NCBI GenBank assembly: GCA_964436045.1
Contig: CAYTBN010000027.1
Coordinates: 1,409-65,408, forward strand
Source: an uncultured Rickettsiales bacterium
GTDB taxonomy: Bacteria; Myxococcota_A; UBA796; UBA9615; CAYRNR01
DNA length: 64,000 bases
Reading direction: 5' to 3'
Shown here: positions 1-64,000 of the stretch, piece after piece
Position numbering within the stretch: position 1 is the stretch's first letter
Layout: every line of letters starts with the position of its first letter
Program-made: the position numbers and the translations under genes
The notes under the pieces: model-generated
Seen by the model: the letters and a program-made list of their open reading frames with translations, nothing else
Database searches by the model: none
Told to the model about the DNA's origin: nothing

Positions 1-817
1 GGGCCACGGTGATGGCGTGGACATCCTCGTGCCCCACGTCCAGCCCCTCCTCGATCTCGAAGTGGAAGTCCGACTGGTTGTTGAAGTCCACCAGCAGGTA
101 GCTCCCGTCGGGGTACCACAGGTACTCGGCCTCGTAGAGGTTGCCCGAGGGGTCCTCGTAGTGACGGGCAAGGAAGACGTCATCCGGGGTCTCCACGTTC
201 AGGTAGAGACCGTAGGGCTCGCCGTTGACCGTGACCCAGGCGTACCCGGCGCGCGGGGCGGGGATTCCAAGAGCCGCGAACGCCGCAAAGGCCAGCCGCT
301 CCTTGGCGAAGGAGCAGTCGACGACCATGTTGTTCAGGGTCAGCTTCTCCAGGCCGTGGAGGGTCTGGCCGTCGACGAAGCGGTTGATGTCGATCTTGAA
401 CGCGGCCTTGGCGCTCAGGTCCCGGAACGAACCGATGCGTCCCTTGAGGCGGACGCCCACGTCGTCCACCGGCTCGCCGTCGAACACGATGTCGCCCTGC
501 ACGTAGCCGTAGGGGTCGACCCACAGGGAATCGACGGCGGCCGGCTCCAGCTGGATATCGAGGGTGTGGACCGCGTCGAGGGTGAACATCCAGCCCGCTG
601 GATCGTCGACGCCGCCCACGTGCTCCAGCGGCGGCGAGGCGTCGTCGTCGCCGGAGGTGTCGTCGTCGGAGACGTCGTCGTCGGCCGTGTCGTCATCGGC
701 CGGCTCTCCACCCGTGCCGGGGGTGCTCATCACGCCCACCGGGCTGCAGGCGCAGAGCGTCAGCAGCGGGATGGCCAGCGGGGCGATCGGGAGAAGGGAA
801 GCCGGCTCGGGCAGCAT
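1..817 (-). CDS. CotH kinase family lipoprotein (partial; C-terminus lies beyond window start)
   Basis: Minus-strand frame opens at ATG 815-817 and runs to position 1 without a stop. It has a lipoprotein signal (LLTLCAC lipobox) followed by a poly-Asp linker (PADDDTADDDVSDDDTSGDDD). The CotH-like core (LKGRIGSF...AAFKIDINRF...LTLNNMVVDCSFAKERLAF...VTVNGEPYGLYLNVETPDD) is paralogous to the two plus-strand CotH ORFs downstream. Not in the ORF track because no stop falls in the window. Confidence 0.7.
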   Translation of the reverse strand, partial: MLPEPASLLPIAPLAIPLLTLCACSPVGVMSTPGTGGEPADDDTADDDVSDDDTSGDDDASPPLEHVGGVDDPAGWMFTLDAVHTLDIQLEPAAVDSLWVDPYGYVQGDIVFDGEPVDDVGVRLKGRIGSFRDLSAKAAFKIDINRFVDGQTLHGLEKLTLNNMVVDCSFAKERLAFAAFAALGIPAPRAGYAWVTVNGEPYGLYLNVETPDDVFLARHYEDPSGNLYEAEYLWYPDGSYLLVDFNNQSDFHFEIEEGLDVGHEDVHAITVA

Positions 818-916
818 CCGCTCATTCTACCACCGCGCAACCGCCTACCCCCCATTCGCCCGCATCGGGCGATCCTGGTATCTTCAGGTAGGGTAAGTGG
901 GCTGGAGGCGAGACGA

Positions 917-1507
917 ATGGAAAGCTGGACCCTGTTGCGCGGACTGTTGCCCTGGATCGGCATACTCGCCCTGCTGGGCTGCGACGCCGTGATGGACGAC
1001 GACGACGACGCCACGGGCGATGACGACTCTGCGGGTGATGACGACGACGATGACGACGACGACAGCGCGTCGTTCGCCTGGGAGCTGTGCATCAACGAGT
1101 TCATGGCGGCCAACGCGACCACGATCCAGGACGACACCGGCGTTTTCACGGACTGGATCGAGCTGTACAACATGACCGACGAGGACGTGGATCTGGCCGG
1201 GTTCACGATCACGGACAACCTGGACAATCCGGACAAGCACGTGCTGGCCGCGCCCCTGACCGTGCCGGCCCGGGGGCACCTGCTGCTGTGGGCGGACGGT
1301 CTGCCCGATGTGGGCGCCGAGCACCTGGGGTTCCAGCTGGCCCGCGAGGGCGAGGAGCTGGGCCTCTACGACCCGACTGGAACCGTGCTCAACCACCTGG
1401 AGTACGACGAGCAGGCCACCGACTGGTCGGCGGCGCGGATGCCCGACGGCGAGCTGGATGGCTGGGTCATCGACGCCACGCCCACCCCGGGCCTGTCGAA
1501 CGAATGA
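917..1507 (+). CDS. Lamin-tail-domain (LTD) lipoprotein with poly-Asp linker
   Basis: ATG at 917 is preceded by GGAGG. It has a signal peptide with LLGC lipobox, then a DDDDDATGDDDSAGDDDDDDDDD linker. The LTD-like motif is CINEFMAANATT...DWIELYN...ITDN. Its stop overlaps the next start (ATGA). Confidence 0.7.
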   Translation: MESWTLLRGLLPWIGILALLGCDAVMDDDDDATGDDDSAGDDDDDDDDDSASFAWELCINEFMAANATTIQDDTGVFTDWIELYNMTDEDVDLAGFTITDNLDNPDKHVLAAPLTVPARGHLLLWADGLPDVGAEHLGFQLAREGEELGLYDPTGTVLNHLEYDEQATDWSAARMPDGELDGWVIDATPTPGLSNE

Positions 1508-2781
1508 GCGCGCGCATCCCCGTTGCGGTGACGCTCGGCGGTCTGCTCGCCCTCGCGAGCTGCACCCCGGGCGGCCTGGTGCGGCTGGAGGGCATACCCG
1601 AGGATCCACCCGACGCCCCGCTGGAGCACGTGGGCGGCGCGGACCAGCCGGGCGAGCCTCCGCTGGAGGCCGTGGAGGGCGTCGGCGATCTGAGCGCTCC
1701 CATGTTCGCGGGCGACGAGATCCCGACCTTCCACCTGACCCTGTCGACCGCGGCGATGGAGTCCCTGCACCAGGCCTACCTGGACTGGATCTACTCCGGG
1801 ATCGTGTTCACCGAGTACGTCGAGGGTTCGTTCGAGTACGACGGCGTGGTCTACGAGCCGGTGGGGATCCGGCTCAAGGGGCAGGGGTCGGCGCTGGACG
1901 TGTACGACAAGGCCGCGTTCAAGGTGAAGTTCAACGAGTACACCCCCGGCGCGCGCTTCATGGGCCTCGAGTGCCTGACCCTGAACAACATGTCGGTCGA
2001 CTACAGCATGATGCACGAGCGGCTCGCGTACCGGATCTACCGCGAGGCAGGCGTGCCCGCCTCGCGCTCCGGCCACGCGATGGTGACCGTCAACGGTGAG
2101 CTGTACGGGCTGTACGCCAACGTCGAGACCCCGGACATCCACATGATCGAGCGCTGGTTCGAGCGCACCGACGGCACCCTGTTCGAGGGCTGGGACGTGG
2201 ACTTCACCGCCGAGTACATCCCCTACTTCCAGCTGGAGTTCGGGCCGGACGATCGAGACAACCTGTGGGGGCTGGCCGAGGCGCTGGCGACGCCGGGCCC
2301 GCATGCCCTGGAGGTCGCCGAGGAGTACGTCGACCTGCAGGCCTTCCTGCGCTACTGGGCGGTGGGGGCCGTGGTCGGCCAGTTCGACGCCTACCCCTAC
2401 ACCTGGCCCGGCGACGACTTCCACGTCTACGACGATCCCGAGGCGGGCCAGCTGCGCTTCATCCCCTGGGGCGTGGACGAGACGTTCTACTTTCCGACGA
2501 ACTCGGTGGACTACGTCTACGGAGTGCTGGCCGTCCGCTGCCTGGAGTCGGGCACTTGCCGCCAGGCCTGGGAGGCCGAGGTGTGGGCGGTGCACGACAT
2601 GGCGGTAGCCCTGGACTGGGCCGGCGAGTTCGAGACGATCCAGGCCCAGATCGCACCGCTGGTGGCCCAGGACACCATGAAGCCCTACAGCAACTCCGAT
2701 GTGGCGTACTACCAGGCGGTGATGCAAGGCATGATCGAGACCCGCGCGACGGATCTGATCACCCTGATCGGGCCACCGTGA
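1504..2781 (+). CDS. CotH kinase family lipoprotein
   Basis: ATG 1504 overlaps the upstream stop. Lipobox is LALASC. CotH-like motifs include IRLKGQGS, AAFKVKFNEY, LTLNNMSVDYSMMHERLAY, VTVNGELYGLYANVETPD and FIPWGVDETF. Confidence 0.8.
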   Translation: MSARIPVAVTLGGLLALASCTPGGLVRLEGIPEDPPDAPLEHVGGADQPGEPPLEAVEGVGDLSAPMFAGDEIPTFHLTLSTAAMESLHQAYLDWIYSGIVFTEYVEGSFEYDGVVYEPVGIRLKGQGSALDVYDKAAFKVKFNEYTPGARFMGLECLTLNNMSVDYSMMHERLAYRIYREAGVPASRSGHAMVTVNGELYGLYANVETPDIHMIERWFERTDGTLFEGWDVDFTAEYIPYFQLEFGPDDRDNLWGLAEALATPGPHALEVAEEYVDLQAFLRYWAVGAVVGQFDAYPYTWPGDDFHVYDDPEAGQLRFIPWGVDETFYFPTNSVDYVYGVLAVRCLESGTCRQAWEAEVWAVHDMAVALDWAGEFETIQAQIAPLVAQDTMKPYSNSDVAYYQAVMQGMIETRATDLITLIGPP

Positions 2782-4421
2782 CGCCAGCCGTGTCGCGCTT
2801 CGCTTCCCCCCTCCGTTCGCCGATCTGGACCGCCTGCCTGCTGGGTCTGACGAGTTGCATGGGCCCGGGGGGGATCGTGCTGATGCCCGGATCGGGGGCG
2901 GGGGAGCCGCCGCTGGAACAGGTGGGCCCCGCGGCGGTGTCGTCCTGCGATCCGGAGGCCGTGGTCGATCAGCCCTTCCTGACCGAGGGGGACGAGGTCC
3001 AGCTGTCGTTCCACTGCGCATCCGGCGAGCCGGCCGATGCGTTCGAGGCCGACCTGATCAGCTCCGCCGACGGCGCGGAGCTGGACCCGCTGACGTGGTC
3101 CGTGAGCTGGTCGACGGGGTTCGCGGACGGAGGACGCCACGAGTTCCTGCTGTCCGTGCGGCCCGCCGCGGCGGCGGGCGTGGGCCACGACGCCGTACCC
3201 GAGACCGCGGTGGGCACGGTCTGGGTCGCCGACGCCCTCGGCCACCCGGCGAACGAGCCGGTGGTGCCGTCGCTCTACACCGAGGAGTGGGGGCTACCGG
3301 TGCTTCACCTGTTCCCGGGCGGTGAGCTGACCCAGGAACACGTGCCCACCATCATCACGTTCATGGGGCGGACCTACGACGCCGAGATGAAGATCCGCGG
3401 CGCAGCCAGCGTGTACTACCCCAAGAACAGCTACACCCTGCGCTTCGGTGACGAGGATCTGGACACCGGCGAGCTGGGACTCGGCACCAAGGACCACCTG
3501 GTCCTGATCACCAGCTTCGACGACAACAGCTACGTGCGCCAGAAGCTGGCCTACGACCTGTGGGCGGCCATTGCCGATCACTGGCAGCGCGACCGGCTGA
3601 CGCCGCGGACGTTCTTTGCGGTGGTCTATCTGAACGGCGAGTACTGGGGCCTGTTCACCGCCTGCGACCGCATCGACGACCACTTCGCCGAGGAGATGGG
3701 GCTCAGCCGCGAGGGCAACCTCTACAAGGCGATCAACCACGACGCCAACTTCTACAGCACCGGCTACTCGGGCTGGCCCAAGGAGACCCTGCACCAGGGG
3801 TACACCAAGGAGGAGGGGGAGCCGGCGGACGGCGAACCCGGGGCCTTCGACGACCTGGACGAGCTCGTGGCGTGGGCGTCGACCGCCAGCCAGTCCGACT
3901 TCATCGACCAGATGGAGGGCTGGTTCCGGGTGGACGAGTTCATGGACTGGCTGCTGTTCGTCCACTACACGGCGTCCGGCGACTCCGGTGGCAAGAACGC
4001 CTACCTGTACAACGACCTCGAGGCACCGGAGTTCCGCTACGCCCCCTGGGACTTCAACCACTCCTTCGGCCAGGGGTGGACCACCTACCGCATCGAACCC
4101 TACACGTACGACGACTTCACCTGGACCAACGGCATCTTCGCCCACTTCCAGGCCCACCCGGAGACGAGCGACGAGCTGTGGACGCGCTTCGACGAGCTGT
4201 GCGAATCCGGCCCCCTGCACGCGGACTGGTTCACCTCGCGGCTCGACGAGTACTACGCCCGGATCCATCCCTCGGCGCAGCGCGACTGGTCGGTGTGGGG
4301 GGCGTCCTACCTGAGCTACTGGGCAGCCTACAACGACCTGACCTACCCCGAGGAGCGCGCCTACCTCTACGACTGGCTGGCCGAGCGCGACTCCTGGGCC
4401 TGGGCCGATCACCCCCAGTGA
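2778..4421 (+). CDS. CotH kinase family lipoprotein (longer paralog)
   Basis: GTG 2778 overlaps the upstream stop (GTGA). Lipobox is LLGLTSC. The CotH-like core includes KIRGAASVYYPKNSYTLRF, VYLNGEYWGLF, NLYKAINHDANF and APWDFNHSFGQ. Confidence 0.8.
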   Translation: MTPAVSRFASPLRSPIWTACLLGLTSCMGPGGIVLMPGSGAGEPPLEQVGPAAVSSCDPEAVVDQPFLTEGDEVQLSFHCASGEPADAFEADLISSADGAELDPLTWSVSWSTGFADGGRHEFLLSVRPAAAAGVGHDAVPETAVGTVWVADALGHPANEPVVPSLYTEEWGLPVLHLFPGGELTQEHVPTIITFMGRTYDAEMKIRGAASVYYPKNSYTLRFGDEDLDTGELGLGTKDHLVLITSFDDNSYVRQKLAYDLWAAIADHWQRDRLTPRTFFAVVYLNGEYWGLFTACDRIDDHFAEEMGLSREGNLYKAINHDANFYSTGYSGWPKETLHQGYTKEEGEPADGEPGAFDDLDELVAWASTASQSDFIDQMEGWFRVDEFMDWLLFVHYTASGDSGGKNAYLYNDLEAPEFRYAPWDFNHSFGQGWTTYRIEPYTYDDFTWTNGIFAHFQAHPETSDELWTRFDELCESGPLHADWFTSRLDEYYARIHPSAQRDWSVWGASYLSYWAAYNDLTYPEERAYLYDWLAERDSWAWADHPQ

Positions 4422-4461
4422 TCGGTTGCGCTCCGGGTACCGCTATGGGTAGACCCATGGG

Positions 4462-4926
4462 ATGACCGACCCACCCGCCGACATCCTCGAGATCGTGAAT
4501 TCCCGGCTCAGCGGCTTCAACGAGACCCTCGGCCTGCGCTTCACCCGCGCCACCCCCGAGGAATACGCCGCCGAGCTCACCGTCGACGAGCGTCACCTCC
4601 AGCCCTACGGCCTGGTCCACGGCGGTGTCTACGCGTCGATGGTCGAGACCGTCTGCAGTGTGGGCGCTGCGGTCGGCGTGTTCTTCGAGGGCAAGACCGC
4701 GGTCGGCCTGGACAACAGCACGTCGTTCCTGCACGCCGTCCGCGACGGCAAGCTGCGCTGCAGCGCCTCGCCCATCTACCAGGGCCGGCGCACCCAGGTC
4801 TGGGAGGCCCAGATCCACGACGACCGCGACCGGCTGGCCGCCACCGGGCGAGTGCGGCTGCTGGTGCTCGAGTCCGGGGCCAAGGCGGATGGTGAGCGGG
4901 TGGTGCTGATGGGAAAAAAAGACTGA
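4462..4926 (+). CDS. PaaI-family hotdog-fold thioesterase
   Basis: 154 aa. Motifs LQPYGLVHGGVYASMVETV...G and the overall architecture are typical of the PaaI/YbgC 4HBT family. Confidence 0.75.
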   Translation: MTDPPADILEIVNSRLSGFNETLGLRFTRATPEEYAAELTVDERHLQPYGLVHGGVYASMVETVCSVGAAVGVFFEGKTAVGLDNSTSFLHAVRDGKLRCSASPIYQGRRTQVWEAQIHDDRDRLAATGRVRLLVLESGAKADGERVVLMGKKD

Positions 4927-4933
4927 TCCCAGG

Positions 4934-5800
4934 CTACGGAAACTCCACCGGGAAATCCTGCGCTTCCACCCCCAGGTGGACCGTCATCGGCGTGGTCGTC
5001 TCGCCGACCAGGTGGTGCCAGGCGTGGAGGGTGTAGCTGCCGTCCGGGACGCCGCTGAAGTAGTACTTCCCCTCCCAGTCGGTGGTGCCGCAGTAGCCGT
5101 GCTCGCACACCAGCACGAAGGCGATCTCCCAGGGGCGGAGCATGGACTGGATGCGGACGAGGCCGGGCTGGTCGAGGGTCAGCGTGTGGGTGGTGGCCAT
5201 GTAGGTGACGGTGCTCATCTCGTCCAGGGAGACGTGATCGAGCACGGTCTGTTGCCCCTGGTCCAGCAGCGTCACCCGCAGGACCTCGGGGGTGTACAGG
5301 TAGTTCTCGATGGTCAGGGTGGTGCCGATGCCAGCGATGGACACATGGGGCCACAAGGAGCAGCCGCCGTTGGACAGGGAGACCGCGGTCGGGTAGCCGG
5401 CCATGCCCGCGGACACGCCCTCGAGCCAGACCAGGGTGTCCGGGAGGCCCGACATGCCGCCCCCGGAGGTGTAGGGATAGATCGAGTCGCCGCAGACCAT
5501 CCGGTCGCGGAACACGCGGACCTCGGGCGAGACCACGTTCTCGGTCGTGCTGACCACCGCCGTGAAGGAACGGGAGGGGGATGGGTAGGCGTCCGTGAAT
5601 CCGCCCGGGACCGCGATGCCGCTGGGCACCCGGACCGGAGGCGGCGCGAAGCCGGAGGACAGGTGCAGGGTCGAGTGCGCCATCTCGCCCGCGCGGCGAT
5701 CCAGGTCCACCAGGATCCAGATCGCCATGCCCAGCCCGAGGACGGCGAGCAGGATTCGCAGGACGGTACGCAGGGGGCTTCGTTTTTTGTCCGCGCCCAC
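4934..5800 (-). CDS. Membrane-anchored hypothetical protein with carboxypeptidase-regulatory-like C-terminal domain
   Basis: It has an N-terminal TM segment (LRILLAVLGLGMAIWILV). The C-terminus reads YYFSGVPDGSYTLHAWHH, like a CarboxypepD_reg/Cna-B fold. Its start overlaps the upstream UbiB stop. Confidence 0.5.
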   Translation of the reverse strand: MGADKKRSPLRTVLRILLAVLGLGMAIWILVDLDRRAGEMAHSTLHLSSGFAPPPVRVPSGIAVPGGFTDAYPSPSRSFTAVVSTTENVVSPEVRVFRDRMVCGDSIYPYTSGGGMSGLPDTLVWLEGVSAGMAGYPTAVSLSNGGCSLWPHVSIAGIGTTLTIENYLYTPEVLRVTLLDQGQQTVLDHVSLDEMSTVTYMATTHTLTLDQPGLVRIQSMLRPWEIAFVLVCEHGYCGTTDWEGKYYFSGVPDGSYTLHAWHHLVGETTTPMTVHLGVEAQDFPVEFP

Positions 5801-5801
5801 G

Positions 5802-7613
5802 TCAGACCCGCCCGGAGCGCCAGATACCCCACAGCAGGATGCACCATGTGGAGAATGCCAGCCCGAAGCCGAAGATCGAGAGCAACGGGATGTTCCAGAT
5901 GCGCAGGCTCTGGTCCAGCAGGGCCACCGAGGAACCCAGGACCAGGCCGACCACCACCAGCGCCAGGATGATCCGGTTGACCGATCGTTCGCGCAGATCC
6001 AGCTCCTCGCGCGGGGTCTCGATGATCACCGGCACCTTCATCCGGCCGGCCTGGTAGTCGTCCATCGCCTGGTTGACCAGCACGGGCAGCCGGTCCATCA
6101 CGGTGGTGAACGAAGCGAACATCCCCAGCAGATCGCGGCGCACGCGCTCGGGGGCAAACCGGCGCGCCGCGAGCTGCTGGATGTACGGTGTCATCTCCTC
6201 GACCGGGTTCAGCTCGTGCAGGAGGGTCTTGGCCAGCCCCTCGGTGGTCACCAGCGCCTTCATCAGCATCGTGAACCCGGATGCCATCCGGATCCGGTAG
6301 CGGATGCAGCCGGCGGCCAGCTCGCGCAGGAAGCCGCCGAGCTGGATGTCCTGCATCGACTTGCCGACGAAGTAGCGGTCCATCACCTCGAGCACGTCGT
6401 TCTCGAAGGCCACGTAGTTGACGGGCACCTCCTTGATCCCGATCGCGTAGAAGATCCGCGCGATGGTGCGGAAGTCCCGCCGCTGCAGGGCGAAGATGAT
6501 GGCCACGATCTGGTCGATCATCTCCTCGGACAGCCGGCCGATCATGCCGAAGTCCAGCAGCCCCAGGCCGCCCTCCTTCATCACCAGCACGTTGCCCGGG
6601 TGCAGGTCGCCGTGGAAGAACCCGTCGGCGAACAGCATCTTGAACGCCGACTGCAGGTAGGCCCGGCCGACCACGTCCATGTCGTAGCCCGCGGCGCGGG
6701 CGTCGCGGATCGGGATGCCGCCCAGCCGCTCCATGGTCAGCACGCCGGCCTCGGTCAGATCGTCGACCACCTCGGGGATGTGGATGTCCGGCTCGTCGAC
6801 GAAGTTGTCCCGGATCCGCCGCAGGTTGCCCGCCTCGATGGTGAAGTCGGTCTCGGCCCGCACCGACTTGTCGATCTCGCTGAGGATGCCCGGCAGGTCG
6901 ACCATCCGCGCTTCGGGGAACTGGGACTCCACGGAGCGGGCCAGGAAGGCCAGGATCGAGATGTCGGTGGTGATGCGCTTACGCACACCCGGCCGCCGCA
7001 CCTTGATCACCACCTGGCTGCCGTCGTGGAGCTCGGCGGCGTGGACCTGGGCGATGGAGGCGCTGGCCAGGGGCTCGGGCTCCACGCTGCGGTAGAGTTC
7101 GCTGCTGGGCTTGCCGAGGGAGTCGGAGATGCCCTTCTCGATCACCTCCAGCGGCAACGGATCCACCTGGTCCTGCAGGGAGGAGAACTCCTGGCACCAG
7201 TCGTCCGGGATCAGGTCGGGGCGCGTCGAGAGGATCTGGCCAATCTTGACGAAGGTCGGTCCCAGCTCCACCAGGGTGGAGCGGGCCCGGGCCTTCATCG
7301 GCAGGTTGGCTACCTCCTCGTCGTCCTCCTTGCGCTTCCACAGCCCGAAGGTGGACAGCACCGAGGTCACCAGGTCGGCGGCGCTGCCGAAGAACAACAC
7401 CACCGAGCGGCGGGCGCGGGCGAAGAAGCCTTCGGGTCCCGTGTCCACGAGCCCGGCCTGGTAGGCGATGGCGCCGGAGAGCATCACGTGGCCGACCAGG
7501 TGGCCGAACCCGTGCTTGACAAGCACCTGGATGATCTCGCGCAGCCGGTTGATGTCGACCAGCGCGCGGCGGAGGCCGCGGGTGGTGCGCAGAACCTGGC
7601 GGAAGAGACCCAT
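5802..7613 (-). CDS. ABC1/UbiB-family atypical kinase
   Basis: [24 protein letters not shown] and [10 protein letters not shown] motifs are present. Two C-terminal TM helices are present. The start was chosen at MGLFRQV (7613); the track ORF extends to 7709. Confidence 0.85.
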
Positions 7614-7757
7614 GGGCGGGAGTCTACCGCAATCGGGGTTTCGGCTGCCCGCGGCGGTCCATCCCCCTCGACACCGCGGTAGGGTTCCCGCTCCAGCCGG
7701 CCGTGGCATTCGTCCCGATCGTCCGGCACCAGCGCCACCCGCGGATGGGGTCCGGGG

Positions 7758-9761
7758 TCACTTCAGGTGCTCGTCGAACCAGCGGATCATGTGCCGCAGC
7801 CGCTCCCGACGATGGACCGGCGTGCCGCTGCGCGACAGCCCGTGTCCCTCGCCGGGGAAGACCACCAGCTCGGCCTCGACCCCGTGCACGATCAAGGCGG
7901 TGAACAGCTGCTCGGCCTGGTTCAGGGGCACCCGGACGTCGTTCTCGCTGTGGACCAGCATCGTCGGAGTCTTGATCTGCGGCGCGTAGGTCAGCGGCGA
8001 CCAGCGGGCATAACCGTCGGGGTTGGACCAGGGAGTGCCCTCCAGGTCCCACTCGGCGAAGAACTGCTCGTCGCTGGTGCCGTACTCGCTGACCTGCTCG
8101 GTCACGGCCCGGGCCAGAACCGCCGCGCCGAAGCGGTCGGTCTGGCCGATGGCGTAACCGGCCAGGAAGCCTCCGTAGCTGCCGCCCGTGATGCCCAGCC
8201 GGGCCGGGTCGCCCAGGTGGTTGTCCACGGCCCAGTCGACCGCGGCGACCAGATCCTGGTAGGGCGCGCCGCCCCAGTCGCCGCGGATGGCATCGACGAA
8301 CGCCTGGCCGTATCCCAGCGAGCCGGTGAAGTTGACCGCCAGCACCGCGTAGCCCGCACCGGCCAGGGCCTGGATCTCCGGGTCCCACCGCTCGCCGAAG
8401 CACCACTGCGGTCCGCCGTGGAGAGTCACCACCAGCGGTGGCGGCCGCACCTTGGACGTCCAGGCCGGCGGGTAGTACCAGACCTGGATCCGGGCCCCCG
8501 ACGGACTCTCCACCCATGCCCGGCGTGGTGTCGCCCGCCGGACGTCGTCCTCGAAACCCGCGTTGTGCCCGGTGAGGAACCGCTTGCCCGCGGGATCATC
8601 CCAGGCCAGCGGCACCAGCTCACCGCCCAGCTCCAGCTGCCAGAGCTCGGAGGGGCGATCGGCGGCCGTGGCCAGGCCGACGGTGGTGCCGCCGGACGTG
8701 TGGAAGCCCCAGAGCCAGCCCGCACCCGTGGTCAGGGGGGTCATCTGCCCGGGGTGGGCGGGATCGATCTGACCCAGCTGCCAGGTTCCTTCGTGGTCGA
8801 CCAACAGGATCAGGGTTCCGTCGTCGGCCACCTGATAGCGGAAGACGTGGTGGTCCAGGTTGTCGGTGACCTCGGTGGGCTCGCCCCCGCCCGCCGGCCA
8901 GGCCAGCACCCGCCGCCGGCCACTCTCGTAGCCGGCCTCGAGGATCGAGCGGGTGTAGACCACCGCGCCGTCGGGGGACCAGGCCGGGTAGTGGTCCGGG
9001 CCGCCGTTGTCGGTCAGCAACCGGGCCGCGCCCCCAGTCGCCGGCAACAGCCAGACCCCGGTGTCGATGGAAAAATCGCCCTCGTGCTCGGGCTCGCGGA
9101 CCACGGCCACGGTCCCGCCGTCGGGGCTGACCGCAAACTCGCCGTGCTCGTGGTCCCCGTGGGACAGCCGCCGCCCCTCCCCCCCCGCGGCGGGCACCCG
9201 GTAGAGGTGGGCGAAGCGTCCCTGTTCGCGGAAGGCGCCCTTGCGGTACAGCAGGTCCCGGTGGACCGCCACGTCGTCGCCGGCCAGCACGTCGGCCTCG
9301 GCAGCGGGCTCGCCCCGGCTCAGGTAGAGCAACCCACTGCCGTCGGGCAGCCACACCGGGTGCCAGACACCACCCGGCTGGTCGGTCACCTGCCGCGGCT
9401 CGCCGACCATGCCGTCGAAGCACCAGATCTGCATGCCCCCCGAGCGGTTCGACAGGAACGCCAGCGAGGTGCCGTCGGGGGACCAGCGGGGGGCCTGGTC
9501 GCGGCTGGCCGACGTGGTCAGCTGGACCGGACCGGGCGAATCCGGAGCCGTGGACACGTACCAGAGGTCCCGCTGTATCTCGTTGGCCTCCAGCGAGCAG
9601 CTCCGCAGCACGTAACTGACGGCGGTGCCGTCGGGGGAGACCCTGGCCTCCTCGATGGACGCCGGGCCACAGACGTGGTCCGGACGGAACGCGTCCGCCG
9701 CGGCGGGGGTCCAAAGAAGGACTGCGCCCAGCAGGAGCGGAACGATCAGCAACGCGCGCAT
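7758..9761 (-). CDS. S9-family serine peptidase (prolyl oligopeptidase/acylaminoacyl-peptidase-like), secreted
   Basis: Signal peptide is MRALLIVPLLLGAVLLW. It has beta-propeller repeats (SPDG...). The C-terminal alpha/beta hydrolase carries GGSYGG (Ser) and His/Asp residues. Confidence 0.85.
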   Translation of the reverse strand: MRALLIVPLLLGAVLLWTPAAADAFRPDHVCGPASIEEARVSPDGTAVSYVLRSCSLEANEIQRDLWYVSTAPDSPGPVQLTTSASRDQAPRWSPDGTSLAFLSNRSGGMQIWCFDGMVGEPRQVTDQPGGVWHPVWLPDGSGLLYLSRGEPAAEADVLAGDDVAVHRDLLYRKGAFREQGRFAHLYRVPAAGGEGRRLSHGDHEHGEFAVSPDGGTVAVVREPEHEGDFSIDTGVWLLPATGGAARLLTDNGGPDHYPAWSPDGAVVYTRSILEAGYESGRRRVLAWPAGGGEPTEVTDNLDHHVFRYQVADDGTLILLVDHEGTWQLGQIDPAHPGQMTPLTTGAGWLWGFHTSGGTTVGLATAADRPSELWQLELGGELVPLAWDDPAGKRFLTGHNAGFEDDVRRATPRRAWVESPSGARIQVWYYPPAWTSKVRPPPLVVTLHGGPQWCFGERWDPEIQALAGAGYAVLAVNFTGSLGYGQAFVDAIRGDWGGAPYQDLVAAVDWAVDNHLGDPARLGITGGSYGGFLAGYAIGQTDRFGAAVLARAVTEQVSEYGTSDEQFFAEWDLEGTPWSNPDGYARWSPLTYAPQIKTPTMLVHSENDVRVPLNQAEQLFTALIVHGVEAELVVFPGEGHGLSRSGTPVHRRERLRHMIRWFDEHLK

Positions 9762-9911
9762 GCGAACCTCCGACCGGCGACCACACGAGGGCACCTGGCG
9801 GTCACGCCCATGCTACCGCGGGCCCGACGCAAACCCGAACAGGGCGGGCGGGTTTGACCATCGGCCCGCCGATGACCATAGTGTTCCGGCACAGGGAAGG
9901 AAGACGCCAAC

Positions 9912-11819
9912 ATGGCTCTGAAGGTGCTGTACTGGGCCGAGGTCGTGCTGGGCTTCGGGGCCCTGATCTTCGTACACGAGCTGGGACACTTCCTGGCTGC
10001 CAAGTGGAACGGGGTCAAGGTCCTTCGGTTTGCCATCGGCTTCGACTTCTGGGGGATCCGGCTTTTCCGCAAGACCCTCGGTGAGACCGAGTACGTGATC
10101 GGTGCCTTCCCGCTGGGCGGCTACGTCAAGATGCTGGGCCAGGAGGACTTGCCCAAGAAGGGGGAGGAGGAGCCGGTCTATCCCTCCGGCCACTTCATGA
10201 CCCGTTCGGTCTGGGCCAGGACCCAGATCATCTCGGCGGGGGTGATTGCCAACTTCCTGCTGGCGTTCCTCCTGTGCTACGGCGCCTATCTGGTCGGCTA
10301 CCACCGTTACGTGCCCGAGGTGGGTTCGGTGGGCTTCGAGTCGCTGGAAGCCGGGCTGCGCCCGGGCGACGTGGTGGTGAGCATCGGCGGCGATCACGTG
10401 GAGTCGTGGACCGAGTTGTTCATGGCCTACGCGCTGTCGGAAGCGGGCCAGGACGTGGACGTCGTCGTGGATCGGGATGGGGAGCGGGTCGAGCTGCAGC
10501 TCCCCGTGCTGCGGGACCCCGCCGATCCGATCAACTTCCCCGACTTCGAGCGGGCCATCGGCCTGCAGGTGGCCGGCATCGTCAAGGACTCGCCGGCCGA
10601 GGAGCACGGCGTCCTCGGCGGTGACCACCTGGTCGCCCTGGACGGCGAGACGCTGACGGGCTGGAATCACTTCAGCGCCCTCGTCTCGCGCCGCCCGGGG
10701 GAGACCGTCGCCCTGGAGGTCCAGCACGTCGACGACCGGGGACGTCGGGCGGAGCAGGAGGTCATCCAGCTGACCCTGGACGAGGCGGACGACGTCTACG
10801 CCCCCAGCCGCGGCCTGGGGATGGGCCCGGGCGAGGACCCGACCATCGACGCCGTCCTGTCGGACTCGCCGGCCTCACGGGCCGGGCTCCAGTCCGGCGA
10901 CCGGATCACCGCCGTCGACGGCATCAACACACCCTACTGGCGCGATGTCTGGTTGGCGCTCGAGTACGGCGACGGGGGTCAGCCGCGGGCGCTGAGCATG
11001 GAGCGGGGCGGACAGCCCCTCGCACTGTCCGTGGTCCCCGAGGCCGCCCAGCACTGGGGCATCGGGATCTGGGGCCTGCCGGTCCTCGGTGTGGTCCACC
11101 GCTCGCCCGACGCGCCCCGCATCGGCGTCCTCGAGGTCGGCGGACCGGCGGACGCCTCCGGACTGCAGCGCGGCGACAAGCTGGTCAGCCTGGCCTACGA
11201 CGACGACGAGCAAGGTGAGCAGGTCATCGAGCTGTTCAGCTGGAACCACGTCTACGTGGTGCTCTCGCGCCTGCCGGACGACTCCTGGGTTCGCGTCACC
11301 GTCGACCGCGACGGCCTGGAGATGGTCAAGAGCATCCAGGTCACACCCGACTCCAGCGGCAAGCGACGGGGGATGGTGGGCGTCTACGGCAGCCTCATGC
11401 AGGAGAAGGTCCGCATGGGGCCCATCGAGGCGATCGGGCCCTCGTTGGCCAAACCCTTCACCCTGTTCGACGAGTTCCTCAAGGGCTTCCGGGCGATGTT
11501 CACGGGGCGGGTCAGCCCCAAGACCATCTCCGGCCCGGTGGGCATCCTGTCGATGACCTATTCGGCGGCCTCCCAGGGCATGGGGGACCTGCTGCTGCTA
11601 CTGGCGCTGATCTCGGTGAACCTGGCGATCGTCAACTTCCTGCCGATCCCGATCACCGACGGCGGCCACTTCATGTTCCTGCTGTACGAGAAGATCCGCG
11701 GGCGCAGGATGAGTGAGGAGGTCCAGGGCGTCCTGCTGTGGGCCGGACTGGCGTTCCTGCTGGCGGTCTTCGTCCTGGTCACGTGGAACGATCTGGCGCG
11801 AATCATCTTCAAGCAGTGA
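9912..11819 (+). CDS. rseP: RIP zinc metalloprotease RseP (site-2 protease) with multiple PDZ domains
   Basis: HELGH motif lies in the first TM region. Several PDZ-like segments follow. The C-terminal LDGG-like motif is ITDGGHFMF. Confidence 0.85.
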   Translation: MALKVLYWAEVVLGFGALIFVHELGHFLAAKWNGVKVLRFAIGFDFWGIRLFRKTLGETEYVIGAFPLGGYVKMLGQEDLPKKGEEEPVYPSGHFMTRSVWARTQIISAGVIANFLLAFLLCYGAYLVGYHRYVPEVGSVGFESLEAGLRPGDVVVSIGGDHVESWTELFMAYALSEAGQDVDVVVDRDGERVELQLPVLRDPADPINFPDFERAIGLQVAGIVKDSPAEEHGVLGGDHLVALDGETLTGWNHFSALVSRRPGETVALEVQHVDDRGRRAEQEVIQLTLDEADDVYAPSRGLGMGPGEDPTIDAVLSDSPASRAGLQSGDRITAVDGINTPYWRDVWLALEYGDGGQPRALSMERGGQPLALSVVPEAAQHWGIGIWGLPVLGVVHRSPDAPRIGVLEVGGPADASGLQRGDKLVSLAYDDDEQGEQVIELFSWNHVYVVLSRLPDDSWVRVTVDRDGLEMVKSIQVTPDSSGKRRGMVGVYGSLMQEKVRMGPIEAIGPSLAKPFTLFDEFLKGFRAMFTGRVSPKTISGPVGILSMTYSAASQGMGDLLLLLALISVNLAIVNFLPIPITDGGHFMFLLYEKIRGRRMSEEVQGVLLWAGLAFLLAVFVLVTWNDLARIIFKQ

Positions 11820-11822
11820 AGA

Positions 11823-11843
11823 GGCGTCAGGCGTCAGGCGTCG
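11823..11843. repeat. (GGCGTCA)3 tandem heptamer element, copy A
   Basis: It begins 4 nt after the rseP stop. A GC hairpin GGGGAAGC-GG-GCTTCCCC (11853-11870) plus a short T-run follows. Confidence 0.8.
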
Positions 11844-11852
11844 GGCGGAAGA

Positions 11853-11875
11853 GGGGAAGCGGGCTTCCCCGTCAG
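11853..11875 (+). terminator. Candidate intrinsic terminator after rseP
   Basis: Perfect 8-bp GC-rich stem with a 2-nt loop, followed by GTCAGTTTGG. Confidence 0.4.
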
Positions 11876-11888
11876 TTTGGGGTAGACG

Positions 11889-13595
11889 ATGGGCAAACAA
11901 TCCACGAACGAGACCTCGGCGCCCGCCTGGGCCGACACCCTGCGGCGGCGCTACCTGGCCGAGGAGGCGAGCCTCTTCCTGGTTCACGGCAACGTGCGCG
12001 ACCTGGTGCCCGTGGGCGACGGCTACGCCACCTTGGAGGAGTACATCGAACGGCTGCTGGCCAGGACCAAGGAGGTGGTCTGCTTCTACGACTACAGCCG
12101 CGGACTGCGTTTCTCCCGGCGCGGGATGAAGGAGAAGTTCCTGCTGACCGCCAACACCCGTCGCATCCTGCGTGGCCAGGCGGAGATCGACGACGACTTC
12201 CCCAAGGACCCGCTGCGGCTGTTCCCGATCCTCGAGGACTTCGTCACCGATCCTGCGGCCCACGGCGCGCTGGTGATGGACTACGTGGAAACCGTGGTGC
12301 CGGCGGGCGACATCTCGTTCATGGGCGCCGAGGACCGGAGCTCGCTGGTCACCCTGCAGCGCTGGACCGCGGACCCGGCGATCCTGGGCAGCGACAACCT
12401 GATCATCCTGCTGACCGAGAGCCTGCCCGACGTCAATCGCAAGGTGCTGCACTGCCCCCAGCTGTCGACCATCGAGGTCCCGATGCCGGACCTGGACGCG
12501 CGGAAGGCCTTCATCCGCCACCTGCGGGAGGAGTACCCCGCCCCGGGCATCCGCGCCGAGCTGCTGGCCCAGATCACCGCCGGGCTGACCCTGGTCCAGA
12601 TCGAGGGCATCTTCCGCCAGGTGCGACAGGGCGGTGGCAAGATCTCCTTCGATGTGGTCAGCGAGGCCAAGCGGCGGATCATCGAGCAGGAGTGCTTCGG
12701 GTTGATCGAGTTCGTGCGGTCGGACCACGACTTCAAGGCGGTCGGCGGACTCGACGAGAACAAGGCGGTGCTGAACCGCGTGTCGGACAACCTCAAGAAG
12801 GGGCGCAAGGCGCGGGTGCCGATGGGCATCCTCTTCGTCGGGCCGATGGGGACCGGCAAGACCTTCGTGGCCGAGGCGTTCGCCAACGAGTGCGAGCTGA
12901 CCTGCGTCAAGTTCAAGAACTTCCGCGAGAAGTGGGTCGGTTCCACCGAGGGCAACCTGGAGCGGATCCTCAACGTGATCAAGGCCATGGGTTACGTGCT
13001 GGTGATGATCGACGAGGGCGACCGCTCGATGGGCGGCGGCAGCGGGGAGACCGACGGCGGCACCTCGTCCCGGGTCACCGCACGGCTCAAGGAGTTCATG
13101 AGCGACACCAGCCACCGGGGCTCGATCATCTTCATCATGATGACGAACCGCCCGGACAAGCTGGACGCGGACATGAAACGCCCGGGCCGCTTCGACCTCA
13201 AGCTGCCGTTCTTCTTCCCCCAGACCACCGACGAGCGGGCCAACATCACCCGGGCCCTGGCGCACAAGAACAAGATCAACCACGGGATCCGTAGCTTCAA
13301 GAAGGTGGGCGAGGCCACCGACGGCATGAGCGGGGCCGAGATCGAGGCGGTCCTGCTGTCCGCCATCGGTCTGGCCGAGGAAGAGGGCAAGGACAAGATC
13401 ACCGAAAAGCACGTGCGCGACGCCATCGCCGACTACATCCCCAGCCGCGACACGGTGATGCTGGACTACATGGCGATGCTCGCCGTGTTCGAGTGCTCGT
13501 CCCGCCGGCTCCTCCCCGAACGCTACCAGCGGGTCGATACCGACGAACTCAACAACCGCATCCGCTTGATGCGGACTCAGCTGCTTACGCGCTAG
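11889..13595 (+). CDS. AAA+ ATPase with an N-terminal domain of unknown function
   Basis: Walker A is GPMGTGKT, Walker B is VLVMIDEGD. Sensor/arginine-finger residues are present. The N-terminal half of about 300 aa has no recognisable motif. Confidence 0.7.
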
Positions 13596-13696
13596 CGCCA
13601 GGCTCCGGGCGGCCGGAGCCCGGCGATAGCCGAGCAAGGCCTGGTCCGGGAGCGTCGCGTTTGCTTTTCCGCCGCAGCGGCCTACCTTACTCCACC

Positions 13697-15430
13697 ATGG
13701 ACTGGACGCTGAAGCCGCTGCCGAACGCTCCCGGGCGACCGGGACCCGTGGTGGTCGCCATTCTCGACGGCGTCGGCGTCGGCCGCCGCGACGAGGGCGA
13801 CGCCGTTCACCTGGCCCGCACGCCAGTGCTGGACCGGCTGGCGGCCCAGCACCCCTCCCTCACGCTGCGCGCCCATGGCACCGCCGTCGGCATGCCGTCG
13901 GACAAGGACATGGGGAACTCGGAGGTGGGCCACAACGCCCTGGGCTGCGGCCGGGTGTTCGACCAGGGGGCCAAGCTGGTGGACGCGGCCATCGCCAGCG
14001 GCGCGCTGTTCGATGGCGCGGTCTGGCACGCTGCGTTGGAGCGCTGCGCCCGCGGTGGCGCCATACACCTGATCGGGCTGCTCAGCGACGGCAACGTGCA
14101 CAGCCACATCGACCACCTGCTGGCGTTGATCCGCCGCGCGGACCAGGCGGGTGTTTCCACCCTGTACGTGCACCCGCTGCTGGACGGGCGAGATGTGGGC
14201 GAGACCTCTGCGCTGGAGTACGTGGACGCCCTGCAGGCGGTCCTCGACTCCATCGACGGGCGCGCCGGTCGCCGCTACCGGGTGGCCTCGGGCGGCGGCC
14301 GGATGCTGGTGACCATGGACCGCTACGAGGCGGACTGGTCCATCGTCGAGCGCGGCTGGCGAGCCCATGTGCTGGGGGACGCGCGACGTTTCGGGTCGGC
14401 CCGGGCCGCGGTGGAAGGGTTCCGCGCCGAGCAACGCGGTATCGGCGACCAGTTCCTGCCGGCATTCGTCGTCGCCGATGGCGACGGCCCGGTGGGTACG
14501 GTGCAGGACGGCGACACCGTGCTCTTCTTCAACTTCCGCGGCGACCGGGCGCTGGAGATCAGCCGGGCGTTCGAAGCGGACGACTTCCCCCACTTCGACC
14601 GCGTGCGGCGGCCCGACGTGCTCTACGCCGGCATTATGGAGTACGACGGCGATCGCCACATCCCGTCCAGCTACCTGGTGCGGCCGTCGGCCATCGACCG
14701 CACCCTCGGCGAGTACCTGTGCCACAACGGGGTGACCCAGCTCGCGATCTCCGAGACCCAGAAGTACGGGCACGTGACCTACTTCTGGAACGGCAACAAG
14801 GCCGGCCTGTTCGATCCCGCCAGCGGACGGTTTGTCGACGTGACCCCCGATGCACTGGATGCCGAGCTGTACGACGGCCGGGTTCGGCGCTCGGCGCTCG
14901 AGACCTACATCGAGATCCCCAGCGACCGGCTGGCCTTCGAGCTGCGCCCCTGGATGAAGGCCGCCGAGATCACCGACGCCCTGCTCGACGAGCTGCACCG
15001 CGGCGGCCAGCGCTTCGTCCGGGTGAACTTCGCCAACGGGGACATGGTCGGCCACACCGGCGATCGCCACGCCGCCATCGTGGCGATGGAGGTGGTCGAC
15101 CGCTGTCTGGGCCGACTGCTGGACGCGGTGCGCGAGCTCGACGGCGTCGCCCTGATCACCGCCGATCACGGCAACGCGGACGAGATGTACATGCGGGACA
15201 AGAAGACGGGCGAGTTCACCCGCGACGCGGATGGTCAGATCGTGCCCAAGACCAGCCACACCCTCAACCCGGTGCCACTGGTCCTGTTCGACCCCAGGGA
15301 CGGCGGCGGATTGGCCCTGGATCGGGAGCTGGCCGAACCGGGGCTGGCCAACGTCGCCGCGACGATCCTCGCCCTGCTCGGCCTCGAGGCCCCCGACGGC
15401 TACCGGCCCTCTCTGCTGGCCGCGCGCTGA
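13697..15430 (+). CDS. gpmI: 2,3-bisphosphoglycerate-independent phosphoglycerate mutase
   Basis: ILDGVGVG, the MGNSEVGHNALG (catalytic Ser) region and the ADHGNADEM motif. Start set at MDWTLKP. Confidence 0.9.
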   Translation: MDWTLKPLPNAPGRPGPVVVAILDGVGVGRRDEGDAVHLARTPVLDRLAAQHPSLTLRAHGTAVGMPSDKDMGNSEVGHNALGCGRVFDQGAKLVDAAIASGALFDGAVWHAALERCARGGAIHLIGLLSDGNVHSHIDHLLALIRRADQAGVSTLYVHPLLDGRDVGETSALEYVDALQAVLDSIDGRAGRRYRVASGGGRMLVTMDRYEADWSIVERGWRAHVLGDARRFGSARAAVEGFRAEQRGIGDQFLPAFVVADGDGPVGTVQDGDTVLFFNFRGDRALEISRAFEADDFPHFDRVRRPDVLYAGIMEYDGDRHIPSSYLVRPSAIDRTLGEYLCHNGVTQLAISETQKYGHVTYFWNGNKAGLFDPASGRFVDVTPDALDAELYDGRVRRSALETYIEIPSDRLAFELRPWMKAAEITDALLDELHRGGQRFVRVNFANGDMVGHTGDRHAAIVAMEVVDRCLGRLLDAVRELDGVALITADHGNADEMYMRDKKTGEFTRDADGQIVPKTSHTLNPVPLVLFDPRDGGGLALDRELAEPGLANVAATILALLGLEAPDGYRPSLLAAR

Positions 15431-15552
15431 TCCCGCGACGGGGACCGGGCACACAACTTCCTTTGACATCGCCCATCCGTCGGGAGACATTTATGTCCCC
15501 GGGGGCCCAGGAGCGGGCCTCTAAGCTGTTCGAGTAACGGGCGGAGCCGACC

Positions 15553-16284
15553 ATGCACGTCGACGAACTTGTGCGAGATTTGATGATCGGGGGGATCGCG
15601 GCGCCGGCTGCGGTCACCGCGGGAGACGTCCCGATCGCCGTGGGCAGCCTCAAGCAGGCCATCGCCCGCCAGGTCCGCGCCGCGGGTATCCCCCGGGACG
15701 CAGCGGCCCGGCACCTGGGGGTCACCCCCCGCTCGCTGTCGCGCTGGATGCACGGCGAGGAAGACGCCGTCACCAACCCCCGCAACCGGCAACTGCAGGG
15801 GGAGATCATCGGCCTGCTGCGCCGCCGCAGCCCCGAGCCGGTCTCCCGCAGGGACATCGTCTGCCACCTGATCGACCGCGAGATCGACGCCAGCCCCGAG
15901 GAGGTCCAGGGGATCCTCGACCTCTACCTGAAGCTGGGCCAGATCGAACCGGCGGGGAAGTACCGCTACCGCGCGTCGGAGCGGCGGCGGGTCACCCATA
16001 CTCCCGAACGCACCGAGTCACGTGCCCAGGCGATCTACCGCCGTGTGCAGGCCCTTCCCCGGATGGTCCGCTCCTATATTCGCGGCGAGTCAGGGTCTCG
16101 AGCCCCGATCTGCCGGATGAACATCCCGCCGGATCGGGTCGAGGTGGTCGCCCAGAAAGTCACCGACGCGATCATGACGATCTACAACGAGGAGATGGCG
16201 CGCGAGGTCCCCGAGGACAGCCCGCTGGAGCCGATGACCCTGTTCTTCCTGTCCGCCCGTGGATGGCACGGCGAGCCGGAGTAG
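15553..16284 (+). CDS. Hypothetical protein with HTH-like segment
   Basis: 243 aa ORF with good GC3 bias. AARHLGVTPRSLSRWMHGEE resembles a helix-turn-helix. No other family signature. Confidence 0.5.
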   Translation: MHVDELVRDLMIGGIAAPAAVTAGDVPIAVGSLKQAIARQVRAAGIPRDAAARHLGVTPRSLSRWMHGEEDAVTNPRNRQLQGEIIGLLRRRSPEPVSRRDIVCHLIDREIDASPEEVQGILDLYLKLGQIEPAGKYRYRASERRRVTHTPERTESRAQAIYRRVQALPRMVRSYIRGESGSRAPICRMNIPPDRVEVVAQKVTDAIMTIYNEEMAREVPEDSPLEPMTLFFLSARGWHGEPE

Positions 16285-16298
16285 GGAGGGACAAAGCG

Positions 16299-16550
16299 AT
16301 GCATGTGACCAAGAAAATCCTGATCGTCCTGACCCTTTGCCTGGCCTTCGGAGTGGCATCTGGCGTGGCCGCCCCGGCCGCCGCCGGTCCCCAGAACGGC
16401 GAGGTCAACCACGCCAAGGAGAAGGTCCAGTACCGCACGGGCAAGGCACCCGAGTCGTTCTGGAGCCTGCTGTTCCCCTACGTGGACCTCGTGATCGAGA
16501 TGATGCCGCTGGAATTGCTGTTCCCGGACGCCGGCGATCCCGGCGACTGA
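16299..16550 (+). CDS. Small secreted hypothetical protein
   Basis: GGGAGGG RBS is followed by ATG. Signal peptide is ILIVLTLCLAFGVASGVAAPAAA. 83 aa. Confidence 0.45.
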   Translation: MHVTKKILIVLTLCLAFGVASGVAAPAAAGPQNGEVNHAKEKVQYRTGKAPESFWSLLFPYVDLVIEMMPLELLFPDAGDPGD

Positions 16551-16580
16551 ACGGACCGTTCACGCCCCCCGACATCTCTC

Positions 16581-16609
16581 TTGACATCGAGGTACCTGCT
16601 GCGTAAGTT
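16581..16609 (+). promoter_or_regulatory. Sigma70-type promoter (TTGACA-17 nt-TAAGTT) upstream of rplU
   Basis: Perfect -35 TTGACA at 16581-16586. A 17-nt spacer leads to -10 TAAGTT at 16604-16609, about 50 nt upstream of the rplU ATG. Confidence 0.6.
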
Positions 16610-16660
16610 GCGTCGGCCGTTCGTCCAGCGAGGGCGGACCCATGCACCCGGAGAACGTCC

Positions 16661-16969
16661 ATGTACGCCGTGGTCGAAACCAGTGGACATCAGTTCAAGG
16701 TCGAGCAGGGCTCGACGGTTCGCGTCGACCGGCTGAAGGCCGAGGTCGGCGCCGAGATCACCTTCGATCGCGTCCTGCTCGTGGGTGGCGACGAGGTCGC
16801 CATCGGCAAGCCCACCGTGGCCGAAGCCAAGGTGGTCGGGACCGTTGTCCAGCACGGTCGCGGACCGAAGATCGTTGCGCTCAATTTCAAGCGCCGCAAA
16901 GGCTATCACCGGCGCGTCGGATTCCGCGCCCAGTTCACCGACGTCCGCATCGAGCGGATCGAGGCCTGA
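16661..16969 (+). CDS. rplU: 50S ribosomal protein L21
   Basis: MYAVVETSGHQFKV... is the canonical L21 sequence. Confidence 0.95.
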   Translation: MYAVVETSGHQFKVEQGSTVRVDRLKAEVGAEITFDRVLLVGGDEVAIGKPTVAEAKVVGTVVQHGRGPKIVALNFKRRKGYHRRVGFRAQFTDVRIERIEA

Positions 16970-16984
16970 GCAAGGGAGGTCGCC

Positions 16985-17245
16985 ATGGCTCACAAGAAAG
17001 GTCAGGGAAGCTCCCGCAACGGTCGCGACAGCAATGGTCAGCGACGCGGTGTGAAGCGCTTCGACGGTCAGCACGTGCCGGCGGGCAACATCATCGTGCG
17101 GCAGCTCGGCACCCGGATCCATCCGGGACGGAACGTCGGTTGCGGCCGGGACTACACCCTGTTCGCGCTGGTCGAGGGCAAGGTGAAGTTCGGTACCGAC
17201 CGCTTCGGACGCAAGTGCGTGTCGATCCTGTCCGCGGAAGCCTGA
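16985..17245 (+). CDS. rpmA: 50S ribosomal protein L27
   Basis: [16 protein letters not shown]...GNIIVRQ is the canonical L27 sequence. Confidence 0.95.
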
Positions 17246-17298
17246 TCCCCCATCCGGCGCTCCAGCCAGCCGAGCGCTGACGGGTCATCGGTGGACCC

Positions 17299-18324
17299 GT
17301 GAAGTTCCTCGACGAGGTCATCATCGACGTCCGCTCCGGCAAGGGCGGGGACGGCATGGTGCATTTCCACAGGGAGCGTTTTGTCCCCCGGGGCGGGCCC
17401 GACGGCGGCGACGGCGGACGAGGCGGCGACGTGATCCTCGCCGTCGACGAGGGCTGCAACACCCTGCTCCATCTCCGCTTCAACCCCCACCACCGCGCCG
17501 GGAACGGACAGCCGGGCGGCACGGGCAACCGCAACGGCCGCGGGGGGGAGGACGTGGTGATCCGACTGCCCCAGGGCACGACGGTACGTGAGGTGGATGG
17601 GGAGGGCATGCTCGCGGATCTCACCGCGGTGGGCCAGCGGGTCGTGATCGCCGCTGGCGGCAAGGGTGGCCGGGGCAACGCCGCGTTCAAGAGTCCCACG
17701 AACCGCACGCCGACCCAGGCCGGCGTTGGCCAGCCCGGGCTCCAGTTGCGCCTGGCCCTGGAACTCAGGTTGCTGGCCGACGTGGGGCTGGTCGGCCTGC
17801 CGAACGCCGGCAAGTCGACCCTCCTGTCCCGGCTGTCGGCGGCGCGCCCGCGGATCGCGGACTACCCCTTCACGACACTGGAGCCCTCCCTGGGTGTGGT
17901 GCAAACCGACGACTTCGGCTCCTTCGTGATGGCCGACCTGCCCGGCCTGGTGGAGGGCGCCCACGAGGGACGGGGACTCGGCCACCGCTTCCTGAGGCAC
18001 GTGGAACGCACGGCGGTCTTCCTCTACCTGGTCAGCCTGGAGACGGCGGGGGACGAGGGCGACGATCCCGTGGAGCGCTTCCGGTCGGTGTACGATGAAC
18101 TTCGGGCCTACGAATCGTCCCTGGTCGAGCGGCCGGGGATGGTCGGACTGTCCAAGCTGGATACGCTCTACGCTCGAGGAGAGCTGGAGGAGCTGACCAG
18201 GCGGGTCCAGGAGGGCACCGGGCTGCCGACCATGGCGTTCTCGTCGGTGACTGGCGAGGGGCTGGACGAACTGGTGCGTGCCCTGGCACGGGCCACGAAC
18301 CGGGAGCGGGAGAGTCGGACATGA
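17299..18324 (+). CDS. obg: GTPase Obg/CgtA
   Basis: N-terminal Obg fold (MKFLDEVIIDVRSGKGGDG). GTPase motifs are GLPNAGKST, DLPG and SKLD. Start is GTG. Confidence 0.9.
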   Translation: MKFLDEVIIDVRSGKGGDGMVHFHRERFVPRGGPDGGDGGRGGDVILAVDEGCNTLLHLRFNPHHRAGNGQPGGTGNRNGRGGEDVVIRLPQGTTVREVDGEGMLADLTAVGQRVVIAAGGKGGRGNAAFKSPTNRTPTQAGVGQPGLQLRLALELRLLADVGLVGLPNAGKSTLLSRLSAARPRIADYPFTTLEPSLGVVQTDDFGSFVMADLPGLVEGAHEGRGLGHRFLRHVERTAVFLYLVSLETAGDEGDDPVERFRSVYDELRAYESSLVERPGMVGLSKLDTLYARGELEELTRRVQEGTGLPTMAFSSVTGEGLDELVRALARATNRERESRT

Positions 18325-19184
18325 CGGGTCGCGATGAACGGACAGGCGGGCGACGGGCGCTGGTGCTGGCGCTGGCCCTCGCGCTGTTCGGGTGCAAGGC
18401 GGAGGGGGAGGTCGAGGAAGTCGCGGAACAGCTGAGCGGCACGGAGCTGCCCCCGATGAGTGTCGGGACCGCCCAGGCGATCGGCCCCCATCGCCACTTC
18501 GCCCGCGTGGTGGTGGACGTCGAGCCCGGGACCACGACCGACCCCGAGGAGGAGCAGCTGGAGGTCGTCTGGCTGGACCTGACACGCTACTCGATGGCCC
18601 GCCATGTCGACGGACGTCTCAAGTCCCTGGAGATCCGCGAGGGCGATCAGGCCGCAAAGCGGCTCGCCTCGGGGAAATACACCTGGCGGTCTCCCCGACC
18701 GGGCCCCGACGTCCTGCTCAAGACCCTGAGCGCCTTCGACACCCTGATCGCCCGCTTCCGCAGCCGGCTGCGGGTGGAGACGGTCGACCTGCGCCCCGAG
18801 GATCCCGACGGCTGGACGCGCTACTCGCTGTCGCTCATGCCGCCCCCAGCGGTCGCCGAGGGCGAGTCGCCGATGGAGCAGCTCGAGCGCGACACCTGGA
18901 AGGGCGGCCACTCCGCCCTGCCCCTGAGCCTCATCGGCGAGGTAGTGGTCGACGAGTTCGGCAACCGCCGCGACGTGATCCTCGAGGGCAGCTATCGCAA
19001 GCGATCCGGCGCGTCCTTCGAGAGCGGCGCGGTCACCGTCACCCTCGCCGAGACCCGGGTCGCGCTCGGACCCTCCGATGGGCTGGACATCCCCGTCGAG
19101 ATCGCGGTGATGTTCGCCGAGCGTCGCTCCAAGGAGGAGGAAGCCACCCCGGCGCCCGGTTCGGGTGGCGAGACCATCCCGTGA
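18321..19184 (+). CDS. Hypothetical lipoprotein
   Basis: Signal peptide with LALFGC lipobox. No recognisable domain. It sits between obg and rsfS where proA/proB/nadD are often found. Confidence 0.5.
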   Translation: MTGRDERTGGRRALVLALALALFGCKAEGEVEEVAEQLSGTELPPMSVGTAQAIGPHRHFARVVVDVEPGTTTDPEEEQLEVVWLDLTRYSMARHVDGRLKSLEIREGDQAAKRLASGKYTWRSPRPGPDVLLKTLSAFDTLIARFRSRLRVETVDLRPEDPDGWTRYSLSLMPPPAVAEGESPMEQLERDTWKGGHSALPLSLIGEVVVDEFGNRRDVILEGSYRKRSGASFESGAVTVTLAETRVALGPSDGLDIPVEIAVMFAERRSKEEEATPAPGSGGETIP

Positions 19185-19252
19185 CCCGTCGAGATTGCGC
19201 GCTGGGCCAGGCCCCGATACGATCGATCGCGGACGGGGACTCCACACCTCGC

Positions 19253-19648
19253 ATGGAGGAAGACGCCATTCCCATCGAAGAGAAGGCCAACGAACTGGCC
19301 AACGCCATCCTGGACAAGAAGGGCGAGGACGTCGTGCTACTCGGCGTCACCGAACTCGTCCCCTACGCCGATATCTTCATCATCGCCACGGGCAACAGTC
19401 CACCCCACCTCGATGCCATGACCGACGCGGTCGTGCGCACGGTCAAGGAGTTGACGGGGTTGCCGGCGGGGGTCGAAGGCCGTGGCGGCACGAGCTGGGT
19501 GTTGATCGACTGCGGCGATGTGCTCGTGCATCTGTTCTCGCGGGAGGCCCGCGGGTTCTACGATCTGGATGGCCTGTGGTGCGACGCGACGCGCACGGAG
19601 CTCTCCGGCGAGCCGGACGACGTGCCCGGAGCCAAGGCCAACAGCTGA
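19253..19648 (+). CDS. rsfS: Ribosome silencing factor RsfS (Iojap)
   Basis: About 130 aa. The motif ELANAILDKKGEDVVLLGV...DIFIIATGNSPPHLDAM...WVLIDCGDVLVHLF is typical of RsfS. Confidence 0.85.
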   Translation: MEEDAIPIEEKANELANAILDKKGEDVVLLGVTELVPYADIFIIATGNSPPHLDAMTDAVVRTVKELTGLPAGVEGRGGTSWVLIDCGDVLVHLFSREARGFYDLDGLWCDATRTELSGEPDDVPGAKANS

Positions 19649-19675
19649 CCCGGGGGCGGTAGCCACCGACCACCG

Positions 19676-20143
19676 ATGCGAGTGCAGATCCTCACCGTCG
19701 GCCGGCCCCGCGACCGTGGGCTGAGCGGCCTGTGCGAGACATACCTGCGCCGCTGCGCGCCACTGCTCCGCACCGACTGGTCCGTTGTCAGCGCTGGCGA
19801 TCCCCGGGGGAGCAACCGACCCGAGCGCGCGATCGCGGCCGAGGAGCAACGGTTGCTCAAACGATTGGACTCCGACGCGGTGATCGTGGCGCTGGACGAG
19901 GGGGGCAAACGACGTGACTCCCGGGAGCTGGCGCGCTGGCTCGGGCGACTTCGGGACGACGGCCGCCGGATCCAGCTCGTGGTCGGGGGAGCGTTCGGCC
20001 TGGGGCCCGAGCTCCGCCGCCGCTGCCACCAGCAAATCTCCCTCTCGCCCCTCACCCTGCCCCACGAACTGGCCCTGCTGATCCTCACCGAGCAGCTCTA
20101 CCGGGCCAAGACCATCCTCGCCGGTGAGCCGTATCACCATTGA
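19676..20143 (+). CDS. rlmH: 23S rRNA (pseudouridine1915-N3)-methyltransferase RlmH
   Basis: 155 aa with SPOUT-fold motifs (ALDEGGK...LVVGGAFGL...ISLSPLTLPHELA). Confidence 0.9.
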   Translation: MRVQILTVGRPRDRGLSGLCETYLRRCAPLLRTDWSVVSAGDPRGSNRPERAIAAEEQRLLKRLDSDAVIVALDEGGKRRDSRELARWLGRLRDDGRRIQLVVGGAFGLGPELRRRCHQQISLSPLTLPHELALLILTEQLYRAKTILAGEPYHH

Positions 20144-20148
20144 GGATA

Positions 20149-20169
20149 GGCGTCAGGCGTCAGGCGTCA
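20149..20169. repeat. (GGCGTCA)3 tandem heptamer element, copy B
   Basis: It begins 6 nt after the rlmH stop and is followed by GGTAGGAAAGAGG, similar to GGAAGAGGGGAAG after copy A. Confidence 0.8.
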
Positions 20170-20218
20170 GGTAGGAAAGAGGCATGGGAATTGCTGCGCC
20201 TCCGGGAGGAGGTGGGCG

Positions 20219-20932
20219 ATGGGCTGGCGGGCGACTTGGATCGACGCGGGTCTGGGGTGTCTCGCACCGGATCCCTGCTGTGCGTGTGACAGGACGGCCG
20301 GGACGGCGGCGGGGTGGTGTGACGACTGCTTCGCGTCCCTCCCCTGGCAGGGCTCGGATCGCTGCGGCTTCTGTCTGCTGCCGCTGGCGGGGGGCGTGTG
20401 CGCCAGCTGCCGTCGAGAGCCGTGGGACACGGCCCGGGTGGCAGTCGAATACGGCACCCCGGTCCCGGCGATGGTGGGCCGCTGGAAGTTCCGCCCCGAC
20501 GCGGTCCTCTCCCGCTCGCTGGCCGCGGTGGTCGAGGAGGGGATCGCCCGTGACCCCGCACTCGGCCGGATCGACCTGGTGACCTGCGTCCCCCAACCCG
20601 CGGCGGCCTGGGGTCGGCGCGGGTTCTCACCGGCCCTCGATCTCGCCCGGGTGGTGGCACGGGCTACCCGCGCCCCCCTGGGCCATCCGTTGCGCCGGAC
20701 CCGCAGAGCGCCGCCCCAGGTGGGATTGACCGCCCGGGAGCGGGACCGTAATGTACGGCGCTTGTTCCGTGTACCTCCCTGGCGAAGGCACGCCATCGGC
20801 GGCCGGAGCGTGGTGCTGGTGGATGACGTTCTGACCACTGGCTCGACGGTCCGCGCCTGCGCCAGGGCCTTGCGGGCCGCGGGCGCTGCGCGGGTCGATC
20901 TGGTCGCCCTGGCCCGCGCCCATCACGCGTGA
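20219..20932 (+). CDS. ComF-family protein (zinc-finger plus phosphoribosyltransferase domain)
   Basis: N-terminal Cys-rich zinc finger (CCAC...CDDC...CGFC...CASC). C-terminal PRTase motif is VVLVDDVLTTGST. Confidence 0.75.
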   Translation: MGWRATWIDAGLGCLAPDPCCACDRTAGTAAGWCDDCFASLPWQGSDRCGFCLLPLAGGVCASCRREPWDTARVAVEYGTPVPAMVGRWKFRPDAVLSRSLAAVVEEGIARDPALGRIDLVTCVPQPAAAWGRRGFSPALDLARVVARATRAPLGHPLRRTRRAPPQVGLTARERDRNVRRLFRVPPWRRHAIGGRSVVLVDDVLTTGSTVRACARALRAAGAARVDLVALARAHHA

Positions 20933-20933
20933 G

Positions 20934-22214
20934 GTGTCCTTGTACGACGTACTTCGAGAGCGGCTCCCGGGGGGGCTGTCGGTCCTGGTCCTGAGCCGGG
21001 AGGGTCTCAACTCTCTGGACGTATGCCTCACCTTGTCAGCCGGACCGCGCTTCGAGACTGCCGAGACCAGCGGACTCAGCCACCTGGTCGAGCACATGGT
21101 GTTCAGGGGCACGGAGCAGTACCCCGATTCCCACGCGTTCCACTGGGCGCTGGAGAGCCTGGGCGGCACCTTGCAGGGCAGCACGGGCCGCGACCTGTCC
21201 CTGTTTGGCCTCACCGTCAGCCCCCGGGACCTGGACGAGTCCATCGAGCTGCTGGCCGAGGCGACCCTCCGGCCGACCTTCGCCGATCTGGATGTTGAGC
21301 GGAGCCTGGTGCTCGAGGAGTTGCTCCAGGACCGGGACGAGGACGACCGGGAGCTGAACCTCGAGAACCTCAGCCGCAAGCTGCTGTGGCCCAACGATCC
21401 CCTCGGACTGCCGATCGTGGGTAGCCGGAGCAACGTCGAGGGATTCGACGTGGAGGATATCCGCCGCTGGCACCAGCACCTGATGTGCCAGGGCAACGGT
21501 CTGCTGACGGTGGCGGGGCCGGTGGATCCAGGTGACGCCCTCGATCGGGTCCGGCGGACGTTCTCGTCGATGACCGCAGGGGATGCGCTGCCCCGACGGC
21601 GCCTGCGAAATCGCCGACCGGGACCGCACGTCGACCACGTCGACCACGACGCCAGCCAGGTCGAGGTGATGCTCAGTTTCCCGGCACCGGGCCTGCTGGA
21701 TCCGGATCCCCAGGGCGTCGCCCTGCTGCAGATCATCCTCGCAGACGGCGTGACCTCCCGGCTCCAATGGCGGGTCTGCGAACAGAAGGGGCTGGCCTAC
21801 ACCATCGAGGCTCACTACGACGCGCTCGGGGACGCAGGCGCGCTGGACATCGAGGCCGCTGTGGCGCCCGCCAGAGTGGTCCCGCTGATGCGAGAGGTGA
21901 TCCACACCCTCCTCGAGCTGAAGGAGATGGGGCCGAGCGCCGACGAACTCGAGCGAGCGCGACGGCGTTATCGCCTGGCCCTGGAGTTTGCCCTCGACAG
22001 CCCGACCGCGCTGGCCTCCTACCACATCCCGGCGCTGTACGGTGTCGACCGCACCATCGAGGAGCGGCTGCGGGAACTCGAGGCGTGGACGCCCGCCCGG
22101 CTCCGGGTGCTGATCCGCCGGCTGATCACCCGCGCGGGCGCCACGCTGGTCTCCGTCGGACCCGCGGAGACACTCGACCTGCGCAAGATCCGACGCCTGC
22201 TTCGCCAGATCTGA
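20934..22214 (+). CDS. M16-family (pitrilysin/insulinase-like) zinc peptidase
   Basis: Inverted zincin motif HLVEH is followed by a downstream Glu. The two-domain M16 architecture is present. Confidence 0.8.
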   Translation: MSLYDVLRERLPGGLSVLVLSREGLNSLDVCLTLSAGPRFETAETSGLSHLVEHMVFRGTEQYPDSHAFHWALESLGGTLQGSTGRDLSLFGLTVSPRDLDESIELLAEATLRPTFADLDVERSLVLEELLQDRDEDDRELNLENLSRKLLWPNDPLGLPIVGSRSNVEGFDVEDIRRWHQHLMCQGNGLLTVAGPVDPGDALDRVRRTFSSMTAGDALPRRRLRNRRPGPHVDHVDHDASQVEVMLSFPAPGLLDPDPQGVALLQIILADGVTSRLQWRVCEQKGLAYTIEAHYDALGDAGALDIEAAVAPARVVPLMREVIHTLLELKEMGPSADELERARRRYRLALEFALDSPTALASYHIPALYGVDRTIEERLRELEAWTPARLRVLIRRLITRAGATLVSVGPAETLDLRKIRRLLRQI

Positions 22215-22302
22215 GGTCAGCGGGCGGCCACCGTCCGGAAATCGGTCCCGCAGTCCGGATTCCGGACCCCTGGAATCGAACGCGCGCGCGTGCTCGGACC
22301 GT

Positions 22303-22331
22303 TTGACGGGTGCGCGGGCGGACCGTACGAT
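22303..22331 (+). promoter_or_regulatory. Candidate sigma70 promoter (TTGACG-17 nt-TACGAT) upstream of the Hsp70 gene
   Basis: Hexamers 22303-22308 and 22326-22331 have the correct spacing, about 80 nt upstream of ATG 22409. A perfect palindrome GTCCGGATTCCGGAC (22253-22267) lies just upstream. Confidence 0.35.
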
Positions 22332-22408
22332 GATGGACCGCGATTGGCGTCGAAGATCGACCAGCGCCGGTCGCGGACGCGTCGACACGTCGCTGTAAGG
22401 GGGCCTAC

Positions 22409-24007
22409 ATGGCCAGTGCAATCGGAATCGATCTGGGCACCTCCAACTCGGTTGTCTCCGTGGTCCGAGAGGGCGTCCCCGTGGTGATCCCGGACGCCGA
22501 CGGGAACAAGATCCACCCGTCGATCGTGACCTTCGGCTACGGAGAGTCCGTTCTGGTCGGCTCCTCGGCCAAGGCCCAGCTGGTCTACAACCCCACGGAC
22601 ACCGTGTATTCGGCCAAGCGCTTGCTGGGGCGCACGATCTTCTCGGACGAGGTCTCAAAGGCCCAGGACTTCCTGCCGTTCGAGCTGGTGTCCGGCCCCC
22701 ACAACGACGTGCGCGTCCGGGTCCAGGGCAAGACGTACAGCTTGCAGGAGATCTCGGCCTACATCCTGGCCCACCTCAAGAAGGTGGCCGAGGGCTACCT
22801 CGGCGAGAACGTCACCCAGGCGGTGGTCACGGTGCCGGCCTACTTCAACGACCAGCAGCGCCAGGCAACCAAGGACGCGGGCGCCATCGCGGGTCTGGAG
22901 GTGCTGCGCATCATCAACGAGCCGACGGCGGCGGCGCTGGCCTACGGCTTCGGGGCCGGCATCAACCGGACCATCGGCGTCTACGACCTCGGCGGTGGGA
23001 CCTTCGACATCTCCCTGCTGCGCATCATGGGCGACGTGTTCGAAGTGGTCTCCACGGCCGGCGACACGTACCTGGGCGGCGACGACTTCGACCTGAACGT
23101 GATCGAGCACCTTCTGTCGATGTTCAACGAGGACGAGCGCCGGGCGATCGTCACCAACCTGCCGGTGATGCAGCGGCTCAAGAAGGCCGCCGAGGACGCC
23201 AAGATCGCGCTCAGCGGCACCCAAGAGACCGAGATCCATGTCCAGGGCATCCTCAAGGACAACCGGGGCTTCGATCGTGATCTGACCGCTCCCCTCGGTC
23301 GCAACCAGTTCAACGAGCTGGTCTTCCCGCTGGTGAGCCGCACCTTCGGTGTCTGCGACGACGCGCTGCGCGAGGCCAAGCTGAACCCCCACGAGCTCGA
23401 GGCCGTGATCATGGTGGGCGGCATGACGCGCTGCCCGCTGATCATCGAGGCAGTTGCCACCTACTTCGGCCGCACGCCCGAGGCCGGCGTCAACCCGGAT
23501 GAGGTGGTGGCCGTCGGCGCGGCGATCCAGGCCCACAACCTGACCCACTCCGCGGCCGTACGCTCGGGCAGCGGGCGCTCCGGCAGCGCCCCCGAGTCCA
23601 GCGCGCTGCTGATCGATGTCACGCCCCAATCCCTGGGCGTCGGCACGGTCGGCGGCTACGTGGAGCGCCTCATCGAGCGCAACACCCCGATCCCGACGGG
23701 AATCTCCAAGCTGTTCACGACCAGCGTGGACGACCAGATGGAGGTGCGCATCTCGGTGTACCAGGGGGAGAGCCGCATGTCGGACGACAACGAACTCCTG
23801 GGCGAGTTCGTGCTCGGCGGGATCAACCCGGCGCCCCGTGGCGAGGCGCGCATCGACGTGAATTTCGACATCGACGCCAACGGCATCGTGCACGTGACCG
23901 CCGAGGACGTCGAGAGCCGCAAGTCCCGCACCATCGATCTCCAGGCCTCCACCAGCCTGAGCAATGACGAGATCGAGGGCATGAAGTTTGATAACTTGGA
24001 GTTCTAG
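22409..24007 (+). CDS. Short Hsp70-family chaperone (HscC-like, lacks C-terminal lid extension)
   Basis: IGIDLGTSNS, DLGGGTFD and NEPTAAALAYG Hsp70 signatures. Only 532 aa, similar in size to E. coli HscC. Confidence 0.85.
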   Translation: MASAIGIDLGTSNSVVSVVREGVPVVIPDADGNKIHPSIVTFGYGESVLVGSSAKAQLVYNPTDTVYSAKRLLGRTIFSDEVSKAQDFLPFELVSGPHNDVRVRVQGKTYSLQEISAYILAHLKKVAEGYLGENVTQAVVTVPAYFNDQQRQATKDAGAIAGLEVLRIINEPTAAALAYGFGAGINRTIGVYDLGGGTFDISLLRIMGDVFEVVSTAGDTYLGGDDFDLNVIEHLLSMFNEDERRAIVTNLPVMQRLKKAAEDAKIALSGTQETEIHVQGILKDNRGFDRDLTAPLGRNQFNELVFPLVSRTFGVCDDALREAKLNPHELEAVIMVGGMTRCPLIIEAVATYFGRTPEAGVNPDEVVAVGAAIQAHNLTHSAAVRSGSGRSGSAPESSALLIDVTPQSLGVGTVGGYVERLIERNTPIPTGISKLFTTSVDDQMEVRISVYQGESRMSDDNELLGEFVLGGINPAPRGEARIDVNFDIDANGIVHVTAEDVESRKSRTIDLQASTSLSNDEIEGMKFDNLEF

Positions 24008-24018
24008 GAGCCCCACCG

Positions 24019-24585
24019 ATGGCACAGGATCTGGACCTTCGCACCCGGTTCGAGATCGAGACACTGCACGAGGTTCTCGACGAGGTGGACTTCTACGCCC
24101 TGCTCCAGGTGCCGAAGACCGCGGGCCGTCCCGAGATCGAACAGGCCTTCGCCAAGGAGAGCCGGCGCTTCCACCCTGACGCCTACTTCGGCGTTCGCGA
24201 TCCCCACTTCCTGCGCAAGATCACCGCGATCTACCGCAAGTCCAGCGAAGCCTACTCGGTGCTCAAGGACCCGGAGCTCAAGGCCCGCTACGACTCCCAG
24301 ATGGGCATCGCCGGTCCGGACGCCAACAAGAAGGAGCTGGAGGAAGAACTCGAGGAAGCCAAGGCGGCCGAGGAGGAGGTCTGCAAGACCCGGCAGGGCC
24401 GGCGGTACTACGACCTGGCGATGACCTCCAAGCGCAACAACGACTTCAACAGCATGGCGATGAACCTGCACTTCGCCCTCAGCTTCGAGCGGGGCAACGC
24501 GATCATCGAGGAGCAGCTGGCGGAGGCCAAGGCCGTCCTCGAGGAGAAGAAGGCCAAGCAGGCATTCAAGGTGCGCCTGCGTTAG
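24019..24585 (+). CDS. J-domain protein (dedicated co-chaperone of the adjacent Hsp70; DjlC-like arrangement)
   Basis: J-domain core DFYALLQVPKTAGRPEIEQAFAKESRRFHPDAY contains the HPD tripeptide. It lies 11 nt downstream of the hsp70 stop. Confidence 0.75.
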   Translation: MAQDLDLRTRFEIETLHEVLDEVDFYALLQVPKTAGRPEIEQAFAKESRRFHPDAYFGVRDPHFLRKITAIYRKSSEAYSVLKDPELKARYDSQMGIAGPDANKKELEEELEEAKAAEEEVCKTRQGRRYYDLAMTSKRNNDFNSMAMNLHFALSFERGNAIIEEQLAEAKAVLEEKKAKQAFKVRLR

Positions 24586-24587
24586 TC

Positions 24588-25130
24588 TTGCCCCTCCCCG
24601 CCCCCATCCGCCTCCCACTGGCAGCCCTGGCGACCGGCTGCTGTGTGCTGATCGGCGCTTGCCGGCCGGCTCCCGTCGCCGTGGACACCGAGACGGCAAG
24701 CGACGGTGAGGTTCAAGCGATCATCGAGCTGGGGGACGGCGGGGGGATGCCCTTCCTGGCCGAGCGAGAGGTGATCGCCGCCCTCTACCCGACCGCGAGC
24801 GGGGGCGAGCTGGTGGTCCACGCAGGCAGCGACCTGGACCGGATGGCGCTGTCGCTGGTGCTCGATCTGGGCGATCCCGACCTGCCCGGCGCGATCGACC
24901 TCTCACATCACGCCGTGGTGCTGATCCAGCTGGACCGGGCCGGCGAGCCGGGGTTGCTGCTGGACGGCATACCCCAGGGTACGGCCGAGATCCACGGCCG
25001 GGTGGAACCGGGGCAGGAGATCGCCGGCTCCTTCAACCTGCTGCTCCCGGGTACCGACGAGGTGGGCGCCCCGGTCGTGGCCCGCATCGACGGTACCCTC
25101 GCCGCCGTCATCTCCAGCCCCTCTTTCTGA
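24588..25130 (+). CDS. Hypothetical lipoprotein
   Basis: Signal peptide with LIGAC lipobox. 180 aa, no known motif. Confidence 0.5.
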   Translation: MPLPAPIRLPLAALATGCCVLIGACRPAPVAVDTETASDGEVQAIIELGDGGGMPFLAEREVIAALYPTASGGELVVHAGSDLDRMALSLVLDLGDPDLPGAIDLSHHAVVLIQLDRAGEPGLLLDGIPQGTAEIHGRVEPGQEIAGSFNLLLPGTDEVGAPVVARIDGTLAAVISSPSF

Positions 25131-25131
25131 C

Positions 25132-25572
25132 TCAGGGCGAGTCGATCACCAGGGTGACGGGGCCATCGTTGGTCAGCTGGACGGTCATGTGGGCGCCGAA
25201 CTCGCCCCGGGAGACCGGGACACCCCGGGATTCGAGATCATCGGCGACCAGCGTCACCAGCGGGCTCGCGTGTGCCGGTGGCGCGGCCGCGACGAAGGAC
25301 GGTCGGCGCCCCTTGCGGCAGTCCCCCAGCAAGGTGAACTGGCTGACGACCAGGACCGCACCGCCCACGTCGAGGACCGAGCGATTCATCTTGCCGGAGG
25401 CGTCCTCGAACACCCGCAATCCCGCGAGCTTGCCCGCGATCCACCGCGCATCGGACTCGCGGTCGTCGTGGCCGACGCCGATCAACGCCAGCAGGCCGGG
25501 GCCGATCGCCCCCACCTCCCTTCCCTCCACGGTCACCCGCGCCCCGGATACTCGCTGCACGACGGCTCGCAT
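25132..25572 (-). CDS. dtd: D-aminoacyl-tRNA deacylase
   Basis: MRAVVQRV...SQFTL...G motifs (Gly-cisPro region). Size about 146 aa from the internal start. Confidence 0.85.
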
Positions 25573-25724
25573 CGTCACCTCCCGGATCGACCCACGATCG
25601 AGGGCCCATGCCACGCTGTCAACCGATTCCGGCGGAGCCAGCGGCCGTGTCGCGTGTTAGAATGGCGGGGCTTCGCACTGGGGACACGGATCTTCGGCGC
25701 CGCGCGCCGGGAGCCTCGACACGA

Positions 25725-26888
25725 ATGACCGACGTCAAGCCACTCGACGATCTGCTGCAGGAGCTCGACAACCTGCCGGACGTGGACGAACAGGATGCGC
25801 CCCGGCCGTCACCCCTGACGGCCGCCAAGATCGACTACCGCGACTACCCCGTCCTCGTCGTGGACGACGAGGAGGAGAACATCCTCGCGTTCCAGCTCAA
25901 CTTCCGCCACGACTTCACCGTCGACGCCGCGACCAGCGGCGCCGAGGCCCTCGAGCGCCTCGAACAACGAACCTACGCGGTGGTGGTCACCGACCAGCGG
26001 ATGCCGGGCATGAGCGGGGTCGATCTGCTCGAGCGGACCGTCGACATCTACCCCCACCTGATCCGGATCATCGTGACCGGGTACACGGACAACCAGAGTT
26101 TGATCGACGCGATCAACATGGGGCGTATCTACAAGTACGTCACCAAACCCTGGAGCCGTGACGAGATGGCGATGACGATCAAGCGCGCCATCGAGGCCTA
26201 CTCGCTGGCCCTGGAGAACGATCGCCTGCTCCTGGAGCTACAGAGCAAGAACGAGGAGCTCGAGCAGACCGTCGCCGAACGCACTCGCAAGCTGCGTGAG
26301 GCCAACGCGCGGCTCCACCAGCTGGCCATCACCGACGGTCTGACCGGGCTGTTCAACCACCGCTACTTCCACGAGAAATGGCGCGAGGAGATCAAGCGCA
26401 GCGAACGCTACGGCGAACCCGTGTCCCTGCTGATCGCGGACGTGGACTTCTTCAAGAACTACAACGACCGACGGGGTCATCCCCGGGGCGACGTGCTGCT
26501 GCGCGACCTGTCGATGCTGCTCGAGCAGAACTTCCGCGAGGTGGACGTGGTCGCCCGCTACGGCGGCGAGGAGTTCGCGATCATCCTGCCGCGCACCGCC
26601 AAGGCCGATGCCGCCCAGCTGGCCGATCGGATCCGCGAGCAGATCGCCGACTCGAAGTTCCCCGACCGCGAGGTCCAGCCTGGAGGCCGGGTGACCACCT
26701 CGTTCGGCCTGGCGGCCTTCCCGGAGGACGGCGCCACCGCCTCGACCGTGCTCGAGCGGGCCGACCAGGCGCTGTACGCGGCCAAGCAGCAGGGTCGCAA
26801 CCGGGTGGTGATCTTCCAGCCGGGCCTCCCCATGCCCCACCCGGACGCCCCGATCTTCTCCAGCGGCGAGTTCAGCAGCGAAGAGTAG
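25725..26888 (+). CDS. Response regulator receiver fused to GGDEF diguanylate cyclase
   Basis: REC domain (VLVVDDEEEN...D...). The GGDEF domain has an RYGGEEF active-site motif and an RxxD-like I-site region. Confidence 0.85.
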   Translation: MTDVKPLDDLLQELDNLPDVDEQDAPRPSPLTAAKIDYRDYPVLVVDDEEENILAFQLNFRHDFTVDAATSGAEALERLEQRTYAVVVTDQRMPGMSGVDLLERTVDIYPHLIRIIVTGYTDNQSLIDAINMGRIYKYVTKPWSRDEMAMTIKRAIEAYSLALENDRLLLELQSKNEELEQTVAERTRKLREANARLHQLAITDGLTGLFNHRYFHEKWREEIKRSERYGEPVSLLIADVDFFKNYNDRRGHPRGDVLLRDLSMLLEQNFREVDVVARYGGEEFAIILPRTAKADAAQLADRIREQIADSKFPDREVQPGGRVTTSFGLAAFPEDGATASTVLERADQALYAAKQQGRNRVVIFQPGLPMPHPDAPIFSSGEFSSEE

Positions 26889-26939
26889 CCACCTGCTGCG
26901 GTCTGGTGCCCGATTGGGTATGCTGCCGCGCGGGAGGCT

Positions 26940-28334
26940 GTGGTGCCCAGAAGAACGCTGACCTTCGTTGCTATCGCCCTTCTCCTGTCCGCGACGTCGG
27001 CCTGCCAGGAGTACGAGCTGTCGCCCCTGCCCGGGAACTACGTGGGCAAGGTGTTCTACTCGGTGGACCTGAACAACTACGACGGGGATGCCACGAACTC
27101 CTCGGCGGACGCCGCGCCCTACACGCTGACCATCAGCAACCCGGCCAACAATCAGGAGCGCGCCACCGTCGAGGTACAGCAGCTGGGGGGCGAGGAGCTG
27201 TACATCAAGGAGACCATCGAACCCGGTACCCTCGAGACCTTCGACATGCCCCGCTGGGACGCGGAGGACAGCTTCCTGGGCAACCGGTCGGTGAACGTGA
27301 CCAGCAGCGTCGCAGTGGCGATCCACCAGTTCAACCCTGCCAACAACGTGGGGGTCTACTCCAACGACGCCTCGCTGTTGTTGCCGAGGGTGGCCCTGGG
27401 TACGCGCTACCGGGCCGCCTGCTGGCCCCAGGGCACGTATCCCGAGCTGCTCGGTGCGGCCGACTACGTGACCGTGGTCGCGACCGCCGCCGACACCACC
27501 GTGACCGTGACTCCGACCGCCGACATCCGCGCCGGTCTGTCCGTACCCGCGACCACGGCTGGCACGCCGCTGTTGGTGACCCTCGACGCGGGCGAGGTGC
27601 TGCAGATCGAGGGCGACAACGCGGCCAGTGGGGTGAGCGACCTGACCGGCTCGCTGATCGAGGCCAGCGCGGCAGTGGTGGTGTTCTCGGGCAACGAGTG
27701 CGCCGAGATCCCGGCGGATTTCGACGCCTGCGACCACATCGAGGAGCAGCTTCTGCCGGTACAGGCCTGGGGAACTCGCTACGTGGCGGTCAAGTTCGCC
27801 GCCCGCGGAAGCGAGACCGATGTGTACCGGGTGATCGCCGACACCGCCGGCACCACCGTCGAGACCGACCCCCCGCTGGACGGAATCCCCGCGACGCTGG
27901 ATGCCGGTCAGTTTCTGGAGTTCGACACCGACCAGGACTTCGTGCTCACGGCGAGCGCTCCGGTGGCGATGGTGCAGTACATGACCGGCTCCACCTGGGG
28001 CGAGGCGGACGTGGGCGACCCGGCGATGGTCGTGTTGGTGCCGCAGGAGCAGTATCTGACGGAGTACATGTTCCTCACCCCGTCAGGCTACCAGGCGGAT
28101 TACGCCAACATCGTGGCGCGAGCGGGCACCGAGGTCAGCATCGACGAGCAGCAGGTCGCGGACTCACTGTGGACGGATCTCTCGGCGGAGGACTTCATGC
28201 TGGCGCGGGTCCGCCTGGAGCCCGGGATTCACCACCTCACCGCCGATCGGGAGGTCGGGCTGGTGGCATACGGGTATGACCAGGAGGTCAGCTACGCCTA
28301 TCCCGGTGGCGCCAACCTGGGCGGTACGGACTAG
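26940..28334 (+). CDS. Large secreted lipoprotein, hypothetical
   Basis: Lipobox LLSATSAC. 464 aa, Thr/Val-rich beta-like repeats. Its stop overlaps the stop of the convergent gene. Confidence 0.55.
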   Translation: MVPRRTLTFVAIALLLSATSACQEYELSPLPGNYVGKVFYSVDLNNYDGDATNSSADAAPYTLTISNPANNQERATVEVQQLGGEELYIKETIEPGTLETFDMPRWDAEDSFLGNRSVNVTSSVAVAIHQFNPANNVGVYSNDASLLLPRVALGTRYRAACWPQGTYPELLGAADYVTVVATAADTTVTVTPTADIRAGLSVPATTAGTPLLVTLDAGEVLQIEGDNAASGVSDLTGSLIEASAAVVVFSGNECAEIPADFDACDHIEEQLLPVQAWGTRYVAVKFAARGSETDVYRVIADTAGTTVETDPPLDGIPATLDAGQFLEFDTDQDFVLTASAPVAMVQYMTGSTWGEADVGDPAMVVLVPQEQYLTEYMFLTPSGYQADYANIVARAGTEVSIDEQQVADSLWTDLSAEDFMLARVRLEPGIHHLTADREVGLVAYGYDQEVSYAYPGGANLGGTD

Positions 28335-28651
28335 CGCCCCCACAGGCCTGCGAGATCGGAGAAGATCCCGCCGCGGTCCTTGCCTGCCAGCGTCTCGAGC
28401 TCGCCCTTGTCGAGGTAGACCCCCCCGCAGCCGGGACAGCGCTCGATCTCCACGCCGCGGAAGGCCACGGTCTCCATCGTGACACCGCACTTGCAGCAGC
28501 ACATCCAGTGCGCCTCGCGCAGCCGCTCGGCCGCGGCTCGTTTCTCCGCGTCTTTTTTCTTTGCCGCGGCCTTGTAGAGCTTCTCCTGCTCGACCCGCTG
28601 GAAGTAGTCCTGCTCGTCCGTGCCTGGCTTGCGCTTTGAACCGTCCATCAT
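28331..28651 (-). CDS. Zinc-ribbon domain protein (zf-TFIIB-like)
   Basis: A Lys-rich N-terminus is followed by CCKCG...CPGCGGVYLDKGELE, a four-Cys zinc ribbon. Confidence 0.6.
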   Translation of the reverse strand: MMDGSKRKPGTDEQDYFQRVEQEKLYKAAAKKKDAEKRAAAERLREAHWMCCCKCGVTMETVAFRGVEIERCPGCGGVYLDKGELETLAGKDRGGIFSDLAGLWGR

Positions 28652-28690
28652 GTCGTTCGTCCCGTGGCCGGGGCCCTTACAGGCCTCCGA

Positions 28691-31246
28691 TCAGGTGCCC
28701 CCGTCCATTTCCAGTAGACGCCGCAGGAGGATGCGTACCTCCGTGGCTTCGCGGCCGTTGGGAGCCAATCCAATATAGGTCTGATACTCGTTGATCGCCT
28801 GGTCGTTGCGCCCGAGTTGCTCGTAGGCCAGGCCCAGGCCGTAGTGCGACTCGGCGTTCATCGAATCCAGATTCACCGCGCTGCGGAAGTTGTCCGCGGC
28901 CTGCACCGCGCTTCCGATCTCGATGTAGGCCCAGCCGAGCCCCCGCAGCGCGCGAGCGTCCTTGCGGTTGGCATCCAGCGCCTTCTGATAGGACTGGATG
29001 GCCTCGGCGTACTGCCGCTTCGCGGCCAGCGCGTCGCCCTCCTGGGTGTAGTTGACCACCGGGTCCGAGTCCCCGCCCACCGCCACGAGTTCGAACGCCG
29101 GGCTCGGCGTCGGCGGCTCGGGCGTCGGTGGCTCGGGCGTCGGTGGCTCGGGTGTCGGCGGCTCGGGTGTCGGCGGCTCGGGCGTCGGCGGCTCGGGCGT
29201 GGGGTCCTCGACCTCGGCCTCTCCCCCGGTCTCGGCTCCGGTCTCGGCTCCGATCTCGGCCCCGGTCTCGGCTCCGGTCTCGGCTCCAGCCTCGGACCCG
29301 GCCCCCTCCGCGGGCGCTCCCCCTACCCAGACGCTGCTCCCCTCCTCCGGATCGGCCTCCCCGCCGGCGGCCGCCGCGCCGTCCTCGGCCACCCAGTCCA
29401 GCTGCCGATCGGTGCTGCTCTTCATCGAACGGACCACGTAGGTCGTTCCCAGGCCGATGGCGATGATCAGGACCGCGGCGCCGACGAAGTACCCCAGGCG
29501 GCCGCCGCTCCCCTCCTCTTCCTCGTCATCGTCGAAGTCGAATCCTTGATCAAATCCCTGGTCGTACTCCTCGGGCTTCGACTCCTCCCAGAGGTCTCCA
29601 GCAGACGAGGCTGCACCCACCGACGGCTCGTCTTCCGCGTCCATCCCCTCCCGGAACGACCGCTCGAAGCGCTCGAATTCCTGGCCCAGGTGCTCCATCT
29701 TCTCGCCGGGCGTCTCCGGGGACGGCTCGGTCGATGAATCGAAGCCGGCCGCGGTCTCGTCCATCGAGTCCCACATCGCCGTGATCTTCTCGTCGAGCAC
29801 GGGGCCGGAATCGGGCGCCCCGGGATCCGGCTCGGGCGGCGATGGCAAGGAGTCGTCGAGGCCCGGCTCTTCGGGATCGGAGCCGGGCTCGGGTTGGAAT
29901 TCGGGCTCCGGCTCGGGCTCGGGCTCCGGCTCGGGCTCGGGCTCCGGCTCCGCATCGGGCTCCGGCTCGGGCTCGGGCTCGGGCTCCGCCTCGGCCACGG
30001 ACCCGGACTCCGGATGCCCCGTCGCCCCCAGATCGTCCGAACTCCAGTCGATGCCGGACGCGCTGAAGTCCGGGCTCTGGCCCACACCCACGGCGGATTC
30101 GAGGCTGTCGTCCCCGCCGTCCGACGACCAGGCGATGGGCGATCCGTCGACCGGAGGCGGTTCCGGGACGGGCTCGTCGGCGACGCTGTCGTCGTCCGCG
30201 TCACGTCCCACCTCGTCACCCTGCAACGAGGGCTCCACCACCACGCTCTGTGCCGACGGGTCGTAGCGCGGCTCCTCGATCCCCTGGGCCGCCAGCCGCG
30301 ACATGGTCTCCTTGGCCGCCCGGGGGATCGGCCCCTGGAGACCATCTCCGGTCAACGCCTCTTGCAGTTCGGCCTCGGTGGGTGCCTGGGCGGAAACGAC
30401 CTCCGGAGACTCGGCCGTGACCATCTCGGCGGTGTTGGGTTCGAGTTCGCCGGTGAGCGCCATCGACGCCGTGTCGCCCCCGTCCGGCGCGACCTCCCCC
30501 GAGCTGCTGCCGACGATGCGGTGCTCTAGGCTGGCGATCTCGTCCGACTCACCGAACTCCCCGCTGGAGTCGCCGGTGCCGCTGTCGACGACCTCGGAGT
30601 ATCCTCCGCTGCTGGGGGCCGCCCGGAACTCGGCGCTCTCGGGTTCGACCAGATCCTCGGGATCCGGGGTTGCGGTGGGATGGGCGAGGTGGACCAGCTT
30701 TTCCTCACGGCCCCCCTCCACGTGCTGCATCACCTCGCGGGTGGCATGGATCTCGGGCTCGTCGTCGCCGCCAGCGTCCCCGCTCTCGTCGCCGCTCTCG
30801 TCTCCGGAGGCCTGCCGGTGCTCGCCGGTCACGTAACCCCGCAGCCGGTCCCGGGTGTACTGAAGCTCACGCCGCGTCTCGCGCAGCAGACGGATCAGGT
30901 CGAAGAACGGCCGCAGCTCGGCCACCCGTCGCACCCGCTCCCAGCTCTCGCCGTCCACCGAGACCTGGTCGGTGGCCAGCACGCGCTTCTCGACGATCCA
31001 GCGCTGGAGGACCGACAGGTCCCGCACGGGGTAGGTCTTGCCTTCCTGGCGGAAGAACAGGCCAGGACCACCGGTGGCGTCGGCGTCGAGCCGACGCACC
31101 TCGTCACCGTCGTTCCGTGCCCCCTCTGGGTGGAACACGGTGAACACGTGGCTACAGGCGGAGCACTTGACCTTCGTCCCGCCTCCGGAGATGCGGTCGG
31201 GGTCGAAGGCATATTCGCTTCGGCAATCGGGGCAGGTGATACGCAC
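28691..31246 (-). CDS. MJ0042-type zinc-ribbon / GYF-like / acidic low-complexity / TM / TPR protein
   Basis: N-terminus [10 protein letters not shown]...KCSACSHVF (MJ0042 finger). A GYF/DUF4339-like segment ([14 protein letters not shown]) follows. Then a long acidic region with (EP)n and (PTPEP)7 repeats, one TM helix and C-terminal TPR repeats. Confidence 0.7.
29101..29204. repeat. Seven tandem 15-bp repeats (GGCTCGGGCGTCGGY) encoding (PTPEP)7 on the minus strand
   Basis: Near-perfect direct repeats seen directly in the sequence, in-frame within CDS 28691..31246. Confidence 0.85.
29903..29990. repeat. About 15 tandem hexamer repeats (GGCTCS) encoding a poly-(Glu-Pro) tract
   Basis: Seen directly. 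In-frame within CDS 28691..31246 ([25 protein letters not shown]). Confidence 0.85.
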
Positions 31247-31338
31247 GGTTCGATTGTACCCCCGGTGGATGGGTCCGTGGTACGTGGCCCCCTTGGCGTG
31301 CCGCCGGACGCGGCCGGCGGTACGCTGGGCTCCTCCGA

Positions 31339-33078
31339 TTAGGCTCCGTCAGCTCCCTGGATCTGGTCCAGCAGATCCTGGGCAGCCGGGACGGATCCTG
31401 CCGCCTTCTCCAGGTACGGCACCGCCGAGTCCTTCTTTCCGCAGCGGTGGTACGACAGACCCATCTTGTAATTGTAGTTCGCGTTCCCCGGGGCTTTCTT
31501 GAGGGCCTCGCGGAAACTGTTGATTCCACCGTTGCAGTCACCGCCGCCGAGGGCCGAGTCCCCGAGGAAGGCCCAGTCCTCGGCCGTGGTCTCCTCGATC
31601 TCCACGGTCTGGGCATCTCCATCGATGGATGTGTCGCCGTCATCGGTCTCGGCCGGCGTGGTCTCCGCCTCTTCGCGCTCGCGCCGCTCGCGCGCCGCCT
31701 CCGTCCGCGCCTCGCGCGCCTCCTTCCGCCGCTCTCGCTCGGCGGCCTCGGCCTCGGGATCCAGCGGCGCGGGCGGGGGCGTGGGATCCTCGCGGGTCGT
31801 GGCGTCCTCACGCTCGATGGGCTGGGGAGTGGGGTCGACCGCCACGTCCGCGGTACCGCCGTTGGTCTCTTCCTCGGCCAGGATCTTTTCGCGCTGCTTG
31901 TCGAGCTCACGCTGGATCCGCTCGGCTTCTTCCGTGCGGATCTTCTCCAGCTCGGCTTCCGAGATGCTCGATCGGGTGCGGTTGTCCTCACCGTCGCCAT
32001 CGCCGCGCATCGCGCTGCGGACGACGACCCCGATCAACAGGAGTGCCAGCACCACCACGACGCCCACGAGCAAGGGGTTGCCCAGGGGCAGTGACCCGCG
32101 CTTGGTGGCCGCCGCAGGTTTCTTGCGGCGGGGGCGGCGGCGACGGGACAGGTCGACCTTCAGGGCGTCGCCACCCTGGAGCTCGTCGAGGGCCGCCTTG
32201 TTCAGCGCAGCCAGGCTGGCGCTGGAGGCCCCGATCGCGACGGCGGCATTCTGCGGCGCCCCCTCGGCGGGAGCTCCTGCGTCCTCCCCGGAGCCCGACT
32301 CGCTCGCAGGCGGCGTCGGCGCAGACCTGGCTGGGGCGGCGTCCGCCAGATCCTCGGCCGCCTGGATCTGCCCGAAGAGCCGGGCGAGGTAGTCCTCGAG
32401 TTCGTCGTCGTTGCCGATGCGCGACCACTCGCGGCCATCGTGGGATATCTGGTCCTCCGCGTTCACCTTGCCGTTGCGGATCGAGCGGCGCAGGGTCGCG
32501 ATATCGGCGAAGTCGTAGGTCAGGCCGATGGCGACCTTGACCTTCCAACGGTCGATCCCCAGCCCCTGGAAGTCCAGGGCCTCGGAAGCCCGCACCGTCT
32601 GGGATCCGGATGGACCCTCCACGTCGGCGGCGACAACCACCTTCTCGGTCACGACCTGCGGTCCCGACGGGACCTCCTCGGGCGACGGCCGGCCGCGCTG
32701 GACGCCGAAGCTCGGCGGCTCGCGGGAACCACCTGGGACCACGTCGGGCTCGCCGCGCGCATCGGCCTCTTCCGCGTAGTCCGTCGAGAAGAGGTCCTCG
32801 GCGCGGAGCCCGCCGGGGAGCTGGGCCGTCATCGGCGTCGGAGCCGTGCCGGAGACCGAGCCACGGGCCGGTCCGGGCGGCGTCACACGCCGGGAGGCCG
32901 GCTGGATCGCGTCGGTCTCCAGCGACACCACGGAGTGGGGGCCCGTCGCCTCCCGATCCTTGTTGAAGATGACGAACACGTGAGAACAACGGGGACAAGT
33001 GATCTTGGCCCCCCTGCCCTCGAGCTTCTTGCCCGGGAGCTTGTATTTCGCCTGGCAGTTCGGACAGGTGATGACCAT
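31339..33078 (-). CDS. MJ0042-type zinc-ribbon / GYF-like / TM / TPR protein (paralog of upstream gene)
   Basis: Start at [12 protein letters not shown]...CPRCSHVF (33078). A GYF-like segment ([14 protein letters not shown]) follows. Then a K/R-rich segment and TM ([18 protein letters not shown]), an acidic/ER-rich region and C-terminal TPR-like repeats. Confidence 0.7.
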
Positions 33079-33285
33079 TTGTTTCCCGAAACGTCTCCGA
33101 GTGGCCGATCTCGACCCTCTACCGTTGGACTCCCCGTCGCGCCGTTTGTTCCAACCGCCGCTCCGTGCCCTTCCCCCGCGAACCCAGTTCGTAAGATTAC
33201 CACACCCAGCACCGTCCCCACGGCCCCCCGGGGGCGGATTTCGCACTTGGATCCATCGTCCACCGCCAGGCTTCCTTGACCCGAA

Positions 33286-35505
33286 CTACCCGATGATCTC
33301 CAGGTTGGCGAAGCGAGCGACGAGCAACCGCATACCCGCGTTACGGAAGAATACGTTCAGTTTGAGCTGCGGACCCGCGCCCTCGACATGGCGGATCTCA
33401 CCGAGGCCGAACGACGGGTGGCTGACCCGCATCCCCGGGCGGAAGGGCTGATCGCCCTCGGGCTCGTACACGACCACGTAGTCGTCATCCACCCCGTCGT
33501 TGGCCGGTTGCGCCACGGTCGCCGGGGACGCGAACGGAAGGGAGGGCCCGGCGGACGGCGGCATCAGCCAGCGCACGAAGGGCGACGGGCGGGTCGCCTG
33601 CCAGCGTCGGTAGGTCTGCCGGTCGCCCTGGACCATCAACATCCGTCGGCGGGAGCGGTACAGGTACAGCCGGTCCCGGGCCCGGGTCGCGGCCACGTAG
33701 CACAGACGATGCTCCTCCTCGGTGCCCGACTGGGTGGCCGCCGCCCGGCTGTTGGGGAAGATCCCCTCGTCGAGCCCGACCAGGCAGACCACGGGGAACT
33801 CGAGCCCCTTGGCGCAGTGGATGGTCATCAGATGTACACGCTCGGAGGGCGACTTGCCCTCGACCCCTGTGCCCTCGCCGAGGTCGTCGGCGTCCGACCG
33901 CAGTGACGACCGGTCGAGCATCTCGGCGATGGCGTCCAGGCCGACCAGGTGCCCCGGGTTCTCGATGGCCGATCGCACCAGCTCTGCCAGGTTGTCAGCC
34001 CGGCCGAGGGCCTCGTGGGAGCCATCCTCGCGGAAGGCGGCCTCCATCCCGCTGCGCTCGATGACCCGTTCGATCGCCTCGGGCAGGGCCAGCCCCTCGA
34101 CCTCGGCTCGCGTGGCAGCGATCAACTCGCCGAAGGCCGTCAACCGGCCGCCGATCGCCTTGCCGACCTTGCGGTCCGCAACGACCGCTGCCATCGCTTC
34201 TTCCGCGGTCAGGCCGCGTCCGCTCGCGGCGGCGCGAACCTTGGTCACGGTGGTGTCGCCGATGCCCCGCGGCGGGGCGCGGACGGCGCGTTCGAACGAG
34301 ACCAGGTCCCGCGGGTTGATCAGAAGACGCAAGTACGCCAGCGCCTCCTTGATCTCCCGTCGCTCGTAGAACCGCATCCCCCCCACCAGCAAGAAGGGCA
34401 GGTCGGCGTGGTCGAAGGCCTCCTCCAGGGAGCGGGACTGGGCGTTGGTGCGGTAGAGCACGGCGATGTCGGCGGGCGACACGCCGCCCGCGATCTCCTC
34501 GCGCACCCGCCACGCTACCTTGCGCGCCTCGTCGGCTTCGTCCTGGCCCTCCCGCATGCGCGGGGCTTCTCCATCCCCCCGATCGGTCCACAGCTGCTTG
34601 GGATCCTGGCTACCGCCACCGCTGTTGACGACCCGGGCGGCGGCGGCGAGGATCGCCGTGGTCGAACGGTAGTTCTGCTGCAGCTTGACCACCCGCGCCC
34701 CCGGGTAATCGTGGGCAAAACCGCGGATGTTGCCCACGTCGGCGCCGCGGAAGGAGTAGATCGATTGGTCATCGTCGCCGACAGCGCAGAGGTTGTCCTC
34801 GGGCTGGGCGAGCCGTCGGACCAGATCGTACTGCTGTCCGTCGGTGTCCTGGAACTCGTCCACCAGCAGGAAACGGAAGCGTCGCTGGTATCGCTCGAGC
34901 ACGTCGGGGTGCTCGTCGAACAGCTCGACCACCCGCGAGATCAGGTCGGAGAAGTCGACGGCGTTGGCCGCCCGCAGCTCCCGCTCGTAGGCGTCGAAGG
35001 CGTCCTGCAGGGTTCCCCGTAGGCGGCCGCGCTCCGACACGCCGACCTCGCCCCCGCTCCGCTTGGCCTGCTCGATGCGGCTCCGGACCAGCCCCGGCGC
35101 CAGCTTGCGGGAGGGATCGACCTCCTTGAGTACCCGCCGGATCACCTCGCGCTGGTCGCGGTCGTCGTAGATGACGAAGTTGCGCTCCAGGCCAATACGC
35201 TCCCCGTCCATCCGGAGGATCCGCAGGCAGGCCGAGTGGAAGGTCTGGACCCAGGCCTCGCGGGCGGCGGAACCGCAGATGGACTCGACCCGCCGCTTCA
35301 TCTCGCCAGCGGCCTTGTTGGTGAAGGTGACCGCCAGGATCTGCCAGGGTTCCGCGATCCCGTCGTGGATCAGCCGCGCCAACCGGTAGGTGAGCACCCG
35401 GGTCTTGCCCGAGCCCGCGCCCGCGAACACCAGCAGCGGACCCTGGTCGTGTTCGACGGCCTCCCGCTGGGGGTCGTTGAGGGACGACAGGTCGAGGGGC
35501 GTCAC
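33286..35505 (-). CDS. uvrD: ATP-dependent DNA helicase UvrD/PcrA family
   Basis: LNDPQREAV, GAGSGKTRVLTYR and VTFTNKAAGEM motifs, plus the full SF1 motif set. GTG start; 4-nt overlap with glmU stop. Confidence 0.9.
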   Translation of the reverse strand: MTPLDLSSLNDPQREAVEHDQGPLLVFAGAGSGKTRVLTYRLARLIHDGIAEPWQILAVTFTNKAAGEMKRRVESICGSAAREAWVQTFHSACLRILRMDGERIGLERNFVIYDDRDQREVIRRVLKEVDPSRKLAPGLVRSRIEQAKRSGGEVGVSERGRLRGTLQDAFDAYERELRAANAVDFSDLISRVVELFDEHPDVLERYQRRFRFLLVDEFQDTDGQQYDLVRRLAQPEDNLCAVGDDDQSIYSFRGADVGNIRGFAHDYPGARVVKLQQNYRSTTAILAAAARVVNSGGGSQDPKQLWTDRGDGEAPRMREGQDEADEARKVAWRVREEIAGGVSPADIAVLYRTNAQSRSLEEAFDHADLPFLLVGGMRFYERREIKEALAYLRLLINPRDLVSFERAVRAPPRGIGDTTVTKVRAAASGRGLTAEEAMAAVVADRKVGKAIGGRLTAFGELIAATRAEVEGLALPEAIERVIERSGMEAAFREDGSHEALGRADNLAELVRSAIENPGHLVGLDAIAEMLDRSSLRSDADDLGEGTGVEGKSPSERVHLMTIHCAKGLEFPVVCLVGLDEGIFPNSRAAATQSGTEEEHRLCYVAATRARDRLYLYRSRRRMLMVQGDRQTYRRWQATRPSPFVRWLMPPSAGPSLPFASPATVAQPANDGVDDDYVVVYEPEGDQPFRPGMRVSHPSFGLGEIRHVEGAGPQLKLNVFFRNAGMRLLVARFANLEIIG

Positions 35506-37043
35506 TTCCCCCCCCCCTCGACATCCGCACGCCGCGCGGCTCTTGCGGCCAGGATCCGGTCGTGCTTGCGGTCGCCGACCCCCTTGAGCATCTTCTCCTT
35601 GGCCCGGGTCACCACCAGCGCGCCGTCGGGCACCTCCCGGGTGACCGTCGTGCCCGAGCCGACGTAGGCCCGATCGCCAACGCGCACGGGGGCCACCAGC
35701 TGCGAGTCGCTGCCGACGAAGGCGTCCTCACCGATTTCGGTGAGGTTCTTGTCCAGGCCGTCGTAGTTGCAGAAGATGACGCCGGCGCCCACGTTCGAAC
35801 GGGCGCCCACGCGGCCGTCGCCCAGGTAGGCCAGGTGGTTGGCCTTGGCGCCGTCGTCCATCTCGGTGTTCTTGGTCTCGACGAAGTTTCCCAGGTGGAC
35901 CCCGGCGGCCAGCCGGCTCCGCATCCGCAGGTGGGAGAAGGGACCGATGCGGGCGTCTGCCCCCACCCGGACCCGGTCCGCGTCGGTGCTCTCGTGGGGT
36001 TCCTTCTCGTTGATGCCGACCATCAGCGTATAAGGCCGCACCTGGGCGTCCTCGGCCACGTCCGCCGACCGGAGCACCGAGCCGACGCCAATGCGCGCGC
36101 CCTCCCCCACCACCGTATCGCGGAGCACGGCGCCGGTCTCGATCACGGCGCCGGTGGCGATCCGGGTATCCCCTTGCAGCTGGACCCGGGGCTCGAGTAC
36201 CACGTCGGCGGACAGTTCCACCTCCGGATCGACGCGCACGGAATGCGGCGCCTGGATGGTCACTCCGTCGGCCATCCAGGCCGACGCCGTGCGGGCGTAC
36301 AGCAGGTCCTCGACCCGGGCCAACTCCGCCCGGTCGTTGACCCCCAGCACCTCGCTCGGATCGCCGTGGATCCGGGCGCTGGCGCCGGCGCTGGCCGCGG
36401 CGGCCGCGATGATGTCGGTCAGGTAGAGCTCGCCCTGGTCGTTCTCGGGGCTGAGGGAGGCCAGCGCCCCCCCGCTGCCGTCCGCGCCGAACAGGAAGGT
36501 CAGATCCGCGGCGTACAGGCCACTGTTGACCTCCTTGACCGCCAGCTGGGCCGGATCGCAGTCCCGTGCCTCGACGATGGCGCTCACGCGGTCGTCGGTC
36601 CCGCGGACGACCCGCCCGTACCACTTGGGTTCGTCGATCTCCATGCTCAGGACCGTGGCCAGCGCGCCGTCTCGTTCCCGGGCCGCTGCGAGCGCCTCCA
36701 GGGTGGCGGAGCGGATCAGCGGCACATCGCCGGGCAACAGCAGGGCGGTGCCATCGAACCGATCGAGGGCCGGCGCGGCGCAGCGTACGGCGTCGCCCGT
36801 GCCCCGCTGCTCGGCCTGCACCGCGAACCGCACGCCCGGCACGTCGGCCAGGGACCGGCGGACCTGCTCACCCTGGCGCCCGACCACCACGATCACCGGG
36901 TCGCAGCCGGCGCCGCGGGCGGCCTCCACGACGCGCCGGACCATCGGCCGCCCGGCCACCGGGTGCAGGACCTTGATCAAGGACGACTTCATCCGCGTTC
37001 CCTGGCCTGCCGCCAGGACGATCGCGCAGCGCGTTTCGCTCAT
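35502..37043 (-). CDS. glmU: Bifunctional UDP-N-acetylglucosamine pyrophosphorylase / glucosamine-1-phosphate N-acetyltransferase
   Basis: N-terminal LAAGQGTRMKS nucleotidyltransferase motif. C-terminal left-handed beta-helix hexapeptide repeats. Confidence 0.9.
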   Translation of the reverse strand: MSETRCAIVLAAGQGTRMKSSLIKVLHPVAGRPMVRRVVEAARGAGCDPVIVVVGRQGEQVRRSLADVPGVRFAVQAEQRGTGDAVRCAAPALDRFDGTALLLPGDVPLIRSATLEALAAARERDGALATVLSMEIDEPKWYGRVVRGTDDRVSAIVEARDCDPAQLAVKEVNSGLYAADLTFLFGADGSGGALASLSPENDQGELYLTDIIAAAAASAGASARIHGDPSEVLGVNDRAELARVEDLLYARTASAWMADGVTIQAPHSVRVDPEVELSADVVLEPRVQLQGDTRIATGAVIETGAVLRDTVVGEGARIGVGSVLRSADVAEDAQVRPYTLMVGINEKEPHESTDADRVRVGADARIGPFSHLRMRSRLAAGVHLGNFVETKNTEMDDGAKANHLAYLGDGRVGARSNVGAGVIFCNYDGLDKNLTEIGEDAFVGSDSQLVAPVRVGDRAYVGSGTTVTREVPDGALVVTRAKEKMLKGVGDRKHDRILAARAARRADVEGGGK

Positions 37044-37104
37044 CGCAACTCCTCGTGTCGAAGGGGCGGATTGTACCGCCTCAGCCGGGGGATGGCAGGG
37101 AGGT

Positions 37105-37902
37105 TCAGTCTATCAGCAGGACGTAGGTGACGGGGGCGCCGTACGTGCCGGAGACGGCGACGCTGTACGCGCTGCCCCCCTCCAGCGGCGAGGACATGGT
37201 CTCGGGGGGGTAGAGGGTGTACTCGTCGGCTCCGGACTTGAACGCGCCGCTGCCCTCCAGCAGGAACATCCCGAGGTCGTTGTCCTTGGTGGGCCAGTAG
37301 AGGGTGAACGCCCAGGTGCCGCCCTGGATCGGCGCAAACCGGTAGTAGTCCATGTCGCCGTCGTAGTCGCCCTGGCCGTCCATCGCCAGCACGGTCAGGT
37401 CGCCGACGATGGCCATCGGGGTCGTGACGCCCCCCATGTTCTGGGATTCCTGGGGGATATCGTTGGGCTCGACCTCGAAGTAGAACGTGCGCCCCAGGTC
37501 CACCTCTCCGGCCAGGGCGCCGGAGGCGTTGCTGTCGGTGTCGACCAGCACGATCCCGATCTGCACAGAGTCGTTGGTCGCGAAGGGAGTCAAGTCGGTC
37601 TTGACCTCGCCCACGTCCGAGAACATCACCACCGCGGTGTCCGGCAGGTCGTAGACCGCCACTTGTTCGCCGTCCACCGACACCCGCAGCTCGCCCTCGC
37701 GGACGTTCTTCTGGGGATCGGTCCAGGCGAACTGGGCCCGCAACAACCACTTCTCGTAGTCCGGCTCCACCTCGAGCTCGCTGAGCACCGGAGCATTCGC
37801 AGGATCGCCGCCCAGGCCACCGTCCACCGCCACGAATCCCACCTGGCAGCCCGCGAGGGCCGCCGCGAGGGTGAACGTGAGCCCGATGATCGCGACACGC
37901 AT
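37105..37902 (-). CDS. Hypothetical lipoprotein
   Basis: Start at MRVAIIGLTFTLAAALAGC (LAGC lipobox). No known domain. Confidence 0.5.
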   Translation of the reverse strand: MRVAIIGLTFTLAAALAGCQVGFVAVDGGLGGDPANAPVLSELEVEPDYEKWLLRAQFAWTDPQKNVREGELRVSVDGEQVAVYDLPDTAVVMFSDVGEVKTDLTPFATNDSVQIGIVLVDTDSNASGALAGEVDLGRTFYFEVEPNDIPQESQNMGGVTTPMAIVGDLTVLAMDGQGDYDGDMDYYRFAPIQGGTWAFTLYWPTKDNDLGMFLLEGSGAFKSGADEYTLYPPETMSSPLEGGSAYSVAVSGTYGAPVTYVLLID

Positions 37903-38041
37903 GACGGTTCCTCCACGGTGACCGACGGTCCCGTGCATCTACTGAATGGAACCCGCCGCGGGGCAGGCTGTCAAGGGCGAGCCGGTGCGTGACGGCCCCT
38001 GGGAGCGCTGGTAAGATGCGTGCCTCATCGAGGAGGTTGTC

Positions 38042-38659
38042 ATGGCCGGACAGGGCGTAAACAAGGTGTTCCTGCTGGGGAACGTGGGCCGGGATCCGGA
38101 GCTTCGCTACACCGGAAGCGGCAAGGCCGTGGCCAACTTCACGCTGGCGACCTCCGAGGGCAGAGCGGGCGAGGGCGGCGAGGCCCGCACCGAGTGGCAC
38201 CGGATCGTGGTCTGGGACCGGCTGGCAGAGCAGTGCAACAACTACGTCACCAAGGGCCGGCAGGTGTTCATCGAGGGGCGGCTCCAGACCCGCTCGTGGG
38301 AGGACCGCAGTAATCAGAAGCGGCAGACCACCGAGATCGTCGCCCACAACGTGCAGTTCCTCGGCACCGGTCGCGGTGAGGGCGCCAACCGGCCACCTCC
38401 GCACGGAGACGATGAGTACGCGTCCTTCGACGCTCGCAAGGGCGGCGGCAGCGGCGGGTATCGCCAGGCGGGGCCGCAGGGCGGTGACGGCGGTGGCGGT
38501 GATGGCGGTGGCGGTGGCGGTGGCGGTGGCGGTGGATACCGTCAAGGACCGCCCCAGGACCGCGGCGGACCGCCTCCCCAGCGCGAGCAGGCCCCCCCGG
38601 CCCGCAAGGAGCCCGAGATCCCCTACGTGGACGAGGACGACGAGGACATCCCGTTCTAG
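38042..38659 (+). CDS. ssb: Single-stranded DNA-binding protein
   Basis: OB-fold N-terminus (NKVFLLGNVGRDPELRYT...WHRIVVW). Gly-rich linker. Acidic C-terminal tip DEDDEDIPF. Confidence 0.9.
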   Translation: MAGQGVNKVFLLGNVGRDPELRYTGSGKAVANFTLATSEGRAGEGGEARTEWHRIVVWDRLAEQCNNYVTKGRQVFIEGRLQTRSWEDRSNQKRQTTEIVAHNVQFLGTGRGEGANRPPPHGDDEYASFDARKGGGSGGYRQAGPQGGDGGGGDGGGGGGGGGGGYRQGPPQDRGGPPPQREQAPPARKEPEIPYVDEDDEDIPF

Positions 38660-38660
38660 A

Positions 38661-38696
38661 GCCGAGTCCGAGTCCGAGTCCGAGTCCGAGTCCGAG
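38661..38696. repeat. (GAGTCC) hexanucleotide microsatellite, about 5.5 copies
   Basis: Perfect tandem hexamers directly after the ssb stop, between convergent genes. Confidence 0.85.
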
Positions 38697-38704
38697 ACGG
38701 ATCC

Positions 38705-39196
38705 CTACTCGGGTTCCAGAGCCACCACCGGAACCAGGAACCAGTCCTTGGGCAGACTGCGGTCCGACAGGTACCACAGCTGCGTTTCGGTCCGATCCAC
38801 CAGGTTCAGGGTGGTCGATTCCACCTCGCGTAACGAGATGCGTATCTCGGCGCGGGTGTTCTCCTCGTCCACCAGCACGAAGTCGACGACAGCCTCGTCG
38901 ACCGTGGGATGCTGGGCCAGTGGATCCGTCATCCGCTGCAGGAAGGTCACCTGGTCGTTGGTGTCCTCGTAGTACTTGGAGGCCTCCTGGAAGTCGCGCC
39001 AGCGCATGGCGATCAGGTACTCGTCCACGCGCTTGCGGACCGCCTTGATCGCCTTCTCGTGCAGGCGCTGCTTCTTGCGGTACTCGACCTTGGCCTTGCG
39101 CTCCGGGTTGGCGGGCGCGAGGGTCGGGGTGGCCAGGGTCAGCGCGATGGCGGTCGCCAGCCAGCCCAGGTGAATGCGGGCTCTAGATGCCGTCAT
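38705..39196 (-). CDS. Small secreted hypothetical protein
   Basis: Signal peptide is MTASRARIHLGWLATAIALTLATPTLAPA. About 160 aa. It overlaps the upstream gene end by 14 nt. Confidence 0.45.
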   Translation of the reverse strand: MTASRARIHLGWLATAIALTLATPTLAPANPERKAKVEYRKKQRLHEKAIKAVRKRVDEYLIAMRWRDFQEASKYYEDTNDQVTFLQRMTDPLAQHPTVDEAVVDFVLVDEENTRAEIRISLREVESTTLNLVDRTETQLWYLSDRSLPKDWFLVPVVALEPE

Positions 39197-40808
39197 CGAT
39201 GAGGTCCTTTGTGGGCGCCTCGGGGAACCGGGGCATGGTGGGACGGATCTGCAGGCCGATGCGGAACCCCACGTAGCCCGGCTTGGGTAGCGCGGGTGGG
39301 TCCACGTAGGCGTCAAGCAGGGCCGAGTCGGGATAGGGGTCGACGGTGAACACCCGCGCCTGGGGCGGCCGCGCGCTCACCGCGATCGGCAGGTTGGCGG
39401 TGAGCGCGACGTTGGGCGTGAACTCGATCACCACACCTGGCTCGATCACGAAGGTCTGGTCGTTGTAGCGCTCGGACGGGGCCCAGTACCAGGGCCCGCT
39501 GAATTCGTAGCGCTCCGGGTTCCCCAGGTCGGGCCACAGCATCACGCCAAACCCGCCGGCGATGGTGGGTTTCACGCGCCACACCGCCACCGGGTAGAAG
39601 CGTAGCTTCCAGGCCATCCCGTAGGTACGGATCTGGCTGCTGCTCTCGATGGGGATCGGGTACGGCTGGACCGCGCCCGGCTCGTCGCCGAATTCGTATT
39701 TCTGCAGGATCACGTTCAGCCGGCTGAAGGTCATCGTGCCGGTGAACTCGAAGTCCAGGAAGGGCGTGATGCCGAAGCCGAGGGTGGCGCCCATCGAAAA
39801 ACCGCTTCCGCGGCGCGGCTGCAGGGTGGACACGCTGTCGGCCACGTTCCGCGGATCGTCCTGCTCGAAGATATAGCTGCCAGTGAAGTCCAGCTCCAGC
39901 GGTCCGAACAGCGAGCCGAACTCGATGCCGATGATCGGCTGGCCGAAGTGGTTGGCGGCCCGGGTCTTCCAGGTGTCCAGGTCCAGACGCGAGTTGTGCC
40001 AGCGGATGTACTGGCTCTTGGTCAGGCCCGCCTCTTCCCAGACGGTGGAGACCAGCTCGGCATCGTCCTGTTCGGCCAGGTCCTGTTCGCTGATGTGTGT
40101 GCGCCGGACCTCGATGCTGCCCGCCAGGGGCTGGTAGGCGCTGTCCGGGAGCATCAGGTCCAGCACCCGCAGCGCCGCGCGCTCCTTCTGGCGGCGGCGG
40201 CGATCCAGCTCCTGACCGTCGAGGCGCGTCTCGTCGGTGAGCTCGTTGCGGTCGTAGGGATCGGCGAGCTCCTCCAGGGTGAGCTCGACCGCCTCGATCA
40301 GGGTGGCGTCATCCTCGACCCCCAGCTGGACCTCGAAGCTGTACTCGAGCTCGGCGAGGCCCACGCCGAGGAAGGTGATAGTCACGATCCGGCGTTCGCC
40401 GTCCAGTCGCACGGAACCGCTGACCACCCGGTCGGCCTCGGCATTCTCGCCCACGATCAGCTGGCAGCCCAGCTCCTGGTCTGGCGGGCAGCCGCGCATG
40501 TAGAGCGACGCGCCGATGGTGGAGTTGCCGTCGTAGATCGCCGGGACGTCGCTGAGTCGGCGGACCGTCAGGTGATCGCGAAGCTCGAGGCCCTCGATCA
40601 GCACCCGGGTCATGCCGGTGGTCGCGTCGACCGAATCCACGTTGGCGGGGAGCAGCGGCACGACCAGCACCGCCTGGGCGGTCCGATCGCCCCGGGGAAG
40701 GGAGTAGTCTTCGGGGCTGTCCTCGTACGACCGGTCGGCGTCCTGCGCTGCCGCCGGACCGCCGATCAGCAGCCCCACCAGGGGCAGCAACCACCTCAGC
40801 TCACGCAC
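39183..40808 (-). CDS. Secreted/outer-membrane-associated hypothetical protein
   Basis: Signal peptide is MRELRWLLPLVGLLIGGPAAAQ. 541 aa. The C-terminal half is rich in alternating aromatic/Gly beta-strand-like segments, suggesting a possible beta-barrel. Confidence 0.5.
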   Translation of the reverse strand: MRELRWLLPLVGLLIGGPAAAQDADRSYEDSPEDYSLPRGDRTAQAVLVVPLLPANVDSVDATTGMTRVLIEGLELRDHLTVRRLSDVPAIYDGNSTIGASLYMRGCPPDQELGCQLIVGENAEADRVVSGSVRLDGERRIVTITFLGVGLAELEYSFEVQLGVEDDATLIEAVELTLEELADPYDRNELTDETRLDGQELDRRRRQKERAALRVLDLMLPDSAYQPLAGSIEVRRTHISEQDLAEQDDAELVSTVWEEAGLTKSQYIRWHNSRLDLDTWKTRAANHFGQPIIGIEFGSLFGPLELDFTGSYIFEQDDPRNVADSVSTLQPRRGSGFSMGATLGFGITPFLDFEFTGTMTFSRLNVILQKYEFGDEPGAVQPYPIPIESSSQIRTYGMAWKLRFYPVAVWRVKPTIAGGFGVMLWPDLGNPERYEFSGPWYWAPSERYNDQTFVIEPGVVIEFTPNVALTANLPIAVSARPPQARVFTVDPYPDSALLDAYVDPPALPKPGYVGFRIGLQIRPTMPRFPEAPTKDLIDDGI

Positions 40809-40876
40809 TGCACTCCCACAGCCATGTCCACGAACGCTGGCAAGAGCCTAGCACACCCCGGAAACACGCCCCCGGA

Positions 40877-41719
40877 TCAGGGGCTCAGGGCAACCCGGTG
40901 GGCGGAGATGTCCCCGGTCATGACGACGCCCAGGATCTCACCCTCGAAGCTGCCCTCCATCTCGTCGGAGGCCACGAACGAACCGGCGTAAGCGGTCGGC
41001 AGATCGAACCAGCCGAGGACGGAGATGCCGATCTCCCCGTCGATGGAGTCGCCGAGGATGTCGCCGCTGATCACCAGGTCCAGATCCAGATCCAGGTAGC
41101 CCGCGATGCTGGCGATGCAGGCGCCGGTACCGTCCAGCACCTCGCCGTAGGGGTCGACGATGAAGTCCACGGCCCCCACGCAGGCGCCGGAGATCGGGAC
41201 GCCCTGGATATCGAGGGCGATGCCGACGTTGACCGTTCCCGAGTAGACGCCGGCGTACTCGTGCTGGACCAGGATCCCACCGACCGCGTAGGTCAGCCGG
41301 TCCCCGTTGGGCAGCTCGGTCTCGGCCTTGATCACGTGCTCGCCGACCGGGAAGTCCTCGAACTCGCCGCTGGCGCCCACGTACTCGAAGGACTCGTCCT
41401 GATCGGTGGTCCAGAGGATCTCGTCGTAGCCCGTGGGATCGCCGTTCTCGTCCAGCACCTCGGCGTCCAGCAGCATCGGCGTGCCCAGCGGCACGAAGTC
41501 GCCCGACTCGGGCGAGTACACGACCAGCTCCGCGCCGTCCCACATGGAGTCGTCGTCCCCTGTGTCGTCGTCGTCGTCATCGTCATCGTCGGTCGGCGTG
41601 TCGTCGTCGCCGGTGTCGTCGTCATCGGCCGGAGGTGCCACGAGCCCCGTCTCCGAGCATCCCGCCAGTCCGAAGAGCAGCACGACAGCGAACACGAACA
41701 TGGTGTGCCAGCGACTCAT
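40877..41719 (-). CDS. Lipoprotein with poly-Asp linker
   Basis: Start MSRWHTMFVFAVVLLFGLAGC (lipobox). The linker PPADDDDTGDDDTPTDDDDDDDDDTGDDD follows. Then a beta-rich domain. Confidence 0.55.
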   Translation of the reverse strand: MSRWHTMFVFAVVLLFGLAGCSETGLVAPPADDDDTGDDDTPTDDDDDDDDDTGDDDSMWDGAELVVYSPESGDFVPLGTPMLLDAEVLDENGDPTGYDEILWTTDQDESFEYVGASGEFEDFPVGEHVIKAETELPNGDRLTYAVGGILVQHEYAGVYSGTVNVGIALDIQGVPISGACVGAVDFIVDPYGEVLDGTGACIASIAGYLDLDLDLVISGDILGDSIDGEIGISVLGWFDLPTAYAGSFVASDEMEGSFEGEILGVVMTGDISAHRVALSP

Positions 41720-41854
41720 CTTCACCTCCTGGCCCGTGAACCCGGCACGCAGTATGGCCCACCCACCCCCCACCGACAAGGGCGCAGCGTGGCCTGGGGC
41801 GGGCTGAATCAGCCTTTTCCTCTCCCCTCCCGGAGCTGCCGTATACTGCCGCTC

Positions 41855-42112
41855 ATGACGAAAAAAACGATGGAGAAGCTGTCGTTCGAGCAGGCGCTGG
41901 TGCGGCTGGAGGAGATCGTGGGGCAGATGGAGGCCGGCGAGGTGACGCTGGATGCCTCGCTGTCGCTGTTCGAGGAGGGGACCGCGCTGTCGCGCCACTG
42001 CACGGGCAAGCTCGACGCGGCGGAGGAGCGGATCCGGGTCCTGACGGACGATGGCGCGGGCGGTATCGCCGAACAGGATCTGGACGGACCCGCCGACGGC
42101 GGGGGCAGCTGA
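41855..42112 (+). CDS. xseB: Exodeoxyribonuclease VII small subunit
   Basis: 85 aa. SFEQALVRLEEIVGQME...LDASLSLFEEG is the canonical XseB sequence. Confidence 0.85.
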   Translation: MTKKTMEKLSFEQALVRLEEIVGQMEAGEVTLDASLSLFEEGTALSRHCTGKLDAAEERIRVLTDDGAGGIAEQDLDGPADGGGS

Positions 42113-42120
42113 GCCCCCCC

Positions 42121-42867
42121 GTGGCCAGGGATCGGCTGCGACTGGATGCCCTGCTGGTGCAGCGGGGAGACGTGCCGTCGAGGGAGCGGGCCCGGGCACT
42201 GATCATGGCGGGCGACGTGCTGGTGGACGACCGGCCGGTGGACAAGCCGGGGACCCGGATCGCGGCGGACGCCACCATCCGGCTGCGGGTCCCCGACCAT
42301 CCCTACGTAGGCCGCGGCGGCGTCAAGCTGGCCGGGGCCCTCGACGACCTGGACGTCTCGGTGTCAGGCCTGCGCTGCCTGGACGTGGGTGCCAGCACCG
42401 GGGGCTTCACCGACTGCCTGCTACAGCGTGGGGCGATCTCGGTGACCGCGGTGGACGTGGGCACCAATCAGCTGGACTGGCGGCTACGCTCCGATCCGCG
42501 GGTCCGCGTCCTGGAGCGAACCGACATCCGCAAGCTGGACCCCGCCGAGGCCGGCGGGCCCTACCCCCTGATCACCATCGACGTCAGCTTCATCTCCCTG
42601 CGCCTGGTCCTGCCGCCGGTCATCGGCCTGCTGGAGCGGTCCGGGCGCGTGCTGGCGATAATCAAGCCCCAGTTCGAGGTGGGACGGGAGCGGGTGGGCA
42701 AGGGCGGCGTGGTGCGGGACCCGGCCGTCCGTCAGGAAGCCATCGACGCTGTGATCGGTGTCGGCGACTCCCTCGGAATGGCGTTCGTGGGCTCGGCCGA
42801 CGCGCGGATCGCCGGCGCGAAGAAGGGCAATCGCGAACACTTCGCGCTGTGGATCTCGGGGGGGTAG
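42121..42867 (+). CDS. tlyA: TlyA-family rRNA 2'-O-methyltransferase
   Basis: S4-like N-terminus (RLDALLVQRG). FtsJ-like MTase motif is LDVGASTGGFTD. Confidence 0.85.
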   Translation: MARDRLRLDALLVQRGDVPSRERARALIMAGDVLVDDRPVDKPGTRIAADATIRLRVPDHPYVGRGGVKLAGALDDLDVSVSGLRCLDVGASTGGFTDCLLQRGAISVTAVDVGTNQLDWRLRSDPRVRVLERTDIRKLDPAEAGGPYPLITIDVSFISLRLVLPPVIGLLERSGRVLAIIKPQFEVGRERVGKGGVVRDPAVRQEAIDAVIGVGDSLGMAFVGSADARIAGAKKGNREHFALWISGG

Positions 42868-42919
42868 CGGAAGGCGGGGCGGTGGGCGGGGCCCGCCGGG
42901 GCCCGCCCCTACCGGTTCC

Positions 42920-43516
42920 CTACAGGTCTTCCATGGGGTGCATCGTGCACTCCGCGAAGTTCCCATCGTAGAAATCGGTGCAGCAGTACCAGACCTCGAA
43001 GTTGTGGCCCAGATTCTCGCAGACGAACAGGGACTCGTCAACCAGCGGCGGCCAGGTCATCGTGTAGTCCAGGTCCAGCCACCAGCTGTCCCAGAAGCCG
43101 TTCAGGTCGTCCCAGCCGAAGCTGTACTCGTCCGTTACCATCTCCCAACCGGGACGCTCGATGCCGCCGTAGTTGCAGGGATCGCCGGCAACGTCGAACC
43201 CCTCGCAGTAGCCCGGGTCCTCGGTCAGGTCCCACATCTCGACCCAGCAGTCCTCGGCCCAACCGTCCATCTCGACGAAGAAGTCGAACGTGCCGCTGGG
43301 CGGCGGCTCGTCCGACGAGCTCGGCACGTCGACCGTGCAGCCGGTCTCCAGATACGCGTTGCCCATGTCGATGGTGCCCGTGTAATCGGGCCGGTCGTCA
43401 TCCGTCGTGTCGTCGTCGTCACCGGCGGAATCGTCGTCATCCTCGACGGTCGGACAACCCCACATGATCAATCCCAAGCCCAGCATCAGCACGAGGAACA
43501 GGTTCGTGTTCTTCAT
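42920..43516 (-). CDS. Lipoprotein with poly-Asp linker and Trp/Cys-rich C-terminal domain
   Basis: GGGAGAGGA RBS precedes the start MKNTNLFLVLMLGLGLIMWGC. The linker is EDDDDSAGDDDDTTDDD. The C-terminal domain has many W/C/D residues (WDDLNGFWDSWWLDLDYTMTW). Confidence 0.55.
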   Translation of the reverse strand: MKNTNLFLVLMLGLGLIMWGCPTVEDDDDSAGDDDDTTDDDRPDYTGTIDMGNAYLETGCTVDVPSSSDEPPPSGTFDFFVEMDGWAEDCWVEMWDLTEDPGYCEGFDVAGDPCNYGGIERPGWEMVTDEYSFGWDDLNGFWDSWWLDLDYTMTWPPLVDESLFVCENLGHNFEVWYCCTDFYDGNFAECTMHPMEDL

Positions 43517-43672
43517 TTGGTCCTCTCCCTTTTTCTCGTTGGCTTCCCCACCGACCCATGAACGGGTCGATACACGCCTCGTATTTTGCGGCAATTTAGC
43601 ATGGGGTCGAGGGCCCTGAACAGGGCACTTCGTTTCCCCATACCGATTTCAGGTTGCTAACATCGCTGATCG

Positions 43673-44083
43673 ATGATGGCAACCCCCCGCCGCCTCCCCA
43701 CCCTGCTCCCGTTGACAGCGCTGTTGCTGATCTCGACCGCCTCCCTCGGCGGGTGCGCCCACCGCCATACCGAAGAGGGCAAGGCCACCTGGTACGGCCC
43801 GGGCTTCGTGGGCAAGCACACCGCCAACGGCGAACGGTTCTGGCCCTGCCGGCTGACGGCCGCGCACAAGACCCTGCCCTTCGACACCCGGGTCAAGGTC
43901 ACCAACCTGGAGAACGGAAAGGTCGTCCGGGTCCGAATCAACGATCGTGGCCCCTTCGGCGAGGGCAGGATCATCGACCTGTCCCGGGCGGCGGCGGCGG
44001 CGATCAAGATGGTACGAGCGGGGGTAGTGAAGGTGGAGATCGAGGTGATCAAGTGGCCGAAGGGGCACAAACCGGAGTCATGA
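43673..44083 (+). CDS. RlpA-like lipoprotein (double-psi beta-barrel)
   Basis: Lipobox SLGGC, then [21 protein letters not shown]...[26 protein letters not shown] (DPBB). Confidence 0.75.
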
Positions 44084-44122
44084 CTCGGACTCGGCCACCA
44101 GAAGGAGCCAGAAGGAATATGA

Positions 44123-44222
44123 ACCACAGAGGACACAGAGGACACCGAGAGGAGGGATGGGAACGACGATTCCCTACCCCTTCCCAACCCCTCCTCTGTG
44201 CCCTCTGAGCCCTCTGTGGTTA
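44123..44222. repeat. Long imperfect inverted repeat (about 33-nt arms, about 30-nt loop), purine-rich arm / pyrimidine-rich arm
   Basis: Arm 1 is AACCACAGAGGACACAGAGGACACCGAGAGGAGGG. Arm 2 is CCCCTCCTCTGTGCCCTCTGAGCCCTCTGTGGTT. Arms are largely complementary with a few mismatches/bulges, and each is internally built of 9-mer direct repeats. Confidence 0.6.
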
Positions 44223-44246
44223 ACTTCTTTCCGGACTTGGAGAACG

Positions 44247-45170
44247 ATGCGGCTGCTCGCAACCACCTTCCTCCTCCTCGCCCTACCCTCCCCCGCCCAG
44301 GCACAGCTGGCCAACGACAAGGGGCCGTCGCTGGCGGTGGTGGTGGAGCGGTGTTTCCGTGGGACCGGGGACGACGGGAGCTGGCTGGACCAGCTGGACT
44401 GGGCGGTCCTGTGTGACCTGGCCCAGGATGCCTTCGAGGGCGGCGGGCGCTCGGAGCGCGACGGCTCGGGCGACCCGACCTGGGCGTCTCCTGCGCGAGC
44501 TGCCTTCGACGCCCAGTGGCCCACCGAGCCCGAAGACGACATCGCTCTGCTCGCGCGCGAGCGGCAGCGGCGAGCGTTGGACGCCGGCGTCGAGGCGATC
44601 CAGTCGCTGACCGAACCCTGGGACGCCCGCGGCTCCGCCGACACCGTCCGGGGTGCCACGCTGGAGCTCCACCTCTACGCGCGGATCCTGGATGACGCCA
44701 TCGACGAGGGCGGGCGAGTACACCGACAGCAGGCGCTCATGGCCCAGAATCTGCTGTGGCGCTCGTGCACCACCCTGGCGCTGGCCAGCCCCGGCCGGCG
44801 GACCGCCGTCGAGGGGATCATCGCCGAGACCGTGGAGGCCGCCGCCCCGCACTCGGCTGCCGGCAGCGTGGCCCGCTGGGGCAAGAAGAACCACCACCTG
44901 CTGGTCGCCCCGGCGCTGCTGGCGCCGGCGTCCGCGGACTTCGACGGCCTCCGCACGGAGCTCTCGTGGGGCATCTGGGCGCTACAGGTCAGCTCCGAGC
45001 TGCGCGAGCAACTCTCCCCCGCCGACATCGCGGCCATCCGCGACGTGCTCACGGCCCACAATCACCCCGCCCACATCCGCGCGCTGCGCGACGGCGGCTG
45101 GTCACGCCTCTCCGAGGTCTACCTGATCGGCGTCCTGCAGGCCATCGCCGTCGTGCGCGAGAACGAGTAG
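44247..45170 (+). CDS. Secreted hypothetical protein
   Basis: Signal peptide MRLLATTFLLLALPSPAQA. About 307 aa, alpha-helical, no known motif. Confidence 0.45.
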   Translation: MRLLATTFLLLALPSPAQAQLANDKGPSLAVVVERCFRGTGDDGSWLDQLDWAVLCDLAQDAFEGGGRSERDGSGDPTWASPARAAFDAQWPTEPEDDIALLARERQRRALDAGVEAIQSLTEPWDARGSADTVRGATLELHLYARILDDAIDEGGRVHRQQALMAQNLLWRSCTTLALASPGRRTAVEGIIAETVEAAAPHSAAGSVARWGKKNHHLLVAPALLAPASADFDGLRTELSWGIWALQVSSELREQLSPADIAAIRDVLTAHNHPAHIRALRDGGWSRLSEVYLIGVLQAIAVVRENE

Positions 45171-45179
45171 GGAGGTTGA

Positions 45180-45485
45180 CTAGTACTTGACCCGCTGGAA
45201 GATCAAGGTCTCCTCCTTCTGATCGGTCAGGTAGAGGGTGTTGCCCTCCACGCGGTAGGTCATCGTGACCTCCATGCCGTTCCAGCCGTCGATGGTGATG
45301 TTCGACCCGGCGGTCGAATACGAGCCCACCTGTTCCTGGAACATCACGACGCCACCCGCCGAGAACTCGATCCGCAGCATGGCTCCGGTATCGGCGTTCC
45401 CCATCTGCCATTTGCCGATCAGGGTGCCAGCGGCCAGGGCCTGGGTGGAGAAGACCGCCAGCGCGACCAGCGCCAGCACGATCAT
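45180..45485 (-). CDS. Small secreted hypothetical protein
   Basis: Signal peptide MIVLALVALAVFSTQALA. About 100 aa. Confidence 0.4.
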   Translation of the reverse strand: MIVLALVALAVFSTQALAAGTLIGKWQMGNADTGAMLRIEFSAGGVVMFQEQVGSYSTAGSNITIDGWNGMEVTMTYRVEGNTLYLTDQKEETLIFQRVKY

Positions 45486-45620
45486 CCAAGGGCGACGAGG
45501 TGTCACGGAGACCTCCAGAACGACGCGCGAATCCCTTGCTCGGATGGTAGCACATCCGGCTGTGGGGTCTGCAGACACCGATGGTGAAACCGGAGCGCGG
45601 GGTGGGCGGGTGCTAGCGCA

Positions 45621-46001
45621 TCAGAGGCTCGGGCCGGTGGGATCCTCGTCTTCCAGATCCTGGAAGGATGGCTGCTCGGGCAGCTCGAGATCCTCGCAGG
45701 TCGGCGCCGCGGCCACCGAGAGGTTGGCGGTGATACACCAATCGTAGAGCGCGTTGCGATCCTCGGTCCGGGCCACGACGAGGGCGCGCTCGAAGCGGTC
45801 CAGGCACTTGGAGTGGTACTCCTCCGCCGAATCCGCGCCCACGCTCTGCCACGTGAGGTCCTCGGTACCGCTGTCGTCGGGCGGCACCACACACCCATTG
45901 TAGAAGTCAGTGATGCTGTCGCAGTAGGTCTGGCACGGCGTGTTGCAGCCGGCGAGCACCAGTCCGGCCAGCGCCGGGATCCACCACCATCGTATGTTCA
46001 T
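45621..46001 (-). CDS. Hypothetical lipoprotein (last gene of Tad-like locus operon)
   Basis: Start MNIRWWWIPALAGLVLAGC. Cys-rich. Its start overlaps the cpaF2 stop (ATGA). Confidence 0.5.
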   Translation of the reverse strand: MNIRWWWIPALAGLVLAGCNTPCQTYCDSITDFYNGCVVPPDDSGTEDLTWQSVGADSAEEYHSKCLDRFERALVVARTEDRNALYDWCITANLSVAAAPTCEDLELPEQPSFQDLEDEDPTGPSL

Positions 46002-47134
46002 TTTTTCAGATCCTCCTTGCGCCGGGCCGCCTCGGCCATGTCGGCCATGGCCTTGGGGAGCGCGATCCCTTGAAGCCGGATGTCCTCGGCGAACGCGGGT
46101 ACCCCGCGACATTCGAGACGGCCGATGGGGCCATCCTTGCCCCGGGCCACCACGCGGTACCGGTAGATATCTGTCACCTGATACGAGTTGTCCTTGGTAA
46201 GCGTCAGCACCTCGGAGACGTGGGTCACCTTGCGGGTCCCGTCGGGGAAGCGCTGGATCTGAACCAGCAGGTCGATGGACGACGAGATCTGGGACCGCAG
46301 CGCATGGAGCGGCAGTTGCACATCGCTCATCATGCACAGGGTCTCGATTCGGGCCAGGGCATCGTGGGGGTTGTTGGCGTGGGTGGTGCTCATCGAGCCC
46401 CGGTGACCCGATGTCATCGCCTGGACCAGGTCCAGCGCCTCGGGACCGCGCACCTCGCCGATCACGATCCGATCGGGCCGCATCCGCAGGCTCGTGCGCA
46501 GCAGATCGCGCATGGAGACCTCGCCCCTGCCGTCCCGGTCCGGCGGCCGCGTCTCCAGCGTGATCACGTGGGGCTGCTGCAGCTGGAGCTCGCTGCTGTC
46601 CTCGAGCACGAGGATCCGCTGGTCGAGGGGGATGCGCGTCGACAGCACGTTGAGCAGCGAGGTCTTCCCCGAGCCGGTCCCACCGGTGACCAGCAGGTTG
46701 CGGGAGCTCGCGACGCAGACGCCGAGGAACTCCGCCGTCTCCTCCGACAAGGTCTGCAGCTGGACCAGCTTTTCGATGTTCATCACCTCGCGCTGGAACT
46801 TGCGGATCGCCAGGTAGATGCCTTGCCGGGCAACCGGCGGCATGATCACGGTCACCCGGGCACCGTCGGGCAGGCGGGCGTCGAGCAAGGGCTGCTCGGC
46901 ACTGATGCTCTTGCCCACGAACTGGGCGATGTTGCGCACCGCGGAATCCAGCGCGGCCTCGTCGGGGAACCGCAGCTGGGTCTGGTGCAGTCGCCCCGCC
47001 CGCTCGACGTACACCTCGCTGGCGCCGTTCACCAGGATGTCGGAGACCTTGGGATCCGCCAGCGCCTGGGACACCGGTTGGAGGTGGTCCCGCAGGGTCT
47101 GCGCGAAGATCTCGTTCAGGGATACCTGCGCCAC
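45998..47134 (-). CDS. CpaF/TadA-family secretion ATPase (paralog 2, no FHA domain)
   Basis: Walker A is GGTGSGKTSLLNVL. T2SSE motifs are IVIGEVRGPEALD and MTSGHRGSMSTTHAN. GTG start at 47134 is supported by GGGGAG 7 nt upstream; the track ATG at 47191 would overlap the upstream gene by 56 nt. Confidence 0.8.
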   Translation of the reverse strand: MAQVSLNEIFAQTLRDHLQPVSQALADPKVSDILVNGASEVYVERAGRLHQTQLRFPDEAALDSAVRNIAQFVGKSISAEQPLLDARLPDGARVTVIMPPVARQGIYLAIRKFQREVMNIEKLVQLQTLSEETAEFLGVCVASSRNLLVTGGTGSGKTSLLNVLSTRIPLDQRILVLEDSSELQLQQPHVITLETRPPDRDGRGEVSMRDLLRTSLRMRPDRIVIGEVRGPEALDLVQAMTSGHRGSMSTTHANNPHDALARIETLCMMSDVQLPLHALRSQISSSIDLLVQIQRFPDGTRKVTHVSEVLTLTKDNSYQVTDIYRYRVVARGKDGPIGRLECRGVPAFAEDIRLQGIALPKAMADMAEAARRKEDLKK

Positions 47135-47135
47135 G

Positions 47136-49601
47136 TCACAGCTCCCCCAGGCGTGAGGCCGCCTTGTCGTAGTACGTGAACCCGTCGCCACGGGGGGCGA
47201 TCGCCATCACCTGCTCGTACGACTCGCGCGCGGACTCGACGCCCCCGCCGCGTTCGGTCTGGTACCCCTCCAGGTAGATACCCTTGGCGATCTCCTCGAG
47301 CTCCTTGCGTCCGGCCGAGATGCCCTTGTGGCTCGACCACGCCTTGCGCCCCGAGCTCCATTCGAAGTTGGCCTTGGCGTACTTGCCGTTGTCGAAGGCC
47401 TCCCGACCACGCCGGTAGCGGCACTCGGCCAAGCCCTGTCGGATCTCGTCCCGCCGGTTGTTGCTGCCTTCCATCCGCGTGACGTTCTTGTACGAGGACT
47501 CGAAGCGGTCCAACGCCGCGTCCAGCTCACCGCGGTCCATCGCCTTGTTGCCGGCGGCGAAGGCCCGCTCGACGCGGTCGAGGCGGCCGAGCACGTCCTG
47601 CAGCTCGAGCTTCTGCCCGGGATCGGAGGCCGTGTCGATGGCCCGCTCGAGGGTGGATCGCGCCTGCTCGACATCGCCCGCCGTATAGGCCGATATTGCC
47701 TGTTCGGCGACCTTCTCGGCCGAGCTCGAGGAGCGGCGTTCGTCCCGCGACGAGCGATCGCGGTCACGGTCCCGATCGCGGTCACGGTCACGGCCCGCCT
47801 CCTGCGCGGGGGTACTGTCCTCGGTCGCCACCGTTTCGGGGATGCCAGCGGTGTCCAGCTCCCGCCCCAGGTTCTCCTTGTACTGCTCGATCAGCTTCTT
47901 GCGCTTCCGCGGCTTGGCCTCGGCGATGGACCTCAGCTCATCGGGCCCGCTGACCGCGGGGTCGTAGGCCTCCGCCCCGTCCAGCGAAGCGAGGGCGTCG
48001 TCGATGTTGTCGTTCTCGAGGGCCACCACCGCCTCGTCCACCATCCGGCGGGCCACCAGCGGGATCATCGGCTCCACCAGCGACTTGGCCTGGATGAAGT
48101 AGCAGGAGGTGGCCGGAATACTCTTGTAGGCCTCGTAGGCACGGCCGAAGTCCAGATGCACGCTGGACTGGCTGTACAGCTTGACGAACTCCTGGACGTC
48201 CCCCAGCCGGGACAGGTTGTCCCGCTCCTGGGCGATGTTCTGGAGGTAGGCCTGGGCCTCGGTGTAGCGGGGATCGATATCGATCAACTGAACCAGGTAG
48301 CCCTCGGCGGTGTCCCAGTCCTGCTCGTCGTACGAGGCCGCCCCCGCCAGGTACATCGGCTCCATGTCGCGGCGGGTGTTGCCCGCACCGAAGTTGAACA
48401 TGTAGCCGGCGGCCTGGAACAACAGCGCGAGCACGATCACGACGCCGACAGATCCCAGGATCGCCAGCTGCCAGGTGCGGAACTGGAGCCCCCCCACCGC
48501 CACGAGCCCCTTCTTCGCGGGCTTGGCTGCGGTCTGGGCAACCGGCGCGGCCTGACGCGGAGGCGCCGTCTGGGGCCCCAGGGTCGCGCCGGCCTGGACG
48601 CTCGGTGGCAACGCGCTCACTTCGCGCATGGTCGCCGCGGTGCGACCGCTGCGAGAGGGCGGGCCGGGTGTCAGTGCCTGGGTCGGATGGCCGGACGGCG
48701 GCAGCGGCGCCGCCGCACTCATCTGGGCTGCGAGGGACGCTGGCGCAGCCTCGCCTGGCCGCCGGAAGAGCATCAGCACGCCGCCGATCTGCAGGCGCGT
48801 CCCGTTGATCAGCTCCGCCTGGGCGACGTCCTGGCTGTCCACCCGGATTCCGTTGGTGGACCCGGTGTCCTTGACCACGTACCGTCCGCCGTCCAGGTCG
48901 ACCCTGGCGTGCTGGCGGGACACGAACGGGTCGTCCAGTACCAGGTTGTTGCGGCTGCCGGCGCCGATGGTCACACCCCGACTCCCGACCGTGATCATGT
49001 GCCCCTTGCCGTCGCCGTCGACGATCTCGAGATAGGCGTGACCCTCGCGCGCGGTCATTCCACTCTCGGTCGCCCGCACGACGTCGGCCGGCGAGGCCCC
49101 CCCCGGCGCCCGTCCGGCGAGGGGGTCGGTCATGGGCATCGAGCGGGCGAACTGGCCCGGCGGAGTGGCGGGGGGCTGTGCCGGTGCCGCCTCCACGGGA
49201 TCCAGCAGGTCGGAGACATCCGCGTCCGCCGGCGAAGGGGCGCCCGGATCGAAGGCCTCGGGGACCGGCGAGCTGCCCTTGGGCCGCAGGTAGCCCGGCA
49301 GCCCCTCGTCGCCCTCGGCGAACACCAGTTCGTAGGGGCCTACCCGGATCCGGTCGCCGGTGGAGATGGCCACCTCGCCGTCGACCCGGATCCCGTTGAT
49401 CAGGGTGCCGTTGGACGAGTTGAGGTCCTTTGCGGCAAACCCGCCATCCTGCTTGATGATCTGACAATGGAACTTGCTGACCTGGCGGTCGCCGAGCACG
49501 AGGTGGTTGCGACTGTCCCGGCCGACGGCGAACTCGTCCCGGTCGACCGGGCGGGAGAAGCTCCGCCCGTCGGCCGTACTGACGGTGATCTGCGCCGTCA
49601 T
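47136..49601 (-). CDS. Double-FHA-domain membrane protein with C-terminal TPR-like domain
   Basis: Two FHA cores are present: FAVGRDSRNHLVL...SSNGTLINGIRV and ITVGSRGVTIGAGSRNNLVL...STNGIRV. A Pro/Ala-rich linker follows. One TM helix is present (LAILGSVGVVIVLALLF). A (DR)5 low-complexity tract and helical TPR-like repeats follow. Confidence 0.75.
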   Translation of the reverse strand: MTAQITVSTADGRSFSRPVDRDEFAVGRDSRNHLVLGDRQVSKFHCQIIKQDGGFAAKDLNSSNGTLINGIRVDGEVAISTGDRIRVGPYELVFAEGDEGLPGYLRPKGSSPVPEAFDPGAPSPADADVSDLLDPVEAAPAQPPATPPGQFARSMPMTDPLAGRAPGGASPADVVRATESGMTAREGHAYLEIVDGDGKGHMITVGSRGVTIGAGSRNNLVLDDPFVSRQHARVDLDGGRYVVKDTGSTNGIRVDSQDVAQAELINGTRLQIGGVLMLFRRPGEAAPASLAAQMSAAAPLPPSGHPTQALTPGPPSRSGRTAATMREVSALPPSVQAGATLGPQTAPPRQAAPVAQTAAKPAKKGLVAVGGLQFRTWQLAILGSVGVVIVLALLFQAAGYMFNFGAGNTRRDMEPMYLAGAASYDEQDWDTAEGYLVQLIDIDPRYTEAQAYLQNIAQERDNLSRLGDVQEFVKLYSQSSVHLDFGRAYEAYKSIPATSCYFIQAKSLVEPMIPLVARRMVDEAVVALENDNIDDALASLDGAEAYDPAVSGPDELRSIAEAKPRKRKKLIEQYKENLGRELDTAGIPETVATEDSTPAQEAGRDRDRDRDRDRDRSSRDERRSSSSAEKVAEQAISAYTAGDVEQARSTLERAIDTASDPGQKLELQDVLGRLDRVERAFAAGNKAMDRGELDAALDRFESSYKNVTRMEGSNNRRDEIRQGLAECRYRRGREAFDNGKYAKANFEWSSGRKAWSSHKGISAGRKELEEIAKGIYLEGYQTERGGGVESARESYEQVMAIAPRGDGFTYYDKAASRLGEL

Positions 49602-51019
49602 CTACGGGCGTCCTTCATCGCCTGCTCGATCTGCGCAAGCTCGCGGGCGGCGTACTGGAAGCGCTCATCGGTCTCATCGTCGATGAGCCGCATGATGAAT
49701 CCCAGCTCCTCCTGGCCCTCCCGGTAGTTCCCGGCGCGCTTGAGCTTCTGGTAGTGAAACAGCGCGTCCCGATGCTTCTGGTCGCGCAGGTCCTCGGCCT
49801 CCCGCAGCTTGGCCTCCACGTCCGCGACCAGCGAGCCGGGCTCCCCCAGCAGTTGCAGGGTGGCATTGGAGTTTCGCAGCTGCTGGATCGCCTGCGTCAG
49901 GTTCCCGTCCTGGAGGTGGTGCTCCTCGAGCTTCTTGCTGCCCACGTCCAGGTACTTCTGTGCGTCCGCCCGCAATTCGGCGTCCGACCGTCCCGCCCGG
50001 TCGCCCACGATCACCGGTGCCGACGAGCCACCCGCCTCGCCCCGGTCATAGGTCGCGGTGCCGGCGGTGCCGGCTCCCGGCACGATGGCATCCTTCCAGG
50101 CCCAGAGCGCCAGCAGCAGCATCACCAGCAACATCGCGGCGCGCACACCGTTGCTCTGCAGCGGGGACTTCTTGCTCTTCTGGCGGGCGGTGACCCCGTC
50201 GGCCATGCCGTCGGTCGCCTCCTGGATCGCCACCGACAATCGGCGCGGGTCCAGCTCGTCGAGCTCTGCTTGATCCTGGGCCGGTTTGCTGGGATCGGTC
50301 AGGATGACCGCCTGGCTGGGGCCCGGCTGCGCGACCGGCGCGGGCGCGCAGCCGGGCAGCACCCGTGTGTGCTCGTCGTCGCCGCGCCCGGGCACGCCGA
50401 GCTGGGCCGCGCCGCTGGCTGCGGCGGGCTGGGCCACCGGGCTGCCGAGGAGCTGGGGGGCCGCGGGGGCACTCTCCTTGGACCGGCCGCGCGGCAGCAC
50501 CTGGGTGTGCTGGTCGTCGGGCCGTCCGGGATCCTCCAGGTCGTCCGCCGGCTCCAGCGGTGCGTTGGGCACCAGATCCAGCGAGTCCTCGTCGTCGTCG
50601 TCGAGGCCGTCCAGGCTGATCTCGGGCATCGCCGGGCCGGGCGCCAGCGGATCGGGCGCGCTCCTCGCCCCGGCACCCCGGCTGGCGCGGTAATCCAGCG
50701 TCCGCGGCCCGGTCTGCTCCGGCCGGCTCAGATCGGGGTCGAAGCGCAGCTTGTAGTCGCAGACCGTGATCTCGTCGCCGGCCTTCAGCTCGACGTTGCT
50801 GACCTTCTCGCCATTGACGTGGGTCGGGTTGCGGCTGTGGCCCACCACCAGCACCGCCCGGGCGGCCTGGGCGTGGATCGCGCAGTGCACCCGGGAGACC
50901 GACGGGTCGTCGAAGACGATCTCGCAGCCGCGATCCCTGCCGATCCGGATCACCTGGGAGCGGAAGGTCACCAGCGGACCGGTCTCACGCTTGTCCAGGA
51001 TCTGGATCTTCACCGGCAT
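49598..51019 (-). CDS. FHA-domain membrane protein
   Basis: Start MPVKIQILDK. The FHA core is IRIGRDRGCEIVFDDPSVSRVHCAI...NPTHVNGEKV. An acidic disordered region and one TM helix (AAMLLVMLLLALWAW) follow. The C-terminus is coiled-coil-like. Confidence 0.7.
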   Translation of the reverse strand: MPVKIQILDKRETGPLVTFRSQVIRIGRDRGCEIVFDDPSVSRVHCAIHAQAARAVLVVGHSRNPTHVNGEKVSNVELKAGDEITVCDYKLRFDPDLSRPEQTGPRTLDYRASRGAGARSAPDPLAPGPAMPEISLDGLDDDDEDSLDLVPNAPLEPADDLEDPGRPDDQHTQVLPRGRSKESAPAAPQLLGSPVAQPAAASGAAQLGVPGRGDDEHTRVLPGCAPAPVAQPGPSQAVILTDPSKPAQDQAELDELDPRRLSVAIQEATDGMADGVTARQKSKKSPLQSNGVRAAMLLVMLLLALWAWKDAIVPGAGTAGTATYDRGEAGGSSAPVIVGDRAGRSDAELRADAQKYLDVGSKKLEEHHLQDGNLTQAIQQLRNSNATLQLLGEPGSLVADVEAKLREAEDLRDQKHRDALFHYQKLKRAGNYREGQEELGFIMRLIDDETDERFQYAARELAQIEQAMKDARR

Positions 51020-51036
51020 GGGTCCGCGCTGCTCGT

Positions 51037-51945
51037 TCACACCAGGTCCCCGTTCATGTAACGCACGATCAGCGGGCCGAACATGGTCAGGAACACCGCG
51101 ATCAAGATCATCAGGATCGGGAACAGGATCTTGATGGTCGCCTCGGCTGCGATCTTCTCGGCCCGCTGGGTCCGCTTCAACCGGTTGGCCTGGGCCTGCA
51201 CCTGGAGGATCCGGGACAGCGGCGTCCCCATCGCCTCGGCCTGCACCACCGCGCCGACCACGGAGGTGACGTACTCGGACTGGATTCGATCCGACATGTT
51301 CAGCAGGGCCTCGCGCCGGGTCACACCGAGCCGGATCTCCTGCAGCACGTAGTGCAGCTCCTCGATCAGCGGGCCCTTCTGGCTCTCCTTGCTGACCACC
51401 GAGTCCAGGGCGGTGTTGAAGTCCAGCCCGGCCCCCAGGCTCAAGCTCAGCAGGTCGAGCACGAAGGGCAGGTGGCGGTTGACCGCCGACAGCCGGCGAA
51501 TGATCAGATCCTCCATGTAGAGGAAGGGCAGGTAGGCGCTGATCATCCCCGGGATCATCGCCAGCAATGGGCTGGCGCCGCCGAGCCCCACCGCGGTGAA
51601 GGCGATGCCGAACAGCATGCCGCTGATCCCGGCACACACGCAGGTGGCCAGGAACTCGTCGGGGGTGAATCCGCCCGGGTGACCGGCGCGGGCCAGCTTG
51701 ACCTTGAGTCCCGCTCGGACCTTGTCCAGATCCAGCGTCCCGATCCAGTAGGTGGGGATGAAGATCAGGATCCGGAGCATCACGTAGGCCTGGTTGCTGT
51801 CGGCCAGCTGCTGGCGCTTGAAAGCAACGAACCCCTTCTCGGGCGCCTCGCCGTCCCAGTCCTCGTCGGGGGCCATCGCCCGCACGGCCGCGTAGACCGC
51901 CAGGAACAGGACCGCGGATGCGAACAGGCCGTAGATGTACAGCAT
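51037..51945 (-). CDS. TadC/GspF-like inner-membrane platform protein
   Basis: T2SSF-domain features (LGAGLDFNTALDSV...QAEAMGTPLSRIL) and three TM segments. Confidence 0.8.
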   Translation of the reverse strand: MLYIYGLFASAVLFLAVYAAVRAMAPDEDWDGEAPEKGFVAFKRQQLADSNQAYVMLRILIFIPTYWIGTLDLDKVRAGLKVKLARAGHPGGFTPDEFLATCVCAGISGMLFGIAFTAVGLGGASPLLAMIPGMISAYLPFLYMEDLIIRRLSAVNRHLPFVLDLLSLSLGAGLDFNTALDSVVSKESQKGPLIEELHYVLQEIRLGVTRREALLNMSDRIQSEYVTSVVGAVVQAEAMGTPLSRILQVQAQANRLKRTQRAEKIAAEATIKILFPILMILIAVFLTMFGPLIVRYMNGDLV

Positions 51946-52805
51946 CAGATGTCCGCCGCCAGGATCCGCCGGATGAGGAACACGCCGACGGCCTCGAAGG
52001 CCAGGATCAGGAAGATGATCACGTAGCCCTTTGGATCGGTGAACAGCTCGGAGATGTACTCGGGATCGATCAGATAGACGGCGAAGGCGAAGGCGGCCGG
52101 CATGCCACCGATGACCCAGCCCTGGAGCTTACCCTGGGCGGTCATGGTCTTGATCTTCTCCTCCAGGCGGAAGATCTCGCGGATCGCCGACGAGGTGTCC
52201 TCGAACACCTGGGGCACGTTGCCGCCGTGGACCCGGGTGATCAGGATCCCGGTCATCACCATGTCGAAGAACCGGCTGCGCAGCCGGTTGCCCATCTTGA
52301 CCAGCGCCTCCTCCAGGGTCAGCCCCAGCTTGTGCTCCTTGAGCATCAGCCGGAACTCCTGGTTGATGGGCGGCTCCATGGAGTCGGAGACCACGTCCAT
52401 TGCCTGGGTCAGCACCAGGCCGGCGCGCATGGAGTTGGCCATCGACTGCAGGGCGTCGATCAGCTGCTGGTCGAACTTCTCCATCCGCTTCTGGCGGGCG
52501 CGTCGCAGCAGGAAGGTGGGCACGAAGTAGGCCAGCCCGGCGATCACGATGGCCCCGAACCAGCCGATGAAGTTGGCCACACCCAGGAAGACCAGGATCA
52601 TGAAGGCGATGTGGTAGACGAAGAACCGCTTGGGCGAGAACTCGATGTACAGGTCGTCCAGCTGGGAGCCGACCCAGTCCACGTAGCGCGCATAGAAGTC
52701 GTCGAGCTTCTGGGTCACCCAGCGTCCGTTGAGCGCCACCACCAGGAGCATGGTCACCAGGAAGCCCAGCACCACCAGGATCAGGAACGGGGTCGAGGTC
52801 CACAT
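51945..52805 (-). CDS. TadB/GspF-like inner-membrane platform protein
   Basis: T2SSF-domain features (MANSMRAGLVLTQAMD...) and TM segments. Its stop and start are adjacent to the flanking genes. Confidence 0.8.
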   Translation of the reverse strand: MWTSTPFLILVVLGFLVTMLLVVALNGRWVTQKLDDFYARYVDWVGSQLDDLYIEFSPKRFFVYHIAFMILVFLGVANFIGWFGAIVIAGLAYFVPTFLLRRARQKRMEKFDQQLIDALQSMANSMRAGLVLTQAMDVVSDSMEPPINQEFRLMLKEHKLGLTLEEALVKMGNRLRSRFFDMVMTGILITRVHGGNVPQVFEDTSSAIREIFRLEEKIKTMTAQGKLQGWVIGGMPAAFAFAVYLIDPEYISELFTDPKGYVIIFLILAFEAVGVFLIRRILAADI

Positions 52806-54406
52806 CAGAGGAACTCCCCGTCGGTGATGATGCCGCGCGCCACCAGGTCGGGGATGAAGGTCGGGATGTAGCCGGTGGTCTTGGTCTCCCCCATCACCGT
52901 GCCGTCCTCGGCCAGCCCATGCCGCAGGAAACGGAAGATCGGCTCGACCACGAAGTCGCCGTGCTCGTCCAACCGGGTCACCTCGGCGACCTCGGTGACC
53001 TTTCGGCTGCCGTCGCTCAGCCGCTCCTGGTGGACGATCAGATCGATCGCCGACGTGATCTGGTGGCGGACCGCGGAGATGGGCAGATCCATGCCGCTCA
53101 TCAGCACCATGGTCTCCAGCCGCGCGAGCATGTCCGACGTGGAGTTGGAGTGGCCGGTGGTCAGCGAGCCGTCGTGACCGGTGTTCATCGCCTGGAGCAT
53201 GTCCAGGGCCTCACCGCCGCGGCACTCTCCGACGATGATGCGGTCGGGCCGCATGCGCAGGGAGTTCTTGACCAGGTCGCGGATCGTGAATTCGCCCCGG
53301 CCCTCGATGTTGGCCGGCCGCGCCTCCAGGCAGACCACGTGCTCCTGGTCCAGTCGCAGCTCCGCCGAGTCCTCGATGGTGACGATCCGCTCCTTGTCAG
53401 GGATGAAGGTACTCAGCACGTTGAGCAGGGTGGTCTTGCCGCTACCGGTTCCGCCGCTGACCAGCACGTTGCAGCGCCCGCGCACCGCCCGCTGCAGGAA
53501 GCGGGCGATCTGGGGGGTCATCGTGTTGAACCCGATCAGGTCTTTCATCGTCAGCGGGTCGCGGCGGAACTTGCGGATGGTGATGCACGGGCCACGGATC
53601 GCCAGCGGCGGGATGATCGCGTTGACGCGGCTGCCGTCCTTGAGCCGGGCGTCCACCAGCGGCGATGACTCGTCGATCCGCCGGCCCAGCGGGGTGACGA
53701 TCCGCTCGATGACCGCCCGGATGGCATCGTTGCTGGTGAAGGTCTTGTCCGTCAGGGTGATCTTGCCGAGCTTCTCGATGTAGATCAGGTCCTTGCAGAC
53801 CACCATCACCTCGGTGATGTCGTCGTCCTTGAGGAAGTCCTCCAGCGGGCCGAGCCCCAGTGCCTCGTCGAGGATCTCCTTGACCAGCACCGCCCGGTCG
53901 ACGTGCTCCGGGATGGAGACCTTGCCGGCTCCGATGATCTCCTCGAGGGCCTGCTTGGACTGGCGGAAGACCTCCTCCTCGCCCAGGGCCTCGATATCGA
54001 GCCGCTTGAGGTCCAGGTGGTCCAGCAGCGTGTCGTGCATCGTGCGCTTGGTCTGCAGAACCGGGTCGTCCGCGCGCCGTTCGGCGATGGACGGGCCGCC
54101 GACCCGCGCGTCGGCGCTCACCAGGTCGACCTCGACCCGGCAGTCGCCGAGGATCACGTCGTCGCCCTCGCGCAGCATGACGTAGGAGTCGATGGGGGCA
54201 CCGTTGACCAGCGTGCCGTTGACGCTGGCGTCGATCAGCGACACCTCCTCGTCGTTGAAGAACACCCGTGCGTGCTGGCGGGAGACCGCCGGCGAGTTGA
54301 GCACGAGCTCGTTGGCATTGGGATCACGGCCGATGCGCACGGGCGAATTGGCGAACACCCGTTCCTGGACCTGACCATCCGAGCCGAGGTACCGCACTCT
54401 GAGCAT
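52805..54406 (-). CDS. FHA-domain-fused CpaF/TadA-family secretion ATPase
   Basis: The N-terminal FHA is VRIGRDPNANELVLNSPAVSRQHARVFF...SVNGTLVNGAPI. The C-terminal ATPase has Walker A GGTGSGKTTLLNVL, IIVGECRGGEALD and MNTGHDGSLTTGHSNS. Confidence 0.85.
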   Translation of the reverse strand: MLRVRYLGSDGQVQERVFANSPVRIGRDPNANELVLNSPAVSRQHARVFFNDEEVSLIDASVNGTLVNGAPIDSYVMLREGDDVILGDCRVEVDLVSADARVGGPSIAERRADDPVLQTKRTMHDTLLDHLDLKRLDIEALGEEEVFRQSKQALEEIIGAGKVSIPEHVDRAVLVKEILDEALGLGPLEDFLKDDDITEVMVVCKDLIYIEKLGKITLTDKTFTSNDAIRAVIERIVTPLGRRIDESSPLVDARLKDGSRVNAIIPPLAIRGPCITIRKFRRDPLTMKDLIGFNTMTPQIARFLQRAVRGRCNVLVSGGTGSGKTTLLNVLSTFIPDKERIVTIEDSAELRLDQEHVVCLEARPANIEGRGEFTIRDLVKNSLRMRPDRIIVGECRGGEALDMLQAMNTGHDGSLTTGHSNSTSDMLARLETMVLMSGMDLPISAVRHQITSAIDLIVHQERLSDGSRKVTEVAEVTRLDEHGDFVVEPIFRFLRHGLAEDGTVMGETKTTGYIPTFIPDLVARGIITDGEFL

Positions 54407-54443
54407 CGCTAACCGATCCTCCGTTCGTCGCGCCGACGGGCCA

Positions 54444-55613
54444 CTAGGGCCACATCTTCATCTCGCGATACTCCTCGATGTTGCGGTCGATCAGGTCCCG
54501 GTTCTCATCGCCGTCGGGCTCGATCAGGTACGGGGTGATGAAGATCACGCCGTCGGTGTCGTCCTTGCTGAAGTTCCGGGTGCTGAAGAAAGCGCCGAGC
54601 AGTGGGACCTCGGACAGCCAGGGCATGCCCGCGACCTCACGCTTGCTCTTGTGCCGTACCACCCCGGCCAGGGCCAGGCTCTGGCCCTCCTTGAGCAGCA
54701 CGGTGGTCTCCTGCTTCTTGTTGCTCAGGGTGTAGACACCGGACTCGAACGAGGTGATGTCGGAGATCTCGTAGTTGACCTGCAGGTGAACGTTGTCGCG
54801 CCGGTCGATGCGCGGCGTGGCCTCCAGGATGACCCCGAACGGCCGCTCGACCAGGTTGACCGTGCTCTGGGTCTGCACCGGGATCAGCAACACGCCGCCG
54901 TACTCGTAGTGGGTCGTCTCGCCGTGGAGCACCGTGGCCTCGTGGGACTCCCACACCCGGGTGAAGGCCTGCTGGGCGTCGAAGTTGACCAACTGATCCA
55001 GCTGCACGGTCGGGCCGTTTCGGACCACGTCCATCCAGTTGAAGACCATCGTGGCCAGGTTGCCCGACAGGTTCATCCCGTATTCCTTGGCCTTCTCGCG
55101 ATCGACCTCGACGAAGTCGAACGCCAGCCGGAACATGGGCTTGAGGTCCACGGCCTTGGGATCCAGCCGGGCCAGGTTGACCACCACGTCGTAGGCCGCG
55201 GCGATCCCGTTGATGCGCTCCATGTCGTCCGAGGTCAGCACCTCGCCGGAGACCAGCAACCTGCCGCCGACGATGTTGACCGAGATGCCCTCGACGTCGA
55301 TCAGCATGTCCTCGATCGTGTCGCGCAGCTCGTCGAGGCTGTCCTCGGAATAGACCGTGATCTTGTAGGTCGTGTCGCCGACGGTGACCGACGAGTAGCC
55401 GGCCGCAATCGCCTTGAGCACCACCTGATTCCCCTTGGCGATGACCTTGACGATCTTCTCGTTGCCGGGGATCACCGTGGTGCGCTGGGACACAGAGACC
55501 ACGTGGGTGTCCCCGACCTTCATCGAGAGTGTCTCCTCCTCGGCGCTCGCCGTCGCGGCGAGAATCAGCAGGAGGAGGAACAACAGCGGCGCGATTGCGT
55601 TTCGTACCTTCAC
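54444..55613 (-). CDS. Secretin (CpaC/RcpA-like), short form
   Basis: Signal peptide MKVRNAIAPLLFLLLLILAATASA. The C-terminal secretin domain contains GMPWLSEVPLLGAFFS...VIFITP. 389 aa. Confidence 0.8.
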   Translation of the reverse strand: MKVRNAIAPLLFLLLLILAATASAEEETLSMKVGDTHVVSVSQRTTVIPGNEKIVKVIAKGNQVVLKAIAAGYSSVTVGDTTYKITVYSEDSLDELRDTIEDMLIDVEGISVNIVGGRLLVSGEVLTSDDMERINGIAAAYDVVVNLARLDPKAVDLKPMFRLAFDFVEVDREKAKEYGMNLSGNLATMVFNWMDVVRNGPTVQLDQLVNFDAQQAFTRVWESHEATVLHGETTHYEYGGVLLIPVQTQSTVNLVERPFGVILEATPRIDRRDNVHLQVNYEISDITSFESGVYTLSNKKQETTVLLKEGQSLALAGVVRHKSKREVAGMPWLSEVPLLGAFFSTRNFSKDDTDGVIFITPYLIEPDGDENRDLIDRNIEEYREMKMWP

Positions 55614-55620
55614 GTCAACC

Positions 55621-56439
55621 TCAGCGGATGATGTTGATCAGCTCGTTGCGCTTCGTCTGGACCTGGTTGCGCTTCTTCTCGCCGAAGACGTCGCTGAAGT
55701 CCTTGGGCGGCAGCGCCAACTCGGTGGTGATGTCGTTCTCGTTGCGCAGGGACAGCGCGATCTTGCCCTTGTCGACCGAGAAGGTGAGCAGCTCCGCCTC
55801 CTCGGGGGTGACCAGCACGGTCACGGTCTGGTAGCCGCGGCCCGAGGTGGACTCCGACGAGCCCCGCTCCTTGCTGCCCAGGCGGGCACCCACCGCCAGC
55901 ACGGTCACGTTCTGCAGCAGGGTGATGGTGACCCACTCCTTCTTCTCGGGCTTCATGAAGGTGCCGAGGATGTCCACGTGGTCGTTGGGCTGGAGCAGGC
56001 CGCCCATGGAGGAGACCTGGTCGACCGGGATCGACATCGCCCGCCACCCCTCCTTGACCACCTGGTCCAGCTCCACGTCGGAGCGCGGGTCGGAGAAGTC
56101 TGTCCACAGCAGGGTCTGCCCCTCGCGGATGGTATGGGCCACCCGCTGGCCGACGATCCGCTCCCACTCGTTGATGAACACCGACTGCGGGTGCACGTAG
56201 GACTCGGGCACCTCGATCTGCGTCAGCATGTCGTGGGAGATGGGTTTGTCTGCTGCGATGTCGAACTTGGCGGCGACCAGGGTCACCTTCTCACCGGCGA
56301 CGCCGTACTTGGCCGCCAGCTGCTGGGTATAGATGTACAAGAGCAGCACCGCGAGGATCGCCAGACCGAGGGAGACCAGCAACACCTTCCGTCGATTGGA
56401 GGGTACACCGCTGGTCGCATTCTGCTTGTTGTCCGCCAC
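55621..56439 (-). CDS. CpaB/RcpC-like Flp pilus assembly protein
   Basis: N-terminal TM (VLLVSLGLAILAVLLLYIY) and a SAF/CpaB-like periplasmic region. Confidence 0.65.
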   Translation of the reverse strand: MADNKQNATSGVPSNRRKVLLVSLGLAILAVLLLYIYTQQLAAKYGVAGEKVTLVAAKFDIAADKPISHDMLTQIEVPESYVHPQSVFINEWERIVGQRVAHTIREGQTLLWTDFSDPRSDVELDQVVKEGWRAMSIPVDQVSSMGGLLQPNDHVDILGTFMKPEKKEWVTITLLQNVTVLAVGARLGSKERGSSESTSGRGYQTVTVLVTPEEAELLTFSVDKGKIALSLRNENDITTELALPPKDFSDVFGEKKRNQVQTKRNELINIIR

Positions 56440-56503
56440 AGGACCTCCCTGGGGATCGATTCCGGATTCCAGGAGCGCGGGGATTGGGGACGCCCCGAAG
56501 GCG

Positions 56504-57535
56504 TCAGTTCAGCGAGCCCGGCGGGCCGGTGACCACCACGGTGGTCACCGTGGTGCGGGTCTCCGGATCCTCCGTCGCCGTCACATGACACTGCTGCCGT
56601 CCGCGGACGAAGAGTGCCGACGGGGCGGAGCCACCCGCCGCTGCCGCCTCCGCGACCCTGGAATCTTCCGACCAATCGTACTGCGGAAGCTGGGTCGAAT
56701 AGAAGTCCAGGACCGACATTGCGTCGCGCGCGGACTGATACTGGCCCATGTGGACCAGCATCGAGCCGCTGTCCTGGGAGAACGACAGGAGGCGCACGTC
56801 ACCGGGTACGCGGGGTACGTCGGGGGGATCGGAACCGGGGGCGTCGTCCTCGCCATCGGTGGACACGGCGCGCACGTCGAAGTCCTCGGAGGGCCAGGCG
56901 GCCATCACGGTGGTCGAGCGGGCGCCGGGCTGGCGCAGGGCCAGGACGAACTTGGCGTCGCCCAGGTCCGAGATGCGCCCGCTGGCCGCGGCGGCCTCGG
57001 CCCGGCGGTTCATCTCCTCGGCCCAGCCCGGCTCGTCCCAGTCCGGGATCACGGCGGTGCCGTAGATCCCCCAGGTGCCGGCGTCGATGCGGGTCCCGCG
57101 GCGGCCGATGCGCTCGTTCATCTGCTCGCGGAGCCGATCCCAGTCCTCGCCTTCGATGTCGGGGTTCTTCGGGCTGTCCCCTCCCAGTTCGCCGGGAGGT
57201 CCCCCGTAGAGGTCCTCGTAGTAGTCCAGGACCTCGTCGACGGTGCGCCAGTCGTTCTCGAGGGTGTAGTAGATGCGGTTTCCGTTGAGGGTCGCGGCCT
57301 GTACCGAGCCCGGATCGACCTGCAGGTCCCACACCGACGGCACGCCAGCGAACGCGTCTCCCAGGGACTGGAAGACCGTGGCCTCGGCCGGCGGATTCAG
57401 CGGGGAGTTGGCATGACCGAACCAGAACACGGCCAGCGCGAAGGCGACGATCGCCGCCAGCCGCCAGGCCCGGTCCAGGATCGACCTGGACCCGCCCGAA
57501 CTAGAAGCACCAGTCGCAGAGTCCGTAGATCTCAT
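56504..57535 (-). CDS. Hypothetical single-pass membrane protein within Tad-like locus
   Basis: TM (LAAIVAFALAVFWF) then an acidic periplasmic domain of about 290 aa. No known motif. The start may be downstream of the track start, which overlaps tadE by 35 nt. Confidence 0.45.
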   Translation of the reverse strand: MRSTDSATGASSSGGSRSILDRAWRLAAIVAFALAVFWFGHANSPLNPPAEATVFQSLGDAFAGVPSVWDLQVDPGSVQAATLNGNRIYYTLENDWRTVDEVLDYYEDLYGGPPGELGGDSPKNPDIEGEDWDRLREQMNERIGRRGTRIDAGTWGIYGTAVIPDWDEPGWAEEMNRRAEAAAASGRISDLGDAKFVLALRQPGARSTTVMAAWPSEDFDVRAVSTDGEDDAPGSDPPDVPRVPGDVRLLSFSQDSGSMLVHMGQYQSARDAMSVLDFYSTQLPQYDWSEDSRVAEAAAAGGSAPSALFVRGRQQCHVTATEDPETRTTVTTVVVTGPPGSLN

Positions 57536-58121
57536 TGTATGCCCACATGTCCAGGTACGCCTCGTAGCCCCAGAGCACCACGTTGCCCTCGATGTCCTCG
57601 TAGTCCCAGTTCCCGATCGCGATCTTGTGCGTGCGCGTCACGTTGATGTTGCTGGCGTAGGGCAGCAGCGAGTTGCGGATCGGCTGGACCACCGTGGCCT
57701 CGTAGTGAGTGTCGACGGGCGCGATCCCGGTGGCCAGCATGGTGGCGATCTGGCTGTAGTTGATCAGCCCGGTCGGGTTGGTGAGGCCGCCCGGATCGGG
57801 GAATTGCAGAAAGATCGACGGGTCGAAGTCGCTGAGGTTCTCCAGGGTGTCGTTGGAGGCACTGCCGGAGATCGACGCCCCGGCCAGCTTGAAGTCGTTC
57901 TGTGCCTTGGCGGACGCCGCCGACAGGCTGTGGTTCGGGTCGTGGCGCCCGGCCTTCCAGGCCACGTAGCGTACGGCGATCTGGGCGTTCTGCTCCTGAT
58001 AGTAGGCCTTGCCGAAGTGGATGATCCCCATGATCAGGACCAGGAAGATCGGCAGGGTCACGGCGAACTCGACCGTGGCCTGCCCGCGGACGTCTTCGCG
58101 CAGTCGGCGGATGGCTCTCAT
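57501..58121 (-). CDS. TadE-like pseudopilin
   Basis: N-terminus MRAIRRLREDVRGQATVEFAVTLPIFLVLIMGII is the TadE signature. Confidence 0.75.
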   Translation of the reverse strand: MRAIRRLREDVRGQATVEFAVTLPIFLVLIMGIIHFGKAYYQEQNAQIAVRYVAWKAGRHDPNHSLSAASAKAQNDFKLAGASISGSASNDTLENLSDFDPSIFLQFPDPGGLTNPTGLINYSQIATMLATGIAPVDTHYEATVVQPIRNSLLPYASNINVTRTHKIAIGNWDYEDIEGNVVLWGYEAYLDMWAYNEIYGLCDWCF

Positions 58122-59455
58122 CAGTGGGTGATCACGATCTGGGTAAGGTCACTGAGGCCCGCGACCCACAACGATATCCGACCCGCCGCGCCGATGTCCG
58201 GGGGCATCGGCAGCCCCGGCGTCGTCAGCATGTAGTCGGTCATGAACAGGGGCATGTCTCCCAGCTTGGACACGGGCACCAAGTGGGCGTGCCAGCGGGG
58301 GACGAACATGTTGCCGTCTTGGGTGTTGGTGACCTCGGCCTGGGCCACCGTGATCATCCCGAACACCTCGTTGTACGGGTTGTTGAAGTGGTCGGGCAGG
58401 GCGATGACCTCGCCCTGCTCGGGCGAATCGTAGCCGATGGCGACGTACTGGGCGGAGTCCGGGAACTCGTCGTCCAGGATCAGCGGATTGGCCTTGCCGG
58501 TGTCCGTGTAGTCCGACAGGCTCGGGTACCACCACAGCCCCTGGCACTCGACCAGGTAGTACCAGGCCACGTTGGTCTCCCACCACGTGTTGCCCTTGGC
58601 CAGGGGCGCCATCTTGCCGAACAGCATCTGGTAGGGCAGCTGCTGGGTCGGGCTGCCCAGCGGACCGTTGGCCCAGTGGGGATAGGCCGCCAACGCCGGG
58701 GCGTACGCGTCCTCGGGATAGGCCGTGATGGCGTAGTACAACATCGCAGACACGGCGGCGGTCTTGATGCCGGCGTCCTCCCACAGGTCGTAGCCGCCGT
58801 CGTCGCCGTTGGCCATCGTCTCGCACAGATCGGTCATCTCCCCCTCTTTGAGGGGCATCTCGTTGGGCCACACGAAGGCGTAGTCCAGCCCGTTCTCCTG
58901 GGCCAGCATCGTGCCCTCGGTCATCGCCATCGCCTCGAAGCCGTCGCGTACCCCCTCGGCGACGGTCGTCAGATCGTCCATCCGTGTGAAGAGGAACTCG
59001 ATCTGATCGTCCAGCGGTGGCCAGCCGGCCATCAGCAGCTGGATCCCGACCATCGCGCAGTTCCACTCCTCGATGATCGACTGCCAGCAGCGGCCGAAGT
59101 CGAGGTCGCACCAGGGATCGCAGAAGCACGAGGCGTTGGCTGCGGCCATGTCGGCCGACTCCAGCACCGCCCAGGTGATGGACTCGGTGAAGATCGCCTC
59201 GGCGAGCAACATCGACTTCATGATGTTGGTCATCGCGATCAGGTTCATGCCGCGGGCTTCCCAGGTGGCCGCGCTGATGGCGGCCGAGTCGACCGCGTTC
59301 TGCGCCGTCACCTTGTGGGTCAGGTGGCGGCCATTGTTCAGCATCAGGATCACGAACGAACAGATCAGGAACCCGGTCAGGGCCACGAAGGCCATGGTCT
59401 GGCCGTCGCGCCTGTGGTGGAGCGACATCGCCCGGCGAACCAGCGTGCGCATCAC
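58121..59455 (-). CDS. TadG-like (Tad_N) pilus-associated protein
   Basis: N-terminus RRDGQTMAFVALTGFLICSFVILML is the TadG/Tad_N-type hydrophobic start. Large Cys/Trp-rich periplasmic domain. Confidence 0.65.
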   Translation of the reverse strand: MMRTLVRRAMSLHHRRDGQTMAFVALTGFLICSFVILMLNNGRHLTHKVTAQNAVDSAAISAATWEARGMNLIAMTNIMKSMLLAEAIFTESITWAVLESADMAAANASCFCDPWCDLDFGRCWQSIIEEWNCAMVGIQLLMAGWPPLDDQIEFLFTRMDDLTTVAEGVRDGFEAMAMTEGTMLAQENGLDYAFVWPNEMPLKEGEMTDLCETMANGDDGGYDLWEDAGIKTAAVSAMLYYAITAYPEDAYAPALAAYPHWANGPLGSPTQQLPYQMLFGKMAPLAKGNTWWETNVAWYYLVECQGLWWYPSLSDYTDTGKANPLILDDEFPDSAQYVAIGYDSPEQGEVIALPDHFNNPYNEVFGMITVAQAEVTNTQDGNMFVPRWHAHLVPVSKLGDMPLFMTDYMLTTPGLPMPPDIGAAGRISLWVAGLSDLTQIVITH

Positions 59456-60423
59456 GGGGTCTCCAGGGTCAGGGTGCAGGTGGCGTTGATCGCCGTGTAG
59501 CTACCCGGCGCGAACTCCAGCAACGAGAACTCCGAGGGCAGGGTGCCCATCTCGTCGATCAGCTGGGCCGCCAGCGGGATGTTGAGGTGGAAGCAGTGGG
59601 TGACCTGCACGGTGATGTCGTCGTGGGGATTGAAGGTGACCACGTCGCCCGGGGCGGCCACCACCGAGGTGCCGCCTCCGCTGACGGTGACGAACTTCAC
59701 CACGGTGCAGAAGTACGAGTAGGCGAACCGATCCGCATAGTCGAGCACCTGGACCGCGCCCGGGATCACCGACAACATGCTGGTGATGGCGTTGACCACG
59801 TCCATCACCAGCCCTCCCACCAGGGGCAGCCCGGCCAGCACGTGGCTGGCGCGCCGGGAGATCGGCACGCAGGCGATGACCGCGGAGTTCTTGATGTTGG
59901 AGTACTTCTCGTTGCCGGTCGACAGGGTGATCTTGTTGACCTCCTCGTCGGCCTCCATCGGGATCCAGACGATGGCGGAGCGGGCGGCGGCGTAGGCGGC
60001 GTACAGCGTCACGTTCTTGGCGTTGTACATCAGCGACATCTGGGCCACGCCCATCACGACCATCATCAGCGCCCAGAAGATGATCACGAACTCGGTGATC
60101 GCCTGACCGGCCTGGGCCCGTCGCAGCTTGACCAGCCCGCGGAAGGGCGACATCGGGCTGGAGACCAGCAGCGACATCCGCCACACCAGCAGGACCAGCG
60201 ATCCCACGGCCAGGGAGATCCCGATCGCGAGGCCGGTCGGGGCGCCGGTGAACGAGACGTTGGCGATCACCCCCGGTGCCACCGGCCCCGACCCGGAGAG
60301 CAGGCGCGCAGGCGAGGGTGCGAACAGCTGGATGCTCGCGAAGCAGGCGGCGGACACCCCCACGAAGGTCAGCAGGATCCGGAGGACTGTGGTCAAGCGG
60401 TTCGGCATTTTTCCCGCAACCAT
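59452..60423 (-). CDS. TadE-like protein with unusual N-terminal two-TM extension
   Basis: The TadE motif RRAQAGQAITEFVIIFWALMMVVMGV is internal, about 120 aa into the ORF. The preceding in-frame region has strong GC3 coding bias and two TM helices. Start uncertain (candidates 60474, 60423, 60408, 60177, 60153). Confidence 0.55.
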   Translation of the reverse strand: MVAGKMPNRLTTVLRILLTFVGVSAACFASIQLFAPSPARLLSGSGPVAPGVIANVSFTGAPTGLAIGISLAVGSLVLLVWRMSLLVSSPMSPFRGLVKLRRAQAGQAITEFVIIFWALMMVVMGVAQMSLMYNAKNVTLYAAYAAARSAIVWIPMEADEEVNKITLSTGNEKYSNIKNSAVIACVPISRRASHVLAGLPLVGGLVMDVVNAITSMLSVIPGAVQVLDYADRFAYSYFCTVVKFVTVSGGGTSVVAAPGDVVTFNPHDDITVQVTHCFHLNIPLAAQLIDEMGTLPSEFSLLEFAPGSYTAINATCTLTLETP

Positions 60424-60520
60424 CTTATCGGGGCCCTGGCGCTGCCGGGACGGTTTTTTGCAAACTCCTCGCATCCGCGCTGCCCGCGCACGGGGTTGCG
60501 CACGGAGGCGCACACGTTTC

Positions 60521-60540
60521 TTTAATATTTACAGTAACTT
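60521..60540 (-). promoter_or_regulatory. AT-rich island (TTTAATATTTACAGTAACTT) in about 190-nt intergenic gap; candidate promoter for the pseudopilin/secretin operon
   Basis: This is the only strongly AT-rich 20-mer in a >68% GC context. It lies upstream (minus-strand sense) of the 59452..60423 gene. Confidence 0.35.
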
Positions 60541-60616
60541 GGGAGGGGCTGGCCCATAGTGAACTACATACAGAACACCCCTGGGGCCGGCACTGTACGG
60601 GGGCAGATGGCGGGTT

Positions 60617-62155
60617 TCAGCGTTTCCGGGGTGCAACCGAGACCCGGCAGTCGCCCGCAGGCGGCGGGATCCCGGAATCGCGCCGCAGGTAGAGCAACCG
60701 GCCGTAGAGCGGGGTCCGCCCGTAGTCCGGGATCAGGGCGCGGTGCAGCCGGTAATCGCGGCCGAGCCGAGGACCGCCGTGAACCCGGCGTTCGACGCTG
60801 GCGCGCAGATCCTCCGCAGCCACCGTCCCCTCGCAGCCCGGGTCCAGCGGCGGCTCGCGCTCGAGGCGCAGCACGATGGCGTCCGGCGCCCGCTCGTCGA
60901 ACAGATAGTCGAGGTCGAAGCGCTTGGCCAGCCGCCCACCGGGGGCGCGGCCGATGACCGGGTCGGTCAGCCCCCCCAGGTCCGTGATCTCCAGGGTGCC
61001 CCGGAAGCCGATCTCGCCGATGTCGATCAGGGCCACGCTGTCGGCGCCTGCTTCGGCCAGCCACTCCTCGATCCGCCGATCCTCGTGGCGGATCGTGCGG
61101 AGGCTGGCGTCCGCCAGTCCGACCACGCGGCTGGCCTCGAGCGCCCCACCGCCGATACAGAGCATGATCAGGGGTAGCACGATGAGCCGCGGTCTCCGGG
61201 ACCCGGTCAGCAGCGCGGACGATCCCGCAGCAGCGACCGCCAGGGCAGCGTAGCAGGGCAACAGGAAGCGGCCGGCGGGCATCCAGTCGCCGCCCTCGAG
61301 GACCGCCGCGAGGGCCCAGGCCAGGGCCACCGCCAACCACGCCCGGGGCCATTTGCCTCCCACGGCGGCGCCGATCACCGCCAGCGCCAGCAACGGCAGC
61401 GCCCAGGGATCGAGCAGACCATCGAGGAGGTAACGCAGGCCCTCGAGCCGATCTGGCGGCTTGGCAAAGTAGGTATTGGGCAGCCACTCCTCGAACACCG
61501 CGCGGCGGACCACCAGCAGTGCGAGCGCGCTGCCCGCGGCCGCGGTGGCCAGGATCGCCCCCCGCCGGATCACGTCACGCTCCCGGACCACGGTGAGCGC
61601 CGCCGCGAGGGCCACGGGGATCCACATTCCCTCGGGGCGGCACAGGGGCCCGCCCATCGCGGCGGCGGCACCCAGCCAGAGGGGCACGCGGCCCGTCAGC
61701 CCTGCCACCGCCACCAGCGTCAGCGCCACGAACGCCAGGGTCTCCAGCCCGGTCGCGGTGTGGTAGGCCACCGGGCCGCTGATCGCCAGCAACAGACAGG
61801 CGATCCAGGGCGCTGGCCTCCGGGTCTGGTCGGTCACCGCCGCCAGCGCTGCCATCGAGAGCAGCAGGGCCAGACAACCCGCCACGGACGCCGCCCGGGG
61901 GATCGCCTCGACGCCGAAGAACGCGCCAGCGGCCAGATCCAGCGCGAGCCACAGGGGGCTCGAGAACCCCTCGGCGGGCGCGGCCGCCGGCTCGAATGTG
62001 GGTCCATGCCCCGCCAGTACGTTGGCGGCGTAGCGGTGGGTGATGAAGGCGTCATCCAGCTGAAACGGGAGCACCGCCAGTGCCAGCCCGAGACCGCCGA
62101 GCCCGGCCACGAGGGCCGCCAGCATCGCCGTCCGTGTCCCGCGACCGCTGACCAT
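60617..62155 (-). CDS. Multi-pass membrane glycosyltransferase, GT-C fold (PMT_2/ArnT-like)
   Basis: At least 10 predicted TM helices. The first-loop motif FQLDDAFITHRYAANVL resembles the DE/DD-x-x-RYA catalytic loop of GT39/GT83 (PMT/ArnT). A soluble C-terminal domain follows. Start at MVSGRG (62155). Confidence 0.55.
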   Translation of the reverse strand: MVSGRGTRTAMLAALVAGLGGLGLALAVLPFQLDDAFITHRYAANVLAGHGPTFEPAAAPAEGFSSPLWLALDLAAGAFFGVEAIPRAASVAGCLALLLSMAALAAVTDQTRRPAPWIACLLLAISGPVAYHTATGLETLAFVALTLVAVAGLTGRVPLWLGAAAAMGGPLCRPEGMWIPVALAAALTVVRERDVIRRGAILATAAAGSALALLVVRRAVFEEWLPNTYFAKPPDRLEGLRYLLDGLLDPWALPLLALAVIGAAVGGKWPRAWLAVALAWALAAVLEGGDWMPAGRFLLPCYAALAVAAAGSSALLTGSRRPRLIVLPLIMLCIGGGALEASRVVGLADASLRTIRHEDRRIEEWLAEAGADSVALIDIGEIGFRGTLEITDLGGLTDPVIGRAPGGRLAKRFDLDYLFDERAPDAIVLRLEREPPLDPGCEGTVAAEDLRASVERRVHGGPRLGRDYRLHRALIPDYGRTPLYGRLLYLRRDSGIPPPAGDCRVSVAPRKR

Positions 62156-62190
62156 GGCCTCCGCCCGCACCTGCCGCCCAGTGGGGGTTG

Positions 62191-62730
62191 TCAGAACAGG
62201 TCCATGTGTCGCAGCAGGTCCAGGTTCTCCAGGCTGGCCCAGATCGTCCCCACCGCGATCGCCACCCCGAAGGGAACCCGCTGGCTGTTGGCCGGATCCA
62301 GCTTCTGGGTCTGCATCGGCATCGCCCAGGTGACCACGGTCCACAGGGTGTTGCGGATCCCCCGCCACAGCACACCCTTCCACAGCATCACCGACACCGC
62401 GAGCACTCCCCCGACCAGGATCGTGTGGAAGAGTCCGCCCACGATCGCGGGATACCCCACGATCGCCCCCGCAGCTCCCATCAGCTTGACGTCGCCGCCC
62501 CCCATGCCGCCGAACAGGAACACCAGGAAGAAGGGCACGAAGCCCACCGCGAGCCCCAGGCCGTGCTGGCCCAGCTCGGGCAAGCCGCCGGCCACCACGG
62601 CCAGGACGAGCCCCAGCGCCACCGCGGGGTAGGTGATCTGGTTGAAGATCTTGCCGGTCGCCAGGTCGCTCAACGCGCACAGCACCATCACGCCGTACAA
62701 GAGCACCTTTTCGGCGACCTCATAGGGCAT
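62191..62730 (-). CDS. Prepilin peptidase CpaA/TadV (A24 family)
   Basis: 179 aa polytopic protein. Asp-containing motifs (LSDLATGKI...GGGDVKLMGAAGA) are typical of TadV/CpaA. Confidence 0.8.
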   Translation of the reverse strand: MPYEVAEKVLLYGVMVLCALSDLATGKIFNQITYPAVALGLVLAVVAGGLPELGQHGLGLAVGFVPFFLVFLFGGMGGGDVKLMGAAGAIVGYPAIVGGLFHTILVGGVLAVSVMLWKGVLWRGIRNTLWTVVTWAMPMQTQKLDPANSQRVPFGVAIAVGTIWASLENLDLLRHMDLF

Positions 62731-62859
62731 CGGTCGGGCCCGCGCAGCCTATGGTGAAACGAGTAGAGAACAAGAGGACGACTCCGAGAAAACGTGCGCT
62801 GGATCCCCAATGGCCTGTGCTATGGTTCCGCTGCACGGAATAGCGGGAAGGTACCACAG

Positions 62860-63054
62860 GTGCATCCGAGCAGCGACGCAACCGAGCGCCGCCCAGTGAG
62901 GCGACGCGACGAGTCGGGTCAGGCGATGACGGAGTACATCCTCGTCGTCGCGATCGCGGTCGTCGGACTGATCCTGGTCAGCAACGCGCTGACCCGCTCG
63001 GTCCTCGCGTACTTCACGATGCAAGCCCTGTGGATCTCTCTGCCCATCATGTGA
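62860..63054 (+). CDS. Flp-family pilin 1
   Basis: The leader ends ...DESG|QAMTEY, with Glu at +5 and Tyr at +6 of the mature peptide and a hydrophobic stretch ILVVAIAVVGLILV. GGGAAGG RBS precedes the GTG start. Confidence 0.75.
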   Translation: MHPSSDATERRPVRRRDESGQAMTEYILVVAIAVVGLILVSNALTRSVLAYFTMQALWISLPIM

Positions 63055-63076
63055 ACAACGTATGGGAGGTCGATCG

Positions 63077-63262
63077 ATGAACGCGCTGGCCAGGCTCCAC
63101 CGGGACGAGACCGGACAGGGGATGACCGAGTACATCCTGATCGTGGTCTTCATCGCGATCGCGGTACTGATCGTGCTGGGCATCTTCAAGGAGCAGATCA
63201 AGCGACTGTTCCGCGGCACCAACACGGAGCTGCAGAACGTCAACGTCGCGCCGACCTCCTAG
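63077..63262 (+). CDS. Flp-family pilin 2
   Basis: Leader MNALARLHRDETG|QGMTEYILIVVFIAIAVLIVLGIF. GGGAGG RBS 7 nt upstream of ATG. Confidence 0.75.
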   Translation: MNALARLHRDETGQGMTEYILIVVFIAIAVLIVLGIFKEQIKRLFRGTNTELQNVNVAPTS

Positions 63263-63437
63263 TCGGTCCGATCCTCACGCCCGCGCCGATCGCCGGGGTT
63301 TGCCCTGGCGGTCCGCGCGTACCCTAGCGCTGTTGCCCCCGCCCGTTCGGGGGTGAACTGCGACCATTCCGTCAGATTCTTGTCGGTTCCCTGCCGGATC
63401 CCGCGTGGGCTTGCGCTACAATCAATCGGACCTATCT

Positions 63438-63460
63438 CGATGCACAAGGATGCATCGATG
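63438..63460. promoter_or_regulatory. Palindrome TCGATGCA-N6-TGCATCGA upstream of Ser/Thr kinase gene
   Basis: Perfect 8-bp inverted arms, preceded by a TACAAT -10-like hexamer (~63416). Candidate operator. Confidence 0.35.
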
Positions 63461-63702
63461 CCGTACCGTGCGCCGCGCCAGCCGACTGGAGTCCCTTGAA
63501 TCCAGGCCAGCCCAACCACGATCCGCCCGCCGACGGCCGCCTGCCCCAGGCGACACCGGTCGATGACAACCTGTCGACGACGGATGGCGAGCTGGCCGAA
63601 GAGCTGGAGCCCGATCTGGAGCCGGTGGAGCCCGTGCTGCAGGCCACTCCGGTGGACGGCATCCCGGTGGTACCCGGCGGTGGCCCGCCCGACGACGGCG
63701 AG

Positions 63703-64000
63703 ATGATCCCGGCGGCGGTGGTCGAGGGAGTCGCCCGCCAGCATCCGGGGGCGAACACCATCTCCGATGCGGTCTTCCAGTCCGACGAGTTCCTGGCCAA
63801 ACGTTACGACATGATCCGCCGTGTCGGCCGCGGGGGCATGTCGGTGGTCTACCTGGCCCACGATCGCCAGCTCCACCGGAACGTGGCGGTCAAGGTGACG
63901 CGCCCGTTCGGCGCCGAGGAGCTCGACGTCCAGACCGCGCGTTTTGTCAACGAGGCGCGAATCCTCGCCCGGCTGAACCACCCCAACATCGTCCAGGTCT
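63703..64000 (+). CDS. Hanks-type Ser/Thr protein kinase (partial; continues past window end)
   Basis: YDMIRRVGRGGMSVVYLAHDRQLHRNVAVKV contains the Gly-rich loop and the VAVK Lys. The frame is open from 63328. The start is uncertain (ATG 63703; in-frame TTG 63496 / GTG 63625 upstream). Confidence 0.6.
   Translation, partial: MIPAAVVEGVARQHPGANTISDAVFQSDEFLAKRYDMIRRVGRGGMSVVYLAHDRQLHRNVAVKVTRPFGAEELDVQTARFVNEARILARLNHPNIVQV

Follow-up and report, generated by a model that had tools for sequence, protein, structure and literature searches.

A putative Kil-type Tad-like pilus locus with FHA-domain proteins and a Ser/Thr kinase gene in an uncultured, Myxococcota-like bacterium

The 64-kb stretch of DNA analyzed here (denoted the window) holds the whole of a Kil-like apparatus in a single contiguous locus. 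We consider it probable that this locus encodes an unsplit, Kil-type Tad-like (type IVc) pilus whose assembly would be gated by phosphorylation through a kinase and FHA domains; the phospho-control we infer from the domains and motifs of the predicted proteins. The best genome match is a 'Myxococcota bacterium' MAG (L004, the closest genome), and on the basis of this match we place the uncultured bacterium as Myxococcota-like.

Layout of the locus and its Tad components

To assign functions, the approximately 55 ORFs of the entire 64-kb window were scanned with Pfam, applying curated cut-offs. The features are as follows.

62191..62730, minus strand: prepilin peptidase, TadV/CpaA/KilA-like, 179 aa, operon gene 1 (Pfam Peptidase_A24, E 6e-18)
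60617..62155, minus strand: polytopic membrane protein, 512 aa, at least 7 TM segments by TM prediction
59452..60513, minus strand: TadE-like minor pilin, 353 aa (323 aa by gene callers; Pfam TadE, E 7e-9, aa 136-178)
58121..59455, minus strand: TadG-like minor pilin, 444 aa (Pfam Tad, PF13400, 24.6 bits; cut-off 22.3)
57501..58121, minus strand: TadE minor pilin, 206 aa, third of the trio (Pfam TadE, E 7e-13)
56504..57535, minus strand: conserved protein, 343 aa, N-terminal TM/signal anchor, MXAN_4653/4654 position
55621..56439, minus strand: CpaB/RcpC, KilB-like (Pfam RcpC, E 2e-26; SAF, E 4e-8)
54444..55613, minus strand: short Tad-type secretin, 389 aa (Pfam Secretin, E 4e-29)
52805..54406, minus strand: FHA-fused CpaF/TadA motor, 533 aa, KilF-like (Pfam T2SSE, E 5e-60; FHA, E 3e-16)
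51945..52805, minus strand: TadB, KilG-like platform protein, single-domain (Pfam T2SSF, E 1.5e-16)
51037..51945, minus strand: TadC, KilH-like platform protein, single-domain (Pfam T2SSF, E 5e-17)
49598..51019, minus strand: FHA-TM protein, 473 aa, MXAN_4649 position (Pfam FHA, E 1e-16; Yop-YscD_cpl, E 1e-12)
47136..49601, minus strand: 2×FHA - TM - helical/TPR-like protein, 821 aa, KilD / MXAN_4648-like (Pfam FHA, E 1e-33)
45998..47134 (or 47191), minus strand: CpaF2, FHA-less second CpaF-family ATPase, 378 aa (Pfam T2SSE, E 5e-58)
45621..46001, minus strand: Cys-rich lipoprotein, 126 aa (lipobox LAGC read from the translation)
62896..63054, plus strand: Flp pilin 1, start uncertain, mature part from QAMTEY (G/QAMTEY)
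63062..63262, plus strand: Flp pilin 2, 66 aa (G/QGMTEY)
63496..64000, plus strand: 5' part of a Hanks Ser/Thr kinase gene that runs off the window (alternative start 63703)

Sixteen genes, mostly overlapping or closely spaced, form a minus-strand operon of ~17.5 kb (62730→45180). The two pilin genes and the kinase gene make up a flp1-flp2-kinase unit on the plus strand, divergent from the Tad/Flp operon, which corrects the earlier note on this DNA. That note had proposed a near-complete Tad apparatus with two CpaF ATPases, one of them fused to an FHA domain, and both proposals were borne out, each listed part being found in its place. The core set (CpaF/TadA, two T2SSF proteins, secretin, RcpC/CpaB, peptidase and minor pilins) scored above the Pfam gathering scores throughout. 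Both pilins fell below the Flp_Fap cut-off of 32.2 bits (flp1, 16.3 bits; flp2, 25.9 bits, E 8e-6) and carry the prepilin motif G/Q[AG]MTEY. As the same note had claimed, TadZ/CpaE (ParA/MinD-like) and TadD are missing: neither was found among the ~55 ORFs of the window or in the flank beyond the kinase. The two are accessory, not core, Tad components. A PP2C was likewise absent from the ~55 ORFs, and the window showed neither T3SS* nor toxin genes.

The minor pilins form a TadE-TadG-TadE trio. The first of them, which is conserved in L004 and L088-L096, has a long N-terminal extension ahead of its prepilin motif (G/QAITEF), and the TadG-like member is 46% identical in L004. The peptidase is 34% identical to the KilA-position gene of Citreicoccus. 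The secretin comprises a pil_N-like domain, one BON-like domain and the secretin core; its best PDB sequence matches are 8jvb and RcpA 8odn. The flp genes are paired also in L088 and L091-L093, and flp2 is 65% identical in L004. A GC-rich hairpin without a U-tract lies 3' of flp2 (63282-63319) and may split pilin from kinase transcription; a scan of the flp-kinase region for promoter and terminator consensus sequences gave no match.

Three operon genes had been overlooked previously: those of the 512-aa membrane protein, the 343-aa protein and the 126-aa lipoprotein. The 512-aa protein yielded zero matches in Pfam, NCBIfam and PDB sequence searches, and a GT-C/pilin-glycosyltransferase identity would be speculation. 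Its slot is variable: L091 has a counterpart that is 57% identical, and in L088, L092 and L093 the slot is occupied by a pseudokinase-like protein of ~690 aa. The 343-aa protein, also with zero matches in Pfam, NCBIfam and PDB, is found at the same position in L004 (34% identical), L088-L096 and L025. The lipoprotein gene, whose start overlaps the CpaF2 stop by 4 nt, probably belongs to the operon; its product matched no family in Pfam, NCBIfam or PDB, and a homologue was not detected in the related loci.

FHA-domain proteins and two motor ATPases

Pfam FHA matches were obtained in all three places where such domains had been suspected, i.e. the 2×FHA protein, the FHA-TM protein and the N terminus of the motor ATPase. 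The genes of the first two, previously described as upstream of tadC, are in fact transcriptionally downstream of it. The 473-aa FHA-TM protein is composed, in this order, of an FHA domain, a disordered linker, a TM segment and a periplasmic helical domain, and its orthologues are present in L004, L088, L089, L090, L095, L096 and L048. The linker bears two DD[QE]HT[QR]VLP motifs. Thr-x-hydrophobic motifs are a recurrent feature of this region, being present in the linker of six of six FHA-TM orthologues examined. By their sequence, the repeated acidic Thr motifs are candidate phospho-sites. The 821-aa protein contains two FHA stretches and one strong TM segment (aa 379-397), and shares 26% identity with Archangium KilD in an alignment that covers both FHA domains. 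The FHA and TM parts of the double-FHA/TM/TPR architecture assigned to it earlier hold; its TPR matches all fell below the Pfam cut-offs, and the 'TPR' part is best described as helical-repeat-like.

Residues of the pThr pocket (GR, S-x-x-H, N-G/P) are present in three of the four FHA domains: that of the motor (GR / SRxH / NG intact), that of the FHA-TM protein and the first of the two in the 2×FHA protein, whose second FHA lacks the pocket arginine. This pattern bears on an explanation that we consider unlikely, namely that the FHA domains are structural YscD/PrgH-like scaffolds without phospho-dependence, or are served by remote kinases, the adjacent kinase controlling something else such as pilin expression. 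It would fit the Yop-YscD_cpl matches, which are nearly as strong as the FHA ones and point to the cytoplasmic-domain family of YscD/PrgH in T3SS, whose FHA fold is structural, the PrgH-like annotation of MXAN_4649 and the one domain devoid of the pocket arginine. However, structural FHA folds such as that of YscD typically lose the full pThr-binding signature, which is kept here in three of four domains, and the conserved Thr motifs of the linkers likewise argue against a purely structural role.

The FHA-fused motor belongs to the type named 'class III CpaF' (PMC12019362). More than 8000 homologues of this motor were found, and FHA-fused proteins make up most of the matches listed. In a neighbor-joining (NJ) tree of the ATPase cores only, the window ATPase clusters with those of other Myxococcota (Polyangia-type) loci; KilF of the Myxococcaceae sits in a group with FHA-CpaFs of gammaproteobacteria. 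Monophyly of the window motor with Myxococcaceae KilF was not recovered in this tree, and strict orthology to KilF is therefore unproven. CpaF2 retains Walker A/B and the His box, as read from the translation. In the same tree it falls into a separate, deep paralogous clade whose members are each time paired with a main CpaF. This clade co-occurs with the main motor in at least nine loci, and homologues of ~380 aa number in the hundreds; around KilF no member was found.

The kinase beside the pilin genes and a proposed mechanism

The distance of about 440 nt between pilins and kinase given in the earlier note holds for a start at 63703 (ATG, 440 nt after flp2); the start at 63496, chosen by gene callers in identical contigs, lies 233 nt after flp2. 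The full-length protein, taken from the identical contig L084, has 585 aa (Pfam Pkinase, E 2e-49) and consists of a kinase domain, a TM segment, an acidic linker and an Ig-like ectodomain. The K, HRD, N, DFG and APE elements are invariant in 14 orthologues, and we predict from the sequence a catalytically intact, membrane receptor-type Hanks kinase. The full-length model was poor (mean pLDDT 58); modelled separately, the ectodomain reached a pLDDT of 90 with an Ig-like fold, for which the fold search returned a generic Ig-like sandwich only, with no clue to a ligand. Members of the orthogroup score between 476 and 1285 bits and generic kinases follow at 271 bits, which marks the orthogroup as narrow; no orthologue was detected outside its small clade. 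A kinase-like gene of L004 was rejected as an orthologue. It is 27% identical, its catalytic motifs are degenerate (HGQLRPAN, no DFG), its C-terminus differs and it lies on the other side of DUF192.

Synteny in related genomes, which the earlier note had named as a check, supports the association. In five of five loci examined (the window, L088, L091, L092 and L093), the kinase gene directly follows flp-flp and is divergent from the FHA-CpaF operon. The gene on its other flank differs among the five, and the arrangement is kept while the kinase diverges to ~50% identity. These loci are close relatives, their FHA-CpaFs being ~80% identical or more, and the synteny may partly reflect inertia. 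The sister-clade loci L089, L090, L095 and L096 have the same core operon and show no kinase within 10 kb, and the same is true of the 10 kb around KilF in kil cluster 1 of Archangium and Citreicoccus, which makes the kinase an accessory specific to its lineage. Other lineages show comparable neighborhoods: non-orthologous Hanks kinases adjoin the FHA-CpaF Tad loci of L005 and L008, and in L048 the same FHA / 2×FHA / CpaF2 module has both a kinase and a PP2C inside the gene row. Of 25 FHA-fused loci, 4 have a kinase within 10 kb, compared with 1 of 55 non-fused ones (Fisher p = 0.03, phylogeny ignored).

These data bear on two of the alternatives. That FHA proteins occur without a kinase within 10 kb, in the four sister-clade loci and in kil cluster 1 of Archangium and Citreicoccus, is what structural scaffolds would predict; the kinase and PP2C inside the L048 operon and a kinase orthogroup found only beside flp in the five loci examined speak against them. 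Alternatively, the adjacency might be a chance event in a kinase-rich genome, without a functional tie to the pilus genes. Myxococcota genomes are indeed rich in Hanks Ser/Thr kinases, kinase-free relatives exist, and the kinase-like gene of L004 is non-orthologous and differently placed. Nevertheless, the persistence of flp-flp-kinase at ~50% kinase identity next to a rearranged flank, the independent kinase and PP2C associations in distant lineages and the kinase enrichment near FHA-fused loci, counted as above, make chance very improbable.

In the preferred, phospho-gated reading, an envelope or contact cue would activate the kinase via its Ig-like ectodomain, the catalytic domain being cytoplasmic. 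The kinase would then phosphorylate threonines, candidates being those of DDxHT[Q/R]VLP in the FHA-TM protein's cytoplasmic linker, those in the kinase's own loops, or both. The pocket-intact FHA domains of the motor, the FHA-TM protein and the 2×FHA protein (its first) could dock on these pThr sites, and in this way the CpaF hexamer might be recruited or licensed at the TadB/TadC platform. As a result, assembly of the Flp filament through the secretin, with the three minor pilins as its cap, would take place only where and when signalled. FHA-less CpaF2 could serve as a paralogous second motor, for retraction or for phosphorylation-independent action. If the analogy with Kil extends to function, the machine may serve to attack other cells upon contact. 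The parallel with T6SS PpkA-Fha control that the earlier note had drawn is reasonable and receives comparative support from the related loci; control of this kind is something we infer.

A broader version of the proposal strikes us as unlikely. It holds that the window represents a distinct and widespread class of phospho-gated, two-motor Tad machines, in which pThr marks set by a receptor kinase (with or without a PP2C) on the repeated acidic Thr motifs of the FHA-TM protein, acting as a YscD-like scaffold, recruit the FHA-CpaF as extension motor, and the deep-branching CpaF2 is a dedicated retraction or alternative motor. The class would range over Polyangia-type Myxococcota, a large marine sister clade and a PVC-like MAG. 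If true, the two-motor reading would overturn the 'single bifunctional ATPase' rule for Tad pili; conservation of CpaF2 already questions a single bifunctional motor for all Tad-like machines.

What triggers Kil assembly upon prey contact has been a standing question since 2021, and the literature searched, including the 2021 paper and the 2025 review, names no kinase for the Kil FHA cascade. The kinase beside the pilins is a candidate trigger of Kil-like machines. The pilin-fixed kinase orthogroup, the L048 kinase and PP2C, the Thr motifs and the motor FHA pocket all provide handles on the cascade proposal, and the broader version, if true, would name the kind of kinase and the phospho-sites to seek for the Myxococcus Kil trigger. 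The kinase orthogroup after the flp genes, the non-orthologous kinases at FHA-CpaF loci and the CpaF2 clade go beyond the literature searched. Their value is tempered by an uncultured organism, a kinase detected only in a small clade and a concept that is already published.

Comparison with Kil and other systems

The Kil-like reading of the earlier note is upheld by gene order and by sequence. The kil genes form two clusters, MXAN_3102-3108 and MXAN_4648-4661 (Seef et al. 2021, Herrou et al. 2025). In cluster 2 the order is MXAN_4648 (FHA+TPR), MXAN_4649 (FHA/PrgH-like), KilH, KilG, KilB, pilins and TadG-like (Seef 2021). The window reads 2×FHA, FHA-TM, TadC, TadB, ATPase with secretin, CpaB, unknown and minor pilins. 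As judged from the predicted proteins, this order mirrors M. xanthus kil cluster 2 with KilF and KilC of cluster 1 inserted, and the peptidase, the secretin, the FHA-ATPase and the 2×FHA KilD match Myxococcaceae/Archangium cluster 1. Shared features are the FHA-fused CpaF, the 2×FHA KilD-like protein, the FHA/PrgH-like membrane protein beside TadC/TadB, CpaB, a TadV-type peptidase, Flp pilin(s), three minor pilins including a TadG-like one, a short pil_N/BON/secretin protein without N0, and the lack of TadZ and TadD.

The FHA-ATPase, multiple FHA proteins, a short secretin and a missing TadD are published Kil hallmarks, and a T6SS-like FHA/phosphorylation cascade was proposed for Kil already in 2021 (PMC8460266). 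Accordingly, the departures from canonical Tad loci listed in the earlier note are present, but their novelty was overestimated, since most are such hallmarks; this includes the secretin, indeed only 389 aa long. The absence of TadZ, which is not given as a hallmark, fits the Kil gene table, where TadZ has no entry (Seef 2021 Suppl. file 1). The known analogue of a set of three minor pilins is the Kil Tip, which comprises three of them (PMC12075869, Herrou et al. 2025), and Tip1-4 are reportedly nearly restricted to Myxococcales (Herrou et al. 2025).

What goes beyond published Kil is confined to two features, the second ATPase and the in-locus kinase. Descriptions of Kil give one ATPase, whereas the window adds an intact FHA-less CpaF2, and a receptor Ser/Thr kinase follows its pilins, whereas a kinase is not among the genes listed for the kil clusters. 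Further differences concern organization and sequence. Kil is split over two clusters and the window is one contiguous locus; the secretin is 26% identical to Archangium KilC, has 389 instead of 479 aa and one BON-like repeat fewer; KilD is described as cytoplasmic, whereas the 2×FHA protein has a predicted TM segment; the window motor lacks the disordered linker between FHA and ATPase of the Kil motor, and in the NJ tree Myxococcaceae KilF is not its sister. Kil assembles at prey contact and is required for contact-dependent killing. The uncultured organism of the window is known from metagenome contigs alone. The locus might instead encode an ordinary adhesive or surface-sensing Tad pilus with a regulatory motor FHA (class III-like) and not a predation or killing device. 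We regard this as the foremost of the alternatives, albeit clearly less probable than a Kil-type machine. FHA-CpaF is widespread in lineages that are not predatory, among them Acidithiobacillus, Burkholderiales, Chromatiales and Lentisphaerae, the grouping of KilF with gammaproteobacterial FHA-CpaFs agrees with it, and so does the window without T3SS* or toxin genes. On the other hand, the extra FHA-TM and KilD-like proteins, the lack of TadZ/TadD, the short secretin and the gene order are those of Kil, and the closest genome is a Myxococcota MAG.

With canonical Tad/Cpa systems (Aggregatibacter tad, Caulobacter cpa), the Kil-type locus of the window shares the G/XXXXEY Flp prepilin, an A24 peptidase without methylase domain, CpaF/TadA, the TadB/TadC pair, an RcpA/CpaC-type secretin, RcpC/CpaB and TadE/F/G. 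It differs from them by lacking TadZ/CpaE, TadD and RcpB, by the motor FHA and the two extra FHA membrane proteins, and by two motor paralogues in place of one bifunctional ATPase. Like the PpkA/PppA/Fha1 pathway of the P. aeruginosa T6SS, it has a membrane Hanks kinase with an extracytoplasmic domain encoded beside the machine and FHA scaffold(s). In that pathway, however, the machine is a T6SS and not a Tad pilus, and the ectodomain of PpkA is vWA, not Ig-like; in the window an FHA is also fused to the motor, and a PP2C is found not there but in the related locus L048. Class III CpaFs of beta- and gammaproteobacteria (PMC12019362) share the N-terminal FHA, and gammaproteobacterial L008 is, like the window, flanked by a Hanks kinase. 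Class III loci are otherwise more canonical, L008 having a TadD-like TPR protein and lacking FHA-TM, 2×FHA and CpaF2. The predator-associated Tad of Bdellovibrio bacteriovorus, with TadZA plus TadA2/TadA3 (bioRxiv 10.64898/2026.07.08.737194), resembles the window in possessing more than one TadA paralogue and neighboring FHA/TPR regulatory genes. Its TadA paralogues are dispersed and rcpA2-tadA2 is dispensable, whereas in the window CpaF2 occupies the penultimate conserved position of the same operon. The main motor of Bdellovibrio is fused to TadZ, whereas that of the window is fused to FHA.

Organisation of the Tad locus

Codon-position GC and ORF analysis of the window (68% G+C) revealed one dense row of minus-strand genes running from 62730 to ∼45180, in which most junctions are 1–4 nt overlaps or gaps of <70 nt. 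The Pfam scores of all assignable genes of this row lie well over the curated cut-offs.

Genes of the operon in transcription order (window numbering; all on the minus strand)
Gene 1, −: A24 prepilin peptidase
Gene 2, 60617-62155, −: 512-aa polytopic membrane protein
Gene 3, 59452-60513, −: TadE-like minor pilin
Gene 4, −: TadG-like minor pilin
Gene 5, −: TadE minor pilin
Gene 6, −: conserved 343-aa protein without assigned role
Gene 7, −: CpaB/RcpC
Gene 8, −: secretin, 389 aa
Gene 9, 52805-54406, −: FHA-fused CpaF ATPase (FHA-CpaF)
Genes 10 and 11, −: TadB, then TadC
Gene 12, 49598-51019, −: FHA-linker-TM protein (FHA-TM)
Gene 13, 47136-49601, −: 2×FHA-TM-helical protein (2×FHA)
Gene 14, 45998-47134, −: second CpaF, no FHA (CpaF2)
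Genes 15 and 16, −: small lipoprotein, then small secreted protein

The plus strand, divergent from the peptidase, encodes a pair of Flp pilins that share the motif G|Q[AG]MTEY; a Hanks kinase gene comes next and runs off the window. An ORF-by-ORF scan of the rest of the window yielded housekeeping genes, with TadZ/CpaE, TadD and PP2C all absent. The Pfam matches and the window-wide scan therefore confirm what the earlier note had read from the sequence, namely a Tad apparatus with FHA proteins, two CpaFs and a kinase from which TadZ and TadD are absent. Its gene inventory stood, and small corrections were needed to strand and to “upstream” versus “downstream” placement.

Several further features were seen in the window. 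A GC-rich hairpin without a U-tract (63282-63319) lies 20 nt past the flp2 stop codon, and the surrounding 166 nt have a folding z of −2.5; this element between flp2 and the kinase may act as an attenuator or stabiliser of the pilin mRNA. In the first TadE-like minor pilin, ∼130 residues containing two predicted TM segments precede the prepilin motif G|QAITEF, an unusually long leader; the length of the protein is conserved among relatives (320–350 aa). A DPBB_1 gene (RlpA-like lytic transglycosylase fold; 43670-44083, +) converges on the operon end, as it also does in an 80%-identity relative (L088:18745-19122). Two large proteins encoded in succession (885 and 648 aa; 28691-33285) combine an N-terminal zinc ribbon with C-terminal TPR repeats and are followed by a small TFIIB-type zinc-ribbon protein (28331-28690). 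The far window end carries an adjacent pair of CotH-family kinase-like genes and an ABC1 atypical kinase (2-826, 1054-2781, 5802-7757), which are unrelated to Hanks kinases and have no visible connection to the Tad locus.

Relatives of the locus and its second ATPase

Among species-level genomes, a “Myxococcota bacterium” MAG (L004; ATPase 66% identical) is the closest, and this one best genome match provides the taxonomic assignment of the window. Its operon matches that of the window and likewise contains the FHA-TM gene, a 2×FHA gene and the second ATPase. Four metagenomic loci with ∼80% ATPase identity (L088 and L091-L093) have the whole layout in common with the window. In a large sister clade (L089, L090, L095, L096) the row reads DUF192, Flp, peptidase, TadE, TadG, TadE, a 338-aa gene, CpaB, secretin, FHA-CpaF, TadB, TadC, FHA-TM and CpaF2, and contains neither a 2×FHA gene nor a kinase. 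The DUF192 gene is a conserved neighbour at the flp end in both clades (L089, L090, L091, L095, L096, and 539-892 of L084, a metagenome contig identical to the window); the window's lineage has the kinase interposed between DUF192 and the pilin genes. What lies between peptidase and first minor pilin varies from locus to locus. This slot is occupied by a polytopic membrane protein of 512–541 aa without a family match in the window and L091 (7094-8719), and by a ∼690-aa cytoplasmic pseudokinase-like protein whose kinase C-lobe is degenerate (VHGDIRPANV) in L088:3198-5246, L092:6611-8764 and L093:6711-8774.

The Walker and His-box motifs of CpaF2 are intact. A neighbour-joining tree of ATPase cores places it in a separate, deep clade whose members are each paired with a main CpaF in the same locus (window, L088, L004, L089, L090 and the further comparison loci L077, L005, L060 and L048). 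Its homologues number in the hundreds, and many were judged, from contigs of identical length, to share contigs with FHA-CpaF matches. CpaF2 could serve as a retraction motor or as a phospho-independent motor. In Bdellovibrio, TadA paralogues are reported to be dispersed and the rcpA2-tadA2 module to be dispensable (bioRxiv 10.64898/2026.07.08.737194).

The pilin-linked kinase, FHA domains and threonine motifs

The full kinase (585 aa) was recovered from identical metagenome contigs. Its catalytic domain, at aa ∼95–350, has every canonical residue and is followed by a single TM helix, an acidic linker and, at the C terminus, an ectodomain that is confidently modelled as an Ig-like β-sandwich. 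A search with the full-length protein yielded 14 clusters that form a sharply delimited orthogroup (476–1285 bits), with generic kinases next at 271 bits. In all five retrieved contexts (window, L088, L091, L092 and L093) the gene directly follows flp-flp and points away from the FHA-CpaF operon; its other flank varies, with DUF192/RtcB in some loci and a cNMP-binding methyltransferase in others. A kinase-like gene of L004 was rejected as an orthologue.

Hanks kinases unrelated to this one also neighbour the FHA-CpaF Tad loci of L005 (a deltaproteobacterial MAG, two kinases) and L008 (a Chromatiales MAG). For the 80 species-representative loci, a kinase gene lay no more than 10 kb away in 4 of 25 with an FHA fusion and in 1 of 55 without (Fisher p = 0.03, with no correction for phylogeny). 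L048 (an uncultured bacterium, 54% G+C; L048:4475-20106) is the most telling of these associations. Its row opens with a kinase (1053 aa, with Sel1 repeats) and further on comprises secretin, FHA-CpaF, TadB, TadC, an FHA protein, a 2×FHA protein, PP2C, a kinase-like protein and CpaF2. Of all loci examined, none joins kinase, phosphatase and FHA genes to a Tad apparatus as completely.

The phosphothreonine-pocket residues (Arg, Ser-x-x-His, Asn) are kept in three of the four FHA domains; the pocket arginine is lost from the second FHA domain of the 2×FHA protein. The disordered cytoplasmic linker of FHA-TM, at aa 100–285, carries two near-identical acidic motifs, DDQHTQVLP (aa ∼168–176) and DDEHTRVLP (∼214–222). 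Between one and three Thr-x-V/hydrophobic-x-Pro motifs occupy the same linker place in every orthologue examined (L088, L004, L048, L089, L090), with flanking residues that vary between lineages. Such motifs are candidates for phospho-acceptor or FHA-docking sites. At aa ∼600–625, in what is predicted to be its periplasmic half, the 2×FHA protein has an (Asp-Arg)6 run ahead of an Arg/Ser-rich stretch (GRDRDRDRDRDRDRSSRDERRSSSS).

In the best-supported model, phosphorylation would gate how the FHA-CpaF motor is recruited, through the FHA membrane scaffolds, to the TadB/TadC platform; the phospho-marks would be written, in the window's lineage, by the receptor kinase that the locus encodes. The main rival, in which the FHA modules are structural in the manner of YscD/PrgH, retains some probability because most relatives encode no nearby kinase, but is weakened by the intact phosphothreonine pockets and by the kinase/PP2C pair of L048.

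Comparison with the Kil system

The Tad-like Kil machine of Myxococcus xanthus (Seef et al. 2021, PMC8460266) has as its marks an ATPase fused to FHA (KilF), over-represented FHA proteins (KilD, MXAN_3104, MXAN_4648, MXAN_4649), a secretin that is uniquely short and lacks N0, the absence of TadD, RcpB and TadG, and a single ATPase; its FHA proteins were proposed to work in a contact-triggered, T6SS-like phosphorylation cascade (PMC8460266). The order of kil cluster 2, namely FHA+TPR, FHA/PrgH-like, KilH, KilG, KilB, unknowns, pilins and a TadG-like gene (PMC8460266), is that of the window when matched through the published domain table rather than by sequence. The ATPase and secretin genes, which belong to the separate cluster 1 in Kil, are placed between TadB and CpaB in the window. 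With this common order and the inserted cluster 1 genes, the window thus resembles an unsplit form of Kil.

Direct sequence comparison with Myxococcaceae/Archangium kil cluster 1 (L011, L094) gave identities of 34% for the peptidase, 26–27% for the secretin (the window protein being without one BON-like repeat) and 58% for the ATPase core; the 2×FHA protein is 26% identical to KilD across both FHA domains, with equal spacing. In the neighbour-joining tree, built on the core of one conserved protein, the ATPase, the window was not placed beside Myxococcaceae KilF. In an alignment of FHA-CpaF homologues (P0008-P0113), the window protein and its closest relatives (532–535 aa) have no 40–100-residue disordered linker behind the FHA domain; the others, including Archangium KilF, have a Gln/Pro- or Glu-rich one of that length between FHA and the three-helix bundle.

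Taken together, the Kil marks, gene order and cluster 1 matches bear out the Kil-like reading of the earlier note: the locus is genuine, can be annotated well, and is Tad-like of the Kil type. The departures from canonical Tad that the note had stressed are present, but their novelty was overstated. FHA-fused CpaF is already recognised as “class III” CpaF, mostly betaproteobacterial (PMC12019362), and our searches returned thousands across many phyla. Since these proteins are a recognised class and the Kil marks are published, the departures amount to the known Kil signature, excepting the second ATPase and the adjacent kinase. Archangium and Citreicoccus have no CpaF2 gene in the 10 kb around KilF, which agrees with the published description of Kil as having a single ATPase, whereas the window has two. 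Relative to the searched literature, the pilin-linked receptor kinase, the kinase/PP2C pairs in distant relatives, the conserved threonine motifs and the paired second motor are new.

Follow-up and report, generated by a model that had tools for sequence, protein, structure and literature searches.

Two genes that come after tadB and tadC in a Tad-like pilus operon encode FHA-domain proteins, X and Y, each with one transmembrane (TM) helix, and our preferred reading, which we hold tentatively and rate somewhat short of an even chance, is that they serve a Kil-type FHA-CpaF machine as accessory subunits in the inner membrane and form a phosphothreonine-gated docking scaffold at its platform. 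The operon lies in a stretch of 64 kb (the window) from an uncultured Myxococcota bacterium (MAG), a myxobacterium of the contact prey-killing kind, and the locus is a Kil-type Tad-like system with an FHA-fused CpaF, of the type described by Seef et al. in 2021 (PMC8460266).

Architecture of X, Y and their operon

Read on the minus strand (Table 1), the operon also has the FHA-fused CpaF, a short secretin and a second CpaF-like ATPase (ATPase2), which has neither an FHA domain nor an N-terminal region, is 44% identical to CpaF residues 173-526 and has an intact Walker A box (GGTGSGKT, by regular expression over the window ORFs). From tadE to the lipoprotein it is a single coupled operon, and the junctions read (tadC/X, X/Y, Y/ATPase2 and ATPase2/lipoprotein) are 4-nt overlaps or 1-nt gaps. 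The sequence-only reading, which was partly confirmed and is corrected here in its details, had both FHA genes overlapping their neighbours. This holds for X and Y, which share a true ATGA overlap at 49598-49601, and it holds for tadC insofar as its stop overlaps not the ATG at 51019 but a GTG (GTGA) at 51040, seven codons further upstream. It does not hold for Y and ATPase2, where the Y stop is followed by 1 nt and then by the GTG at 47134, the start that gives ATPase2 378 aa as in relatives; the ATG of the small lipoprotein overlaps the ATPase2 stop (ATGA). X comprises 473 aa from the ATG at 51019, the start annotated by NCBI, where a 100% identical protein is labelled 'FHA domain-containing protein [Myxococcota bacterium]', and 480 aa from the GTG. 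Since relatives begin X at the GTG position, as in P0030 ('VSEQRGPQPVKIQ') and with 4-nt overlaps in L001, L002 and L004, the gene probably spans 49598-51040.

Table 1. Features of the operon and of proteins X and Y (window coordinates)
Feature	Coordinates	Strand	Remarks
Small lipoprotein, 126 aa	45621..46001	-	lipobox LAGC; 'small' HMM matches in tier 1 loci
ATPase2, second CpaF-like ATPase, 378 aa	45998..47134	-	Pfam T2SSE 4.8e-58
Gene Y, bitopic, 821 aa	47136..49601	-	two FHA, TM helix, two-lobed TPR-like domain
Y lobe B, helical/TPR-like, residues 627-821	47139..47723	-	pLDDT above 90
Y (RD)6 tract, residues 604-615	47757..47792	-	in disordered variable linker (residues 588-625)
Y lobe A, helical/TPR-like, residues 414-578	47868..48362	-	predicted periplasmic
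Y TM helix, residues 379-397	48411..48467	-	hydrophobic segment, Kyte-Doolittle 2.52
Y cytoplasmic linker motif GRTAATMREV	48618..48647	-	conserved; G319, R320, T324 invariant
Y FHA2, residues 186-284	48750..49046	-	
Y FHA1, residues 1-98	49308..49601	-	canonical phosphothreonine-binding residues
Gene X, bitopic FHA protein, 473 aa	49598..51019, probably to 51040	-	Pfam FHA E 1.3e-16
X C-terminal helical bundle, residues 346-473	49601..49984	-	predicted periplasmic; AF2 pLDDT ~90
X TM helix, residues ~290-312	50084..50152	-	
X linker motif copy 2, GRGDDEHTRVLPGC	50348..50389	-	Thr218 invariant in X family
X linker motif copy 1, GRPDDQHTQVLPRG	50486..50527	-	Thr172 invariant in X family
X FHA domain, residues 1-98	50726..51019	-	predicted cytoplasmic
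tadC (kilH-like) platform protein	51037..51945	-	Pfam T2SSF
tadB (kilG-like) platform protein	51945..52805	-	Pfam T2SSF
FHA-CpaF motor ATPase (kilF-like)	52805..54406	-	class III CpaF (defined in PMC12019362); Pfam FHA 2.9e-16, T2SSE 5.4e-60
Short secretin, 389 aa	54444..55613	-	C-terminal Secretin domain alone recognised
cpaB/rcpC	55621..56439	-	Pfam RcpC, SAF
Pseudopilin genes: tadE-like, tadG-like, tadE-like	57501..60513	-	tadG-like: PF13400
Prepilin peptidase	62191..62748	-	Peptidase_A24
Two Flp-type pilin genes (~62896-63054, 63077-63262)	62896..63262	+	processing motif G/xxMTEY

The single FHA domain, acidic linker and TM helix ascribed to X were all recovered. In the X family (alignment A1, 22 members) the canonical GR..SRxH..N residues are kept, with R28, S42 and R43 invariant and H45 and N64 nearly so; the linker (residues 99-285, 'DGLDDDDEDSLD') is disordered and acidic, with a net charge of -14, and the bias of K/R residues flanking the TM helix, four on its N-terminal side against one on its C-terminal side, points to an N-in topology. 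What had been overlooked is a conserved helical bundle of about 125 residues after the TM helix, which by invariant columns is the best-conserved part of X and is also found in the X proteins of tier 2 (X_c HMM, tier 1-2 loci). For Y (alignment A2, 16 members) the analysis likewise agrees with the single TM helix, the TPR-like domain and the pair of FHA domains (two stretches matching Pfam PF00498, E 1.1e-33), the C-terminal region being all-helical and two-lobed (AF2 pLDDT ~85-95), with designed TPR proteins and P58IPK as Foldseek matches and with single Pfam TPR matches, each below gathering cut-offs. FHA2, nearly invariant throughout the family, is better conserved than any other part of Y, and it has an invariant Ala214 in place of the phosphate-contacting Arg, as aligned with the G-R of GarA. 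The tract described earlier as (DR)5 reads (RD)6, and because it is confined to a variable linker, in the window protein and its three closest relatives, it is a non-conserved feature. A profile of the Y C-terminal region stripped of FHA columns matched 254 representative proteins at E<=1e-10, and since 58-59 of the 60 proteins matching it end to end carry an N-terminal FHA domain, FHA, TM helix and C-terminal domain form a conserved unit; a large FHA-TM-TPR family exists, which, like the missing Arg of FHA2 and the lack of conservation of the (RD)6 tract, is new in the present analysis. The helical domains of X and Y are predicted to be periplasmic from the positive-inside rule, taking the FHA domains to be cytoplasmic, and by analogy with a lipoprotein of distant loci (Y', see below).

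Conservation and linker motifs

Among the 58 related loci in which 5 kb or more of sequence follows tadC, the X type was found in 21, the Y type in 14 and ATPase2 in 55. The gene order is tadC-X-Y-ATPase2-small in tier 1 and tadC-X-ATPase2 in tier 2, where Y is missing and X present in 13 loci; Y thus appears to be dispensable in an entire sister clade, which counts against our preferred reading. The slot of X and Y between tadC and ATPase2 is constant across loci with TadC identity down to 45%, and the anticipated co-occurrence with FHA-fused CpaF was found without exception in related loci where the CpaF N-terminus is on the contig, the family being seen solely with FHA-CpaF operons among the loci examined. 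This slot is taken in distant loci by X', a bitopic protein of degenerate FHA-like type (hhalign 86-92%, Pfam Yop-YscD_cpl 1e-6), and by Y', a TadD-like TPR lipoprotein (lipobox in 25/31). X' has the FHA fold and has lost the phosphothreonine-binding residues, and the fold can therefore work without phosphate reading.

The FHA folds of X and Y match structures of GarA, OdhI, FhaA and YscD, and the GR..S[RK]xH..NG residues are kept in three of the four operon FHA domains (X, Y FHA1 and CpaF), FHA2 being the one that differs. The X linkers contain two to three copies per protein of an acidic-Thr-x-V/I-hydrophobic motif, for example 'DDEHTRVLPRG'. Across 22 non-redundant X linkers its core, T-x-[VI]-hydrophobic, was counted 33 times, versus 1.7 +/- 1.3 times in residue shuffles, and 33 was reached in 0 of 2000 shuffles, a significance that is overstated within sub-clades because sequence relatedness is ignored. 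The core also recurs in sub-clades whose linkers are otherwise unalignable ('GEGDGTMVYTPP' three times in L018), the motif takes the form 'DPDRTVVF' in tier 2, and a related one, [DE]xT[RKQ][VILM] ('GEATRM', 'ESTRI'), is found 33 times versus 1.9 +/- 1.4 in an FHA-linker-TM protein that follows ATPase2 in the distant loci. Such a strong enrichment of these motifs in the putatively cytoplasmic linkers is new here. It counts against phospho-gating that no Hanks-type kinase or PP2C phosphatase was found in the window, and that a kinase signature was found in just one of 92 sequences scanned (91 loci and the window); in L002, a Pkinase gene adjoins the tadE genes.

Relation to Kil, SctD, TadZ and TadD

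The closest described system is the Kil machine of M. xanthus, whose kil clusters are enriched in FHA proteins, with an FHA domain in KilF (PMC8460266, PMC10433427, PMC12428579) and with the gene order kilG-kilH-MXAN_4649 (FHA)-MXAN_4648 (FHA+TPR) (PMC8460266). From 2021 onwards, the literature has put forward the FHA proteins of these clusters as candidates for signalling or assembly (PMC8460266, PMC12428579, PMC10433427), and neither such genes nor the idea of an FHA scaffold is therefore new. Both systems are from Myxococcota and combine a Tad-like machine and an FHA-fused ATPase with the absence of TadZ, and in both the platform genes are followed by an FHA protein and an FHA+TPR protein, a likeness of gene order and domain labels; the slot proteins of Myxococcaceae-labelled MAG loci moreover have weak YscD/PrgH-like and PknG-type TPR labels, as do MXAN_4649 and MXAN_4648. 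There are however differences, since M. xanthus has two gene clusters and one described ATPase whereas the operon here is contiguous and includes a second CpaF-like ATPase, since Y, unlike the accessory FHA proteins of M. xanthus, has two FHA domains, and since X and Y both carry an evident TM helix, whereas the published description of KilD places it in the cytoplasm. KilD (MXAN_3108; FHA+TPR) forms foci at prey contacts without the Tad core and is required for killing (PMC8460266), and this behaviour fits the scaffold idea.

X and Y could instead be phosphate-independent structural subunits that surround TadB/TadC with a ring or an alignment complex in the inner membrane, like SctD (YscD/PrgH/PscD), with the FHA domains as fixed, kinase-free docks for the ATPases, a possibility that we consider unlikely but worth serious attention. 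SctD proteins share with X and Y a cytoplasmic N-terminal FHA fold, one TM helix and a periplasmic domain, and in agreement with this both match Pfam Yop-YscD_cpl (E 5e-30 and 1.3e-12 for Y and X, respectively) and YscD/PscD structures, and MXAN_4649 was labelled PrgH-like by HHpred (PMC8460266). The loss of binding residues in X', the conservation of FHA2 despite its missing Arg and the failure to find a kinase or phosphatase in the locus point the same way. The FHA fold of SctD is however devoid of phosphothreonine-binding residues, whereas these are kept, invariant family-wide, in the FHA domains of X and CpaF and in Y FHA1; the disordered linkers, which otherwise do not align, are enriched in conserved Thr-centred motifs; and the periplasmic parts of X and Y are all-helical rather than built from the alpha/beta ring-building motifs of SctD.

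In canonical tad loci (A. actinomycetemcomitans, Caulobacter), of which L009 is an example among the loci examined, tadD follows tadC and tadZ precedes tadA. X and Y consequently occupy the TadD slot only, and of the combined TadZ/TadD position first assigned to them the TadZ half falls away, the TadZ slot between secretin and cpaF (54406-54444) being empty. That a ParA-like TadZ is missing was borne out, since Pfam scans of ~50 coding-like window ORFs found no CbiA/ParA/AAA_31, no ORF of the window matched a TadZ HMM at an E below 0.17, and none of 89 related loci showed a TadZ in the 10 kb on either side of tadC. A nearby tadZ combined with non-conserved FHA genes had been named in advance as contrary evidence; TadZ was not found, and X and Y are conserved. 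The interpretation of X and Y as a scaffold equivalent to TadZ is thus partly supported, the behaviour of KilD fitting such a role, but a strict replacement, in which they are the positional landmark of the machine, is rather improbable. TadZ/CpaE may possibly do the same job of placing the motor ATPase, Kil assembles at prey contacts with spatial determinants that were termed unknown (bioRxiv 10.64898/2026.07.08.737194), and KilD foci precede and do not need the Tad core (PMC8460266). TadZ/CpaE is however soluble, has a ParA/MinD fold and belongs to another gene slot, whereas no ParA/MinD fold or P-loop was found in X or Y; tier 2 loci without Y are also without TadZ; and integral membrane proteins cannot alone provide a positional cue, so that an upstream signal would be needed. 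Furthermore, Bdellovibrio has a TadZ-TadA fusion alongside FHA/TPR genes near its tad loci (bioRxiv 10.64898/2026.07.08.737194), and FHA proteins and TadZ are therefore not mutually exclusive.

The slot itself brings TadD to mind. TadD is a TPR lipoprotein needed for secretin assembly, and it is conceivable, if improbable, that Y is in essence a TadD anchored in the membrane, whose TPR part serves the short secretin in the periplasm as a pilotin or assembly factor and whose FHA domains are a late regulatory addition, X being a separate adaptor of ATPase2. The TPR-like, predicted periplasmic domain of Y, its gene directly downstream of tadC, the TPR lipoprotein in exactly that slot of distant loci and the adjacency of X and ATPase2 that persists in tier 2 without Y all agree with this notion. 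Y is however anchored by a TM helix and not by lipid, and its cytoplasmic part of 370 residues includes two FHA domains, the second of which is better conserved than the rest of the protein; its TPR-like domain has no significant sequence link to Y' or TadD (hhalign probability 12-42%, one repeat only); and the union of FHA, TM helix and this domain is ancient and occurs widely, as seen in the distant homologues above, and is no recent addition. That X and Y serve FHA signalling in general and are neighbours of the pilus genes without belonging to the pilus system is already disfavoured and very improbable. One distant family member (P0141) does lie outside a Tad operon, though with a lone T2SSF gene 2.4 kb away, but the 4-nt overlaps of tadC/X and X/Y, the fixed slot and the restriction of the family, in the loci examined, to FHA-CpaF operons all speak against this view.

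A possible phosphothreonine-gated scaffold

Returning to phosphothreonine-gated docking, the FHA domains of X and Y match Rv1747, GarA/OdhI and DgcB best, in sequence and in structure. In Rv1747 (an ABC transporter of M. tuberculosis that has two FHA domains and a phospho-acceptor linker), GarA/OdhI and Bdellovibrio DgcB, FHA domains bind phosphorylated Thr sites, leading to self-association or switching. X and Y resemble them in combining FHA domains with a disordered segment that has Thr sites, putative in our case, but output domains and pathways differ. Fha1/TagH of the T6SS, which in a threonine-phosphorylation pathway with PpkA/PppA gates the contact-triggered assembly of an envelope-spanning machine, is an analogy already drawn by Seef et al. 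(PMC8460266); NCBIfam TagH matches no more than the FHA region, with a score of 102 against a cut-off of 120, and unlike X and Y, Fha1 is soluble, its kinase and phosphatase having no counterpart found in the window or locus.

The analysis shows the domain architecture, the conservation and synteny, the enrichment of the motifs and the lack of TadZ, from which topology, phosphorylation, binding partners and a part in localisation are inferred. By this preferred reading, X and Y would both be bitopic, with FHA domains and a long disordered linker in the cytoplasm, one TM helix and a helical domain in the periplasm. A Ser/Thr kinase encoded elsewhere would phosphorylate the acidic-Thr-x-V/I-hydrophobic motifs in the juxtamembrane linkers, and the resulting phosphothreonines would be read by the N-terminal FHA domain of CpaF, by that of X and by Y FHA1, so that a signal would be needed for motor and scaffold to cluster and to dock on the TadB/TadC platform. 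FHA2 probably makes a constitutive protein contact, since it has lost the phosphate-binding Arg and is yet nearly invariant, and the periplasmic domains may tie the platform to CpaB and the secretin, in the role and slot of TadD. The repeated Thr motifs thereby hint at a route by which the pilus machine may be switched on.

Architecture and gene boundaries of the two FHA proteins

The Tad core genes of the window, which has a G+C content of about 68% and whose proteins are 100% identical to those of the NCBI MAG 'Myxococcota bacterium', were identified with Pfam and form a minus-strand operon (see table), in which the gene junctions from tadC to the lipoprotein gene are 4-nt overlaps or 1-nt gaps. 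The Tad gene set is completed at the window edge by a pair of Flp-type pilin genes divergent from the prepilin peptidase gene, and a predicted polytopic membrane protein of 512 residues is encoded between the latter and the first tadE-like gene. A protein similar in size to the 343-residue protein takes the same place, between tadE and cpaB, in the related loci L001, L002, L006 and L008, and in locus L004 IS66- and IS21-family transposase genes (715-4417) stand upstream of cpaB, where the tadE/tadG pseudopilin genes would be expected. Near the other end of the operon a gene for an RlpA-like lytic transglycosylase fold (DPBB_1) lies on the opposite strand, as it likewise does in L001 (15531-15980), L002 (15261-15617) and L004 (15291-15728); it may encode a cell-wall-cutting partner or simply reflect a conserved neighbourhood.

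Features of the Tad operon and neighbouring genes, in window coordinates
Feature	Position	Strand	Basis or remark
Two Flp-type pilin genes	62896-63054 and 63077-63262	+	G/xxMTEY motif; ESGQAMTEYILVV, ETGQGMTEYILIV
Prepilin peptidase	62191-62748	-	just upstream of operon
Predicted polytopic membrane protein, 512 aa	60617-62155	-	start MVSGRGTRTAMLAALVAGLGG; no Pfam match
TadE-like	59452-60513	-	Pfam
TadG-like	58121-59455	-	Pfam
TadE	57501-58121	-	Pfam
343-aa protein between tadE and cpaB	56504-57535	-	no Pfam or NCBIfam match
CpaB	55621-56439	-	Pfam
Short secretin, 389 aa	54444-55613	-	Pfam; C-terminal Secretin domain alone recognised
FHA-fused CpaF	52805-54406	-	Pfam FHA 2.9e-16 and T2SSE 5.4e-60
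TadB	51945-52805	-	Pfam
TadC	51037-51945	-	Pfam
X, 473 aa	49598-51019, probably 49598-51040	-	bitopic FHA protein
Y, 821 aa	47136-49601	-	FHA protein
ATPase2, CpaF-like, 378 aa	45998-47134	-	Pfam
Small lipoprotein	45621-46001	-	end of operon
DPBB_1 protein	43670-44083	+	RlpA-like lytic transglycosylase fold
Two predicted lipoproteins	40877-42199 and 42920-43594	-	long Asp runs right after signal peptide; DDDDTGDDDTPTDDDDDDDDDTGDDD, DDDDSAGDDDDTTDDD
Two adjoining large proteins	28691-31348 and 31339-33285	-	N-terminal zinc-ribbon (Zn_ribbon_4/5), C-terminal TPR repeats
Small TFIIB-type zinc-ribbon protein	28331-28690		follows the Zn_ribbon/TPR pair

The architectures proposed for the proteins X and Y in the sequence-only reading are largely borne out, since in X a single FHA domain (E 1.3e-16) is followed by a linker, disordered and with a net charge of -14, and by a TM helix at approximately 290-312, and since Y has two FHA domains (E 1.1e-33), one TM helix (379-397) and a C-terminal TPR-like domain, in which AF2 confidently models two helical lobes (414-578 and 627-820) with a disordered segment between them. 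To this can be added a conserved helical bundle in X (346-472), which was absent from that description. The lobes of Y give sub-threshold TPR matches and have TPR proteins among their Foldseek matches, and Foldseek searches of the PDB with the models of X and Y returned generic FHA and TPR matches and nothing specific for the periplasmic domains. Judging from the predicted TM helices, both proteins are clearly membrane-anchored. The tract in Y formerly described as RS-like (DR)5 is a (RD)6 run (47757-47792) in a variable disordered linker and is found in the four closest sequences only, and for this lack of conservation it was not accepted as functional. The supposed overlaps with the stop codons of neighbouring genes hold for X and Y, which overlap by ATGA, and also for X and tadC by way of a GTG at 51040, which lies where the start of X in relatives overlaps the tadC stop, but not for Y and ATPase2, the second CpaF-like ATPase, since a start of ATPase2 at GTG 47134, which gives the same length as in relatives, leaves 1 nt between the two genes.

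Related loci and the wider Y family

Homologues of X and Y form 22 and 15 clusters, respectively, all of them metagenomic and with contigs in common. Loci were counted from protein-index contexts and from a genome scan with TadC as the anchor (80 loci, all from MAGs and none from a cultured Myxococcus or Bradymonas) with HMMs built here, the TadC profile being made from a 20-sequence alignment as a 47-sequence one was too diverse. Many of the closest genome records, L011-L017, L019 and L020 among them, are labelled 'uncultured Rickettsiales bacterium' and are nearly identical to loci of Myxococcota MAGs, so the label is probably that of misassigned deposited bins. In the closest loci (tier 1, TadC at least 55% identical) the order is tadC-X-Y-ATPase2-small lipoprotein, in tier 2 (TadC 45-49%) it is tadC-X-ATPase2 with Y absent within 10 kb, and in tier 3 (TadC 32-37%; Polyangiales, Sandaracinaceae, Labilithrix and MAGs labelled Myxococcaceae) it is tadC-X'-Y'-ATPase2-n1. 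Where the contig continues for at least 5 kb beyond tadC (58 loci), X is found in 21, Y in 14 and never without X, and ATPase2 in 55. The anticipated co-occurrence of X with an FHA-fused CpaF is likewise seen, the CpaF FHA domain being present in 22 of 25 X loci and the remaining three being cut by the contig end. X of locus L006 also carries its FHA domain when the stop-to-stop ORF is read, the called gene model being wrong.

In the tier-3 protein X' (about 290 aa) an N-terminus that is FHA-like but degenerate (hhalign 86-92%; Pfam Yop-YscD_cpl approximately 1e-6) precedes a TM helix and a helical tail, the latter unrelated, and Y' is a TPR protein of 200-290 aa with a lipobox in 25 of 31 cases. 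The X_c and Y_c HMMs do not detect the slot proteins of these distant loci and profile-profile comparison of those domains is insignificant, so no claim is made that X_c and X', or Y_c and Y', are homologous. Directly after ATPase2 a protein of about 500 aa, n1, is encoded in L007 (10741-12213), in L010 (12850-14388) and in about 35 more tier-3 loci; with its weak FHA domain, Pro-rich linker holding 'GEATR[MIL]' or 'ESTR[ILM]' repeats, TM helix and short TPR-like tail, n1 adds a third FHA membrane protein to those that recur in such operons.

A profile of the TM helix and periplasmic part of Y, searched against 1.84 billion representatives, gave 1512 matches at E<=1e-3, of which 254 reach E<=1e-10. 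Since a Pfam scan places one or more FHA domains N-terminal to the match in 58-59 of 60 end-to-end matches, the combination of FHA, TM helix and helical domain is an old and widespread unit and not a local fusion. One member of the family that was looked up, P0141, is found outside a Tad operon, with a lone T2SSF gene 2.4 kb away.

FHA domains and linker threonines

The loops that define canonical phosphothreonine binding (Gly-Arg, Ser-x-x-His and Asn-Gly) are kept in the FHA domain of X, in the first FHA domain of Y and in that of CpaF, as G-R, S-[RK]-x-H and N-G, and vary little or not at all within the families. The second FHA domain of Y is the most conserved stretch of the protein, and at the position of the phosphate-contacting Arg of GarA and of the other three FHA domains it carries Ala214, which is invariant.

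The usual ligand pattern of FHA domains is a threonine with a hydrophobic residue at +3. The linker of X contains two copies, in some relatives three, of the motif G-R-x-[DE]-[DE]-x-[HK]-T-[RQ]-[VI]-[LM]-P with Thr172 and Thr218 invariant (window copy 'DDEHTRVLPRG'), and variants are found in otherwise unalignable linkers: L018 has three copies of GEGDGTMVYTPP, L005 has GRSDDDRTLPSY, and tier-2 linkers have 'DPDRTVVF' or 'DGATHVLP'. In shuffle statistics that ignore the shared ancestry of the sequences, the pattern T-x-[VI]-hydrophobic was counted 33 times over 22 non-redundant linkers as against 1.7 +/- 1.3 (0 of 2000 shuffles reach 33), the acidic-Thr version is present in 17 of the 22 where 0.5 is expected, and [DE]-x-T-[RKQ]-[VILM] ('GEATRM', 'ESTRI') is found 33 times in the n1 proteins as against 1.9 +/- 1.4 (0 of 1000 shuffles). 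At the level of sequence, this recurrence in linkers that cannot be aligned argues for a functional short motif. Y furthermore has a conserved motif of its own, G319-R320-x-x-x-T324.

Known systems and a possible phosphothreonine-gated scaffold

The locus represents no new kind of system, but a Kil-type Tad machine whose FHA components are known to exist; what is new here is the linker motif, the degeneracy of the second FHA domain of Y, the breadth of the family and the X-Y-ATPase2 module. Kil, the Tad-like prey-killing machine of M. xanthus, has an FHA-fused ATPase (KilF) and a short secretin and is without TadD, TadG and RcpB, and in its gene order (Supplementary file 1) KilG (MXAN_4651) and KilH (MXAN_4650) are followed by MXAN_4649 (FHA; HHpred PrgH) and MXAN_4648 (FHA and TPR; HHpred PknG), for both of which Bradymonas homologues are recorded, while the FHA and TPR protein KilD is essential and its prey-contact foci are independent of the Tad core (PMC8460266). 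ATPases of the FHA-IDR-CpaF type have been termed 'class III' (Yen et al. 2025, PMC12019362). The Kil core set is entirely present in the window (prepilin peptidase, CpaB, secretin, CpaF, TadB, TadC, Flp pilins and TadE/F-type pseudopilins), and the fusion of an FHA domain to the N-terminus of the motor ATPase, the accessory FHA and FHA-TPR proteins by the platform genes (X and Y right after tadC), the missing TadZ and the short secretin without a recognised N0 domain are likewise shared. The tier-3 slot proteins also reproduce the MXAN labels, PrgH-like and PknG-TPR, and from architecture and gene order we infer that X and Y may be orthologous to MXAN_4649, MXAN_4648 or KilD, or to the genes that follow DN745_00700 in Bradymonas sediminis. 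The membrane anchoring of both FHA proteins nonetheless differs from the published description, and so does the number of motors: Tad machines are described as single-ATPase systems, as is Kil (Seef et al. 2021, PMC8460266), yet nearly all relatives with sufficient downstream sequence keep ATPase2, which lacks both the FHA domain and the N-terminal region, matches the FHA-CpaF core with 44% identity and has an intact P-loop.

The most economical reading is that X and Y form a phosphothreonine-gated scaffold at the TadB/TadC platform, where the linkers of the bitopic proteins would offer threonines for phosphorylation and for recognition by FHA domains, both those of the motor and those of the partner protein, and where their periplasmic helical domains would stand in for TadD, in whose gene slot they are encoded. 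Any likeness to TadD would lie in the position of Y after tadC, a weakly matched TPR-like fold and a presumed periplasmic location, but Y has an internal TM helix and neither lipobox nor N-terminal signal, whereas the distant-locus slot proteins do have a lipobox. The main rival holds that X and Y are phosphate-independent structural subunits resembling SctD (YscD/PrgH) of type III secretion, with which they share a cytoplasmic FHA-like fold and a single TM helix, and it draws on FHA folds that have degenerated, both in tier 3 and in the second FHA domain of Y, as well as on a locus without a kinase; the periplasmic ring-building alpha/beta motifs of SctD are however absent, the confident AF2 regions being all-helical. 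No Hanks kinase, PP2C or CbiA/ParA/AAA_31 protein came up when virtually all coding-like ORFs of the 64 kb were scanned with Pfam, and the window thus differs from the TagH/Fha1 pathway of type VI secretion in encoding no cognate Ser/Thr kinase or PP2C phosphatase; the TagH model (TIGR03354) scored 102.0 bits in the FHA region only, below its cut-off of 120.25. A regular-expression search for Hanks kinases and PP2C, which is strict and misses genes cut by contig ends (e.g. in L002), found the kinase motif in one of 92 sequences (91 loci and the window). In L002, a tier-1 relative, a gene for a 687-aa Pkinase-domain protein (1-548) lies immediately upstream of the tadE genes and has no equivalent in the window. 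A ParA/MinD-like nature of X and Y finds no footing, since they gave FHA and TPR matches only and no match to an HMM built from the genuine TadZ of locus L009.

With the same HMM, TadZ is indeed missing, as had been stated, from the window (best E 0.17) and from 89 related loci. X and Y do not, however, occupy its position, since the TadZ slot is the 37-nt gap between the secretin gene and cpaF (54407-54443) and the slot after tadC is that of TadD. The earlier suggestion of an activation scaffold agrees with the phosphothreonine-gated scaffold, and an equivalence of X and Y to TadZ is a functional guess. In a fuller account, which we consider rather unlikely, the linker motif 'acidic-x-Thr-Arg-(V/I/L/M)-hydrophobic' would be a dedicated phospho-switch of FHA-CpaF pilus machines, phosphorylated by a contact-activated kinase and then serving as a docking site for FHA domains in the motor ATPase and in Y, so that the predatory Tad/Kil pilus would assemble in a kinase-gated manner and the job of TadZ would be done; X-Y-ATPase2 would then be an unrecognised conserved module with a second, possibly retraction or alternate, motor.

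Later reviews and papers call the Kil FHA proteins uncharacterised and the spatial determinants unknown (PMC12428579; bioRxiv 10.64898/2026.07.08.737194; PMC10433427), and what triggers the Kil/Tad killing pilus of predatory myxobacteria at prey contact is an open question for which FHA proteins are still candidates (PMC12428579; bioRxiv 10.64898/2026.07.08.737194). The comparison provides handles on this question in the form of a bitopic pair in a fixed slot, the invariant Thr172 and Thr218 of X and Thr324 of Y, a second FHA domain of Y without the phosphate-binding Arg, and an ATPase2 common to most relatives, and there are cultured relatives in Myxococcus and Bradymonas. If true, the phospho-docking model would explain how TadZ is dispensable in the FHA-CpaF branch of Tad systems.

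Follow-up and report, generated by a model that had tools for sequence, protein, structure and literature searches.

The gene at 52805..54406 on the minus strand encodes, with near certainty as to both identity and architecture, a CpaF motor ATPase with an FHA domain fused to its N-terminus, and this ATPase, which shares its design with M. xanthus KilF, is probably the motor of a Tad (type IVc) pilus machine of the Kil type, complete and unsplit, with phospho-dependent recruitment or activation of the motor. The window (i.e., the whole analyzed stretch of 64,000 nucleotides) originates from an uncultured organism seen solely in metagenomes. It should be stressed that such a fusion has already been published, both as M. 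xanthus KilF, "fused to an N-terminal FHA domain" (Seef et al. 2021, eLife, PMC8460266), and as the FHA-IDR-3HB-NTD-CAD architecture defined as "class III CpaF" in a cryo-EM study (Nat Commun 2025, PMC12019362). The novelty implied in the earlier note does not hold, and what is new is an example of a known machine from the uncultured Myxococcota. The genes of the locus are as follows:

45998..47134, minus strand: second ATPase, 378 aa, CpaF-like NTD and CAD core only, last gene of the operon
47136..49601, minus strand: 821-aa protein with two cytoplasmic FHA domains, one TM helix and a periplasmic TPR, resembling KilD/MXAN_3108 or MXAN_4648
49598..51019, minus strand: 473-aa PrgH/YscD-like protein with an N-terminal FHA domain, a disordered linker, a TM helix and a periplasmic coiled-coil, resembling MXAN_4649
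51037..51945, minus strand: TadC/CpaH-type platform protein (T2SSF)
51945..52805, minus strand: TadB/CpaG-type platform protein (T2SSF)
52805..54406, minus strand: FHA-CpaF fusion (KilF-type, "class III" CpaF), 533 aa, Tad/Kil-like motor ATPase
54444..55613, minus strand: short secretin, 389 aa, in which the C-terminal Secretin domain (PF00263, residues 222-364) is the sole domain detected
55621..56439, minus strand: CpaB/RcpC (TIGR03177, above cutoff)
56504..57535, minus strand: conserved 343-aa protein of no Pfam family, found at the same position in related clusters
57501..58121, minus strand: TadE-like minor pilin
58121..59452, minus strand: TadG-like (PF13400) pseudopilin or tip-type protein, 443 aa
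59452..60423, minus strand: TadE-like minor pilin (323 aa in the gene call of the metagenome copy)
60617..62125, minus strand: 502-aa polytopic membrane protein without a Pfam family, its gene lying between those of the peptidase and tadE, absent from this place in locus L001
62191..62730, minus strand: prepilin peptidase (Peptidase_A24), with which the operon begins
62794..63054, plus strand: Flp-type pilin (…GQAMTEYILVV…), divergently oriented to the operon, its exact start being uncertain
63077..63262, plus strand: Flp-type pilin (…GQGMTEYILIV…), 61 aa, weak PF04964 match
63496..64000, plus strand: receptor-type Hanks Ser/Thr kinase, first 168 codons of 585 aa, truncated at the window end (complete gene: L084:912-2669(-))

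The FHA-CpaF gene is a 533-aa open reading frame with exactly these boundaries. It begins with an ATG located 38 nt past the secretin stop codon and preceded by a GGAGG Shine-Dalgarno sequence ~10 nt 5' of it, and the N-terminus of the product aligns with those of its homologues. The domain order is FHA, short linker, three-helix bundle (3HB), NTD and ATPase domain (CAD), encoded by three segments:

54122..54406, minus strand: FHA domain, residues 1-95, all-beta, with R27, S42, H45 and N63 conserved
53858..54121, minus strand: linker (residues ~96-106, low pLDDT) and helical bundle (helices 107-183)
52808..53857, minus strand: CpaF NTD and C-terminal ATPase domain, with Walker A, Asp box, Walker B and His box

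The fusion proposed in the earlier note, an FHA domain N-terminal to a complete CpaF/TadA ATPase, was confirmed for both parts of the protein, and the matches are not due to chance. Pfam placed T2SSE (PF00437) at residues 183-461 (E=5.4e-60), while residues 103-514 matched the solved C. crescentus CpaF (E=7e-112), covering residues 67-476 of the CpaF 9e24 chain; CpaF 9e24/8rkd was also the best structural match of the full-length model, and the identity to solved CpaF is 46%. All catalytic motifs are intact and invariant among the aligned homologues, namely Walker A (GGTGSGKTT), Asp box, Walker B (with the catalytic E394) and His box. The minimum architecture of CpaF, in which the three-helix bundle is counted, was given as 3HB, NTD and CAD (PMC12019362), and FHA-CpaF has all three, the AF2 helices 107-183 standing ahead of the NTD. 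It also has, in one polypeptide, the N-terminal FHA domain, linker and 3HB-NTD-CAD of class III CpaF, in exactly the same order as, e.g., E3HIW0 of Achromobacter xylosoxidans (PMC12019362), but its FHA-to-ATPase linker is unusually short (~10-20 residues, far shorter than in most homologues) and the IDR is nearly absent. Among the homologues, this linker is hypervariable in length and sequence and has no conserved Thr. The best NCBIfam match, TIGR03819, scored under its cutoff (337 vs 373 bits) and was left out of the membership assignment, since it models a different TadA subfamily.

An FHA fingerprint had been noted in the first ~95 residues, and profile and structure searches agreed with it. 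PF00498 matched residues 23-87 over the whole profile (1-67/67) with 60.1 bits against a cutoff of 20.7 bits (E=2.9e-16). The motifs G26-R27, S42-R43-x-H45 and S61-x-N63-G64-T65, which align with GR, VSRRH and SLNGT of GarA, are invariant or nearly so in 58 homologues (down to 52% identity), with G26, R27, S42, H45, S61, N63 and G64 strictly invariant, among them the pThr-contact residues R27, S42, H45 and N63. The AlphaFold2 model of residues 1-105 is all-beta (mean pLDDT 91.5, pTM 0.82), and its best Foldseek matches in the PDB were GarA, CT664, FhaA, EmbR, DgcB and YscD/PscD (TM 0.77-0.86, rmsd ~2 A), with superposition on GarA and FhaA at ~2 A; nearly all of the top 50 were annotated as FHA domains or FHA-containing proteins. 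As to whether the FHA domain of the motor works via phosphothreonine, we consider the chances to be even.

FHA-CpaF is located in a complete ~17-kb Tad/Kil-type operon, and TadB/TadC, CpaB/RcpC, a secretin, an Flp pilin and a prepilin peptidase are encoded together with it. Both Flp pilins were recognized by inspecting small ORFs, as the Flp regex matched none. Three proteins of the operon contain FHA domains (four domains in total), and no ParA/TadZ-like match, i.e., no TadZ/CpaE, was found in any ORF of the cluster; the FHA-ATPase gene lies directly 3' of the secretin gene, which is the usual place of TadZ/CpaE. No terminator or promoter was found by scanning the region 3' of the second ATPase gene, so the end of the operon is set by the change of gene orientation only.

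The genes of the locus match the Kil set of M. xanthus (KilF = MXAN_3107; PMC8460266; Nat Commun 2025, PMC12075869) one-to-one: KilF ("FHA; P-loop"), KilD ("FHA; TPR"), MXAN_4649 ("PrgH-like; FHA"), a short secretin and many FHA proteins. Common to both are the N-terminal FHA domain on a CpaF-type hexameric ATPase, over-represented accessory FHA proteins (an FHA and TPR protein like KilD and a PrgH-like FHA protein beside the platform genes), the lack of TadZ, the prepilin peptidase, CpaB, TadB/C, Flp and minor pilins, as well as the phylum Myxococcota. The Kil secretin is short and has no N0 domain; here, it counts 389 aa, and sequence profiles detected only PF00263. On the other hand, the kil genes of M. 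xanthus are split into two distant clusters, whereas those of the window form one ~17-kb locus; FHA-CpaF, at 533 aa, has a far shorter linker than the Kil-type proteins of ~590-640 aa; a receptor Hanks kinase is directly adjacent in the window; and the Kil paper describes a single ATPase (PMC8460266), whereas the window locus holds a second, co-operonic one. The ATPase core of FHA-CpaF is 58% identical to its Myxococcaceae homologue, and in the Myxococcaceae locus L006 the gene order is peptidase, secretin, FHA-ATPase, FHA protein. Contact-dependent killing of prey is a trait of the M. xanthus Kil system, whereas the organism of the window is known from metagenomes.

Immediately after the two divergent flp genes, at ~770 bp from the prepilin peptidase gene, begins the kinase gene; since the window end cuts it, it could not be recognized in the earlier note. 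Within the 64-kb window, neither Pfam analysis of most large ORFs nor a six-frame regex found a Hanks catalytic loop or DFG..APE motifs, the loop being encoded beyond base 64000. The complete protein has a Pkinase domain (E=2.3e-49; HRDMKPGN/DFG/APE), with the kinase domain at residues 104-370, one TM helix and an extracytoplasmic C-terminal domain, and its gene lies on one 89-kb metagenomic contig with those of both ATPases. A kinase is also linked to the cluster in L001, L007, L039, L032 and L067 (the nearest relative, too, has a linked one), but three closely syntenic related clusters had none within 10 kb, which indicates that the linkage is lineage-specific. No PP2C phosphatase was detected in the window (Pfam, motif scan) or in the L084/L086 flanks, and thus a full TPP-like module is not encoded locally. 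The N-terminal extension of the kinase contains a repeated QATPVD motif, a tempting FHA ligand, but this candidate was dropped, as the motif is absent from the L001 kinase, which has no such extension.

We propose that the hexameric motor would not be docked constitutively, and that its six FHA domains may serve to recruit or activate it in a phospho-dependent manner. A Hanks kinase, in this locus the adjacent receptor kinase, would phosphorylate Thr sites on a partner, and the FHA domains would bind to these; candidate partners are the platform, the kinase itself and, in the two FHA-TM proteins, the disordered cytoplasmic linkers. The motor might thereby reach TadB/TadC only at the place and time of an envelope or contact signal, and such recruitment could replace the localization role that TadZ has in canonical Tad systems. 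In M. xanthus, KilF stays diffuse until prey is contacted, whereupon it clusters at the contact site, while KilD clusters form upstream of Tad assembly (PMC8460266), which fits regulated recruitment. Kinase gating of assembly or firing, as raised in the earlier note, is plausible, and the adjacent receptor kinase and the intact pThr-contact residues would add to its support. In the literature searched, including PMC8460266, we found no demonstration of phosphopeptide binding or kinase dependence for any FHA-CpaF, both being stated as a hypothesis only; similarly, no FHA function was reported for class III CpaF (PMC12019362).

By analogy, the proposed logic would parallel the threonine phosphorylation pathway of Pseudomonas aeruginosa (PpkA, Fha1, PppA), in which PpkA and Fha1 license T6SS assembly, a comparison made by the Kil authors themselves (PMC8460266). 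In both cases, a TM Hanks kinase and FHA protein(s) accompany an envelope-spanning nanomachine, which in the T6SS assembles on contact or envelope signals. However, the T6SS is a different machine family, with the FHA domain on a separate scaffold protein instead of the motor and with the PppA phosphatase, whereas in the window a kinase and an FHA target occur but no PP2C was detected; the likeness is an analogy and not membership. N-terminal FHA domains are also found on transport or secretion ATPases of unrelated families, i.e., the mycobacterial ABC transporter Rv1747 (regulated by the kinase PknF), the FHA of which was among the sequence matches, and the FtsK-type EssC of T7SS, whose FHA domains are considered phospho-independent. 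In the predator Bdellovibrio bacteriovorus, a Tad machine has a localization/recruitment module joined by a flexible linker to the N-terminus of TadA (TadZA; bioRxiv 10.64898/2026.07.08.737194), but that module is a ParA/MinD-like TadZ binding the polarity hub RomR, and not an FHA domain.

YscD/PrgH-type FHA folds work without phosphorylation. The FHA domain may be a phosphorylation-independent scaffold with constitutive docking, as in SctD (YscD/PrgH) of the T3SS, which would hold the motor on the two FHA-TM proteins or on the platform and structurally replace TadZ without any kinase input. This explanation, which we judge rather unlikely, draws on the Yop-YscD_cpl profile, which also matches residues 19-90 (E=8.8e-9), on YscD/PscD among the structural matches, on the PrgH-like FHA-TM neighbor, on the missing TadZ, and on syntenic clusters with no nearby kinase, together with the lack of a phosphatase in the window by Pfam and motif scan. 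However, the phosphate-contact residues R27, S42, R43, H45 and N63 are invariant in 58 diverged homologues, which one would not expect of a domain for which phosphate binding did not matter, the proteins matched best by sequence and structure truly bind pThr (e.g., GarA, FhaA, EmbR, DgcB), and a Hanks kinase is adjacent both here and in L001.

Alternatively, the FHA domain might be an autoinhibitory switch within the molecule or the hexamer, binding pThr in its own linker or in a neighboring subunit, so that ATPase activity or direction (extension vs retraction) rather than recruitment would be switched. The closest matches, GarA, OdhI and Bdellovibrio DgcB, are indeed FHA switches which bind their own phosphorylated N-termini, and the CpaF region from the N-terminus to the 3HB affects extension and retraction, but not ATPase activity (PMC12019362). 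Nevertheless, we find this quite improbable, considering that the linker is hypervariable, here of ~10-20 residues, and has no conserved Thr, and that relocalization of M. xanthus KilF on prey contact points to recruitment (PMC8460266).

The second ATPase had been described in the earlier note as a CpaF paralogue lacking the FHA domain. The lack of FHA was confirmed by Pfam (T2SSE only, E=4e-58), but this protein is not simply FHA-CpaF minus FHA, as the IDR and the three-helix bundle are also absent: it aligns to CpaF from chain residue 149, past the 3HB, with only ~18 residues preceding, and hence falls short of the CpaF minimum architecture. Its catalytic motifs are all intact, and its gene starts 1 nt past the stop of the upstream gene. 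Synteny is kept in L001, L050, L039 and three metagenomic contigs, and at least 15 contig-length coincidences between the homologue lists of both ATPases suggest habitual pairing; within 10 kb of the Myxococcaceae-type cluster-1 loci L006 and L033 no second ATPase was found. In the NJ tree, it forms a separate deep clade, and for this reason, together with the different architecture, its origin as a recent duplicate of FHA-CpaF was rejected. Judged by sequence comparison, it is an old, syntenically conserved lineage and no recent paralogue.

The suggested division of labor, with FHA-CpaF as the regulated motor and the second ATPase as a constitutive, independent pilus motor, was not supported and seems very doubtful to us. 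The intact motifs, the shared operon, the conserved synteny and the apparent pairing with FHA-CpaF are compatible with it, but a 3HB-less protein is unlikely to be an independent CpaF-like assembly motor, the second ATPase forms a separate deep clade, the Myxococcaceae Kil clusters function without it, a PilT-like retraction or accessory ATPase or effector export would be equally compatible, and nothing points to "constitutive". More speculatively, and with a low probability, the conserved 3HB-less ATPase, of which we found no mention in the Kil literature searched, would set apart a hitherto undescribed subclass of Kil-type Tad machines with two motors, with FHA-CpaF as a kinase-licensed assembly motor and the second ATPase as its dedicated partner (PilT-like retraction, or effector/tip export). 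If this were true, the subclass would be widespread in uncultured Myxococcota and their relatives, the "single bifunctional motor" rule for Tad pili would be broken, and the local receptor kinase would decide which motor engages the platform.

The question touched upon here is what determines where and when a Tad/Kil machine is activated, e.g., on prey contact, for which the FHA domain on the motor would be the leading candidate. The locus adds no new principle and is a compact version of a Kil-type system. Both ATPases, the receptor kinase, the three FHA proteins, the platform, the secretin and the pilins lie within ~19 kb, compared with two kil clusters in M. xanthus, and this compactness recommends the locus for reconstitution and for testing, by co-evolution or AlphaFold-multimer, which components bind each other.

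The survey of the distribution of the fusion, as advised in the earlier note, showed both domains in 118 of the 120 top homologues and in one ORF at 24 of 80 genome loci, including those of Burkholderiales, Lentisphaerae, Spirochaetaceae and Anaerolineales. An alignment-built HMM was used, tblastn with a single FHA sequence having recovered few fusions. Seven of the eight genome-locus fusions tested were confirmed with Pfam, and the N-terminus of the Acidithiobacillus protein (L008), weak on the FHA HMM and failing Pfam FHA, was not counted. An artefact, in which a separate FHA gene would have been joined to cpaF through a frameshift, misassembly or a mistaken start codon, has a practically negligible probability and is refuted: independent contigs of different samples, at least four in number, encode the identical 533-aa product, the homologues share the architecture, and the start has a good Shine-Dalgarno sequence and an aligned N-terminus. 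Class III proteins were described as mostly betaproteobacterial (PMC12019362), and our locus survey also found them in Burkholderiales, whereas the member from the window is myxobacterial. In the NJ tree (built without bootstrap values), it falls inside the FHA-fused clade, nearest to Polyangia-type sequences and not to the Myxococcaceae pair L006/L033. The conservation and near monophyly of the fusion point to selection on the fused state.

The FHA-CpaF gene (52805..54406, minus strand) is an ORF of 533 codons beginning with ATG, and it directly follows the secretin gene. Its predicted start is credible, since a GGAGG Shine-Dalgarno sequence lies approximately 10 nt upstream, the distance from the secretin stop codon is 38 nt, and the N-termini of its homologues align with its own residue for residue. 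Pfam searches indicated an FHA domain (PF00498) at residues 23-87, with the full profile covered (E=2.9e-16; 60.1 bits against a cutoff of 20.7 bits), and a T2SSE domain (PF00437) at residues 183-461 (E=5.4e-60). This, together with the match of residues 103-514 to the solved Caulobacter crescentus CpaF (E=7e-112), confirmed the claim of the earlier note that an FHA domain is fused to the N-terminus of a CpaF ATPase; the claim withstood the FHA profile search whose failure the note had named as a refutation. The AlphaFold2 model of residues 1-105 (mean pLDDT 91.5, pTM 0.82) was all-beta, as expected of an FHA fold, and its top Foldseek matches in the PDB were FHA domains (TM 0.77-0.86, rmsd ~2 Å), i.e., those of GarA, Chlamydia CT664, FhaA/Rv0020c, EmbR, Bdellovibrio DgcB, Ki67, and MDC1.

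Residues G26, R27, S42, H45, S61, N63, and G64 are invariant in 58 homologues (identity down to 52%), and T65 is near-invariant in the same set. In the HMMER alignment, the GR…VSRRH…SLNGT signature of GarA/Rv1827, a verified phosphothreonine binder, corresponds to GR27…VS42RQH45…SV62N63GT of FHA-CpaF; the position of V62 is hydrophobic in GarA too and is therefore no defect of the motif. Judging by its sequence, the domain carries the full hallmarks of a phosphothreonine reader, and phosphothreonine binding is its putative function.

In the ATPase part, the Walker A (GGTGSGKTT), Asp box, Walker B with the catalytic Glu, and His box are all invariant in the FHA-CpaF alignment, and the helices at residues 107-183, ahead of the NTD, are the counterpart of the CpaF three-helix bundle. 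The full-length model was of moderate quality (pLDDT 72.6; confidence is low at residues 357-417), which is of little importance given the sequence match to solved CpaF structures; its best structural matches were CpaF entries 9e24/8rkd (E ~1e-35, 46% identity).

The minus-strand neighbours of FHA-CpaF form one tightly packed operon, with pilin genes divergent from it:

62191-62730, minus strand: prepilin peptidase, the first gene of the operon
60617-62125, minus strand: 502-aa polytopic membrane protein without a Pfam family, between the prepilin peptidase and tadE
downstream of the 502-aa gene, minus strand: TadE, a TadG-like protein, and TadE, in that order
56504-57535, minus strand: 343-aa protein without a Pfam match, between tadE and cpaB
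next, minus strand: CpaB/RcpC, a short secretin (389 aa), and FHA-CpaF
directly after FHA-CpaF, minus strand: TadB and TadC
after TadC, minus strand: 473-aa FHA-TM-periplasmic protein
after the 473-aa protein, minus strand: 821-aa FHA-FHA-TM-TPR protein
45998-47134, minus strand: second ATPase, the last gene of the operon
upstream of the operon, divergent: two Flp-type pilin genes (…GQAMTEY…, …GQGMTEY…)

No TadZ/CpaE-like gene was found at the locus. At 66% identity, the best reference-genome relative is L001, a Myxococcota MAG with a gene-for-gene collinear locus, and close cluster members carry the NCBI label Myxococcota bacterium. In L001 the prepilin peptidase and tadE genes are adjacent, with no 502-aa protein between them, and the latter thus looks like a lineage-specific insertion. 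The 343-aa protein has counterparts at the same position in L001 and on three metagenomic contigs (338-340 aa), and is likely an uncharacterised structural component. A DUF192 (COG1430) gene stands beside the flp/peptidase end in every inspected cluster of this type, which suggests that it is part of the Tad system; its copies, all outside the window, are:

L084:539-892
L086:1558-1911
L001 ~2060-2445
L087:2229-2579
L088:2259-2657

About 2 kb past the operon end there is a DPBB_1 gene (RlpA-like lytic transglycosylase fold; 43670-44083, plus strand), which may be linked to envelope remodelling.

The second ATPase, whose gene starts 1 nt past the upstream stop codon, retains all catalytic motifs. 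Its alignment with CpaF starts only at residue 149; the protein therefore has neither the IDR nor the three-helix bundle, and it has no FHA domain, an absence that the earlier note had already pointed out. In a neighbour-joining (NJ) tree of ATPase cores it forms a separate, deep clade with the FHA-less ATPases of L001, L050, L067, and L039, and it is no recent paralogue of FHA-CpaF; the role of a constitutive motor, suggested in the earlier note, is not evident. Beyond Myxococcaceae, many Kil-type clusters encode a CpaF-like ATPase without the three-helix bundle immediately after their FHA-TM protein gene(s), for example:

L001:16818-17891
L050:10701-11807
L039:19096-20073
L087:14918-16072
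L088:15014-16183

Three unrelated metagenomic contigs show the same gene order (FHA-CpaF, TadB, TadC, FHA-TM protein, short ATPase), and at least 15 'longest contig' lengths are shared by the homologue lists of both ATPases. By these sequence comparisons, the second ATPase is a conserved, old partner. At Myxococcaceae-type cluster 1 (L006, L033) no such gene was found within 10 kb, in agreement with the description of the Kil predation apparatus of Myxococcus xanthus with a single ATPase (Seef et al. 2021, PMC8460266). A limited literature search found no description of this enzyme.

Metagenome contigs bearing an identical FHA-CpaF protein revealed a 585-aa Pkinase gene past the flp genes (complete as L084:912-2669, minus strand). 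In the window it occupies 63496-64000 (plus strand) and, as it runs past the edge, was not visible as an ORF. The final 168 window codons match this gene exactly and hold the Gly-rich loop and VAVK lysine; the catalytic loop is encoded past base 64000. Within the window, neither a Hanks kinase nor a PP2C was detected by Pfam scans or by a six-frame search for their motifs. The complete protein comprises an N-terminal extension of ~100 aa, a kinase domain (E=2.3e-49) in which HRDMKPGN, DFG, and APE are intact, a single TM helix, and an extracytoplasmic C-terminal domain of ~180 aa, and is thus a receptor-type Ser/Thr kinase. The kinase and both ATPases are encoded on one 89,463-bp contig. In L001 the kinase gene adjoins the flp, DUF192, and peptidase genes, and matches were also found within 10 kb at L007, L039, L032, and L067; three other syntenic contigs had none within that distance.

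The N-terminal cytoplasmic extension of the kinase carries the repeat LPQATPVD/LQATPVD (residues 16-23 and 48-54; 63541-63564 and 63637-63657, plus strand), in which Thr with Asp at +3 resembles an FHA-ligand pattern. It was dropped as evidence of an FHA ligand, because the L001 kinase lacks the extension and the repeat is therefore lineage-specific. Two atypical kinases, CotH-family (1054-2781, plus strand) and ABC1/UbiB-type (5802-7757, minus strand), are encoded over 45 kb away from the Tad locus, and we see no reason to link them with it.

Both Pfam domains occur in 118 of the 120 best homologues of FHA-CpaF. Among 80 CpaF loci from reference genomes, 24 encode both in one ORF according to the family HMM, and Pfam confirmed seven of eight loci tested: the survey proposed earlier traced the fusion to Burkholderiales (including the isolate Quisquiliibacterium transsilvanicum DSM 29781), Lentisphaeraceae, Spirochaetaceae, Anaerolineales, Oleiphilus, and Citreicoccus. 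The failing locus was from Acidithiobacillus; there (L008:9854-11599 and L009) an N-terminal extension at the FHA position, with a weak family-HMM score, may be a degenerate FHA domain. The fused proteins are near-monophyletic in the NJ tree; the one outlier, of an Anaerolineales MAG (L062:865-2775), lies outside the main clade and may represent an independent fusion.

It should be stressed that this design, as KilF or class III CpaF, was known before and has been published at least twice, by Seef et al. (PMC8460266) and in the 2025 CpaF cryo-EM paper, which sorted CpaF orthologues into three architectures (PMC12019362); the locus is therefore another example, from an uncultured Myxococcota bacterium. 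Seef et al. noted the short secretin, proposed a T6SS-like phosphorylation cascade, and in their Supplementary file 1 listed KilF ('FHA domain; P-loop'), KilD ('FHA; TPR'), and, next to KilH, MXAN_4649 ('PrgH-like; FHA') (PMC8460266), which correspond to the three FHA proteins of this locus. A 2025 review called FHA proteins 'promising candidates', with no mechanism shown. Our additions are the adjacent receptor kinase, which is cut off by the end of the window, and the second ATPase, which is conserved and lacks the three-helix bundle.

The interpretation given in the earlier note is, as a whole, partly supported; kinase-gated assembly or firing is a plausible hypothesis. By analogy with PpkA-Fha1 of the T6SS, and with the Bdellovibrio TadZ-TadA fusion (bioRxiv 10.64898/2026.07.08.737194), the FHA domains would bring the hexameric motor to sites that carry Thr phosphorylation, or license it there, and this placement would replace the localisation role of TadZ. 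We give such phospho-dependent recruitment an even chance, based on the architecture, the intact catalytic and phosphothreonine-binding residues, operon membership, the lack of TadZ, the adjacent receptor kinase, and the conserved fusion. In the homologous system of M. xanthus, KilF is diffuse before contact with prey and gathers into clusters at the contact site afterwards; clusters of KilD arise upstream of Tad assembly (Seef et al., PMC8460266). Of the rival readings, a phospho-independent scaffold role of the YscD/PrgH type is rather unlikely, and a self-binding switch like that of GarA or DgcB seems improbable. The T3SS proteins YscD and PscD, like GarA and DgcB, were among the Foldseek matches of the FHA model.

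Elsewhere in the window, a response-regulator-GGDEF diguanylate cyclase gene (25347-26888, plus strand) is directly followed by one with a strong IgGFc_binding domain match (26889-28334, plus strand; E=2e-83). Two adjacent large proteins (28691-31348 and 31339-33285, both minus strand) combine an N-terminal MJ0042-type zinc ribbon (PF13717) with C-terminal TPR repeats, and are followed by a small Zn-ribbon protein (28331-28690).
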